DNA from: Cetorhinus maximus
Taxonomy: Eukaryota
Direction: 5' to 3'
Assembly (NCBI RefSeq): GCF_964194155.1
Contig: NC_135901.1
Span: 32,550,001 to 32,614,000 of the forward strand
Length of the DNA: 64,000 nt
Of the stretch, positions 1 through 64,000 are shown piece after piece (position 1 is the stretch's first letter; each line of letters starts with the position of its first letter). A program made the translations under genes and the position numbers. The notes under the pieces were generated by a model, which was not told where the DNA came from, made no database searches, and saw only the letters and a list, made by a program, of their open reading frames with translations.

Positions 1-143
1 GAACTGAGGGACACTTTTTTAAAATTAAAAGTCCCCCTTTTAGGACACAGATGAGGAGAAATTATCGTCTCTCAGAGGCTTGTGCGATTTTGGAACTCTT
101 TGCCTAAGAAGGTGGTGGAGGCGGGGTCATTGAATACCTTTAA
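1..143 (+). mobile_element. CR1 LINE 3' fragment, paralogous to 43002-43144
   Basis: Direct match, including TGGAACTCTTTGCCTAAGAA..GTGGAGGCGGGGTCATTGAATACCTTTAA. Confidence 0.85.
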
Positions 144-1112
144 CATTATCTCAGTGAAGTCTCCCAGGCCGTTAAGAGATTGGTTGTGTTGAGTTGGACC
201 TGTCCCCGTTGAAATCAATCGGGCTGAATCGGATCTTGTCAACTCAGAAAATGAGTGTGTTTGCTGAATTGAAGCACATTGTGAGGACCCTGTCAACTCT
301 GATTGTAACCATACTGAATGGGAGCTGACCACACCGAACTGAACCTTCCAGAAACGTTCCTGCCCCGGGCATGCGGGACGTTGCTGGGATTGATAAGGTC
401 CAGAGTGAACGGAAGCGCGTCAATCTGAACCTAAATACATGGATTATAATGGGGCTCAGCTGGGCTGATGGACTGAATTAACAGATGTTGAATAGGACAT
501 GGCGATATCAAATGTAATGTGTAAAACTGGACAAATTCACACTGATTGTAACTGTGATGTACTGGACCCGTTTATTGTCAACTGGGCAGATGCACAATGG
601 ATATGATAATAATGACTGGGACAATCCTGCACTGATTGTAACCCTGAAGAAGCGAGACGTGCACTCCGAATGTAACCATATTTAACTGGAGCTGTCCAAA
701 ACAAACACACAGGTAGATGGGTCAAAGTGTGTTTACAATCTGAGAGAGAGTTGGGACTGCGTGGCCCCTAATCAGTAAACACACTGACTGAACAACGATC
801 AGGAGCAAGAACTTGGTTTGTGTTTTCCTCGGACAATTTGCCTTTCTCAAGGAGGTCTGAATGAACAGTTGTGCCCTGTCCTGACACCAATATCCGGCTA
901 ATTATAGTTTTCATAAAGAACGATAACTGTGATAATTCTGTAGTCTGGGCGTTTCACATTTGGACGGTATCAGAACTCAACAAAAACATTGTTTCCCATC
1001 AAAACAAAGAAACATCAAGCGGACAGCAGCTGCACTGATTTGTTTGTTACAATAAGTGAAAATAATATAAACAAAAAACTATCTAATTGTTTCCCTGGAG
1101 CCTCACATCCTG

Positions 1113-1118
1113 TATAAA
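1113..1118 (+). promoter_or_regulatory. Candidate TATA box of the GPCR gene (duplicate at 47151-47156)
   Basis: TATAAA lies about 55 nt upstream of the exon 1 ATG and is present in both copies. No transcript evidence. Confidence 0.4.
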
Positions 1119-1168
1119 TGTTGCACTTTTCAGTTTAATGCACAATGCGCTCAGACCTTCTGATAGAA

Positions 1169-3685
1169 ATGCATGTACCACCGACAGACCTGCTGTTTGC
1201 CATTTATTATCCCGTCATTGCGGTAATCGGGGTTCCAGGTAACGTATTGTAGTTAGATATTATCGCATGAATGGTGGGTTAGGTATATTATTTCTCTTAT
1301 TTTATCAGTGGCGCATCTCCACGATTTGTATTCCCTTTCTACGGTTGAAAGTGACATATTGCCACCTTAAACGGTATAATTTCTCCCATTTAACTGCAAA
1401 ATGTCTGCGTTTTTTGCAGGATCACTTACTTTTTCACTTTAACTATGCTGATTCTCAATTTTAACGGTGACATTTCTTCCAGCAGTTCAAATAATTTCTC
1501 GGAATTAATGGTGAATATTCTCACCTTTACCAGTGTCATGCCTTCCACTTACCACCAGTGTTTAATCGTTTATGTTGTCTCCCCTTCAATTGCATTCTGT
1601 CTGTTCATGACGTGTAGCATTATTTTGTTTTAAGTTTATATTTTCTCCCATTTACCGCCACAATCTCCCGTTGGAAATGCAGTTCTGCTCTTGGCAATAC
1701 TGCGTTGGGAGGATTACAGCAAAAGTATTATGTTGTAAGTATTGGTTCTATTGTGGCATTGTCACAGTGACTGTGATGTACGCTCACCTGGGTTTCACAG
1801 CATGCTGTGTCATTAGCACGGTGAATGAACCTGAAGTATCACATGGTTAATCCTGTGTAAATGTAGACCTTTTGTGTTGCTGGTGCTATTGCTGTGTGTG
1901 AATTATGACGTTGTCATTCCAGGGTAAGTGTAGAACTATTATATTAACCTCGCTTTTACTGTGGATGAACTACCGTGATGCTATCACTTTGTATGCCTAG
2001 ATATTTAGTGTTATTCACTATGACAGAGACGGATTGATTCACAAAAGTAATTCATTTTGTAAATAGCTTGAAACGTTCAGTAATTCGCCATTGAATTTAA
2101 TGAAAGAGTTCACTGAAGAGTCATAAGAAGGCACTGCGTTTTTGACAAATATGTGAGGAATGCAGGGGTGGCCCTTTGGCGAATGATTGTTATTCGCCCC
2201 TAATTCACAAAGCACTGGGTTATCGCCCCCAGGGCTCGAACTGTCTTCCACCCTTTCCTCCACTCTTTTAGTTCTGTTCTGCATATTCATGGCGGCCCCG
2301 TCACCGGTGGCGCCCTTTGCATCTAATATTCAAAGATTACAGTTCAAATGTCCACTGCAGGGTAAAATTTAGTTATTTATCCCAACAATGCAGAGCAGCA
2401 CTCTCTCCGATTGAGAGCTTAAAATGTGCCAGTTCAGCTAATTGTCACGTTAAGTGATCGGACTTACCACTCTGCCCTCATAAACATTTCCACCGAAAAT
2501 TCACAGAAAGGCTAACTGCCCGTTCCCACTTCCATGATTGAAGGTATTTCTGATTAACTTTGAACTTATGATTACTTTGAACCATACAGAAAGATCTCTC
2601 TTTAGCAAAAGAAATAGTTTACAATGTGGGATCGTGTCTCACATGTTTCAATTTCACGCATAAACTTGCAGAAGCATTATTGTGTTGGGAGTCAGAGAAT
2701 TAACTTTCGTGTTCTCATGCTGTCTCATGCAAACGCTCTCCCTCTCTTTCTCTCTCTTCTGACCTCTGTTACAGCTAACCTGGCAGTGATTGTGATACTG
2801 TCACGAAGATGTTGTGGTCTCTCCAGATGTATCACTTACTATGCGGTTTCCATGGCGGCGACTGATCTCCTGGCCATTATCACCAGCGTGATATTAAGTC
2901 GGATTGCTGGTATTTATTTACCAAACAGTTTCTTGTCAATCACGCCAATATGTAGTGTCCATTCTGCCTTAATCTCTGCGGCCATTGACAGTTCTGCCTG
3001 GTTAACAGTCGCTTTCACCTTTGACCGATTTGTGGCCATTTGTTGCCAGAAACTGAAAATAAAATACTGCACAGAGAAGACAGCGTCTTGGATGATAGCG
3101 ATTTTATGCACACTGAGTTGTCTAAAAAGTATCTTCCAGTATTTTATATTTGAACCAATGTACGTAATTAATGATGTACCCTGGTTCTGTGTCATAAAAT
3201 CCGCCTTTTATACATCACCTGCATGGAACATCTATGATTGGCTTCGTTCCATTTCACTGCCCTGTGCCCCTTTATTTCTGATTTTATTGTTCAATGCTCT
3301 GACCGTCAGACACATTCTCGCAGCTAATAGAGCCCGCAGGAGGCTCAAGGCCCATAACATGGGGGAGAATCAGAGAGACCCAGAGATGGAGAAGCGGAGA
3401 AAGTCCATTGTTTTACTCTTTGCCATCTCCGGCAGTTTCATCCTGCTATATTCGTTATTTTTTGCAACCATCCTCTATGTCCGCATTGCAAAAGTTCGTT
3501 ATTTTGCAATTGCTGATATCAGTGAATCATCATTTATCCTGGAGGAAAGCGGATATATGCTTCAGTTTTTAAGTTCCTGTATCAATCCATTTATTTATGC
3601 TGGGACCCAGAGTAAATTCAGGGAGGAGTTCAAGAATGGAGTGAAATCTCCCCTGAGTTTATTTGTTAAATTGTTCAAATTTTGA
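1169..3685 (+). CDS. Intact two-exon GPR139/GPR142-like class A orphan GPCR, copy A; exon 1 1169-1238, exon 2 2775-3685, 326 aa
   Basis: Exon 1 reads MHVPPTDLLFAIYYPVIAVIGVP then G|GTAAC donor; a pyrimidine tract and TTACAG acceptor end at 2774. The phase-1 join gives GVPANLAVIVILS (compare GPR139 GLPANILTVIILS). 70+911 nt = 327 codons. Motifs: TM2 MAATDLL, TM3 TFDRFVAIC, ECL2 PWFC, TM7 SSCINPFIY. An in-frame upstream ATG at 1145 is a possible alternative start. Confidence 0.92.
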
Positions 3686-4117
3686 AAGGGCGGGAGTGGA
3701 ACATGAATTATGCATCAAAATCCAACATTTTCTCCACTTCTCTATGTCTCGTATGGCCTCCCTTCCAAGTTGCACTCGCTTTCAGACCCTTACCAGGTGT
3801 ATGTATACAAAACTGTAAAAGGACCGATTCGGAATCCTGTAACCAGAGACCAGCGAATCTCAGGTTCAGATTGATCAAAGAGCCAAAGGGTCATCGCTAA
3901 GCTGGCAGATGTAACAGATCCAGGGAAAGGCTGGCAATGCTCCAAGAGGCAATGCGGACTCATGCACGATCTGTTATTTACCCTTCCTAAATTGGAAATT
4001 TAGCTGGCAAGGCCAGCACTCTTTGAGCATCCGCAACTGTGCTTCTCAAGCCAGAGTCCTGGGTGAAAACATAGCTTGGTGATACCTCCAGCTGCCATGC
4101 TGCCTTCCAGTCAGTGC

Positions 4118-4123
4118 AATAAA
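4118..4123 (+). terminator. Candidate polyadenylation signal of GPCR copy A
   Basis: AATAAA about 430 nt after the stop codon, followed by T-rich sequence; also present in copy B (~50155). Confidence 0.35.
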
Positions 4124-6720
4124 ATGTCCTGCAATTTCACTTTTAGACTTGTTAAATGTTTAAGATGTGTCTTATTTAAATATTGGTTAAAAATCCATTT
4201 GATTCTTAAATGAAGCAGCATTGACCTGAAGGCTGGCACAGGAGCCTTCCCTGGTAAAGTACAGGAGCATGTCTCTGGAGGCACATCTATTGTCCGTTTC
4301 GCCCTGATATTTTTGTAACTTAGGTAGATTGTGCAAGTTTTCAGAGAATTAAATAGGAAAATATTAAAAAATGCCTGCTCCGTGTCTTGACTCTCGTGCT
4401 TTGCAAGATATTAATAAACTGTGTCATTTGAGAATTGTGCTAGCCGTTTATTGCTGTCTGTTCATGGCTCTTGTATATCTGTCCTCACTTTAAGCAAATG
4501 AGCCACCAACCACTTGCAGCTGCATGGGAACCCAGAAATTGCTTAACCTCTGATCAGGCAATAAAACAAATAATAACAGTTACAGTCATTCAGCATCTGA
4601 TCTTAATATTGATAATCACATGGCGTTTGAATGTTCAAATTAACTTTTCTGTGGTTTTGATTTACGGCCTATTAAACCAAAAATCGTAAGGTATTCATGA
4701 GTTCATCTTTTCTTACCTGATGGATGGTTAACTGTCTCGGTCATTATTTCTCGGTACATGGTTGTTAAGTAATTATGAATCAGATTTGATTATGGAAATG
4801 ACTTAGGCGGCGCCAGTAAAGCCAGTCCTGCCAGCTCATCTCTTGTGAATTATGCCATCTCCATCCTTCCTACTTCCTGACAATGCTGGAATTTTATCAA
4901 ATTTGGGAGCCTCCTCTTTTCCAAAAGGATAAATTATCAGCAGAGTTTGTCTCAGCTTGTCCGTCTGTCTTTCTGGCTAAATTATATAGAATATACATAG
5001 GTAGGTAGATATATGTCGATTTGTGTGCATGTACATAAATAATGTTGAATGCATATGTCTGTCTTTGTGTACGTGTGTGTCTGTGTGTTTGCCTGTGCAG
5101 CTCATATGTTCGAAATGTTTCTCTCTGGGTCCCGCTTCTCGCTTACAGATGCTGTCTGTAGGTAACTGAGCGCTATTACGCCCCCGTCATCATTTGGTTG
5201 TTCGTATCTCTGTCAATAGCGTTAGAGCTTTAGAAACAATCTCCCCTCAGGCAGGGAATAATGTTGCTCATTGCAGTGTATGTTGTAACATTCGAAAAGC
5301 TCATTGCAGTTCTCATTAATCCGTAGGAAATAAAAACAAATAACTGCGTTACCTTTATTAATCAGAGACGGTTACAGGCCTGATTCTCAATGCCAGTCTG
5401 TGGTCGAGCGCAGGCTGAGTGATTTTTTAAATTTATTCTTCCCTGGGATATGGGAGCCGCTGTCAAGGCCAGCATGTGTTGCCCATCCCTAATTGCTCTT
5501 GAAATGAGTGTGTTTGCCTGTGGGGCACAGATGTTGGTCTTTTTTTCGAACTGGATCTCACATTCTCCCTTAGAGTCGCTGTGTGTGGGAAACTGAGAAA
5601 TATTAAGTACCTGCCTACATAGGGTCGTTAGTAATCTCTGTCTTTCACGTTAGAACTGAAGGTAAAGATCTGTCCTTGTAGGGAGTAATTTATGCTTTAT
5701 TTCAAACTTTTGTATAACTTCTTAAATCCCTCCTTGGATACGCAGAATGACAACCATATAAAAGCAAACAACAACTTTTAATCTTTCTCGCTCAGAGTCA
5801 ACATAAAGGCCTTTTCCTTGCTGCCAGTCTAGTGCAGAGCGCTGGACAAGTGTAATTTTAACTGACCAAATTTTAAAAATTCAATCTTTACATATACCAG
5901 ATGCACAGCAAGCTAAGAGGTAACTTGAAAAGAAATATTCCATGTTCATCTGTACTTAAGATGTTATTCCAACACCTGCTGTATCTGCCTTTTCCCTCTA
6001 ACTCGATCATCACATCACAACAGTGACGAAAGTTCGAAAGCAGTTAATTGGCTGGAATGATCTGTGCAACATCATGTGGTAGAGCAGGGTGCTGCACAAG
6101 TACAAGGCCTGTTTCCTGACAGGCAGAATTGTAACAAATTAAATCATCCACAAATTAACAGTTTCAAAGTAGGTATAGAAATATTGTGACATTGGTCAGC
6201 GCAGCACAAGGGCCACCTTGGCAGAAAACCTTTCTTCATTGTTTCTCTGAAAGAAACACAGAGACAGTACTTAGAAATGTCCAGGTCTGCAGATTCAGGC
6301 TTCCATGTTGACATTCCTAAATAAATAAGATGGCGACTGATGAACACTTTCATCTATATGAGCATCTGCTCACGGCTTGCATATAACTCTCAGCATGATT
6401 TAAACTAAAAAGTGAACTGGTTGCAACCAAGTTTCCCTCGATTCATAGCTTCACTACAGCACAGAATGAGGCTATTCAACACACAGTGGAATACAATGCA
6501 GTCAGTCTCTTTCTCCCACTCTATCCCGCAGCACTGGATAGAATAGTCCCCTGAATTGCTCTTTGCTTGGTGCCCTCAAAGTGCTGTTTGGGTTTATGGT
6601 TAGGGTTATGTTATTCTCCACCACCGGTTGTCCATCATAATTCTTCTTTTTGCACGCGCTATGTTTAAGTCTCTCACTAGCACATCCTTCTATCTGGTTT
6701 TAATCTTTTCTTTTCTCAGT

Positions 6721-8530
6721 ATCACAGAATCACAGAATCTGAACTGCACAGGAGGATGCCATTCGGCCCATCGTATCTGCACCATCGCTCCAAATAGGCA
6801 TTGTGACCCAGTGCCATTCCCCCCCTTTTCCCCGTGCCCTTGTTAACATTTTTCTCTTCAATTAATCATCTATTGCCTTCTTGAAGGCCTCGATTGAACC
6901 TGCCTCCACCACAATTCCAGGCAGTGCATTCCAGACCCGAACCTCTCGCTGTGTGATAACGTTGTCTTGATCTTGCATCCACATTTTCTTCTTCTGTAAA
7001 TCACTTTTAATCTGTGTCCCCTTATTCTCGACCCCTCGGCCAACGGGAACAATTTCTCCCCAACTGCGCCGTCCAGCCTCCTCATCATTTTGAAGATTTT
7101 CTTCTCTCCATGGTGAACAGCCCCAACCTCTCCAATCTATCCTCAAAGCTGAAGTGTCTCATCCCTGAAACCATCTCTTAAACCTCTCCTGCACTCTCTG
7201 AAATGAGTTCACATCTTTCCTATCATGTAGCACCCAGAAATGTACACAATAATCCATCTGAGGCCGAAAGAATGTCTTATATAAATTCAGAATAACCTCC
7301 CTGCTCTTGTACCCAATGCCCCCATTAATAAAGCCCAGGTCAGCAGATGTTTTATTAACTGTTCCCTCTACCTGTCCTGCCAACTTCGATGATCTTTGCA
7401 CATATACACGCATGTCTTTCTGCTGCTGCACCCCCTTCAAATTTTCACCCCTTATTTTAAATTGTCTGTCAATCTTCTTCCTACCAAAATGTATCATCTT
7501 TCACTTCTCCGCATTCAACTTCACCTGCCAACTATCTGCCCACTCCACTAACTTGTCAATGTTCTTTTGAAGTTCTACATCATCCTCCTCACAGTTTACA
7601 ATGATCCGAGGCTTCGTCTCATTCGCAAAATTTGAAGTTGTCCCTTGCAAACCAAGATCTACATTATTAATATATATCAGGATAAGCAAGGGTCCCAATA
7701 CTGACTCCTGGGATGCTCCACTTCAAACCCCCCTCCCACACAAAAAAGTACAAACTGACCATTGCTCTCTGTTTCCTATTTTTCAGCCAATTTTGTATCC
7801 ACATTGCTACTGTCCCTTTTATTCCATGAGAATTGCTTTTCTCACAAGTCTGTTGTCTGGCACTGTGTCAAATGCCTTTTGAAAGTCCATGTACACCACA
7901 TCAACAGCAACACTCTCATTGACCTTTTCTGTTGTCTCTTCAAAAAACTCCAGCAAGTTAGTTAAACACGATTTCCCCTTTAGAAATCGATGCTGGGTCT
8001 CCCTTATAAACCTATATTTGTCCATGTAACTATTAATTCTATACACGAATAATTGTTTCTAGAATATCGCTCACCACTGAAGTTAAACTGACTCGTCTGT
8101 AATTGATGGTATTATTGATACAACGTTTTTTGAAAATGTTTGCAATTCTCCAGTCCTCTGGCACCTCCCCTGAGTCCAAGGAAACTGAAAGATTATGACC
8201 AGTGCCCCTGAAATTTCTACTCTCACTTCCTTCAATACCCTTGGATGCATCTCATCCGATCTAGGTGCCTTGTCAACTTTAAGTACCGACGATCTATTCA
8301 ACACTTCCTCCTTATCAATTTTGAACCCTTCCATGACAGTGTTTCCTCGTCTGCCACCATGGCCTGGGTAGCATCTACCTCCTTGGTAAAGCCGGATGCA
8401 AAGTGTTCATTTAATATATCAGCAATAGCCCTTTCATCCATGTGTAAATTCCATTTTAAGTCCCTAATCGGCCCCCCTCCTTTTTCCACCCTTTCTCCTT
8501 CTTCTTGTTAACCCAGCATCCATCACTTTG
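6721..8530 (-). mobile_element. 5'-truncated degenerate CR1 LINE
   Basis: RT fragments KGKSCLTNLLEFFE, VDVVYMDFQKAFDTVP, SVLGPLLILIYINNVD, LYKTFFRPQMDYC; (ATTCTGTG)n 3' tail at 6721-6740. Confidence 0.92.
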
Positions 8531-9749
8531 TTCACCCCGTGTCCTCTCTCACTTTGCCACAGATATGAAAACAATGTCTTCTCGCCATTTTCTTCGATGT
8601 TTCCACAATGGTCACTGAACCACTCATGCACCGGCCCCTAATGTTTTCCTTTTTCAACACATCACACATGTATCTGAGCATTAGTCTTATTTCGAACCCA
8701 CCCCCTCCCTCCTCTTTATGTTGTCCATGTTTGTGCACCACATAACAAAGCCAATACCAAAACCGTCTGTTAGAATCTGCATGTCGTCCCCAAATGCCCA
8801 TTCACTTTCATTTTGAAATCATTGAAGGTCTTCGCCACCACCATCCTCGTGGGCAGGGAGGCGCCTTTGTCTGATTACCAGGGTGACAGGTTTTTCCTAC
8901 GTCATTCACGTCCCCAACGCACCCTCCACAATTCCGAACAAAGCCTGATGGCCAGTTTACCAGAAGGACATTTTTATTCAATTTGGTAAGCAATTCACAT
9001 TTGGTGCCGGGGTGCTGAAGGCGATTGGCTGAAGGAATCGTTGGCCTTTGCCCACGCAGTTTAGAATCCTGCTGATGTGGCCTTTATCATTTATGAATAT
9101 AAGTGGGTGAACGTAGGCCTTATTATCAGTCAATGTTTACTAATTCACTCGCCTTTCAACCGCTCCGGGATGTCTTTTATTTTTATTTCTATTTGCCTGA
9201 TGGCATCCATGAAATTTACATTTCTAAGTGGAACAAACATCAGCCAATTTCGTGACAATCTTTCTTTCTAGCTCTCTGTCTCTGTCAATCTCGGTGGTTC
9301 TATTTGTCTGATTCACACAATGTGTGTCAATATGTTCCAGTAAGCCAAAGGAGTAAACTCATTTTTACCAGCAGAATTTTTAATCGTTATGACTTTGTAG
9401 CACGAGCTAAAGATATTGCAGAGAATGATAACAGGGTAAAAAGATGCAAGAGGCGATTGTCTCTTCCTTAATGTACTGAAGTGTGGACTGTTTTTCGAAT
9501 AACTGCCCCTGTGCTAAAAATTGATGGTAGTTTAAATTCTAAATGGGCAATATTTAAACAGTTAAAGGCAGATGAGTGGTCACAAGTGAGTAAGGCAATG
9601 GGAATCTCGGTGGAGACATTATATGTATTAGGGAGGACCAGACTGATTCCTCCTTATGTTTGGAGTTATTTGCACTGATGTCATGAGTCAGTTCAAGAGA
9701 AAGAATCTAAAAGTTTCTTCGCGCCATTTCGCATTCATATGAGGTTACA

Positions 9750-10640
9750 GCAAGCGGGAAAGACTGAAAAGGTTGAGGCCCCCGAATACTGCAGACCGAA
9801 GGCTTGTGAATGTTGTCTTAGAATCTGCGGAGTCTCACAACAAGACCAGGCCTGGGATGCTCTGTGCAATGTTGGACTCCTTACATAACCTTCCTTCCTT
9901 TGAGGTAGTTCAGACCCAGTTCACCAGTTTGATTCCCCTGGAATGAGGGGATTGTCCTCTGAAGAGAGATTTATCAGAGCAGGCCTATATTCCCTGGACT
10001 ATACAGGAATAAAAGAGACAGAAGCAGGAGTGGACAATACACCCAGCCAAACCTGCTCCATTATTCAAATCCGATCATGAATGATCTCAGGCTTCAACAC
10101 TATTTTCCCACCCACGGTCCATATCGATTGATTCTGCCTCACAGAAAAATGTCTCCAAGACAGATTAAAACAAAATCAACGATGGAGCATCCCTAACCCT
10201 CTCGGTTAGAGAATTACAGAGATTGACAATAAATTGAGTAAGCAATTGCTCCTCACCTCAGCCCTAAATAGCCGTGCCCTTATGCAGGGGCGGTGTCCTA
10301 TGTTCCAAATGTCGTGACCAGCGGGGTCAAGCTCTTAGTGTCCAACCTGTCAATCACATTTGGAATCTTGCGTGTCATTAATATCACGTTGGCGAATATG
10401 GATGAAATTTAATCAGCCTGTCATCACCGGACAACACTCTCATGCCAGTGATTCCTTCAGTGAAGCTTCGCTGTAGGGCCTCCCATGAAAGCATATCCTT
10501 CCTTAACCATGGTGATCAGAAATTTACACGGTATCACAGCTGTGGCCTATAGCCCTGGAAAACTGGAAACACAATTATTTATTCCTGTGCTCCAGTTCCC
10601 TTGAAACAAAGACTGACATGCCATTTGATTCCTCATTTCC
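9750..10640. mobile_element. Decayed CR1 3' fragments in opposite orientations (+ ~9750-10000; - ~10010-10640); duplicate at ~55780-56660
   Basis: Resembles the 3' portions of the CR1 copies at 42800-43300 and 34750-35010. Confidence 0.6.
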
Positions 10641-11679
10641 TGCTGTTGTTTTTCTTTTTTGGAGGGCGTCGGGGGGTGGGGCGGGAGAGCGGGGGCTGAG
10701 CGGGGGACGGGGAATGGGGGAGGGGAGGAGGTGAGGAGGAACGTTTCAATACCGTGAGATGCTGTTTTTCACTGTGGTGCCAATCTGTGTGTTGAGCATC
10801 GCCTCCTGTGGGCCATGAGCCTCAATCTGGCAAAACATTCTCTGGTACAGAGGAAGGCAGTGGGTTGAAAATGCGCCGCAACCGCTGTCTTCTGGGTGAT
10901 CTGGGCCATCGTCTCTGGATCATGGGGCATCGGACTGAACACAGTCAAAATCAACATCTTTGGAATGAGAGGAAGAGGAACCCGTGAATGCTGATCTGAA
11001 CCGATTCAGAGTCTGAACCTTCCGTGAGGATAGAGCAATGGGAAACAGTGAGGGTAGAATTGAACCCAGCGAGAATCAGCACCATCAGGGAGCAGAGGGA
11101 GAGGACCAGTCATTGTAAAACTCAGGGAAATTAGAGTCAGGATACTCAGGAGAGGAGGGGGAGTGGATCAAGTGAGTGAAGAGCTGAACCGAGCCAGAGA
11201 CAGCAACTTGAAATGAGCCAAAGTTCACATCCAGCCTCTAATTGTAACTGAAGTGTATTGGCTTGGCTTCATTTTTGTGATATGCTTGTTTTAGGATTGG
11301 GATTGTGGCAGAACAGGGAATGGATCTGGGATTGAAGAAAACGATGTTAAGGATAACGCGATAGGTTTGGATTTCAGTTTGAATAGGGGCTGTGGATTTT
11401 CTGACATGGGGATCTGAAGCTATGGGAGAAGCAGAGAAGAAATAAGATGTACTAGAATCTACAGTTGTGGATTTGAAAACTAGTGCCTGCCTGGAAAGTG
11501 GCGACTTGTGTAAAATCCATTTCTAGGACATTAGAAGGGAGAATTTGGTGATCCAGATCTCAAACCAAACATCACATCAATATCTGACAGAGCACCTTGA
11601 TCCATTGGGTCTTGCATATCATCGGCCATTGAATGCGAAAGGGGAATGCGCAACAGGAGAGAGACAAACATGTGCTCTG

Positions 11680-11803
11680 TGTGTGGGCTACAGTTATTCA
11701 CAATATATATTAATGACATAGATGAGAGAAGTGAATGTACTATCGCCAAGTTTGTGGATGACACAAAAAAAGGTGGGAACTTAAAAGGTGGCGGTGACAC
11801 AAT
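11680..11803 (+). mobile_element. Short CR1 RT fragment abutting the Harbinger left end
   Basis: QLFTIYINDIDERSECTIAKFVDDTKKGG (FADD region). Confidence 0.8.
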
Positions 11804-12071
11804 GGGGGAATTTTCCAGAATTGCAGTAAGGTCGGTAGCGGGCGGGTAAAATGGAGGCCCATCCGCCGATGAAACTGGCGGGTTTTCACGCCGTATTGTC
11901 CCGATCCCGCCTCATTATTTATTCACTGCCACGAGGTACGCCATTTGCATGGCGGGCTCTCATTTGCCTGCCAGGTATCACCCCATTATTGCATCACACG
12001 GGCAGTCATCTTTAAAAGGCCACCGCCAGCAAAGCGCTCATCGCCACCAGCTCACCACCGCTGCCTGGGAG

Positions 12072-13755
12072 ATGGCCAGCAATGGAAAAAAGACTGCAGC
12101 ACCCACCCCCCCACCCCTGCTTGAACGACGGTTCCGTCGAGCGAATGCTGGATGCCGTGGAGACCCGCCAGGATGTGCTCTCCCCCCGCTCTGGCCGCAA
12201 GATGGGTAGCAAAGTCACCAACCCAGCTTGAGAGGTGGTAGCAGCCATGGTCAATACAAACCCTGCAGAAGAGGGCTGCCACCCAGTGCCACCCATTCTG
12301 CCAGGATAACTCACTCCATTCATCACTTCCAACTCACAAACTCACAAACCAATCACACATCCACAGGGCCCTAACTCACTGCCAGTGCAAGGGACATCAC
12401 TATTCACTCTTTCAAAAACACTGCCATTGTCCTCAGCCCATCCATGGAACCACTCACCACCCCCATAGGCCAGGCATACTTAACATCTGACCCAGCAGGT
12501 GTCCTGATGCACTCTCCCCATCTCTATCCATGCAGGGAAAACTGGGTCACAGCAGCAGGGAAAGATTGGGGACAGGTGGAGGGATGCTGGAGATCAAAGT
12601 TCTGACAGGATTCGAAAACAAAGCCATCCAGCTCCCCGGCGATGACCAGGGCCCGCCCTGTGCTGATGGTAAGGCCGGCATTGCTCTACCAAGTGAGGAT
12701 CCGGCAGTACAACATCCATCAGTCATCCATGCAGTGAGTTCTGTCTCGTGATTCACAGGCCACTGCCAGGCACTAATTATCTCTCTTTGCTTTCGCAGAC
12801 ACATCTGCCAAACAGACAACAGAGTCCACGTCCCAGGGCCTCCGATCAAGCTCCGAAGAAACCTCTGGGGCGGAATCTGGAGAGCCACCACAGAGCTCGC
12901 CAACATCCTACACCACTGCAGAGATACACACCTCAGTGGGACCGAACTTTAGAGTATCCTCGGGGTCACAATCTGGTGAGTGCATCGCAATGTCTGCTCC
13001 ATGGTAGGCGGTGGCTGGGCCTTCCCAGTTCCCCCGCACTCAGATTATAGCAGGAGGACAGAAAATTTCTGAGTCCGAGACAGATGATGAGCCTCTGGAC
13101 TCGGTCGTGTCACAGTTGCTTGGGGTGCAAATGCAAGCTAGGGAATATCAGGAAGGGATGTTCACTGCACTCCTCAGATGGCAAGGCAAGATGGAGGAGT
13201 CTGTCCGTCTTCACGCTGAGGTGATAGCGACAACATTGCAATGCACCGGGGTGAACACTGGAAGGCTGGCGGCCGCCATGGAAACCTTGGTCCAGAACGT
13301 CACTCCTCCACTGTTGCGCAGGCTTAACTCCATCACTGACACCACACTTGGCCTTAAACAGTGTGCACGTGAGAGGGGTGCTGGGCAGCAGAAGCTCACT
13401 ACATCTACCCCTTCTGCTCACGGAGTCGGCCAGGGGCCCTCGGGCACCCATCGGGAGGAGGGTCAGCAGGTGTACACTCCGGGGCCATGCAACCAGATGA
13501 CACTGGGAGTGACCGGCCCATCGGAATCCTAACTGCCTGTGGCCTATGCAGTTCCAACTCCACAGGCCGAGGAGGGTGGCACTGCCACAAAGCAGGAGCC
13601 TGAAAGCAGGCTGGGGCCCTCCAAGTCTAGGCCCTGCAGAGGACGCCCGCCAAAGTCCTCAGACAGGACGTCACAGTCAACAGGCTGCCTCCACATCTAC
13701 TGTGCATGTCTGGGGAGCACCAAGACGTGGCAGCAGGGTTAAGAAAGTTAGGTAA
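12072..13755 (+). pseudogene. Harbinger Myb/SANT-like (trihelix) DNA-binding gene, spliced and disrupted
   Basis: MASNGKKTAAP..ERMLDAVETRQDVLSPRSGRK..PA*EVVAAMVN; after an acceptor at ~12535, KLGHSSRERLGTGGG; GTGAGT donor at ~12734 and TTTCGCAG acceptor at ~12798; basic C-terminus RRGSRVKKVR; AATAAA at ~13816. Confidence 0.8.
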
Positions 13756-14283
13756 AAATAGTTGCACAGCCTGGAAACGGCTGTTGATTACTTGTACATA
13801 CTGTTCACTATTGTCAATAAACTCCTAAGATTGTCTCCCTGCCTATGGCTCCTTGTTCTGGCGAGCAGTGTTCCTGCCACTCAGATGTGAAATCTTTCTG
13901 CACAAGATAAAAGGCAGGTGTCCCAGTCCAGGGCCTCTTCCATGTTCTCTGTGCAGCCATGAGACCAAAGTCATGGTCCAGCCTCACACTCACTAGAAAT
14001 ATTACTGATGCCTGCACCTGGTCATTGCTGGCCATTGCTGCCAGAATGTAGTGGGCAGGCGCACAGAGTTCTCTCATACTCTCTGTATGCACTCAGCACA
14101 TTTAATGTGGGTTTGGCCCCCATCATACCAGCATCTGTGACCAGTGATTCTGTGTGCCTGCTCCTCAAGGGCTGAGGAGCTGAAGGCGGACACAACATCA
14201 GATGCATCTAAAGTTTCATGGCTGCATCTTTCAGATGGTCCTGATCACAGAGCGCAAGCAAGTTGCCCTTGGCCAGACAGGAG

Positions 14284-15455
14284 TCAGACATTCTCAGAGG
14301 CTATGTGAAGATCTATGGAGTGTCCCCACTGCATGTCGTCATCATCCTCCACAAATCGGGCAGCTATGAGTGTCTCCCCAGCGCGCCTGCCTCGTCTGGC
14401 CATAGCGAGAGCCTCAATCTCGTCAACGTCAACACCGAGGACCGCCTTATCCTCATCCCCATTGGCGTCCTCCTCACAGGAGGAGACAGGCAGCTCCTCC
14501 ATCTCTTCCTCAGCCAGCTCGTCTCCCCATTGCAGCGCCAGGTTGAAAAGTATGCAGCAGATGAAGATTATATGTGACACCCGCTGTGGATTGTACTGCA
14601 GGGCTCCACCAGGCACCAGGCTCCGGAACCGCATATTTAGCATCCCAATGGTCTGCTCCACCAAGTTGCGAGCTGCTGCATGAGCTTCATTATAGTGTCA
14701 CTCTGCTGCAGTCTGAGGCCCCCGCACGGATGTCATCAGCCACGGCCTCGTCCCCAAGGAGCTAACCCTGCAATCTCAGTGGAACCTGGAAAACTGCAGG
14801 GATCTGCGAGCGACTCAGGATATAGGTGTCGTGCACACTCCCTGGATACCGTGTGCACACCTGCAGGATGCATTTCTAGTGATCGCATACCAGCTGCACG
14901 TTCAGTTGCACCCTTGTGGTTGATGAAGTCTGCCGAGTGTAGCAATGGAGACCAAAGTACGAATCCAATGGCCCTTGCATCCTGGCTGTCCCGGTCCAGG
15001 GTGAAATGCATAAATTTGCGCACCATGGAGAAGATGGCATCCGTGACCTTTTGGATTTTTTGTGGGTGGTGGATTGTGAAATCCCACAAAGGTCACCTGT
15101 GCAGCCCTGAAATGAACCACTGGCTTTGAAATTGAGCACCGGGATCACTTTCACAGCCACTGGCAGCGGATGCCCTCCATCTCCCCTTGGCGCCAAGTCC
15201 TGTGAGCCACCAGGTTCCTAAACATGCGCAGTCGTCGGCGACATTTGCCCTGAGTCATCTGCAGGGACGGCAGGCAGTGTCTATAGACCCTGGGTGTCGC
15301 TAGGCGCCGACCAGCCACGGCTCCCTGTCGCTCTGTGCGGGAGCCCATGCTGCCCCTTCTTCATTAGTTTGCTGCTCGTGCCTTTGCATGAGCAGGTGCC
15401 TCAGTCCCAAGTTCCTGTAGGACAACAGGTATACAGCCAGGTCACCAAGATCCAT
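14284..15455 (-). pseudogene. Harbinger (HARBI1-like) DDE transposase, frameshifted
   Basis: [30 protein letters not shown]; FINHKG; VEQTIGMLNMRFRSL..GGALQYNPQRVSHIIFICCILFNLA followed by an acidic tail. Confidence 0.9.
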
Positions 15456-17645
15456 AATGCTGACGGGGCCCTCCTGCCGCATGAAAGAGAGAGAGACATG
15501 TTTATGATGGCTGTGCTTAGCACCTTTCCTGGCCCTGTGTGACTGGCCCTCAGCAATTACCGGAGAGGGCTGGTCACTCCTCGGATGCACAGAGATGAGT
15601 GCAGTGCATGGCTGTGATGTCAACCTGCGACATGGGGGACACTGGTCCAAACGGGGATGCTGAGAGTGCAAGGGGCAGTGGGCGCCTCCAGCAGCGACTG
15701 CTACATGGCCTGTGTTGTTGAGGAGATTGAACAACGTGTGCAGACCAACTGTTCCACGGCCCAATAAAGTGGTGGCGGACTCAATGTCTTTGCCAGGGGA
15801 AGTGGGGGACGGGGGTGTGGGGATAAGATATGGAGCGCTTGGTGGCCTTTCGGTGTCTCCGCGTTGATTCCAAGGGCGGACAGGCTGGAGCCCGATCCCA
15901 ATCATCACTGTGGTGCTTGCTCTGTCTTAGTTGCGGAGGGATGGGCAGTTTATACAGGTGTCCTTAATGAGTAGCCACTTCCCTCGCTTGCCCTGCTCCC
16001 AACTCTATCGCCTGTGGGAGTTATGCAGCACCAGGGTAGCACTTAACAACCCCAAAACAAACAACGGTCACCAACAAGGCTGGCCAACACTTGCCCCTGG
16101 ACACCCCTCACGCCTCACCAGTTGCCCCGAGGCCAGGCCTCAATTGCCTCCACCCCTCGGCGCCCCTGAGGCCTATCAACAACAGGGGAGCTGTGCAAAA
16201 CGATGCTATTCACTGACCTCAGTTCCCCCAAAGTGATGGCCGCCAAGTTCACATCCCCTGCGTGCTGTTGTGAAACACCTCACTCTGCTTTCCCGGCGAC
16301 GTGGGCGGGCGATTCGGCGGGGTTCCACGAGCCTGGCGGGATGGCCTTTCAATTATATGCTATTTTTTTACAATTAGCTCCCCGCCGACCATAGGCAGGA
16401 AACTCAGATGATAGCAACCTGCATTCACGCCACCATGACGCAAGCCGTCCGATAATTTCCACGAAGGCCACCTCTCACGTCCGCCACCAGCCAGCTCAGA
16501 ATATTCCTGCCATTGACTTTGGCTGCAGTAGAATGATTCCCAAAGACAATTCACTGACTGAGGTGATTCAGCCATTGAATAATTCCCGGTTGAACTTAAT
16601 GTATTTATTGAAGGAACTTTATTAGGAACAGAGACGATGACAGATCTCAAAACAATGTAAAAGTAGCCCTTTAAAGGTATATTGGCATGTACCCCTCACT
16701 CACAGGGCAAAGTGTTTCTCTCCTCAGTTTCTCTGCTTGAGCCCAGCTTTGCTCTTGCATGTCCTAAATTGAGGGCTGCTGAGTGTGGGACATCCTTCTG
16801 CTCCTAACACCCGGCAATGCCTAGGATTGTTCGAATATTCATTATTGTCTCCACATTGAGTGAAGGCCCAGAACTGGTGACACATTCTCGCCTTTCAGGT
16901 GCAAAGTTTTAATTTCAAGTAACCACCGTAGGATGTAGTTGATCCTTCGCCCCACCAGTGCAGTGCAGCACAGAGGAAGGGTCTGCATCTTCCTGCTCCA
17001 GAGTTTCAGATCGACACTGAGGATCCCAAGTGATTTTCAGTTGAAGGTCTCGGACTTTTTAGTGCATTCTGCGCAACTCTTCCTTCACCAAGCCAGAGAA
17101 ACGCTCATTGTCCTTTCACTTCCTTCTCTGAGTATATTTCTGAGCAGGCTGGCTGACTGCCGACTTTGCCATCAGCGAATAACTTTGCGGTCATTCGTTG
17201 AAAGGAGCCCATTTTATCCTGAGTGAGGAACTATTTTATTTTCGTCTCCACATCTATGGTTGGTTGTTTGTTTATTTACCCTCTTTGACATTTCTGTAAT
17301 TATTTGCTGATGTGTGATTTTCTTGCACATACGATGTTCCCGTGCTGGTTTCAATATGTCTTCAATTTCTTCATTTTCTCCTTTAGGTCTCACTGAAGCA
17401 CTTTACATTCCCATGTCATTGCCCTGTCTCATTTTTAATCGGGATGACTATTTTAAATGCCCGAATAATTGCCGCTACCATAACGGATATTTTACTTTTA
17501 AGGGTCACAGCTCAAAAGATTAAATTTCACACATAATTCTGTAACACGAATGCATATGTTTGTGTGTGAACCCCCAGCTTCTCTATTCTCGTTCCTTCTG
17601 AAACACAAGAAGCTCTCTGTTTCCATCTCTCCCTTTCCATTACAG

Positions 17646-18517
17646 ATATCTTGGCAGTAATTGTGACCTTGTCTCGAAGAACTTGTGGTCTCTCTGGATG
17701 CATCTCTAATTACATGGTGTCCATGGCAGCGACAAATCTCCTGGTCATGACGGCAGCTGTAATATGGAACGTGATGGCTGGATTTATTTCACATTCAGTT
17801 TCTGGTCCATCATACCAGTGTGCAGCTTCGATTCTGCCTTAAATTATGCTGACATAGAAAGCTCTTCCTGGTTAACGGTCGCTTTCACCTTTGATCGATT
17901 TGTGGCTTTTTGAATCTGAATGCAAAATATTGCACCGAGAAAATGGCGGAATGTGTGATAGGAACCGTGCCTGCACTGACCTGCGTAAAAATATCTTCAT
18001 ATATTTTATATTTGAACCTAGGTACATATTAAACAATATACCTTGGTTCTGCAGTATAAAATTGTTAATTTACACGTCACTTGCATGGGTCACTTATGAC
18101 TGGATTTGTTCCATTGTAATCCCTTGCTTCCCATTCATTCTGATTTTACTGCTCAATGCCCTGACAGTCAGGCACATTCTAATGGCAAATATCAGCCCCA
18201 ATTGACCCCGGGCCCAGAGAAATGTAAAGAATAATAATGTCAATTGTTTTACTCTTCGCCACCTCGGGCAGTCCCATCTATAATTTTTTGTGCAGATCCT
18301 CTATATCCGCATTGTGAATGCCCCTTATGTTTCAGGTTCTGATATCAGTGAGCCCACCTTAATTCTCCAGCAATTCGGATTTACGTTTGAGTTTTCCACT
18401 TTCTGCATCAACAGATTAATTTATGATGGGACTCAGAGTAAAATCAGAGTCGAGTTAAAGAATAGGGTGAAATATCCACCGCATCTACCTGTTCACTTAT
18501 TTAGACTTAGCAAATGA
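17646..18517 (+). pseudogene. GPR139-like GPCR pseudogene (exon 2), frameshifted
   Basis: TTACAG acceptor in the same phase as the intact gene, then LAVIVTLSRRTCGLSGCISNYMVSMAATNLL; WLTVAFTFDRFVA; FEPRYILNNIPWFC...LLNALTVRHIL; CINRLIYDGTQSKIRVELK, split over several frames. Exon 1 was not located. Confidence 0.9.
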
Positions 18518-18724
18518 GGAACTTCAACATGAGCTGCGCATTATTTGCAAACATTTCCACTTATTGTCCATGGCACACGTGGTCCCGTTTGCCACGTGCA
18601 GTCCCTTTTAAACACTTGCCCATGGGTGAATTTAAGATTGGAGAAGAAACGCTTCATTACTGCACAGTCCAGTCTTACAAACAGCTGCCTGTTAGTTTCC
18701 AGTTCCCTTGCCTTTGCTGACTCA

Positions 18725-20780
18725 GGCCTGGGGGATTCCCATTAGCCTCGAGGGCGCTGGTGACGTTTATAGATTTGGAAGCAACATGTGATGAGTGGAT
18801 CAATGAGGGGCGGGGAGGAATGTTGTGGCGCACATCCTCTGAAATCCCCTTCTCCTCCTCAGAATTGGAGGAATGTTGCACATCTGCATCTGGCGCACTT
18901 GTGCATCTCTTACAAGGGAGAGAAGAGCGATGAGTCGGCAGTATTTCCGTCTGATGACTCGGGATTTGGACATTGACCTGACAAATTGTGCACACGCGAG
19001 CACGATGATTTGTCATCCACAGAGTGCCCCTTGTACCCATCCATTCGGCCATTCACTCTGTGGGTGCTCTGCGCCCATATCCCTATGAGTGCCTGCTTGC
19101 TGTGCCTCCAGGCCTCCCAGCTCCAGCACCACTTCATCCGCGTGCATATTGTCAGGAAGATATACTAAGTCTCATAATGTTATTGGAGTGTATTGCTTAG
19201 TAGAGTAGTGGTGGGGTCTATGTCTATGGGCCTATATCTGTGTGTGACTTAATTGAATTAAAGACATCCAGGCTGAAATCTTTGTTGTGTCAGGAGATAA
19301 TCTAGGTTTGAGATGTTAAGTAGGTAGATGGCAGAGGTAAAGGTAAACATTTGTATTTTAAAATAAACCAGGCCAGATTGTTTGGAAAGGAAGGGTGAAG
19401 TGTCTCACCTAGCCAGTTGATGTTCAAAACCTGTGTATATATTTTTCCCAAACATCACCGGTAAAATTAGCGTTATGAGAGATTTTTTATTATGAGAATG
19501 GTAAAGTCCAAAGATATAGTAAAACACTGGGAATTTGAAATCAAATCGGGAAAATATGTATAAAGGAACGAAGGCTCTGCGTAAGTTTAGGCATTTTAAG
19601 ATCTAACAAGTGTGAAAAGCATCTAGGCCTCAAGCTGCTGTCTACAATGAACTGAAGTTAAGAAAACTCACTTTGAATTGGATTGCTCAGGGTATCATAT
19701 TTCTTTGCCTGGGCCTTTTAAAATCTATGTGTCTTACTGTTGCCTTAACGAAAGTGTAACTGGGAGTTAAGTTAATTAGGGTATTTAGAAATTACCATAG
19801 CAGTAATTTGTAGATCTATGTATGCATTTAAAAGTATTTCTTCTATTAATAATGGTTTGATTTATTTTTGCAATAAACCTATAAGACTTGGTGGTAATAT
19901 TGCTACTGAACTCAAAGCACACATTTCGAAATTTGAACAAATTGCAAAACAAGTTGTGGCATTTGTTTCAGGTTTTCCCTGGGATTTGAGTAGCCCAGCA
20001 TTTACCATCAGCTGTGTCATAATAATATGGTCATGCATGGCACGCCTTTTCCTGTTCTTGTCCTTTGCCCTATATTTGAACGCTCTACTCCTGCAGAAAT
20101 ATAAATGCCCATTGCTGCACGGTCTTAGAACAGGCACACAACATCGACCAAGCTTGCAAGCCTAACTGTTCATCATGCTGCCCAAGAGTCGATTCTGGCA
20201 TGTGGCTATTCAGACTGACAGTGCATGAGTCACCACTGCTTCCCCATTCCCTTTCACAGGCACTTCACTACACCCCTGATAACCAGTGCTGATGCCTCAG
20301 CGGTGCCTGGACCGGCAACCCCTTCACCTATAGTCGCACTTTAAGTAGGAAGTTTAATATCATGCGCGGCGCTATCCTTTCCAGCGTGCCTCTTCTCATT
20401 TGTCCTTTTCCAGCTCTGCCGCCATTTAGACAAGTGTGGCCAACAGATGGTTCTCAACTTGCTCCACTATCGCCATCGATGTCTGCCCGGTTTGGCGAGG
20501 CAATGTCTTTAGGACCACTCCCTTTACCATGCCACCAACGACCCCGCCCCCTACCCCCGAGCCCTCCAGTCTGGACAATCATCCCCAAGGAGGAATCAGT
20601 GAGCTTGGGCGCAACACTTACTCTGCGTTCTGCCCCATCGCTACCGCTTGATGTTGTTTCGTGGCTGCTTCCTTTGAAACTAATGTTGGCTGCCATATAA
20701 AGACGATGGTAACCATGTTGTCAGTGGTGCACAACCCCTCTCGCAACTCTTAACTGTTCAGCCCGCCCAGCTACCAGCCC
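18725..20780. mobile_element. Probable non-autonomous Harbinger-type element hosting the solo LTR
   Basis: GC-rich block bounded by GGCCTGG and CCAGCCC|TTA; no clear coding motif. Confidence 0.35.
19150..20024 (+). mobile_element. Solo LTR related to the LTRs of the 33775-40814 Gypsy element
   Basis: Begins TGTCAGGAAG and ends ACCATCAGCTGTGTCATAATA, matching the reverse-complemented ends of LTR 39954-40814; ATAT on both flanks; similar length (875 bp). Confidence 0.8.
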
Positions 20781-20961
20781 TTAATTTATAGGCCACATTC
20801 CCACTTCCATTGCCGCTACTGCTTCAAACGTTATTATCGTGTTACTTATATTTATAAATGTGGTAAGGGTCTGAAAGCAAATGCACCTGGGTAGCGAGGC
20901 CACGTGTGACATAGACAAGTAGAGGAAATGTTGGAGTTTGTTGTGGAATTCATGTGCCATT

Positions 20962-23900
20962 TTAGCATTTTGCAAAACTTAACTTAACAAATAATTTCAG
21001 TGGATATTTTATCCCTTTTTTTAACTCAGCTCGGAATTTAATCTGGACCCCAGCATAAATAAATGTGTTGATACAGGAACTAAAAAACTGAAGCAAATAT
21101 ACACTTTCCGCCAGGTTAAATGATAATTCAGTGGATTTAGAACCTGAGAAATAAGTAACTTTTGCAATTCGCATATAGAGGATCGTGACAAAAAGTAATG
21201 AATAAAGCAGGATGAAGCTGCCTGAGATGGCGACGAGTAAAACCATGGACTTCCTAAGCTTCTCCATCTTTGGGTCACTCTGATTCTCTCCATTGCTTTG
21301 GGTCCTGAGTCTCCTGCGGGCTCTATTTGTTGATAGGATGTCTCTGACAGTCAGAGCATTGAGCAGTAAATTCAGAATGAATGGGGGACAGGTTAGTAAA
21401 ATGGAACGAATCAAATCATATGCGTCCCATGCAGGTGATTTGTAAGTTATTGGTATGGGGACACAGAACCACTGTACATTATTAATTATGTACATAGGCT
21501 CGAATACTAAAAAAAAAAGCTATTTTTTAGACAGCTCAGGAGACGGGCAGTGCCACGAAGCTGTCTTCCCGGTGCAGTATTTTATTTTCAGCTTTTGGCT
21601 TCTTCTTATTGTGTCCACAGACAGTCTATACATGGCCCTGCCAGAACTGGATACATTTTTGCGCCTTGTTGTTGAATTCGGCAAGATCTGCAACAGTGCA
21701 GGGTTCCTCCAGCGATAGACTTTGCAGGAGATGTTGCATAGTCTATGGCTCAGTTCCACATTCACAAGTTGTCGGGCAGGTTGTATATCCCCATTTGCTT
21801 AATGACACCTTTGTACGACCTACACCTGTCATAAGTCCGTTGAGGCACTTCCAGGTTGCCCAGTTGCAATTAGCTCCTGGGGGAAGGCTTTCATCTGGTA
21901 GAATTTCCATTGCTCGGGATTGTTCGAGACTGGTGAGCCGGTCTTTCCACAAGGCGATGCGGGCTTCAGGTGGGGTTGATTGTCATGGAACAAAACTGTT
22001 CATCAAGCTCTTCCTTGACTTTAGGCGGCTGGGTGTAGGTGTATGACCATGTAGAGGGTGCCTCTCATCTGATGTTTGATGGAGTTGCTCTTTCTTGCTG
22101 GCTATTGCTCTTCTTATATCAGGGGGAGTGATACCCGCCAGGATATATAAGCTGTTGGTGTTTGTTGGCTTTAAACAACCTGTGATAATTCGGCAGGTTG
22201 CATTCAGAACAGCATCCATCTTCTTAGCATGAGTAGATCTTTCCCATGCAGGGCAGGCGTATTCGGCAGTGGAATAGCAAAGAGCAAGTGCACTTGTTCG
22301 TAATGTTTTCGAGCTGGCTCCCCATTTTGTGTTCGTGAGCTTATTGAGGATGTTGTTTCGTGCGCTCACTTTTACCTTTGTCTTTTTGATGTGGTTCATG
22401 AAGGTGAGGCATCTGTCAAGGGTGACTCCTAGGTAGATAGGGTGCTCACAATGCGTCAGTGCTGCTCCACACCAGGTTACTTTAAGCTGGCGTTTGGCTT
22501 CTCGGTTTCTGAGGTGGAATGCACAAAGATGCGTCTTTTATGGGTTTGCGCGAATGTGCTTTTCTTCAGAGTAGGATGTTAGTCCCTCCAAGTCCTCAGA
22601 AAGCGTTTTCTCCACTGTATTAAAATCAGTGATTTGGGCAGTGTCACATAAGTCATCAGCATATATAAAAGGGCGTGTGACACCGTCTATAGGTTGGTCA
22701 TTCGTGTAGAGGATGTACAGCAGCGGTGCAAGCACGCTTCCCTGAGGAAGACCATTCTTCTGAATAGGCCACCTGCTGCGCTTCACACCTAGTTAAACAT
22801 AGAACCAGCGATTCTGAAGCATGCTTTGTAACTGCTCTGTTAAGTGTATATATTTTGTCATCTCTAGGATCTTGCAGAGGAGATGTCTATGGATCACTGT
22901 ATCGTATGCTGCTGACAGGTCTACAAAAACAGCACCTGTTATCATCGCTTGCTCAAAACCACCTTCGATATGTTGTATGAGTTAGAGCAGTTGGCTTGTT
23001 GTTGATCTGCCGGGGCGGAAACCTGCTTGCAGTGGAATGATCTTCTCATCTACAGTTGCTGCTATCCTATTGAGTATCAGGCGTTCAAACAACTTCTTAG
23101 TGTGGCAAAGCAGTGAAATTGGCTGAAAGCTCTTAGGATCTGAGGGGTCTTTTCCGGGCTTTAATAGTGCTATTAAATGTGCCTACTGCCAAATATTAGG
23201 TAGTTTGTGTGTTGCCAGACAGTGGTTGAACAATTGTTGGAGCCTTTTCTTTGCTTGCTGTCCAAAGTTCTTTATCTGCTCCTCCGTTGCTATGTTGTCA
23301 AGACCAATTGCTTTCCCGTGTTTTAGACTAGATATATCAGTTTCCAGCTCTTCCATGGTGCATGGTCCAGTGAAGCCAGGTCATTGCTGCACCTCTTCCT
23401 ATCTAGTTGTGATCTTGGTTGTTTCTTATTGATTTTTCCATTTAGGAGCAACTGGTCGGCAACTTGGTTTGCAGACATATTTGAATGTTGGGCAGATTTC
23501 CTTGGGATCGCCTCCAAGTTTGCTTATGAGAGACCATGCCTTCTTGCTGCTTTTTGTAAGATCTGTTGTCTCTATCAAGGTGTCTCAGGTGCTTGAAGCT
23601 CTTTAGAGACACTTAACATCACCCTCTCACCGGTAAATATTGTTTCCTCCGAGAAGGGGTCAGATTCAAACATTGAGACATACTCCCAGTAGATTTCAAC
23701 ATTCTCTTTGTTGAGACCAGAGATGTAGTGTGCTCTACAACATTGGGGGATCTTCCTTCTGGCTGTTTTCTGGACAGCTTTTGCAAACAGGTTGCAGTGC
23801 TGAGGTAATGGTTTAATGCATTTAACCTTACGGCCAAGTGCTCGTGTGAACCTGTTCCAATCGGCCTTCTTGAAGTTGAAGGGCCTTTCGAATGGTACGA

Positions 23901-24595
23901 CGGTTGGTAACACTGTTTCCTTTACCTGGATATCAATAGGACGGTGTTGTGTCTGTGGTATTGGATCTGGGACAATCTTCTTGCAGAAACCAGCGATGTT
24001 CTTGCTGACAATGGCAAGACCTGCGTTATAGCTACACTTCCAGTAGGCACTGTAGAAGGAGGCTGGTACTTTCGGATCGTGGATGAGAGTAAGCTGGTTA
24101 GCGTACATCCATTCTTCGACTGCTTCTCCGTCATTGTTAGACTCCTTGTACACCCATTGTGTATTGTGGCTATTAAAGTCTCCAATCATGATCTGTAGTT
24201 TACTGTGCAGGTTGGGTACAGGGTTTGAGAAGCTGAAACCTGTGCCAGGTGGCTTGTACACTGAGGTCACTACTTTGCTCAGCTCTACAGTTACAACTTC
24301 GATGTTGTCATCATCTGTTTTAGAAGTGGCTTCTACAACTGAACCAGCTCTAACAAATACAGCACTGCCATGTTGTCGATGAGGTCTTTCAATAACCAGG
24401 AACATTCTTGGTATTTCTGGGCGATTGTTCTCACTGGCTCCGTGTGTCCCCTGCAAGCAGAGGACATCACATATCTACTCATTGCATAAAGTAGGAAGGA
24501 TGTTTTGTGTAGCTACAGCGAACCCTTCAACGTTAGCAGATATAACAGTCAATTGCTTCTGAGAACAAATGGTTACAAATCGATCAACGATGAAT
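20962..24595 (-). pseudogene. GPR139-like GPCR pseudogene split by a LINE; 3' part 20962-21599, DRF fragment about 24555-24595
   Basis: ORF 20962-21495 (VQWFC...LLNALTVRDIL...SSCINTFIYAG); QKLKIKYCTGKTA at ~21560-21599; the reverse complement of 24555-24587 reads DRFVTICSQK. TM1-TM2 were not found. Confidence 0.9.
21600..24554 (-). mobile_element. Single-ORF APE-RT non-LTR retrotransposon of about 3 kb, probably Vingi/Ingi-related (I group), decayed
   Basis: APE: LTVISANVEG, VLCLQGTH, HGSAVFV, IGDFNSHN. RT: KNGLPQGSVLAPLLY, FIYADDL. C-terminal WGASSKTLRTSALALCYSTAEYAC and CECG..H..; no RNase H; TAA(GAA)n tail. Clade assignment is from remembered family signatures. Confidence 0.85.
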
Positions 24596-25052
24596 CTGGG
24601 CGATAGGGCGCCTCAATCAGAATCCCTGTTTTAAATTTGGGCGCCCCGCTCCCCCAATGTCTCGTAATAGCAGGACCTCCCTCCAAGCCTGGCCTCTCCC
24701 TGGACACCGTAACCCCTCATGGCCCACCCGCCCCATGGCCCCCCACCATCCCTGTCCTGAGACCGCCAAAACGCTCCTCTTTCTCTATTCCCAAGACTGA
24801 TGCCCTAGGGGGCTGCTTGCAGTCCCAGTTCTGCTCGCTGCAGGGGCTCATACCCAGCTAGCCAATCAGGTTGGCCGCCAGCTCTCTAATGCGACTTCCT
24901 CTCGAGTGAGTGGCTTCAGCACCACTTGTAGCCAACTAACGCTCATTTGAGCGTGAAATGCCTGCGGGGCGGACGGTTTAGGGGGGAAATGATTTCCGGT
25001 GACTCTTCAGAGAGCGGGGCGGGAAATCCCACCATCTTAAAAATCCTAGCCC
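24596..25052. mobile_element. One end of a Harbinger-type MITE or non-autonomous element
   Basis: GC-rich; ends AAAATCCTAGCCC|AAT, similar to the TIR of the 11804 element; the other end is missing. Confidence 0.45.
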
Positions 25053-25624
25053 AATCATTCAATGGAGCAGAACACTGACACGGTCTTGTTGGGGGAAAGA
25101 GCCTCTTTCTATCTCTTAATATCTATGAAAGTTCTATAATGTCAAAAATGAATCAGCAACTAAATGACAGCATGTAATATCGGGGCCCAGTACATGAAGT
25201 ATCACTAGGAAGTTGCCATCTCATAATTTTAATGAAGACCAGAACCCTCTTATCCTTACAATGCATTGACACAATGTTGAGGATGCTGGAATATCAGAAA
25301 ATGCATTAAATAGTGCTAGGTTAATACCGCACACTGGGATTTCTGTTTAACAGCACGACCAGGAAATGAGCGATAAGTCACTGCCAGTACAGGCAACGCT
25401 TACGAGATCAGTTTATGATGGGAGTGTTAACGACAGGGTGACTGTTAGGTCATAGTTCTGCCAACAAGGTAACTATAAAACAGGAATCTCAACTAAACAG
25501 TCGCAATTAAAGCAAGGCATTTGTTACAACATCACCTTTAGGCTGAGTTTTCCACTACAAAGTCACTAATGCGCTTGGTTATCAGAGGAAATGTTAACCT
25601 TCTGCAAAATTGTGTCAGTCACTA

Positions 25625-25825
25625 CATCCCTTCTCTCACTCTTTATGGGAGAGTATTCCTAAGCTTTACTTGACTCTGTCATCCTCTGCCTTCTCTCTCT
25701 ATTGATGGGAAGCCTACCCTATCTTTACTTCAATCTATGTCATTACCTATGACAACCATACCCTTCTCCCCCACCTCTATTGGTGGGGGTACCTACGTCT
25801 TCTTTAGTTGAATCTCTCTCACTCT
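25625..25825. repeat. Degenerate tandem repeat, three units of about 55-75 bp
   Basis: Recurring CCTTCTC..CTCT(A/T)TT..TGGG..TA(C/T)..CTTTA(C/G)TT.A.TCT..TCA. Confidence 0.55.
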
Positions 25826-26499
25826 ACGCCAAAATTGCTTGATCTGGCAAAGAATTGTACAAAACACTGGACTGGGCAAGGGGAAAAATAACCAACAATA
25901 ATTGTGGAAACTAACAAGAACATGGATTGCACCTCACTGAGCATCACACTTGGTTTCTTCGAATGAATTATTAAGAAAAAAATATTCTCTGCTGGAAATT
26001 CCAGCAGTGAGCGCTCTAAAAAAACACCCTTCAACAGAGGAAAGTGAGGCAACAATTTGCCTTTTCTCAGATTTTAGGGATGAAATGCAGTGCTAGCTCA
26101 AGATCGTCTCGTGATAATCAGCTGGACCTTCGGTTTCAATCTGACAGCCTGGAAGAGGCAGATGATGAGCTGCCATGAAACCGTTAGTCAGTGGAATCAC
26201 GCAGGTAGTTAACAATTACACAAAGGGGGAATAGGGAGACAGGCGAAGAAATTGACAAAATGCCATAACGGCAGGAGGCACATGAGTATTTATGATTGAT
26301 AGGTGGATGTCAAATCTCTGTTAAATCACTAGATTTGTTATGTTGCTAATGATGACAGAGTGCACAAGGTCAAAGTGCTTTAAATTGTTCAGCATTCCCT
26401 CAGTTGACAGTTCTGGTCTAATTAATGTTAGATGGATGTCACAGCGGATGTCAGATGAGGGACATTATAAAGACGCATGATGCAATGCCCTGCCAGAAC

Positions 26500-27370
26500 A
26501 ATTTTCAATGAGACAAATTTATATGGCTCGAGAAAAGGGTGTTAATTGGCTGGAAAGTGGGCCCTGATTGGCCTCAGCATTGCCAAGGAGAATGTACCGG
26601 CGAAAACAAACCCCCAAAATGTTTTGTTTTAATTAAAAACAAGACAAGTCGAACCTGATTGTTTGAGGGTTTGACAACGGAAATGTGCCAGGAACGAATT
26701 GTCAGCCAGGCGTTTCATAAATCGAAAAATGCACAATATCTGCATATATTGTTCCTGTTGATGGACTACAGCGCCCAGCGAATGAACATATGCACCTTAT
26801 ACCAAGTTTAAGTGAGCCGCCTTGTGAGAATGACTTGCGGCCTTAAATTGAATGTTCATCTAATTGTTAGCACACTTGGGGTTTTTCAGTAAGTGCTGTC
26901 CAATCACGAAATCATGTCTATTATTGGATGCGATGTTATGAGTTTAGCAAGCATGCGTTGCTTGAGTACAGTCAGTGCTCCGCCTGTTGTGAGCAGTCCA
27001 AGTGACATGGTTTTTGTCTAAATTCACCAGCCTTTGGGGCGTATTGTCTTCATACCTGGCACCACACTGGAACTGAGATACATACACCAGGCTAATCACT
27101 TTTGTCGCAGGCAGTCCGTCCTTTTGGCATAAAGTCAGTATCCTGCTAATGGAGAATGCCACTCGCATTGTTACAGCACAGCAGAAATGCAAAATATCTA
27201 GCTTTACGTTTTGATGAAATTGTTCAGGCGCCTATCATGCCCTGGTTCATTTGAGGTAGACTGGACACGTTTCAGGACTGAAAGTGGTGGCCTTAGAGTT
27301 CAAGAGTTTGCGTGATATGCAATGAGAAGTGATCTGGTTAGCGTAGCCATTATCCCTCTGGATCGCTTTA
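26500..27370 (-). mobile_element. Decayed Penelope-like element 3' region (GIY-YIG part)
   Basis: LPATKVISLVYVSQFQCGARYEDNTPQRL resembles the GIY-YIG consensus VVY.FQC.C...Y.G.T.QRL. Confidence 0.65.
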
Positions 27371-28289
27371 ATGGAAACTATTCATCATCAAGAATACCAG
27401 TGGGATATAATGCTCTGAATGAAGAGACAAAATTCGTGTGGATTTAAAGGAATCTGAAAGATTTTCAGAGCTTTAGCTAGATTGATTAGTTAACAAAGAA
27501 ACAGACACAGTGAGATCTCTGTGCTTAGAAGTTTCCAGACTGGAAAAGGAGAATGAAAAAACAAGTAGCAAGCCAGGGAGGTGAGAATAAGTCCGGTCTT
27601 ATCGCCGGAGAATAAATCCCAGCCTTAGGAGACAGTGTCAAGTAGAAATGTGTTGTGGGATTTTTTGTTGTGTTAAACTTTAAATGTAGGACATTGTATT
27701 CTGTTATTTAAAGCATTAATGTTCTAGAGCATTCTATTTTACGAATGTTACTTTTATCTTTCTTGTTGCAATAAAATCTTAAAATTTGAAATCTGCCAAT
27801 CTATGAAACTTAAGATATAATTATCACTATTGTTGCTATCCACCAGGATAGTAAAAGCAACATTATATGTCAATATTCTTTCAATTTGATACCATCCTTA
27901 ATGTCTTTAGTTAGCCACAGGTGGTACATCGTTTTCAGAGTCCTCCCTTTTCAAGTGAATTGATGTTTGTTGACACTTAAAAGTAAATAAAAGTATCTGC
28001 ATAAATGCCTCCAGATTCTTCTCTAAGGTATTAACTTTTAACATATTTGCACGTCCATTGTAGGCAATTCTATCATCACACTCTTGTAATTGCATATGTT
28101 TGAGTTTTCAACACTAGGTTCAGACCCACGATTCTCGCCTTCAAACTGAGTGTGATATTCTATCATGTTAAGATCAATCGTGAACATTTTTCTTGTTTGA
28201 TCGTACCATAATTTCTGTAATTCAGAACATTCAAAGTGGATTATTATTGGACGCAAACATTCAAAATGCAATGTTTGGAGGCACGGTAT

Positions 28290-29180
28290 AAGGTTGTTAA
28301 TCTCATTCTTAGCACACTTGGGATTGTTTACTAAGTGACGTCCAATCATGCAATCGCATCAAATGTTGGACATAATGTTCTGAATTTAGAAAGCATAGAT
28401 TGGTTGCAAATGGTCAGTACTATCCCTGTTGTGAGCAGCCAGAAACGAGGCTTTTGTTGCAATCGACCAGTCGTTAGGACATATGTCCTACATTCCTGGC
28501 AACACAGTGAAACTGAAATTCAAATGCCTCATGACTCAGTTGTGTGGTGAGCAGAACATCTTTTTGGTATGAAGTTAACATCCTATTAGTGGAGAAAGGC
28601 ATTTGTATTTCTCTTGCAATGTAACATTGGCAAGCCGCAATCTTCACCTTTTCCTCAAATCATTCAGAGGTGGACCGGCAAATTTTCAGGCCCAAAAGCG
28701 ATGGCTTTAACCTTTCAAGTGCTGGCATCACATGCAGCGAAAAACGATACGATCAGTGTGTCCATTATCCAGCAGGATAGCTTTGATGCAACCTACTGCA
28801 GAATCAGACTTGAACGGTAAGCTAATGGCTCGGGCCCTAATTACAAGTTTTCCAACCAGGCCAATCGTATAGGTTGTGGGGCAGGGGAAGCCAAATGCAA
28901 ATATTAATCAGTGTTGTAGACTTGTGCTACACAACTTTAAGGAACACAGGATCGTATTGATCAACTTTACTCCAATCGAGGAAAGGAAGCTGGTTAGAAC
29001 GTTCCATTACAAATCTTCTCTAATTAGGATTTGGATTGGCAACGACAATTCAAATAACATTTCAACCTATATACACGTTGACATGCAAATACTTTGAGAA
29101 GAAAACAGTCCAATGTAAGCCCTAGTGATCGCAGATAACAGTGTTCCAAAAGCATCGTTGCCCCTCACAGGTCATAAGCC
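28290..29180 (-). mobile_element. Decayed Penelope-like element (end of RT plus GIY-YIG)
   Basis: Homologous to 26860-27370; IGRHLVNNPKCA; the reverse strand near 28820-28880 reads IGLVGKLVIRARAI. Confidence 0.65.
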
Positions 29181-31480
29181 CCTCTTTGAGAACCTCAGGA
29201 ATGGTGAAAGACAGAGAGAGAGACAGAGAGAGCGATCAGGGAGAGATAGAGACTCCTATTCTCTAGTGTTCTTCACGCAGAATATGGGTCATAGATAGCT
29301 CTTGCAATAAGGAGGCAACATTGTTGATTGTTTAAACGAGGCTGTAAGTTTCGTCTAGTGCTCTAGCTCGATGAAATTCTGTCCAACCAACCCTTCTGCA
29401 CGAAAGTCAGTTCTGTAATTCGATGTTTCCAGGCAGGAAAATGGAAAATGAAGGAAGCAAGGTTGGGAGTTGAGAATAAGCTTGAGGAGGGTCGATGGAG
29501 AATAAATTACCCTCCTAAGGTTCAAATGTATATTAGAAATGTGACGTGAGATTTTTAGCTGTATTAAAAATTAAATGGAGAATGTTAGTTTTTTCGAATA
29601 TTTAGAGTATACCTCTAATACTGCGTATTTTTTAACAAATGTCATGTCTAGTTTGTTTTTAACGGTAAAAAGTTGAAACTTGAAATCTTGTTGTGTGATC
29701 TTTACGATGAGTGACCGAAGATTGCAATATTATTGAAAATGTTATTGGTGTCCGTGGGGTAGCAAAAGCAACAATGCATGGATTTTCTATCAATCTGATA
29801 GCCCTCTGAGCTTTTATAGTTAGCCGCCGATGGTGCATCACACTCATAGAGTGCTTCCATCTCTATGGAATGTATGATTGTTGAGACGTGTAAGGTAACC
29901 CCTTAAATGCATCTCACTTCTTCTCTAACATTGCCTTATAACATATTTTCAGGTCTACTGTAGCCAATTCTGCCGTCACAGTCTTGTGATTGTCTTTGTG
30001 TAATGTTAATACACTAGTTTCAGACCCAGGATTCTCGCCCTGAATCTGAATGAGATATTCTATCATGTTTGGATTAAACGCATCTAGAACATCCTTCACT
30101 ATGAGTTCATAACATAATTTCATAACTTCAGAAAAAGTGCACCGTGAAAGTCAAAATTCTCAAAGCAGACTATTACTGGGTGTTTATTTTCCATTTATAA
30201 GATTTGAAGTCAAAATATAGCAACAAAAAGATCAACAATTTATCTGTCGATTTCAAAGTAGAATGTGGTCCTAAGGCGCTTCAGAGAAGCTTTTTCATGG
30301 TTGAGCTCCGTATTTGAAGAATTTGTAACGTGGACATTCAGGAGGTTAAACCTTGTTGAGTAAGACCATGTAAAATGCAACCTGAAGAAGCAAGTTATGC
30401 AATGTAGGTTTGCTTTCACTGCAAAATAATGCATATTGTTTACATTAAATAAAATCTGTGCATATTCGCAGAAATCTCATTTTGATCATTAATTGGTTCA
30501 CACAGAGATGCTTTAATCTAAATAATCTTTGCTATTCATATGTACAGCCAACAATTTTTTACTTGATTAAGTAACACTCGCTAACAAGGAGGGTTTCAAA
30601 AGATGCTGCATTTGAAACAGTTTTCGTGACTTGAAGGAGAACATGCACGTTTATCCTTCCACAAGGTAGAGGTCGCAGGTTTGGAATGTTCTGAGGAAGG
30701 CGGGTTAGCAAGTTGCTGCAGTGTACCTTGCAAGTTGTTCACACCACTGCTCATGTGCACCATTGGCAGAGTGAGTGAATGTCTAATGCGGTGGCAACGG
30801 TCCGATTCAAGTGCGATTTGAAGAAAAAAAATCATTCACGGGTATATGGGCTTCGCTGGCTGGACCAGCATTTATTGCCCCTCCCTAATTGCCCCTTGAG
30901 AAGTTGCAGGTGAGCTGCCTTCAGGGACCCTGCAGTCCAAGAGGTGTAAGTACACCCACACTGCTCTTCGGAAGGGAGTTCCAGGATTTGGACCCAGCGA
31001 CAGTGAAGGGACGACCATATATTTGAAAGTCAGACCGGTGAGTGTTTGGAGGGGAACTTGCAGTGCGTGGTGTTCCCATCTATTTGCTGTCCTTGTCCTT
31101 CTAGATGGTCGTGCTCTTTGGTTTGGAAGGCGATGTCTCATGAGCCTTGGTGAGTTCCTGCAGTGCATCCTGTAGATGGTGCACACTGGCTGCTACAGTG
31201 CGTCAGTGGTGGAGGGAACGAATGTTTGTGGATGTGGTGCCAATCAAGTGGGCTGCTTTGTCTTGGGCAGTGTCAAGGTTCTTCAGTGTTTTGGGAGCTG
31301 CACTCATCCAGGCAAGTGGGGATATTCCATCACACTCCTGACTTGTGCCTTGTAAGTGCTGGTCAGGCATGGAGGAGTGAGGAGGTCACTCACGCGACGC
31401 AGGATTCCTCGCCCCTCACCTGCTGTTGTGGCCACAATATTTATATGGCTAGTCCAGTTCAGTTTCTGATCCATGGTAAC

Positions 31481-33388
31481 GCCATGGGTATAAGGATCCA
31501 TTGAACGGGGAGAGGACTCCTGCCCAAAGAAGTGAGCATGGAGACGAAGGCGGCGGAAGAAGAGTTCAGCATCGTGCTGGGCCCGAAATTCATTGAGATG
31601 AGGGCCTAAGGGTATGAAACTAATTCCTTTGCTGAGCACTGAACGTTCAGCGTCGGAGAGGGGAAGGTCAGGGGGTATAGTGAATACACGGCCGGGGCTG
31701 GGATTGGAAGATGGGATGGGGATAGAGGGAAAGGCAGGGGTGGAGGGTCCTGGATGGGTGTTGGTGTCGATGAATTGTTGGAGCTTGCAATCCTTTGAAC
31801 CTGAAAGAAAGAGACAAAGTTTCTTGTTGAGGCCCTGGATGAGACGAAGAATAAAATGAAACTGGGGGCACGTGCAGCTTTGAATAAGTGTGCGGTGGTG
31901 CTGCTGGAGAGAAATGTCGAGTGTGTTCATATGGCGGCACATGGCACTGAGTGTGGATCTCAGAATGCGACGAGAACAGCAGTCCGAGGAGAGTTGTATG
32001 TCCCGGTGATACCTGTAATCCTGGGTGGGTTAGAAACAAGAGGGATGGAACTTCAGTTGAAATCCACGTGGGGCAAGTCAGAGACGGAGACAGTCACTGG
32101 GGGAGGAAATATGGCTGTGAAAGTGGGTTTTAGTAAACACCTTGTTAAACACCAGGAGAGAAATGGAAAGCAATGAAGGTGAACTAAAAGAGAGATATGA
32201 AAATCCTGACGGAGAGAAGAGCAAAACTTCTTCAAGGTAAGCATTCCTTGAAGAGAAGTGCAGCCAATTAAACACTAAGATAAAGCAAAAAACTGCGGGT
32301 GCTGGAAATCAAAAACAAAAACAAAAATACCCGGAAAAACTCAGCAGCCTGTCAGCATCTGCGGAGAGGAACACGGTTAACGTTTCGAGTCCACATGACT
32401 CTTCAACAAAACTAAGGAAATTTAGAAAAGAGGGGAAAGATAACATGTTTTAAGGAGGGGGTTTGGGACAAGATGATCTGGATAGGGGGCCAGTGATAGG
32501 TGGAGATAACCAAAAGATATCACAGGCAAAAGGACTAAGAAGTTCAGGTTGTGATATTACCTAAAGGAATGTGCTAATTAAGGGTAGAAAGCAGGACGAG
32601 AAAGGCACAGATAGCCCTATTGGGGGGTGGGGTGGGGAGAAGGAATCGAAAAAGGCTAAAAGGTAGAGATAAAACAATGGATGGTAATACATTTAATAAA
32701 TAATGGAAATAGGTGGGAAAAGAAAAATCTATATAAATTATTGGAAAAAACAAAAAGGAGGGGGAAAATCGGAAAGGGGGTGGGGATGGAGGAGAGAGTT
32801 CGTGATCTAATATTGTTTAACTCAATATTCAGTCCGGAAGGCTGTAAAGTGCCTAGTCGGAAGATGAGCAGTTGTTCCTCCAGTTTGCGGTGAGCATCGC
32901 TGGAACAATGCTTCAGGCCAAGGATGGACATTTGGGCATGAGAGCAGGGTGGAATCTAATAATTTATATAGATTTTTCTTTTCCCACCTATTTCCATTAT
33001 TTTAAAATTTATTTCCATCCATTGTTTTATCTCTACCTTTTAGCCTTTTTCGACCCTTCACCCCACCCCACCACTACTAGGGCTATCTGTGCTTTGCTCG
33101 TCCTGCTTTCTACCCTTAATTAGCACATTCCTTTAGATAATATCACAACCTTCAACACCTCATTGTCCTTTTGTCTGTGACATCTTTTGGTTATCTCCAC
33201 CTATCACTGGCCCTCTATCCAGCTCTTCTTGTCCCACCCCCCACCCCCCTTAAGCCAGCTTATATTTCACCTCTTTTCTATTTTTACTTAGTTCTGTTGA
33301 AGAATCATGCGGACTCGAAACGTTAACTGTGCTCCTCTCTGCAGATGCTAACAGACCTTCTGAGTTTTTCCAGGTATTTTTGTTTTCG
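31481..33388. mobile_element. Penelope-like element with inverted pseudo-LTR arrangement
   Basis: N-terminal FTIPPDLPLSDAERSVLSKGISFIP..FFRRLRLHAHF; C-terminal RKLEEQLLIFRLGTLQPSGLNIE; 32315-32739 is inverted at 32960-33388. Confidence 0.88.
33290..33328 (+). ncRNA. Minimal type I hammerhead ribozyme-like motif in the PLE pseudo-LTR (second copy on - strand at 32375-32413)
   Basis: AGTT-CTGTTGA-AGAATC ATGCG GACTC-GAAACGTT-AACT: stem I AGTT/AACT, a core variant of CUGANGA, stem II, GAAA and a palindromic ACGT stem III. Confidence 0.6.
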
Positions 33389-33774
33389 TTAAGCCTGTAT
33401 ATTGTCCAGGTGTTGATGCATTTGGGCAGGGACTGCTTCAGCATCTGAGGAGGCGTGAATGGTGCTGAACATTGTGCAATCTTCAGTGAACATCCCCACT
33501 TTTGACCTTATGATGGAAGGGAGGTCATTGATGAAGCTGCTGTGGGCCAGGACACTAACCTAACTAACTCAGACAGTGATATCCTCGAGCTGAGGTGGCT
33601 GACCTCCAATAAATACAACCATCTTCCTTTGAATCCAATCAGTGGAAATTTTACCCACTAATTCACATTGAACCCCGTTTTTCTGGGGCCCCTTGTTGCC
33701 ACACTCAATCACATGCTGCCTTGATACCAATGTCACTCTCAGCTCACCTTGGGATTTCAGCCCTTTTGTCCATG

Positions 33775-34650
33775 TACTATCACACCACTGATGGTTAAGG
33801 CTGAGTTGTTAAAATACCATTGGGGAAGTTTACACAACTGTCATAGCCTATTCTGGCAATTTGTATGTTTCGAGATGCAAGCTTTGAGTTCAGTAGTAAT
33901 AAGACCACCGAGTCTCAAGAGATCTTTTTTATAAATCTACACTAAACTTTAATTAAGATAAGAAAGATTGTAAGCACATACATATGCCTACAAAATTACT
34001 GCTCTAATAAACACAAAAACCACCTAATTAATCTGACTCTCATTTACACCCCCGGTAAGGCAACTGCAAAACACATAGATTTAAATAGACCCATGGCAAA
34101 GCACACCCCGAACAGTCACATTTAAAATGAATTACTTTCAGCTCTGGGACTTGAGGCTTACAGGCTGGAGGCTTTTGAGTTCAGAATCCCTCCTCATTTT
34201 ACCAACAGCGTTCTCTTACTTTATAAATTTTCCTCTTTGAATGCAAATTCTCATTGTCACTCGGTGTTTTTCTTTCACTTTCGGCCTTCTAATAATAGCA
34301 CTCTTTCATTATATACGCTTTACCAGTAAGCTTTTTATAACAATAAACACATTTTTTTCTGAGCTGCACCTGCTTAGGTGTAATATTTCACCCGCTCTTT
34401 TGAATGGCCTATTTCCAAATGCAAATTGCCCCCTTTACACATCACTTTCTATCTCCCCATGTTTACCTAATTACCATTTCGAACATACTTCTCTTTTATA
34501 CACAAAACCACCAAGACCAGCTGGCTTTAATCCAATTAAGACACACACACACACACACACACACATACATACACATAGACATAGACACCACAAAAAACTA
34601 TTTTAAAATAATATCCAATGACATTATAGACATTATTACATCTGTTGACA
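33775..34650 (-). repeat. 3' LTR, containing a (CA)n microsatellite at ~34541-34575
   Basis: Direct repeat of 39954-40814; purine-rich AGGAAGCCGA immediately internal on the - strand. Confidence 0.88.
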
Positions 34651-34749
34651 TCGGCTTCCTTACATAAAAATGAAGCATCGTAATTCCAAAAGGTAGCTTC
34701 ATTTTTATTAACCCATCATGCACTACCTCCGATACGTAACTACATATTT

Positions 34750-35012
34750 ACATAGAAACATAGAAACATTGTAGCAGGAGTAGGTCATTCGGCCCTTCGA
34801 ACCTGCTTGGCCATTCATTATGATCATGGCTGATCATCCAACTCAATAGCCTGCTCCCGCTTTCACCCCATATCCTTTTATCCCTTTCACCCCAAGAGCG
34901 AAATCCAACTCCTTCTTGAAAACATACAATGTTTTGCTCTCAACCACTTTCTGCAGTCACAAATTCATCAGGCTCACGACTCTCTGGCTGAAGAAATTTC
35001 TCTTCATCTCAG
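34750..35012 (-). mobile_element. CR1 3' end inserted in the Gypsy 3' UTR
   Basis: (CATAGAAA)n tail and GCAGGAGTAGGTCATTCGGCCC, the reverse complement of a CR1 terminus. Confidence 0.8.
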
Positions 35013-35047
35013 TACTATTACATTAACAGACACTTGTGTTCTCATAA

Positions 35048-35107
35048 CTATATATATATGTATATATATATGTAATATATAATATATATATATACATATG
35101 TATATAC
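35048..35107. repeat. Imperfect (TA)n microsatellite
   Basis: Seen directly. Confidence 0.9.
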
Positions 35108-38100
35108 AAATCCTTGGTATCTGCAGCAGTCATTCAAATTCAGTGCCCAGGTTTCAAAATATCCAGTTTTTACATTTAACCTTGAAACCCATCATAACGC
35201 ATCTGCAATCAGATCCTCATGCAGCAACTTGTCTTATCGGTCAATTAAGTGGTTGCATGAATTAACTCAACCTGTATAGCCTCGTACTTCTGTCTCGAAC
35301 TTTTACACGAACTTGAAAGGATTGTGGTCTGTAGAAAGAATAGTTTCTGTCGAATTGTTTGCCACACAGTTTTCAAAATGTTGCAATGCTAACACCAATC
35401 CCAACGCCTCCTTTTCAACCGTTGAATATCTTCTCTGTTGTGCATTCAACTTCCGTGAAAAATACTGTACAGGTCTTTCAGTTCCAGTGTCAACTTCGTG
35501 AAACAGGATGGCCCCAATATCAATATCTCTTGCATCAACGGCCAATTATAATTTCTTGGCGTAATTGAGTACTGCCAAAACTAATGTCCTAGCTACAACA
35601 GTGATCACAATATGAAGTGCCTTCTGACACTCCAGTGTCCATTCAAACTTTTTGCTCTTGTTCAATAGTTAAGTCAGTGGAGCAACCACATGGCTAACAT
35701 TTGGTACAAATTTTCAGTAAGACCCACTCATGTCCAGAAATCTCAAAACTTTTCTCTTTGTTGCAGGCACTGGGAAATCCACTTTCACATCTCTCAGAGC
35801 CACCTTACCATGTCCAATGTTATGGACTTGATACGTAACTTGCTCTTTTGTAAATTCACTTCCAGCCAAGTTTATTGACAAATTAGCTCCTTGTAATCGA
35901 ATAAATATTTTTTTCAGATGTAGTAAATGCTCATCCCACCTCTGGCTGAAAAGTATTAAGTCATCAATATAAACAGCACAATTGCTTGGACCTGCAACTA
36001 CTTTCTTTGTCAGTGTTTTCGAAAATGTCGCAGGTCCATTCTTCATACTAAATGGCATGACTTTAAACTGATATAGTCCATTTGGCGACACAAAAGCCAA
36101 TATCTCTTTTGCTGTGTTTGATATTGGGACTTGCCAACATTATTTTAGCAAGTCGAACTTTGTGAAAAATTTTGATTGTCCCACTTTCTCAACGTAATCC
36201 TCAAACCATGATATGGGAAACGAATCTGCTTTTGTCACAGAATTCACCTTTCAATAGTCCACACAGAGTATTTGTGATCTATCTGGTACAATAGGCGAAC
36301 TCAATGATGTTGCTTTAGAGCATGAAATCAATTTCCTTCTGCACTTGTGATAAACCTTCCGGCTTATACATAAGAATGTTGCCTTATTGAAGATGAAACT
36401 TCGACAGAGACATCATGGATAGCTAAATCTGTCCTCTCCAATTTGTCTCCACAAATGGTTTTGTGTGACTGCAATAGCTTTCACACATCACTTTGACACT
36501 TGTCTGGAATGTAACTCAATGTTACATTTAAGTTTTCAAATACACCCTCATTATCCAATCTGATGAGAGGAAAATACATTTCAGAATCCTGTCTTTCTAT
36601 CCCTTTCTTATTATCTAGCACTACTTATTAATCTATTTGATTCTCTTCCGTGTCAAACACTTTTTAAGCATATTCCCATGACACACACTCTGCTTCTTTC
36701 GTGTGTCTGGATTATTTATTAATTAATTTAGTCGCAAAATTTCTCTTCAGTCATGTAAGGCGCAATAAACTTTGCCTTTAATGAGTCACTCAGCACTGGT
36801 AACATTCCTTCCTGCAAAAAAATTCCGAGCTGTAGGCTTCCTGTCTGCTTTCACTCTTATCACTTGCTGTGATATCTTTCAATGTCCCCTAGCCAAGTCG
36901 CATGTTCTGTCTAACCTCTGTCTGAAGTTTGATACGTAATCCAGGAGAGCAGTTTCTGGATTTTGACCCACCAATTTCTCATCAATCAGTTTCAGTGGTC
37001 CCCTTACCTCAGGACCATGAACTAGTTCAAATGGACTAAAACAGTACAATGCATTAGGCGCACCTATAATAACAAACAACAAGAATTGAACTTCCCCATC
37101 CCAATCATGTGGATAATCGTGACGGTGCACTCTCATAATAGTTTTTATTGTTTGATGCCATCCTTACAAAGCTTCTTGTGACTCCGCTGATAAGCTGTTG
37201 AATGAAGCTATTTATCATCAAACTCTTCATTGCTTCCATAATCGGCTGTCACATAAAACTTGAACCCCATATCTTGTAAAAAGTAACTCTTACACAATCT
37301 TATTTGTAATTTTTCTTCAAGGTATGGCTTCAGAAAACCTGGTAGCCACATCCAAGATTGTTAGTAAGCACTGATTTGAAGTCTTCGACTTAGGGAGGGG
37401 TTGTACTCAATCAATCATGACCTGAGTAAACGTTTCTTCAATGTTCATATTGGGATTAAGGTGCTGTCTTAATCACCGCTTGTGGTTGCCCTATTGCCTG
37501 ACATGTGTTACATGTTCTGCAGTCTTTGACTATATCTCTGTGCAACTGGCCCAGTGAAATTTTTCTTTACCTTTGTTTGAGTCTTTCTAATTGTTAAATG
37601 CCCCCATTCAATTTAATGAGCAATCATGAGAAAGTCATTTCTATTCTCTAATGTAATAAAAATCTGATGTTCCTCCCTCCAGCTTCCATTTGCCGAGACA
37701 TGACCCGGTCTCCATTTCCTCATTAAAATATCACCCTGCAGGTAATAACATTCTGGGATACATTTTGCCTCTGTTTCTGTGTAAGCTGTCTGATATAACT
37801 GTTTTAATTGCAAATCCTTCTGAGGCAACTCAATTAACTACTTTGAGTTAAGCACTTCAGTTGATTTCTCCTCACCTGTGCCTTTATGAGCAATGTTTTC
37901 AAGTAGCGTGCCTGCTAATGCGATTTCAATACCTTCTTCCTGCCTTTGAACTGCCTGTCTTTCTTCTTTTTCTTGCTTCAACCTGTTTGCGTCTGATCCC
38001 ATTATCACACAAACTGGAAGCAATCCAGAATGCTCCTCTTGTAACAACTCTGTTGAAAACATTTCTATGGGCTGCTCAACTCCATAGGCATCACCCAGAT

Positions 38101-39407
38101 TTGTGATCCAGCTTTTTCAATATCCAGAATAAATTGAAGCCTTGCAATGTGCAATTTTTCCACCACCTCAAGAGTCCCTTCTCCAGTTTTCCTCTTACTT
38201 TTTAAATTTGCCTTTCACAGGGGGATATGTTTAACATCTCCATGAACGCTGTTTCTGCAATACTCCCTTTGAACAACAAATATCACTATCTGACAATATT
38301 AAGGGCTGAACAACCTCTGTGTCTCTTATAATTTTACATCTTCACCTATTCTACGCTGCACACATTGAAAGTCATTCCGTTCACACATAAAATCTTTAAG
38401 CATTTCTGTTACCTGCTCCTCATAATTCCCTTGGGTACACAGTGAACACATTCATCCTCCTTTGCCTTTCACTGATCCTTTTTTACTTGTGTACAAAACG
38501 TTGCTTTATCCTGTGCCTGAACCTCAGAACCCAGGTTATTTTAGCTCCGGAACTTTTCTTCAACCCTATAATTCCAACAGATTTTTCCTGCAATCTCCAA
38601 CACTGACGTCTTGTGCACTGCCACCCCACCACCCCCCACCCTTATTACAATGAAAACATTTCAACTTTCCAATGTCACCTCTACCTACAGCACCTTTCTC
38701 TTTATTCTGAGAAAGAAAACTTCCTGGTAATTTCCAGCTACTCATCCTCTTCCCCACCTTCCTTTCACCTTCTCACGTCTATCCTTTTAGGATGTGAAAG
38801 GGTGCTGAGGCAAAGGTTTAGCTCTCTGCAATAACTCATGATCATCAGCCACCTCTGCTGCTTGCCTTCTGGATCAAACCTTTGTTCCTCCTGATAAATT
38901 CTCACTACCAAAGGAATTGAATCTTTAAATTGATGGAAAAGAGTTACTTCTCCAAGAGCTGCAAAGGGTCTCTCTATTTTCAACACCCGTATCCGCCAGT
39001 CAAAATTAATTTGCTTTACTCTGTCAATCTCAATATGTTTGCCCAAATTGTTTTCTCATAATCCTAAATTTCTGCCTGCATGCTTCAGGAACCAAATAAT
39101 GTGCAGACAAAATAGCTTTCTCTAAACATATCATAATTCACCGATACTTTTTCAGACAGCAAAAGCATATACATCATGTAATCTACCCACCAACCTTGAT
39201 TGTAACAATAATGTCAAGTTCTCTTGCAGCCATTTCATCTGATTAACTATAATCCCAACTGAAATAAAGAATGACTCAACATGCCTTTTCCCAAACTTGG
39301 GAAGAGCTTGTAGAAATTTAAATATCACCCGCTGGATTCTGGATGTGTCCTTCCTCACCTCCTGGCGTCTCTTTTTTTTAACAGCCAAAATTTTTCAGGT
39401 GGAATTC

Positions 39408-39408
39408 T

Positions 39409-39446
<38 letters not shown>
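39408..39446. repeat. Compound (CT)n(AT)n microsatellite within the decayed gag
   Basis: Seen directly. Confidence 0.9.
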
Positions 39447-39953
39447 TTCTCTTTCCTCCTTCTCTATCTTCACAATTTCTAACTTCCATTCCTGATATTT
39501 CCTTCCTGTGACTTTCCCTCTGCTCGTTTTGGAATGCCCTTTCTCGTTCCTTTTCTTCCAATTCAATAGTTTACATTTGCAGATGAATGTGAGCACTTTC
39601 CATTGAACCACACCTAGGAGAAGTCTGCCTGTCAGGCATTCCTTCCAATTTCCAATGCTGTGCTATCACTTCAATTATGTCTAATTTCCTAGCCCCTGCC
39701 GGTAATCCCATCTCTAATTATTCCACCAACTCTGTCACCTTATTCCTGGATCTAGTTTGTAAGACAATCAGGTTACATATTCTCCTCCCAGACAAGTCTT
39801 AGCAATTACCAAAACCATCTGGCAGTCTCACCACATCATAAATAACTCACACTCACCCCATAATTCAAAGCTCTTCTCGTACTCATAACCTGAATATTCA
39901 CCAATTACAAAAGATTTTGGAATGACAAATATATCCCACAAAGAATCCCTGAT

Positions 39954-40814
39954 TATTATCACACAGCCGATGGTTAAGGCTGAGTTGTTCAAAGCCCAGA
40001 GTGAAAATTTAAAAAACTGTCAAGACCCATTTTTGCAAATTGTATGCATCAAGATGCAGGCTTTGAATTCAGTAGTGATAAGGCCACTGAGTCTGAAGAG
40101 GTTTTTTTATAGAACTAAATTAAACATTTATTATTACAAGAATGATTGTAAGCACATACATATGTCTACGAAATTACTACCATAATAACTATAAAAATCC
40201 ACTCTCATTTTACACCTCCGGTAAAGCAACAGTAAAACACATACATATAAATCGCTCCCTGGCAAAGCACACCCTGGACTGCCACATTATCAAAATGAGT
40301 TTCCTTCATCTCTGGGTCCTTGCAGGCAGACTTGAGGCTTACATGTTTGAAGCTTTATATCTTAAAACCCCTCTTCCTTTTACAAACAGCCTTCTCTTCC
40401 TTTATACATTTTCCTCTTTGAATTCAAATTCTCGTTGTCACTAGGTTTTTTGGTTTGACTTTAAGTCTTCTAATAATAAAACCCTTTCGTAATACACGCA
40501 AAACTGGTAAGCCTTAAAAATAAACAGATTTATTTTCTGAGCTTCACCTGGTTAAATGTAATATTTCACCTGCTCCTTTGAATAGTGTATTTAAAAATCC
40601 AAATTGTCCCTTTTAAGCATCACCTTCTATTTCCCTATGTTATTGAATTACCATTTCAAACCTTCTTCTCTTCTCTACGCCAAAGCCTCTGGACTAGCTG
40701 GCATTAATCCAATTAAGGCACACACACATACGGATACATGGAAACAGGCACCACTAAACTCGATTTTAAAATTATTCTGAATAACATAATCGACATGATT
40801 ATACCTTCATGACA
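39954..40814 (-). repeat. 5' LTR
   Basis: Direct repeat of 33775-34650; TGTCA...TA termini on the - strand. Confidence 0.88.
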
Positions 40815-42098
40815 CCATGTTTGAAACAAGGATGTAATGAGGAGAGGAGATGAGTGGCCCTGGCAGAACCCACGCTCCGCTTAGTGAAAAGGTTATTGCT
40901 AAGCAAGTGTTGCTTGATATCACTGTTGATGAACACTTCCATTACTTTACTGATGATGGAGAGTGGACTGATGGGGCTGATGAGTATTTCCCCTGCTTTT
41001 TGTGTAAAGGACATAACTGGGCAATTTTCCACGTAGCCGGGTAGATGCCAGTGTTGTAGCTGTACTGGATCGGCTTGGGAAGATGCATGGCAAGTTCTGG
41101 AGCACAAGCATTCAGTACTATTGCCAGAATAATGTCAGGGCCATAGCCTTTGCAGCATCCAGTGCCTTCAGCCGTTTCTTGGTGTCACGTGGAGTGAATT
41201 AAATTAACGGGAGGCTGGCACCTGTGATTCTAGGGACCTCTGGAGGAGGCCGAGATGAATAACTCGCTCCGAAATTCTGGCTGAAGATAATTACAAATGC
41301 TTTAACTTTATCTTTTGCATTGATGTGCTGTGTTCCCCAATCATTGAGGGTGGGGATATTTGTGGAGCCTCTCCCTCCTCTAGTGAGTTGTTTCATTGTC
41401 CACCACCATTCACTGCTGGATTGGGCAGGACCACAGAGCTTAGATCGGATCCGTTGTTTGTGGGAGCACTTAGATCTCTCTTTCGCTTGCTGCTTGGCAA
41501 ACAAGTAGTCGTGTGTTATAGATTCACCAGGTTGACGCCTCATTTTTAGGCGCACCTGGTGTTTCCCTGGCATGCACCCCTACTCTCTTCATTGAACCAG
41601 GTTTAATTTCCTGGACTATGGTAATGGTATAGTAGTGGAGATGCCGGTCCATGAGGTTACAGATTGTTCTCGAGTACAATTCTGCTGCTGCTTATGGCCC
41701 ACGGCACCTCATGAATGCACAGTCTTGAGTTGCAAGAGGTGTTCAAAATCTATCCCATTTAATAAGGTGGAGGTGCCACACAACACGATCGAGTCTATCC
41801 TTAATGTGAAGGCGGGGTTCCACATGTGGAGGCGAAATGCTGTGGTAAATGCTCCCGATACTGTCATGGGTAGGTGCATCTGAGGGAGGAAATTTAGTGA
41901 GCATGAGGTCATGGACGGTTTTCTCTCTTGTTGGTTCACTCTCCACATGCCGCAGATCCAGTCTGGCAGCGATGTAATTTAGGACTCACCTAATGGTGGT
42001 GCTACAGAGCCACTCTTGCTAACAGGAAGCAAGATGTTTCCTTACCCATGTTTGATCTGATGCCATGCGATGTCATGGGGTCCAGAGTCGATGTTGAG

Positions 42099-43315
42099 TC
42101 GATATTGGAGTTATTTGAACGATAAAAGGGAGCCTGTAGACGTAGTGTACTTAGATTTCCATAAGGCATTTGATAAGGTGCCACATCAATGAATATTATA
42201 GAAAATGAAAGCGCATGGTGTAGTGAGTGACACCTTAGCACGGATAGGATGTTGGCTAGTCTTTTTCTGATTAGCAGGAGGGTGCCAGTGGAGTCCCACA
42301 GGGATCTGTACTCAGGCCTCAAATTTATGCGATTACATCAATGACAGAGATGAGGGTAGTGAAGACATGGTTGCTAAATTGGCAGATGACACAAAGAAAC
42401 GCAGGAAATTAAGTTGTGAGAGGACATGAGGAGGCTGCAGGTGGATATAGATAGGCTGAGTGAAGGGGCAAAGATCTGGAAAATGGAGTTTAATGTGGGA
42501 AAATGTGAAGTTGTTCACTATGGCAGGAAGGACAAAAAAGCAAGTATTACTTAAATGGATAATGGCTGCATAATTCTGAGGTGCAGAGGGATCCAGATGT
42601 TCTAGTGCATGAGTCACAAAAAGATAGTATGTAGGTACAACAAGTAATTAAGAAGGCTAATGGAATGCTATCCTTTTTCATGACAGGGAATGAACATTAA
42701 ACTAAGGATGTTATGCTTCTGTTATACAGAGCATTGGTGAGACCACACCTCGAACACTGTGTGTAGTTTTGATCTCCTTATTTGAGGAAGGATGTAAATG
42801 CATTGGACGCAGTTCAAAGAAGGTTTACTAAATTCATACCGGGAATGAATGTGTTGCCTTAGAAGAAAATGTTGGACCATCTAGGTTTGCTTCCATTGGA
42901 GTTTAGAAGAGTGAGGGGTGATTTGATTGAAGTATACACGATCCTGAATGACCACGACAAGGTGGGCGACGAAAGGATGTTTCCTCTTGTGGATGAGTAC
43001 AGAACTAAGGGACACTGTTTAAAAATTAACCGTCCCCCTTTTAGGACACAGAATAGGAGAAATTATTTTCTCTCAGAGGCTTGTGCGACTTTGGAACTCT
43101 TTGCCTAAGAAAGTGGTGGAGGCGGGGTCATTGAATACCTTTAAGGCAGAGGTTGATCGATTCTTGTTAGGCAAGGAATTAAAGGTTACCTGGGTTAGAT
43201 GGGAATGTGGAAATCGAGACACAAGAAGATCAGCCATGATCTTATTGAATGCCAGAGCAGGCTCGAGGGGCTGAATGGTCTAATCCTGTTCCCATTCCTG
43301 TTTCTTATGTTTTTC
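42099..43315 (+). mobile_element. 5'-truncated CR1 LINE inserted antisense into the host LINE
   Basis: VDVVYLDFHKAFDKVPH, GVPQGSVL, KLADDTK, LYRALVRPHLEHCV, RRVRGDLIEVY; 3' terminus GCTCGAGGGGCTGAATGG..TTCTTATGTT. Confidence 0.9.
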
Positions 43316-43589
43316 TGACTTCAAGGCAATTCCTACCGAACTGTATACCACTGTGGCCGCAACCTGTGACGCCACCTGTGCTGGGTCTGTCCTGCTCATG
43401 TGGGCGTCTGGGAAATTATATGTAAGATATGATTCAGGGAGAACGGCTCTGCTTGACTGGTCTGTGAGGTAACTCTCTCAATGTTGGAATCAATAGGGTG
43501 GACTTTACAGGACCATCCGGTGCCTCCATCGATGCTGGTTGTGTCTGCCCGGGATTCTTCCTTTTTTGATACTTTGTAGCTGTTGCGCA

Positions 43590-43850
43590 GGTCACTTCAG
43601 AGAGCATTTTAAGAGTCAACTACATTGTTGTGAGTCTGGCCACATGTAATTCAGACTGGATCGTGTAAGGACGGCAGGCTTCCTTCCTTAAATTGAACCA
43701 GATGCGTTTTTTTTTAACGGCAGCCATCCTCATTGTGCTTTTTGTTCAAGATTTTAAGAATTCAAAAATTCAAGAATTTAAACTGCACGATTCGGATTTG
43801 CACCCGGGTCCCTGTAGAACTAGTCCAGCAACAATACCACTACTACACCT
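43590..43850 (-). mobile_element. Probable decayed SINE
   Basis: CACATGTAA..CAGAC..GTAAGGACGGCAG..TTCCTTCC..GAACCAGATG core, and a reverse-complemented tRNA-like head (GGTGTAGTAGTGGTATTG..GGGTGCAAATCC). Confidence 0.5.
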
Positions 43851-43854
43851 CCTC

Positions 43855-45040
43855 ACCTGCAGTACGTTGAGTTTCTTGTGAGTTTTTGTGTTGAAATGTT
43901 CCAGGCAAATGCGGCCAATTTGGTTCACATTTTTCAAATATGACTTGTAGATGATGGACAGTCTCTGCGAAATCAAGAGGTGAGATACTCGCTGCAGAAT
44001 CCCCATTCTGTGACCTGCTCCTGTAACCAAAATATTTCGAGGTGGTTCCATTTAAGTTTCAGGTGAATGGCAGCCCTTGGAATGTTGATAGTGTGTGATT
44101 CAGGAATTTCAATGTTATTGAATGTCAGGATAGAAGGAGAGATTATCTCTTTTCGGTTATGGTCATTGCATGGAATATCAATGGAGTGAATGTTCCTTGC
44201 CATTTATCAGCCCAGCACCTAATATTATCCAGGCCTTGCTACATATGTATATGGAATTGTCCATTACCAGAGAAAGAGGGAATGCTGCTGAACATTGTGC
44301 AATCATCACCGAAAATCCCCACATCTCACCTTGTGATAACTGACCTAGGACACTACATTTTGGAAATCCTGTTGCGGTGCCCTGCGACCTAGATGATTGA
44401 CCTGAAACAACCATGAGCATATTTTTTTCTCCAAGGGTAGCTCAAACTCGTGCTGAGCTTTGCCCCTGTTTCCAATTTACCTCGATTTTTCCAGGGCTCC
44501 CTGATGTCACAATCGTCATATGCTGCGTTAATGTCAAGAAGAGTCATTCCCACTTCTTGAATTCAGTTCTCTGCCCGTTTTAGGAGCAAGGCAGTAGTGT
44601 GGTCTGGAGCTGAGTGGCCAAGTTGAAAGAACAACTGAGCATAAGAGAACATGTCATTGCTGAGTCAGTGCCGCTTCATCGCACGGTGATGACAACTTCC
44701 TTCTCTTTGCTGATGATCGAGTGTAGGCTGCTGGACTGCTTACTTTCCCGTTCTCCATTTTCTGCTTTTTGTGGGCAAGGATTCCCTGGGCAATTTTCCA
44801 CATTGCCCGTTTGATACCGTCATCGTAGATGCCTTGAAACAGCTTAGCTTTGAATTTGACTATTCCTGGGAACGAACTCTTTAATACTGCTGTAGCGATA
44901 GCGTCAAGGCAAATACGCTTTTCAATATCGAGAATCTTCAACCGTTTCTTGATATAACGTGCACTCAATCGAAATAATTGTATGTTAACATTTGTCTTAC
45001 AGGGGCATCAGGAGGAGGCCAAGCTGAATCACTTAGAGGG
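43855..45040 (-). mobile_element. Second, older fragment of the same L2/CR1-group LINE family
   Basis: AGHRMGILQRVSHLLISQRLSIIYKS is homologous to 31320-31460 and continues colinearly with 33390-33770 and 40820-41250. Confidence 0.8.
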
Positions 45041-45059
45041 GAGGACATCTAAATCATCA

Positions 45060-45960
45060 TCAACAGCAGATACATTCTATGAAATTGAAAGAGGTGCAAA
45101 GAAATCCCTATTTCTCCTGTAGTGGGTGTAGGGAGGCTGGAACGATGAGAAGTGAGGAGATAAAATGCCTTGTGATGCATGTCATCCGCTTGCATTAAAG
45201 GATGTCCTTGGCTGGTTAGTTGTTTTGGGTTGATTGTTAATAGGCCAGGTTTATGGACTGAAACTTCGCCCCTGAATTCGGAAAGGGCAGGGGGACGAAG
45301 ACATGTTCAGTGGTACTATCACGATGGATGAGGTGCAAAGTGCAGGGTGTCATCCGTTGAGGGTGGGGGCTGGTAGGATGGTAGGAGTTGCAGATAGCGC
45401 ATGTGAAAGTGTGGAAAGGGTGAAGATTTGAAACAAATGTTATCACTTTTTCCAATTCTATGTGGGAGCAGCAAATGGAGCTGATAGAGTCATAACCACA
45501 CTTGCAGGGGAGGCGAGAGGAAGGCCCTGAGTAGGACTGCAAAGGGGAACAATCTACATGGCCCTAGAGAAATGCAGAAATTGCTGGGGCAAATGCAGAT
45601 GAGCATCATTATGTTGTTCTCTTTCATTTATGTGAGCGAAGTTAGTGGAGCTGAAGGAGCCATTGTTCAATTTGAGAACAAGTTCAAATAGAAGGAGGAT
45701 GTTAAGATGTTTAAGGACCAGTTGGAAAGGCATTCAAAAAAGAAAGGGAGATCTCTCAGAACATCCTTGTGGGCGATGGAGTGGTAGACAGATTTGATGT
45801 CCGCATAGATAAAGTGAGGTTCAGGGCCAGCAAACCGAATGCTGCCTGATGTTGGGGCGGTATTAGGACACAGGCGGATGTGGGAAGAGAATGAATTGGA
45901 CGTTTCAGAAATTCATGTCAGGACGGTGACGAAGACCTGGACACATCTAACGGGACACAA
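45060..45960 (-). mobile_element. Highly decayed Penelope-like RT fragment
   Basis: ELVLKLNN at ~45665-45690; LEKVITFVSNLHPFHTFT; QSYSGP. Confidence 0.55.
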
Positions 45961-47206
45961 AGTAAAGGCCCTGTGCAAACTTAATCAAACCGTGGTCTTA
46001 TAGGCCATGCAGCCATTGACTGGAGACTTCGTGAGCTTGTGCGTTAGAGGCTCAATGTCAAAGCAGAAAAGAGCTGATGTGGTCTAACTGAATTAAGGAT
46101 CGAACATTCTGGAACCACTCTGCAGGTCCAGCAGCACATGAATAACAGACACTGACAGGCCGGCTGAGATCATTCAGCATTTCATGTACATTTGGATGAA
46201 ACATTATCTCAGCGAAGTCGCCCAGGCCGTTAAGAGATTGGTTGTGTTGAGCTGGACCTGTCCCCGTTGAAATCAATCGGGTTGAATCGGATCTTGTCAA
46301 CTCTGAGAGTGTTTGCTGAATTGAAGCACATTGTGAGGACCCTGTCAACTCTGAATGTAACCATACTGAATGGGAGCTGACCACACCGAACTGAACCTTC
46401 CAGAAACCGACCTGCCCCGAGCTGGGATTGATAAGGTCCAAAGTGAACGGAAGCGCGTCAATCTGAACCTAAACACATAGATTGTAATTGGTCTCTGCTG
46501 GGCCGATGGGCTGAATTGACAGATGTTGAATAGGACATGGCGAAATCAAATGTACTGTGTAAAACTGGACAAATTCACACTGATCGTAACTGCGATGTAC
46601 TGGACCCGTTTATTGTCAACTGGGCAGATGCACAATGGATATGATAATAATGACTGGGACAATCCTGCACTGATTGTAACCCTGAAGAAGCGAGACTTGC
46701 ACTCCGAATGTAACCATATTTAACTGGAGTTGTCCAAAACAAACACACAGGTAGATGGGTCAAAGTGTGTTTACAATCTGAGAGAGAGTTGGGTCCGCGT
46801 GGCCCCTGATCAGTAAACACACTGACTGAACAACGATCAGCAGCAAGAACTTGGTTTGTGTTTTCGTCGGACAATTTGCCTTTCTCAGTGAGGTCTGAAT
46901 GAGCAGCTGTGTCCTGTCCTGACACCAATATCCAGCTAATTATAGTTTTCATAAAGAACGATAACTGTGATAATTCTGTCGTCTGGGCGTTTCACATTTG
47001 GACGATATCAGAACTCAACAAAAACATTGTTTCCCATCAAAACAAAGAAACATCAAGCGGACAGCAGCTGCACTGATTTGTTTGTTACAATAAGTGAAAA
47101 TAATATAAACAAAAAACTGTCTAATTGTTTCCCTGGAGCCTCACATCCTGTATAAATGTTGCACTTTTCAGTTTAATGCACAATGCGCTCAGACCTTCTG
47201 ATAGAA

Positions 47207-49722
47207 ATGCATGTACCACCGACAGACCTGCTGTTTGCCATTTATTATCCCGTCATTGCGGTAATCGGGGTTCCAGGTAACGTATTGTAGTTAGATATTA
47301 TCGCGTGAATGGTGGGTTAGGTATACTATTTCTCTTATTTTATCAGTGGCGCATCTCCACGATTCGTATTCCCTTTCTACGGTTGAAAATGACATATTGC
47401 CCCCTTTAACGGTATAATTTCTCAAATTTAACTGCAAAATGTCCGCGTTTTTTGCAGGATCACTTACTTTTTCACTTTAACTATGCTGATTCTCAATTTT
47501 AACGGTGACATTTCTTCCAGCAGTTCAAATAATTTCTCGGAATTAATGGTGAATATTCTCACCTTTACCAGTGTCATGCCTTCCACTTACCACCAGTGTT
47601 TAGTCGTTTATATTGTCTCCCCGTCAATTGCATTCTGTCTGTTCATGACGTGTAGCATTATTTTGTTTTAAGTTTATGTTTTCTCCCATTTACCGCCACA
47701 ATCTCCCGTTGGAAATGCAGTTCTGCTCTTGGCAATACTGCGTTGGGAGGATTACAGCAAAAGTATTATGTTGTAAGTATTGGTTCTATTGTGGCATTGT
47801 CACAGTGACTGTGATGTACGCTCACTTGGATATCACAGCATGCTGTGTCATTAGCACGGTGAATGAACCTGAAGTATCACATGGTTAATCCTGTGTAAAT
47901 GTAGACCTTTTGTGTTGCTGGTGCTATTGCTGTGTGTGAATTATGACGTTGTCATTCCAGGGTAAGTGTAGAACTATTATATTAACCTCGCTTTTACTGT
48001 GGATGAACTACCGCGATGCTATCACTTTGTATGCCTAGATATTTAGTGTTATTCACTATGACAGAGACGGATTGATTCACACAAGTAACTCATTTTGTAA
48101 ATAGCTTGAAACGTTCAGTAATTCGCCATTGAATTTAATGAAAGCGTTCACTGAAGAGACATAAGAAGGCACTGCGTTTTTGACAAATATGTGAGGAATG
48201 CAAGGGTGGCGCTTTGGCGAATGATTGTTATTCGCCCCTAATTCACAAAGCACTGGGTTATCGCCCCCAGGGCTCGAACTCTCTTCCACCCTTTACTCCA
48301 CTCTTTAGTTCTGTTCTGCATATTGATGGAGGCCCCGTCACCGGTGGCGCCCTTTGCATGTAATATTCAAAGATTAGAGTTCAAATGTCGACTGCAGGGT
48401 AAAATTTGGTTATTTATCCCAACAATGCAGAGCAGCACTCTCTCCGATTGAGAGCTTAAAATGTGCCAATTCAGCTAATTGTCACGTTAAGTGATCGGAC
48501 TTACCACTCTGCCCTCATAAACATTTCCACCGAAAATTCACAGAAAGGCTAACTGCCCGTTCCCACTTCCATGATTGAAGGTATTTCTGATTAACTTTGA
48601 ACTTATGATTACATTGAACCATACGGAAAGATCTCTCTTTAGCATAGGAAATAATTTACAATGTAGGATCTTGTCTCACATGTTTAAATTTCGCGCATAA
48701 ACTTGCAGAAGCATTATTGTGTTGGGAGTCAGAGAATTAACTTTTGTGTTCTCATGCTGTCTCATGCAAACGCTCTCCCTCTCTTTCTCTCTCTTCTGAC
48801 CTCTGTTACAGCTAACTTGGCAGTGATTGTGATACTGTCACGAAGATGTTGTGGTCTCTCCAAATGTATCACTTACTACGCGGTTTCCATGGCGGCGACT
48901 GATCTCCTGGCCATTATCACCAGCGTGATATTAGGTCGGATTGCTGGTATTTATTTACCAAGTAGTTTCTTGTCAATCACGCCAATATGTAGTGTCCATT
49001 CTGCCTTAATCTCTGCGGCCATTGACAGTTCTGCCTGGTTAATAGTCGCTTTCACCTTTGACCGATTTGTGGCCATTTGTTGCCAGAAACTGAAAATAAA
49101 ATACTGCACAGAGAAGACAGCGTCTTGGATGATAGCGATTTTATGCACACTGAGTTGTCTAAAAAGTATCTTCCAGTATTTTATATTTGAACCAATGTAC
49201 GTAATTAATGATGTACCCTGGTTCTGTGTCATAAAATCCGCCTTTTATACATCACCTGCATGGAACATCTATGATTGGCTTCGTTCCATTTCACTGCCCT
49301 GTGCCCCTTTATTTCTGATTTTATTGTTCAATGCTCTGACCGTCAGACACATTCTCGCAGCTAATAGAGCCCGCAGGAGGCTCAAGGCCCATAACATGGG
49401 GGAGAATCAGAGAGACCCAGAGATGGAGAAGCGGAGAAAGTCCATTGTTTTACTCTTTGCCATCTCTGGCAGTTTCATCCTGCTATATTCGTTATTTTTT
49501 GCAACCATCCTCTATGTCCGCATTGCAAAAGTTCGTTATTTTGCAATTGCTGATATCAGTGAATCATCATTTATCCTGGAGGAAAGCGGATATATGCTTC
49601 AGTTTTTAAGTTCCTGTATCAATCCATTTATTTATGCTGGGACCCAGAGTAAATTCAAGGAGGAGTTCAAGAATGGAGTGAAATCTCCCCTGAGTTTATT
49701 TGTTCAATTGTTCAAATTTTGA
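47207..49722 (+). CDS. Intact two-exon GPR139/GPR142-like GPCR, copy B; exon 1 47207-47276, exon 2 48812-49722
   Basis: Same splice sites and length as copy A. Exon 1 is identical; exon 2 differs by 6 aa (R>K, S>G, N>S, T>I, R>K, K>Q). Confidence 0.92.
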
Positions 49723-52700
49723 AAGGGCGGGAGTGGAACATGAATTATGCATTAAAATCAAACAATTTCTCCACTTCTCCGTCTCTAATATGGCCTCCCT
49801 TCCAAGTTGCACTCGCTTTCAGACCCTTACCAGGTGTATGTATACAAAACTGTAAAAGGACCGATTCGGAATCCTGTAACCAGAGACCAGCGAATCTCAG
49901 GTTCAGATTGATCAAAGAGCCAAAGGGTCATCGCTAAGCTGGCAGATGTAACAGATCCAGGGAAAGGCTGGCAATGCTCCAAGAGGCAATGCGGACTCAT
50001 GCACGATCTGTTATTTACCCTTCCTAAATTGGAAATTTAGCTGGCAAGGCCAGCGCTCTTTGAGCAGCCGCAATTGTGCTTCTCAAGCCAGAGTCCTGGG
50101 TGAAAACATAGCTTGGTGATACCTCCAGCTGCCATGCTGCCTTCCAGTCAGTGCAATAAAATGTCCTGTAATTTCATTTTTAGACTTGTTAAAAGTTTAA
50201 GATGTGTCTTATTTAAATATTGGTTAAAAATCCATTTGATTCTTAAATGAAGCAGCATTGACCTGAAGGCTGGCACAGGAGCCTTCCCTGGTAAAGTACA
50301 GGAGCATGTCTCTGGAGGCACATCTATTGTCCGTTTCGCCCTGATATTTTTGTAACTTAGGTAGATTGTGCAAGTTTTCAGAGAATTAAATAGGAAAATA
50401 TTAAAAAATGCCTGCTCCGTGTCTTGACTCTCGTGCTTTGCAAGATATTAATAAACTGTGTCATTTGAGAATTGTGCTCGCCGTTTATTGCTGTCTGTTC
50501 ATGGCTCTTGTACATCTGTCCTCGCTTTAAGCAAATGAGCCACCAACCAGTTGCAGCTGCATGGGAACCCAGAAATTGCTTAACCTCTGATCAGGCAATA
50601 AAACAAATAATAACAGTTACAGTCATTCAGCATCTGATCTTAATATTGATAATCACATGGCGTTTGAATGTTCAAATTAACTTTTCTGTGGTTTTGATTT
50701 ACGGCCTATTAAACCGAAAATCGTAAGGTATTCATGAGTTCATCTTTTCTTACCTGATGGATGGTTAACTGTCTCGGTCATTATTTCTCGGTACATGGTT
50801 GTTAAGTAATTATGAATCAGATTTGATTATGGAAATGACTTAGGCGGCGCCAGTAAAGCCAGTCCTGCCAGCTCATCTCTTGTGAATTATGCCATCTCCA
50901 TCCTTCCTACTTCCTGACAATGCTGGAATTTTATCAAGTTTGGGAGCCTCCTCTTTTCCAAAAGGATAAATTATCAGCAGAGTTTGTCTCAGCTTGTCCG
51001 TCTCTCTTTCTGGCTAAATTATATAGAATATACATAGGTAGGTAGATATATGTCGATTTGTACGCATGTACATAAATAATGTTGAATGCATATGTCTGTC
51101 TTTGTGTACGTGTGTGTCTGTGTGTTTGCCTGTGCAGCTCACATGTTCGAAATGTTTCTCTCTGGGTCCCGCTTCTCGCTAACAGAAGCTGTCTGTAGGT
51201 AACTGAGCGCTATTACGCCCCCGTCATCATTTGGTTGTTCGTATCTCTGTCAATAGCGTGAGAGCTTTAGAAACTATGCCCCCTCAGGCAGGGAATAATG
51301 TTGCTCATTGCAGTGTATGATGTAACATTCGAAAAACTGATTGCAGTTCTCATTAATCCGTAGGAAATAAAAACAAATAACTGCGTTACCTTTATTAATC
51401 AGAGACGGTTACAGACCTGATTCTCAATGCCAGTCTGTGGTTGAGCGCAGGCTGAGTGATTTTTTAAATTTATTCTTCCCTGGGATATGGGAGCTGCTGT
51501 CAAGGCCAGCATGTGTTGCCCATCCCTAATTGCCCTTGAAATGAGTGTGTTTGCCTGTGGGGCACAGATGTTGGTCTTTTTTTCGAACTGGATCTCACAT
51601 TCTCCCTTAGAGTCGCTGTGTGTGGGAAACTGAGAAATATTAAGTACCTGCCTACATAGGGTCGTTAGTAATCTCTGTCTTTCACGTTAGAACTGAAGGT
51701 AAAGATCTGCCCTTGTAGGGAGTAATTTGTTCTTTATTTCAAACTTTTGTATAACTTCTTAACTCCCTCCTTGGATACGCAGAATGACAACCATATAAAA
51801 GCAAACAACAACTTTTAATCTTTCTCGCTCAGAGTCAACGTAAAGGCCTTTTCCTTGCTGCCAGTCTAGTGCAGAGCGCTGGACAAGTGTAATTTTAACT
51901 GATCAAATTTTAAAAATTCAATCTTTACATATACCAGATGCACAGCAAGCTAAGAGGTAACTTGAAAAGAAATATTCCATGTTCATCTGTACTTAAGATG
52001 TTATTCCAACACCTGCTGTATCTGCCTTTTCCCTCTAACTCGATCATCACATCACAACAGTGACGAAAGTTCGAAAGCAGTTAATTGGCTGGAATGATCT
52101 GTGCGACATCATGTGGTAGAGCAGGGTGCTGCACAAGTACAAGGCCTGTTTCCTGACAGGCAGAATTGTAACAAATTAAATCATCCACAAATTAACAGTT
52201 TCAAAGTAGGTGTAGAAATATTGTGACATTGGTCAGCGCTGCACAAGGGCCACCTTGGCAGAAAACCTTTCTTCATTGTTTCTCTGAAAGAAACACAGAG
52301 ACAGTACTTAGAAATGTCCAGGTCTGCAGATTCAGGCTTCCATGTTGACATTCCTAAATAAATAAGATGGCGACTGATGAACACTTCCATCTATATGAGC
52401 GTCTGCTCACGGCTTGCATATAACTCTCAGCATGATTTAAACTAAAAAGTGAACTGGGTGCAACCAAGTTTCCCTCGATTCATAGCTTCACTACAGCACA
52501 GAATGAGGCCATTCAACACACAGTGGAATACAATGCAGTCAGTCTCTTTCTCCCACTCTATCCCGTAGCACTGGATAGAATAGTCCCCTGAATTGCTCTT
52601 TGCTTGGTGCCCTCAAAGTGCTGGTTGGGGTTATGGTTAGGGTTATGTTATTCTCCACCTCCGGTTGTCCATCACAATTCTTCTTTTCGAACGCGCTATG

Positions 52701-52757
52701 TTTAAGTCTCTCACTAGCACATCCTTCTATCTGGTTTTAATCTTTTCTTTTCTCAGT

Positions 52758-54570
52758 ATCACAGAATCACAGAATCTGAACTGCACAGGAGGATGCCATT
52801 CGGCCCATCGTATCTGCACCATCGCTCCAAATAGGCATTGTGACCCAGTGCCATTGCCCCCCTTTTCCCCGTGCCCTTGTTAACATTTTTCTACTCAATT
52901 AATCTTCTATTGCCCTCTTGAACGCCTCGATTGAACCTGCCTCCACCACAATTCCAGGCAGTGCATTCCAGACCCGAACCTCTCACTGTGTGATAAAGTT
53001 GTCTTGATCTTTCATCTACATTTGCTTCTTCTGTAAATCACTCTTAACCTGTGTCCCCTTATTCTCGACCCCTCGGCCAACGGGAACAATTTCTCCCCAA
53101 CTGCGCCGTCCAGCCTCCTCATCATTTTGAAGATCTTCTTCTCTCCATGGTGAACAGCCCCAACCTCTCCAATCTATCCTCAAAGCTGAAGTGTCTCATC
53201 CCTGGAACCATCTCTTAAACCTCTCCTGCACTCTCTGACATGAGTTCACATCTTTCCTATCATGTAGCACCCAGAAATGTACACAATAATCCAGCTGGGG
53301 CCGAAAGAATGTCTTATATAAATTCAGAATAACCTCCCTGCTCTTGTACCCAATGCCCCCATTAATAAAGCCCAGGTCAGCAGATGTTTTATTAACTATT
53401 CCCTCTACCTGTCCTGCCAACTTCGATGATCTTTGCACATATACACGCATGACTTTCTGCTGCTGCACCCCCTTCAAAATTTCACCCCTTGTTTTAAATT
53501 GTCTGTCAATCTTCTTCCGACCAAAATGTATCATCTTTCACTTCTCCGCATTCAACTTCACCTGCCAACTATCTGCCCACTCCACTAACTTGTCAATGTT
53601 CTTTTGAAGTTCTACATCCTCCTCCTCGCAGTTTGCAATGATCCGAGGCTTCGTCTCATTCGCAAAATTTGAAGTTGTCCCTTGCACACCAAGATCTACA
53701 TTATTAATGTATATCAGGAAAAGCAAGGGTCCCAATACTGACTCCTGGGATGCTCCACTACAAACCCCCCTCCCACACAAAAAAATACAAACTGACCATT
53801 GCTCTCCGTTTCCTATTTTTCAGCCAATTTTGTATCCACATTGCTACTGTCCCTTTTATTCCATGAGAATTGCTTTTCTCACAAGTCTGTTGTCTGGCAC
53901 TGTGTCAAATGCCTTTTGAAAGTCCATGTACACCACATCAACAGCAACACTCTCATTGACCTTTTCTGTTGTCTCTTCAAAAAACTTCAGTAAGTTAGTT
54001 AAACACGATTGCCCCTTTAGAAATCGATGCTGGGTCTCCCTTATCAACCTATATTTGTCCATGTAAGTATTAATTCTATACACGAATAATTGTTTCTAGA
54101 ATATCGCCCAGCACTGAAGTTAAACTGACTCGTCTGTAATTGATGGTATTATTGATACAACGTTTTTTGAACATGTTTGCAATTCTCCAGTCCTCTGGCA
54201 CCTCCCCTGAGTCCAAGGAAACTGAAAGATTATGACCAGTGCCCCTTAAATTTCTACTCTCACTTCCTTCAATACCCTTGGAAGCATCTCATCCGATCTA
54301 GGTGCCTTGTCAACTTTAAGTACCGACGATCTATTCAACACTTCCTCCTTATCAATTTTGAACCCTTCCATGACAGAGTTTCCTCGTCTGCCACCATGGC
54401 CTGGGAAGCATCTATCTCCTTGGTAAAGCCGGATGCAAAGTGTTCATTTAATATATCAGCAATAGCCCTTTCATCCATGTGTAAATTCCATTTTAAGTCC
54501 CTAATCGGTCCCCTCCCTTTTCCACCCTTTCTCCTTCTTCCTGGTAACCCAGCATCCATCACTTTGTTCA
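52758..54570 (-). mobile_element. CR1 LINE, duplicate of 6721-8530
   Basis: Same RT motifs and tail. Confidence 0.92.
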
Positions 54571-57500
54571 CCCGTGTCCTCTCTCACTTTGCCACAGATA
54601 TGAAAACAATGTCTTCTCGCCATTTTCTTCGATGTTTCCACAATGGTCACTGAACCACTTATGCACCGGCCCCTAATGTTTTCCTTTTTCACCACTTCAC
54701 ACATGTATCTGAGCATTAGTCTTATTTCGAACCCACCCCCTCCCCCCTCTTTATGTTGTCCATGTTTGTGCACCACATAACAAAGCCAATGCCAAAACCG
54801 CCTCATAGAATCTGCATGTCTTCCCCAAATGCCCATTCACTTTCATTTTGAAATCATTGAAGGTCTCGGCCACCACCGTCCTCGTGGGCAGGGAGGCGCC
54901 TTTGTCTGATTACCAGGGTGACAGGTTTTTCCTACGTCATTCACGCCCCCAACGCACCCTCCACAATTCCGAACAAAGCCTGATGGCCAGTTTACCGGAA
55001 GGACATTTTTATTCAAGTCACATTTGGTGCCGGAGTGCTGAAGGCGATTGGCTGAAGGAATCGTTGGCCTTTGACCACGCAGTTTAGAATCCTGCTGATG
55101 TGGCCTTTATCATTTCTGAATATAACTGGGTGAATGTAGGCCTTATTATCAGTTAATGATTACTAATTCCCTCGCCTTTCAACCGCTCCGGGATGTCTTT
55201 TATTTTTATTTCTATTTGCCTGATGGCATCCATGAAATTTACATTTCTAAGTGGAACAAACATCAGCCAATTTCGTGACAATCTTTCTTTCTAGCTCTCT
55301 GTCTCTGTCAATCTCGGTGGTTCTATTTGTCTGATTCACACAATGTCTGTCAATATGTTCCAGTAAGCCAAAGGATTAAACTCATTTTTACCAGCAGAAT
55401 TTTTAATCGTTATGACTTTGTAGCACGAGCTAAAGATATTGCAGAGAATAATAACAGGGTAAAAAGATGCAAGAGGCGATTGTCTCTTCCTTAATGTACT
55501 GAAGTGTGGACTGTTTTCCGAATAAGTGCCCTTGTGCTAAAAATTGGTGGTAGTTTAAATTCTAAATGGGCAATATTTAAACAGATAAAGGCAGATGAGT
55601 GGTCACAAGTGAGTAAGGCAATGGGAATCTCGGTGGAGCCATTATATGTATTAGGGAGGACCAGACTGATTCCTCCTTATGTTTGGAGTTATTTGCACTG
55701 ATGTCATGAGTCAGTTCAAGAGAAAGAATCTAAAAGTTTCTTCGCGCCATTTCGCAGTCATATGAGGTTACAGCAAGCGGGAAAGACTGAAAAGGTTGAG
55801 GCCCCCGAATACTGCAGACCGAAGGCTGGTGAATATCGTCTTAGAATCTGCGGAGTCTCACAACAAGACCAGGCCTGGGATGCTCTGTGCAATGTTGGAC
55901 TGCTTACATAACTTTGCTTCCTTAGATATAGTTCAGACCCGGTTCACCAGTTTTATTCCCCTGGAACGAGGGGATTGTCCTCTGAGGAGAGATTTATCAG
56001 AGCAGGCCTATATTCCCTGGACTATACAGGAATAAAAGAGACAGAAGCAGGAGTGGACAATACACCCAACCAAACCTGCTCCATTATTCAAATCTGATCA
56101 TGAATGATCTCAGGCTTCAACACTATTTTCCCGCCCACGGTCCGTATCGATTGATTCTGCCTCACAGAAAAATGTCTCCAACACAGATTAAAACAAAATC
56201 AACGATGGAGCATCCCTAACCCTCTCGGTTAGAGAATTACAGAGATTGACAATAAATTGAGTAAGCAATTGCTCCTCACCTCAGCCCTAAATAGCCGCTC
56301 CCTTATGCAGGGGCAGTGTCCTATGTTCCAAATGTCGTGACCAGCGGGGTCAAGCTCTTAGTGTCCATCCTGTCAATCACATTTGGAATCTTGTGTGTCA
56401 TTAATATCACGTTGGCGAATATGGATGAAATTTAATCAGCCTGTCATCACCGGACAACACTCTCATGCCAGTGATTCCTTCAGTAAAGCTTCGTTGTACA
56501 GCCTCCCGTGAAAGTATATCCTTCCTTAACCATAGTGATCAGAAATTTATATGGTATCAAAGCTGTGGCCTATAGCCCTGGAAAACTGGAACCACAATTA
56601 TTTATTCCTGTGCTCCAGTTCCCTTGAAACAAAGACTGACATGCCATTTGATTCCTCATTGCCTGCTATTGTTTTTCTTATTCGGAAGGCGTCGGGGGGT
56701 GGGGTGGGGGAGTGGGGGGCTGAGGGGGGGACGGGGAATGGGGGAGGGGAGGAGGTGAGGAGGAACGCTTCAATACCGTGAGATGCTATTCTTCACCGCG
56801 GTGCCAATCTTTGTGTTAAGCATCGCCTCCTGTGGGCCATGAGCCTCAATCTGGCAAAACATTCTCTGCTACAGAGGAAGGCAGTGGGTTGAGAATGCGC
56901 AGGAACCGCTGTCTTCTGGGTGATCTGGGCCATCGTCTCTGAAACATGGGGCATCGGACTGAACACAGTCAAAATTAACATCTTTGGAATGAGAGGAAGA
57001 GGAACCTATGAATGCAGAACTGAACCGAGTCAGAGCCTGAACCTTCAAGGAGGATAGAGCAATGGGAATCAGTGAGGGTAGAATTGAACCCAGCGAGAAT
57101 CAGCACCATCGGGGAGCAGAGGGAGAGGAAAAGTCATTGTAAATAGCATTGTAAATCAGGACACTCAGGGGAGGAGGGGGAGTGGAACAAGTGAGTGAAG
57201 AGCTGAACTGAGCTAGCGACTGCACCTTGAAAAGAACCAAAGTTCACATCCAGCCTCTAATTCTACCTGGGCTGTATTAGCTTGGCTTCATTTTTGTGAA
57301 GGGCTTGTTTCGGGATTGGGATTGTGGTAGAGCAGGGAATGGATCTTGGATTGAAGAAAACAATCTTAAGGATAATGCGATAGGTTTGGATTTCAGTTTG
57401 AATAGGGGATGTGGATTTTATGACGTGGGGACCTGAAGCTGTGGGAGAAGCAGAGAAGAAATAAGATGTACTAGAATCTACAGTTCTGGATTTGAAAACT

Positions 57501-57822
57501 AGTGCCTGCCTGGAAAGTGGCGACTTGTGTAAAATCCTTTTCTATGGCATTAGAAGGAAGAATTTGGCGATCCGGATCTCAAACCAAACATCACATTAAT
57601 ATCTGCCAGAGCACCTTGATCCATTGGGCCTTGCTTATCATTGGCCATTGAATGCAAAAGGAGAATGTGCAACAGGAGAGACACAAAAATGTGCTCTGTG
57701 TGTGGGCTACAGTTATTCACAATATATATTAATGATATAGATGAGAGAAGTGAATGTACTATCGCCAAGTTTGTGGATGACACAAAAAAAGGTGGGAACT
57801 TAAAAGGTGGCGGTGACACAAT

Positions 57823-60800
57823 GGGGGAATTTTCCAGAATTGCAGTAAGGTCGGTAGCGGGTGCGTAAAATGGAGGCCCATCCGCCGATGAAACTGGCGG
57901 GTTTTCACGCCGTATTGTCCCGATCCAGCCTTATTATTTATTCACTGCCACGAGGTACGCCATTTGCATGGTGGGCTATCATTTGCCTGCCAGCCATCAC
58001 CCCATTAATGCATCACACGGGCAGTCATCTTTAAAAGGCAGCCGCCAGCAAAGCGCTCATTGCCACCAGCTCACCACCGCTGCCTGGGAGACATGGCCAG
58101 CAAAGGAAGAAAGACTGCCGCAACGCCCCCCCACCACCCCCCCCCCCCCCCCACTTCAACGACGGTTCCGTCAAGCGAATGCTGGATGCCGTGGAGCCCC
58201 GCCAGGATGTGCTCTCCCCCTGCTCTGTCCGCAGGATGGGTAGCAAAGTCACCAACCCAGCTTTGGAGGCGGTGGCAGTGGTGGTCAGTGCAAACGCTGC
58301 AGAAGAGGGCAGCCACCCAGTGCCACCCATTCTGCCAGGATAACTCACTCCATTCATCACTCCCAACTCACACACTCACAAACCCATCTCACATCCAGAT
58401 GGCCCTAACTCACTGCCAGTGCAAGGGACGTCACTATTCACTCTTTCAAAAACACTGCCATTGTCCTCAGCCCATCCATGGAACCACTCACCACCCCCAT
58501 AGGCCAGGCATACTTAACATCTGACCCAGCAGGTGTCCTGATGCACTCTCCCCATCTCTATCCAAGCAGGGAAAACTGAGTCACTGCAGCAGAGAAAGAT
58601 TGGGGACAGGTGGAGAGATGCAGGAGATCAAAGTTCTGACAGGATTCGGAAACAAAGCCGTCCAGCTCCACGGTGATGACCGGGGCCACCCTTGTGCTGA
58701 TGGTAAGGCCGGCATTGCTCTACCAAGTGAGGATCTGGCAGTACAACATCCATCAGTCAACCATGCAGTGAGTTCTGTCTCGTGATTCACAGGCCACTGC
58801 CTGGCACTAATTATCTCTCTTTGCTTTCGCAGGCACATCTGCCAAACAGACAACAGAGTCCACGTCCCAGGGCCTCCGATCAAGCTCCGAAGAAACCTCT
58901 GGGGAGGAATCTGGAGGGCCGCCACAGAGCTTGCCAACATCCTACACCACTGCAGAGATACACACCTCAGTGGGACCGAGCTTTAGAGTAGCCTCGGGGT
59001 CACAATCTGGTGAGTGCTTCGCAATGTCTGCTCCATGGTAGGCGGTGGCTGGGCCTTCCCAGTTCCCCCGCACTCAGATTATAGCTGGAGGACAGAAAAT
59101 TTCTGAGTCCGAGTCAGATGATGAGCCTCTGGACTCGGTCATGTCACAGTTGCTTGGGCTGCAAAGGCAAGCTAGGGAATATCAGGAAGGGATGTTCACT
59201 GTACTCCTCAGATGGCAATGCAAGATGGAGGAGTCCGTCCATCTTCAGGCTGAGGTGATAGCGACAACATTGCCATGCACCGAGGTGAACACTGGAAGGC
59301 TGGCGGCCGCCATGGAAACCTTGGTCCAGAACGTCACTCCTCCACTGTTGCGCAGGCTTAACTCCTTCACTGACACCACACTTGGCCTTAAACAGTGTGC
59401 ACGTGAGAGGGGTGCTGGGCAGCTCCAGCTCACTACATCTACCCCTTCTGCTCACGGAGTCGGCCAGGGGCCGTCGGGCACCCATCGGGAGGAGGGTCAG
59501 CAGGTGTACACTCCGGGGCCATCCACCCAGATGACACTGGGAGTGACCGGCCCATCGGAATCCTAACTGCCTGTGGCCTATGCAGTTCCAACTCCACAGG
59601 CCGAGGAGGGTGCCACTGCCACAAAGCAGGAGCCTGAAAGCAGGCCGGGGCCCTCCAAGTCTAGGCCCTGCAGAGGACGCCCGCCAAAGTCCTCACACAG
59701 GGCGTCACAGTCAACAGGCTGCCTCCACATCTACTGTGGATGTCTGGGGAGCACCAAGACGTAGCAGCAGGGTTAGGAAAGTTAGGTAAAAATAGTTGCA
59801 CAGCCTGTCAACGGCTGTTGATTACTTTTACATACTGTTCACTATTGTCAATAAACTCCTAAGACTGTCTCCCTGCCTATGGCTCCTTGTTCTGGCGAGC
59901 AGTGTTCTTGCCACTCAGATGTGAAATCTTTCTGCACAAGATAAAAGGCAGGTGTCCCAGTCCAGGGCCTCTTCCATGTTCTCTGTGCAGCCATGAGACC
60001 AAAGTCATGGTCCAGCCTCACACTACTTGGAAATACTACTGATGCCTGCACCTGGGCATTGCTGGCCATTGCTGCCAGAATGTAGTGGGCAGGCGCACAG
60101 AGTTCTCTCATACTCTCTGTATGCACTCAGCACTTTTAATGTGGGTTTGGCCCCCATCATACCAGCATCTGTGACCAGTGATTCTGTGCGCCTGCTCCTC
60201 AAGGGCTGAGGAGCTGAAGGCGGACACAGCATCAGATGCATCTAAAGTTTCATGGCTGCATCTCTGAGATGGTCCTGATCACAGAGCGCAAGCCAGCTGC
60301 CCTCGGCCAGACAGGAGTCAGACATTCTCAGAGGCTATGTGAAGATCTATGGAGTGTCCCCACTGCATGTCGTCATCATCCTCCACAAACATGGCAGCTA
60401 TGAGTGTCTCCCCAGCGCGCCTGCCTCGTCTGGCCATAGCGAGAGCCTCATTCTCGTCAACGTCAACACCGAGGACCGCCTTACCCTCATCCCCATTGGC
60501 GTCCGACTCACCGGAGGAGACAGGCAGCTCCTCCATCGCTTCCTCAGCCAGCCCGTCTCCCCATTGCAGCGCCAGGTTGAAAAGTACGCAGCAGATGAAG
60601 ATAATATGTGACACCCGCTGTGGACTGTACTGCAGGGCTCCACCAGAGCATCCTAATGTTATGCTCCACCAGTTGCGAGCTGCTGCATGAGCTTCATTAT
60701 AGTGTCGCTCTGCTGCAGTTTGAGGCCCCCGCGTGGATGTCATCAGCCACGGCCTCGTCCCCAAGGAGCTAACCCTGCAATCTCTGTGGAACCTGGAAAA

Positions 60801-62584
60801 CTGCAGGGATCTGCGAGGAACTCAGGATGTAGGTGTCGTGCACACTCCCTGGATACCGTGTGCACACCTGCAGGATGCATTTCTAGTGATCGCATGCCAG
60901 CTGCACGTTCAGTTGCACCCTTGTAGTTGATGAAGTCGGCCGAGTGTAGCAATCGAGACCAAAGTGCCACATGAGTGCAGTCAATTGCACCCGATACCTG
61001 TGGGAATCTAGAGATCAGGGTGAATCCAATGGCCCTTGCATCCTGGCTGTCCCGGTCCAGGGTGAAATGCATAAATTTGCGCACCATGGAGAAGATGGCA
61101 TCCGTGACCTTTTGGATTTTTTGTGGGTGGTGGATTGTGAAATCCCACAAAGGTCACCTGTGCAGCCCTGAAATGAACCACTGGCTTAGAAATTGAGCAC
61201 CGGGATCACTTTCACAGCCACTGGCAGTGGATGACCTCCATCTCCCCTTGGCGCCAAGTCCTGTGATCCACCAAGTCCCTAAACATGAGCAGTCGTCGGC
61301 CACATTTGCCCTGAATCATCTGCAGGGACGGCAGGCAGTCTCAATAGACCTAGGGTGTCGCTAGGCGCCGACCAGCCACGGCTCCCTGTCGCTCCTGGGC
61401 AGTGTGTGCGGGAGCCCCTGCTGCCCCTTCTTCATTAGTTTGCTGCTCGTGCCTTTGCATGAGCAGGTGCCTCAGTCCCAAGTTCCTGTAGGACAACAGG
61501 TATACAGCCAGGTCACCAAGATCCATAATGCTGACGGGGCCCTCCTGCCGCATGAAAGAGAGAGAGACGTGTTTATGATGGCTGTGCTTAGCACCTTTCC
61601 TGGCCCTGTGTGACTGGCCCTCAGCAATTACCGGAGAGGGCTGGTCACTCCTCGGATGCACAGAGATGAGTGCACTGCATGGCTGTGATGTCAACCTGGG
61701 ACATGGGGGTTACTGGTCCAAACGGGGATGCTGAGAGTACAAGGGGCTGTGGGCGCCTCCAGCAGCGACTGCTACATGGCCTGTGTTATTCAGGAGATTG
61801 TACAACGTGTGCAGGCCAACTGTTCCACGGCCCAATAAAGTGGTGGCGGACTCAATGTCTTTGCCGGGGGAAGTGGGGGACGGGGGTGTGGGCATAAGAT
61901 ATGGAGCGCTTGGTGGCCTTTCGGTGTCTCCGCATTGTTTCCAAGGGCGGACAGGCTAGGAGCCCGATCCCAATCATCACTGTGGCGCTTGCTCTGTCTT
62001 AGTTGTGGAGGGATGGGCAGTTTATACAGGTGTCCCTAATGAATAGCCACTTCCCTCGCTTGCCCTGCTCCCAACTCTATCGCCTGTGGGCGGGACGCAG
62101 CACCAGGGTAGCACTTAACAACCCCAAAGCAAACAACGGTCACCAACAAGGCTGGCCAACACTTGCCCCCGGACAGCCCTCACCCCTCACCAGTTGCCCC
62201 GGGGCCAGGCCTCAATTGCCTCCACCCCTCGGCGCCCCTGAGGCCTATCAACAACAGGGGAGTTGTGGAAAACGATGCTATTCACTGACCTCAGTTCCCC
62301 CAAAGTGATGGCCGCCAAGTTCATATCCCCTGCGTGCTGTTGTGAAACACCTCACTCTGCTTTCCCGGCGACGTGGGCGGGCGATTCGGCGGGGTTCCAA
62401 GAGCGTGGCGGGATGGCCTTTCAATTATATTCTAATTTTTTTACAATTAGCTCCCCGCCAACCGTAGGCAGGAAACTCAGATGATAGCAACATGCATTCA
62501 CGCCACCATGACGCAAGCCGTCCGATAATTTCCACGAAGGCCACCTCTCACGTCCGCCACCAGCCAGCTCAGAATATTCCTGCC
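57823..62584. mobile_element. Harbinger transposon, duplicate (Myb-like 58093-59789 +; transposase 60318-61526 -)
   Basis: Colinear with 11804-16511; retains FPQVSGAIDCTHVAL, and PWLMT..PQTAAERHYNEAHAAAR is in frame. Confidence 0.9.
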
Positions 62585-63718
62585 ATTGATTTTGGCTGCG
62601 GTAGAATGATTCCCAAAGACAATTCACTGACTGAGGTGATTCAGCCATTGAATAATTCCCGGTTGAACTTAATGTATTTATTGAAGGAACTTTATTAGGA
62701 ACAGAGACGATGACTGATCTCAAAACAATGTAAAAGTAGCCCTTTAATGGTACATTGGCATGTACCCCTCACTCACAGGGCAAAGTGTTTCTCTCCTCAG
62801 TTTCTCTGCTTGAGCCCAGCTTTGCTCTTGCATGTCCTAAATTGAGGGCTGCTGAGTGCGGGACATCCTTCTGCTCCTAACACCCGGCAATGCCTAGGAT
62901 TGTTCAAATATTCATTATTGTCTCCACATTAAGTGAAGGCCCAGAACTGGCGACATATTCTCGCCTTTCAGGTGCAAAGTTTTTATTTCAAGTAACCACC
63001 GTAGGATGTAGTTGATCCTTCGCCCCACCAGTGCAGTGCAGCACAGAGGAAGGGTCTGCATCTTCCTGCTCCAGAGTTTCAGATCGACACTGAGGATCCC
63101 AAGTGATTTTCAGTTGAAGGGCTCGGACTTTTTAGTGCACTCTGCGCAACTCTTCCTTCACCAAGCCAGAGACACGCTCATTGTCCTTTCACTTCCTTCT
63201 CTGAGTATATTTCTGAGCAGGCTGGCTGACTGCCGACTTTGCCATCAGCGACTAACTTTGCGGTCATTCGTTGAAAGGAGCCCATTTTATCCTGAGTGAG
63301 GAACAATTTTACTTTCGTCTCCACATCTATGGTTGGTTGTTTGTTTATTTACCCTCTTTGACATTTCTGTAATTATTTGCTGATGTGTGATTTTCTTGCA
63401 CATACGATGTTCCCGTGCTGGTTTCAATATGTCTTCAATTTCTTCATTTTCTCCTTTAGGTCTCACTGAAGCACTTTACATTCCCATGTCATTGCCCTGC
63501 CTCATTTTTAATCGGGATGACTATTTTAAATGCCCGAATAATTGCCGCTACCATAAGGGGTATTTTACTTTTAAGGGTCATAGCTCAAAAGATTAAATTT
63601 CACACATAATTCTGTAACACGAATGCATATGTTTGTGTGTGAACCCCCAGCTTCTCTACTCTCGTTCCTTCTGAAACACAAGAAGCTCTCTGTCTCCATC
63701 TCTCCCTTTCCATTACAG

Positions 63719-64000
63719 ATATCTTGGCAGTAATTGTGACCTTGTCTCGAAGAACTTGTGGTCTCTCTGGATGCATCTCTAATTACATGGTGTCCATGGC
63801 AGCGACAAATCTCCTGGTCATGACGGCAGCTGTAATATGGAACGTGATGGCTGGATTTATTTCACATTCAGTTTCTGGTCCACATTACCAGTGTGCAGCT
63901 TCGATTCTGCCTTAAATTATGCTGACATAGAAAGCTCTTCCTGGTTAACGGTCGCTTTCACCTTTGATCGATTTGTGGCTTTTTGTTGTCAGAATCTGAA
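63719..64000 (+). pseudogene. Duplicate of the 17646 GPCR pseudogene, cut off by the window end
   Basis: Near-identical to 17646-17920. It shares the frameshift after MAG (~63857) but retains TTGTCAG (CCQ), which is deleted in the first copy. Confidence 0.88.

Follow-up and report, generated by a model that had tools for sequence, protein, structure and literature searches.

The window, a 64-kb (64,000-nucleotide) stretch of the Cetorhinus maximus genome, carries related seven-transmembrane receptor genes and pseudogenes that resemble the orphan receptor GPR139. The locus raises three questions: to which family these receptors belong, how large that family is, and what its members might sense.

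Receptor loci and the tandem unit

A preliminary description of the window listed two intact genes, two copies of one pseudogene and one LINE-disrupted pseudogene, and each was recovered (Table 1). Genes A1 and A2 are both open, pseudogene B1 carries frameshifts and stops while B2 runs into the window end, and receptor sequence of pseudogene C flanks an endonuclease-bearing LINE on either side. Exon 1 of A1 encodes a very short N-terminus and the start of TM1, with the same start in homologues, and a phase-1 GT-AG intron leads into exon 2 to give a spliced product of 326 aa with no internal stops. The splice acceptor just before N1x50 is common to A1, A2, B1 and B2, as had been noticed from the letters alone. 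The TM3/ICL2 remnant of pseudogene C is also present in neighbouring tandem units; a search of the window turned up no TM1-TM3 part of pseudogene C and no exon 1 of either pseudogene B or pseudogene C. No tRNAs were found, and 9 other ORFs in the window have no Pfam matches.

All five loci are there, but they are really three (A, B and C) repeated by unit duplication. Because the first part of the ~46 kb unit recurs at the far end of the window, A1 and A2 represent one locus, and B1 and B2 another, in consecutive copies of the unit. Neighbouring units measure 40-46 kb and contain intact gene A together with pseudogenes B and C. The genome holds 24 copies of gene A (98-100% protein identity) and 25 of pseudogene B (96-100% DNA identity), in each case within about 1.2 Mb; all 24 gene A copies in the array are open, with a pN/pS of 0.36. 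An assembly artefact was considered as the source of the array and rejected, given unit differences of 1-7% per kb and 23 distinct sequences among 24 exon-2 copies. Gene A was amplified recently, about 24-fold, inside this 40-46 kb unit, and two dead paralogues were carried along.

Table 1. Features of the window (positions of the whole 64-kb stretch)
Feature	Position	Strand	Remarks
Complete tandem unit, ~46 kb	142..46199	+	142-17912 matches 46200-63985 at 95.9% identity
Forkhead-type element upstream of A1	1041..1048	+	motif recurs in paralogue promoters
Homeodomain site (1083-1089) adjoining O/E (Ebf) core (1092-1100), A1	1083..1100	+	consensus of PMC3247239, Table 1
TATA box of A1	1113..1119	+	TATAAA
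Gene A1 exon 1	1169..1238	+	23 codons + 1 base; ATG, GT donor, frame open into exon 2
Gene A1 exon 2	2775..3685	+	TM1 to C-terminus, intact; Pfam 7tm_1 E 4e-20
Harbinger-type transposase remnant in tandem unit	14287..14697	-	DDE_Tnp_4 E 9e-10; recurs near 60.3-60.8 kb
Pseudogene B1	17646..~18518	+	exon 2 only; frameshifts and stops
Pseudogene C, ICL2 to C-terminus	20965..21600	-	nhmmer E 4e-167; 7tm_1 match
LINE in pseudogene C, ~2.95 kb	21601..24554	-	endonuclease Pfam E 1.7e-8, 23578-24474
Pseudogene C TM3/ICL2 remnant, ~40 bp	24555..24594	-	nhmmer E 1.6e-4, adjoining model position
A2 promoter: homeodomain, O/E, TATA	47121..47157	+	identical to A1 element
Gene A2 exon 1	47207..47276	+	identical to A1 exon 1
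Gene A2 exon 2	48812..49722	+	intact; 10/911 bases differ from A1 exon 2
Pseudogene B2	63719..64000	+	begins 63719, cut by window end

Family size, range and ancestry

What had been taken for a local cluster of five is a small part of a genome-wide family. An exact TM3 motif (recall 31/54) has 1,131 matches in the C. maximus genome versus 0 for a control, and intact family genes are estimated at roughly 700-1,200, counts that unplaced contigs may still inflate. Exon 2 is open in 35 of 57 sampled motif matches, leaving about 39% broken. With so many matches and pseudogenes, the birth-and-death repertoire proposed from the window is borne out on a far larger scale, and the family is plainly not low-copy. 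Class C receptors gave 39 matches in the same genome, taken as an upper limit. C16 and C20 carry twin clusters on the scale of megabases; their twin stretches, 97.6% and 98.4% identical and gapped, seem to fit real segmental duplicates better than haplotigs.

A homologue search returned 2,179 homologues, 119 of the top 120 carrying shark names, and members were also found in skate, stingray and chimaera. Judged by sequence, this is a chondrichthyan-wide class A GPCR family. The term 'lineage-specific', in its narrow sense, is not supported because members are spread over sharks, rays and chimaera and single-copy orthologues exist in amphibians and sturgeon. The roughly 1,000 receptors lie hidden beneath the automatic label 'probable GPR139', and a search of the ESM Atlas returned only clusters bearing that same label. 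No paper describing the expansion was found in the openly accessible literature covered by our searches. Sharks and rays have been reported to be relatively poor in GPCRs (PMC8455134), a claim that a family of about 1,000 members contradicts, whatever its function.

The suggested relatedness to GPR139 holds. GPR139 is the top PDB match to a profile of the family (E 2.4e-13), single-sequence similarity being weak (E 1.3e-4), and the phase-1 intron before N1x50 is identical in the genome's own GPR139 and GPR142 orthologues. Profile match and intron together place the family in a GPR139-related superfamily comprising GPR139/142 and three further GPR139-related lineages, X, Y and Z, recovered in our tree. 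Support was 89/87 for the family and 98/98 for the family with the bony-vertebrate clade Z; a quick tree likewise gave 98 for this grouping, with salamander rows inside an unresolved family base. True GPR139 is a separate single gene on C267 (E 3e-158 to the PDB chain), the GPR142-like gene is another, and AU tests reject grouping the family with either (p 6.7e-7 and 0.005, respectively). By tree topology, the family is co-orthologous to clade Z, which amphibians and sturgeon have as a single gene, and is a sister lineage to GPR139/GPR142, not an expanded GPR139. Its orthology to a single-copy gene is many-to-one, not one-to-one. The pattern points to a very large, old cartilaginous-fish expansion from one GPR139-related orphan lineage, clade Z.

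Ligand pocket and selection

Activation of GPR139 by Trp or Phe needs F109, H187, W241 and N271, and R244 also belongs to the pocket (PMC5430874). At these five positions the window protein reads S, R, Y, Y and F, so that 0/5 are kept; across the family, W6x48 is kept in 37/51 rows and the other pocket positions in 11 or fewer. The ligand class previously projected from GPR139 is unsupported, since all four activation residues are replaced in the window protein. We regard it as very improbable that amplification produced GPR139-like receptors serving aromatic amino acids or neuropeptides in brain or endocrine cells: the top PDB match and common TM1 intron would suit that proposal, but the separate single genes for GPR139 and the GPR142-like receptor, the AU tests and the replaced pocket residues, variable across the family, argue against it.

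Motifs on the signalling side fared differently from the pocket: D2x50 is found in 50/51 family rows, D-R-aromatic in 51/51, P5x50 in 48/51, N7x49 in 50/51 and Y7x53 in 51/51, and P6x50 and P7x50 are mostly replaced (7/51 and 11/51). Family members are predicted on this basis to be signalling-competent class A GPCRs. Paralogue dN/dS was 0.26 (19 disjoint pairs) and 0.2-0.3 between subfamilies, with likelihood optima near 0.5 in the pocket and outer loops and near 0.2 in the inner halves of the TM helices; pocket entropy was 2.19 vs 0.86 bits. A partition likelihood analysis found no partition with dN/dS >1, the pocket optimum included, and in close pairs the pocket showed no excess rate over other outer TM sites (p 0.34). 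Selection on the family is purifying; motifs on the G-protein side are conserved and the outer face varies. Paralogue dN/dS values in this range, and no partition above 1, leave the earlier impression of 'rapid divergence' without support.

These data also bear on mutational bloat, according to which a few functional orphan receptors were multiplied by segmental duplication in a slow-evolving, repeat-rich genome, leaving the majority of open copies redundant or silent. Such a process would explain a unit copied 24-25 times with two pseudogenes and transposon relics, the fraction of broken loci and the twin clusters on C16 and C20, and tandem duplication is published to scale with genome size in elasmobranchs. 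We nevertheless give it a slim chance, as it sits poorly with the low dN/dS between subfamilies, the fully open gene A array with its low pN/pS, the many deep subfamilies common to sharks and rays, and promoter elements conserved even where synonymous sites are saturated.

Promoters and a candidate olfactory role

Paralogues share a conserved Fox-homeodomain-O/E-TATA promoter resembling mouse odorant-receptor promoters and enhancers, an architecture that is a new finding here. In the mouse, both homeodomain and O/E sites are found in OR promoters and enhancers, Foxj2 sites occur in the enhancers, and the Greek-island Lhx2/Ebf composite is spacing-sensitive. Among 40 paralogue promoters, a Forkhead motif lies 45-95 bp before the TATA box in 27 (1.1% of control windows), exact TATAAA occurs in 27 (2.4% of controls), an O/E core in 25 (2.3%) and TAAT in 20; binomial p-values on such counts are overstated because the promoters are related by descent. 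Putative TAAT + O/E combinations, allowing up to 2 mismatches in O/E and scored as motif presence only, were found in 19/40 promoters vs 1.5%. The O/E core was present in 9/24 promoters fetched after the hypothesis was formed and in 8/17 deep family representatives (shuffle maximum 3 in 300). The homeodomain-O/E element of A1 is identical in the 24 array copies, and promoter element identity was 0.38 vs 0.28 in flanks.

At the genome level, the TAAT-O/E-TATA pattern gave 79 matches, 71 of them at family contigs, versus 11 for the control; around the 8 elsewhere, 3 kb of flanking sequence showed no recognisable gene start, and three of them look like copies of a single repeat. With a second promoter pattern there were 22 matches vs 5 in the control. 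The clade X promoter, with no O/E site within one mismatch in 300 bp, is the sole negative control because a search of 10 kb located no exon 1 for GPR139, the GPR142-like gene or clade Y. As positive controls, three V2R promoters, two of them independent, yielded a single homeodomain-like plus O/E site near -180, their other matches being weak, and a search of the OMP family for such a control found nothing. The O/E and TAAT counts add evidence to the chemosensory-type reading first made from the window, and, because this on-switch DNA is like that of mammalian smell receptors, the family may comprise overlooked smell receptors. The TAAT-to-GG spacing is 13 in 7/9 measurable shark promoters vs 14 in the single readable mouse composite; this difference, and TAAT in only half of the 40 promoters, count against an olfactory reading.

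On balance, we lean towards a previously undescribed olfactory receptor family of cartilaginous fishes. Sharks and rays have large olfactory organs, yet only a few dozen olfactory receptors are reported (PMC10116579, PMC11979771). In catshark, a combination of seven receptor probes marks 12.6 neurons per mm, the neuronal monolayer being 'almost continuous' (PMC10116579), a density that would leave room for unknown receptors. The family offers several marks of an olfactory repertoire, being large, clustered and rich in pseudogenes, with O/E and homeodomain sites in the proximal promoter; another, positive selection at ligand-binding sites, was not found in the partition analysis. Published work attributes shark olfaction to V2Rs, which counts against the olfactory reading, as does the lack of any GPCR among the 50 genes most specific to a catshark brain-plus-olfactory library, although V2Rs are missing from that list too. 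Read runs X1-X4 have even intron coverage and no splice joint, and are therefore DNA reads.

Also against an olfactory role, the B-cell programme and many other neurons are likewise run by Ebf, Fox and E-box factors. The family might encode leukocyte receptors (B-lineage or myeloid) that sense microbial peptides or metabolites and are under the control of EBF1, Foxo and E2A. The Ebf and Fox elements, with an E-box in the C24 subfamily alignment, match the B-cell factor set, and immune families likewise evolve by birth and death. We think this quite unlikely, as positive selection was not found, half of the promoters have a homeodomain site directly beside the O/E site, and the nearest human relative is GPR139, no chemokine or formyl-peptide receptor.

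A chemosensory repertoire outside the nose, in solitary chemosensory cells, taste buds, gill or gut cells, or placode organs (lateral line and ampullae, users of Ebf, Fox and homeodomain factors), would fit family size, selection and promoters equally. GPR139 and GPR142 are nutrient-type sensors, GPR142 is present in islets and gut, and catshark OR and V2R-like genes are published as expressed at such sites. This seems unlikely, in that the regulation of olfactory receptors is the best-known setting of adjoining homeodomain and O/E sites and a repertoire of about 1,000 suits olfaction better than taste.

Under the favoured olfactory reading, family members would most likely be odorant receptors of olfactory sensory neurons, where an Lhx2/Emx-type homeodomain factor and Ebf would drive expression, probably of one or few family genes per cell. 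Every receptor may bind a different water-borne small molecule or peptide, and signalling may run via the Go/TRPC2 (PLC-type) pathway carried by all catshark olfactory neurons. The fullest version, to which we give an even chance, is a fifth independent vertebrate olfactory family of ~1,000 GPR139-related genes, more than 10 times the four known families combined, that adopted mammalian-OR-type homeodomain/Ebf promoter logic and serves most shark olfactory neurons. An olfactory function would remove a long-standing paradox of shark olfaction, reveal a new origin of vertebrate odorant receptors and allow the evolution of homeodomain/Ebf-driven receptor choice to be tested independently.

Compared with known systems, the family shares with GPR139/GPR142 the class A orphan-peptide clade, a short N-terminus and the phase-1 TM1 intron, but those receptors have one copy each against about 1,000, and their ligand pocket is not kept. 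Rinne et al. (2019) described three GPR139-related sets in coelacanth, gar and fishes, including GPR210A/B, which resemble X, Y and Z in number; the data set is given as ray-finned and lobe-finned fishes and tetrapods, the word 'cartilaginous' is absent from the text and no expansion is described (PMC6504862). The nematode srw chemoreceptors provide a precedent of a chemoreceptor family related to FMRFamide-type receptors: they too evolve by birth and death, have an FMRFamide/myosuppressin-type origin and are proposed environmental peptide sensors (PMC2576165). GPR139 has been linked to the same receptor group, but the nematode and vertebrate expansions are independent, and the window protein has 0 Srw Pfam matches. 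OR, TAAR, V1R/ORA and V2R/OlfC repertoires resemble the family in clustered birth and death, many pseudogenes, purifying selection and a variable outer face, and mouse ORs also in their homeodomain, O/E and TATA promoter; they differ in receptor ancestry, the shark family being of GPR139/FMRFamide type with one coding intron.

A tandem receptor unit in the window

The five loci of the preliminary description were borne out at their positions. The intact gene A1 encodes a 326-residue rhodopsin-class receptor (7tm_1), of which A2 is a copy. The pseudogenes B1 and B2 preserve frameshifted remains of exon 2, with the acceptor seen in A1; the third pseudogene, C, is interrupted by a LINE, and very little of its upstream half survives. 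Aligning the window with itself revealed a segment recurring at 95.9% identity, and the window therefore comprises three loci in one unit and the start of the next. Genome-wide, 24 copies of A (98-100% identity) and 25 of B (96-100%) lie on contig C24, spaced 36-46 kb apart except at two longer gaps and spanning ~1.2 Mb. Exon 2 is open in 24/24 A copies, which encode 18 distinct proteins with a pN/pS of 0.36; this 24-fold local amplification may reflect dosage selection or drift.

Along C24:31.82-32.98 Mb, unit lengths mostly alternate between ~40 and ~46 kb; the series is broken twice, by longer stretches of 136 and 141 kb containing other family members, an arrangement that suggests a higher-order repeat. 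Mobile-element remnants and the most divergent part of the unit are listed with the A1 exons.

Features of the window
Feature	Position	Strand	Remarks
A1 exon 1	1169-1238	+	70 bases
A1 exon 2	2775-3685	+	joined to exon 1 by a GT-AG phase-1 intron
Recurring segment	142-17912; 46200-63985
GC-rich part	~11-13 kb		greatest divergence between the two units, 6-7% vs 1-3%
Harbinger-type transposase remnant	14287-14697; ~60.3-60.8 kb		in GC-rich stretch, co-amplified with the unit
Reverse transcriptase remnant	35717-36139		RVT_1 match, E 5e-12; decayed retroelement

Size and range of the receptor family

The birth-and-death cluster proposed in the preliminary description proved real and far bigger than envisaged there. 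Single-copy genes of this genome match shark proteins at 80-100%, which marks it as a shark's. The A1 exon-2 protein matched 130/130 scored candidates (5,272 candidates in all), a coelacanth query found further loci on at least 10 additional large contigs, and an exact 26-base TM3 pattern returned 552 + 579 = 1,131 genome matches (control, 0 + 0). Exon 2 was open in 35/57 sampled matches (61%, Wilson 48-73%), taken from the first 100 listed, on contigs C6-C22 only, and chosen with their state unknown. With pattern recall at 31/54 intact loci from the protein search, we roughly estimate ~700 open genes among the matches and ~1,200 after recall correction, from non-random samples in which unplaced contigs may count loci twice. 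The class C cysteine-rich domain (V2Rs, mGluRs, CaSR, T1Rs) gave 39 matches among 102 candidates scored in the same genome.

Family loci on two chromosome-scale contigs, C16:0.97-4.9 Mb and C20:0.5-5.1 Mb (L118-L121), occur in mirror-image order. Comparing two 10 kb pairs from these stretches gave identities of 97.6% and 98.4%, which suggests that several megabases were duplicated between chromosomes.

Beyond this genome, 2,179/4,684 candidate proteins matched at E 1e-10 or better. The best 120 of these comprise 119 with shark names and one unnamed; of 150 representatives at 50% identity, 20 had their names checked, and proteins of skate, stingray and chimaera are among them. Searching with a salamander protein gave 20 amphibian rows, all from different species, plus one sturgeon and four chondrichthyan rows; this search was word-limited and is therefore no proof that bony vertebrates lack expansions. 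In one whale shark model (P0060), C2H2 zinc fingers are joined to a family receptor, probably because adjacent genes were wrongly merged during annotation.

Family proteins carry database labels such as 'probable GPR139' or 'capa receptor-like', and the sequences are therefore already public. We found no description of the expansion in the literature searched, and it was absent from term searches of the accessible text of the catshark, whale shark, skate and zebra shark genome papers and the Squalomix preprint (PMC11979771; PMC8455134, 12/24 supplements; PMC10115646; bioRxiv 2022.10.17.512540; bioRxiv 2025.06.08.657570). The whale shark paper mentions a 'relative paucity' of GPCRs (PMC8455134), and the largest V2R cluster given in the Squalomix preprint has 65 genes. 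The family is real and apparently undescribed, a GPCR birth-and-death repertoire that is new in itself although such repertoires are already known.

Descent, pockets and selection

Among solved structures, a family profile scored human GPR139 best (E 2.4e-13) and the TRH receptor second, whereas a single-protein search of the same structures did not place GPR139 first. Single-copy relatives in this genome are true GPR139 (C267), a GPR142-like gene (C25) and members of two further GPR139-related lineages, X (C8) and Y (C5); all share with the family a phase-1 acceptor before N1x50. In a tree of 52 rows (26/78 near-duplicate or long-branch rows removed; bootstrap not fully converged), the chondrichthyan family received support of 89/87, and 98/98 together with Z, a single-copy amphibian/sturgeon clade. 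Z, X and Y grouped at 98/97, separate from GPR139/142. AU tests rejected grouping the family with GPR139 (p 6.7e-7) or with GPR139/142 (p 0.005). In bony fishes, Rinne et al. 2019 distinguish GPR210A, GPR210B and an unnamed third set as GPR139-related, with no cartilaginous fishes in the text searched (PMC6504862). The clade X gene (L031, G000:C8:40642408-40643385), 61% identical to a coelacanth protein, has an in-frame TM3 stop in this assembly, reflecting either gene loss in this lineage or a fault of the assembly.

GPR139 has been tied to FMRFamide and MIP receptors (PMC12208981), and nematode srw chemoreceptors derive from the FMRFamide/MIP-receptor group linked to it (PMC2576165). The kinship with GPR139 raises the possibility of GPR139-like amino-acid or neuropeptide sensing. 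Nonetheless, residues needed for GPR139 activation by Trp/Phe (PMC5430874) are kept in shark GPR139 and the GPR142-like protein but not in the family, and we regard this function as highly improbable.

Activation motifs are almost invariant across the family. Among 55 non-redundant paralogues, mean entropy was 2.19 bits at 17 pocket positions defined by the GPR139 study, versus 1.67 at other outer TM sites (permutation p 0.004) and 0.86 at inner TM sites. Across 19 disjoint pairs dN/dS was 0.26, with likelihood-grid peaks of ~0.5 for pocket and outer loops and ~0.2 for inner TM, and exceeded 1 in no partition; in close pairs the pocket did not outpace the remaining outer TM sites (p 0.34). The genes are therefore maintained as proteins, with pockets differing mainly between subfamilies, and the selection results give no sign of an arms race. 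Beside such maintenance, we judge it improbable that the family is duplication bloat. Many class A families show an outer-inner gradient, which alone is no proof of chemosensation.

The usual TM6/TM7 prolines are mostly missing (P6x50 in 7/51 and P7x50 in 11/51 family rows), although NPxxY is complete in the subfamily to which the window's genes belong; activation mechanics may be atypical.

Promoters and candidate olfactory function

For 56 family loci, we examined the 5-8 kb preceding exon 2 and located exon 1 in 39; with the window, the promoter set comprises 40/57 loci, 17 being dropped. Aligned at a TATA box that lies 45-94 bases upstream of the ATG, promoters present a Forkhead-type (Fox) element, then a homeodomain-type TAAT adjoining an Ebf-type (O/E)-like site, 12-14 bases before the TATA. 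Using the mouse O/E core consensus (PMC3247239, Table 1), we found O/E (<=1 mismatch) in 25/40 promoters (control 2.3%), TAAT in 20/40 (8.5%), Fox in 27/40 (1.1%) and exact TATAAA in 27/40 (2.4%). The search window was set on the first 16 promoters; the 24 obtained afterwards yielded O/E in 9, TAAT in 10, Fox in 16 and TATAAA in 14. Because the promoters are related, 17 deep representatives were also analysed: O/E occurred in 8/17 (shuffle mean 0.3, maximum 3, 300 shuffles), pairwise identity was 0.38 within the element and 0.28 on either side, and the one deep pair measured showed saturation at synonymous sites. The TAAT-O/E-TATA pattern had 79 genome matches (control 11), 71 of them on C24 or family-carrying unplaced contigs.

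Ebf and Fox factors are active also in B cells and other neurons. Expression of the family in other chemosensory cells is accordingly a reading to weigh, though rather unlikely, and expression in leukocytes is unlikelier still. The promoter comparison, its negative control being one gene, would point instead to the nose. V2R promoters from a cluster of the same genome (L218-L223, G000:C20:89.52-89.61 Mb) were compared as a control: one carries adjoining homeodomain-like and O/E-like sites ~180 bases upstream of its ATG, matches were otherwise weak, and a TATA box stands at -61 in two paralogues.

Overall, the family's class A receptors have short N-termini, diverse pockets and a common promoter, and the repertoire is maintained. 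From sequence, we lean modestly toward its members being candidate olfactory-neuron receptors: homeodomain and Ebf factors would activate single genes in olfactory neurons, and the receptors there would sense water-borne ligands and signal via the Go/TRPC2 machinery of these cells. In the catshark, this machinery marks all olfactory neurons, labelled neurons sit in an almost continuous neuronal monolayer, and reported densities are 12.6 neurons per mm in total for seven probes with signal and 5.9 for a putative V2R co-receptor (PMC10116579). From these densities we infer, as our own reading and not that paper's statement, that most catshark olfactory neurons have no assigned receptor. Mouse OR promoters are likewise enriched in O/E, homeodomain and TATA sites, and mouse OR enhancers carry adjacent Lhx2 and Ebf sites (PMC3247239; PMC5318403; PMC5608512), from which the shark arrangement differs in spacing by one base relative to the one mouse composite compared.
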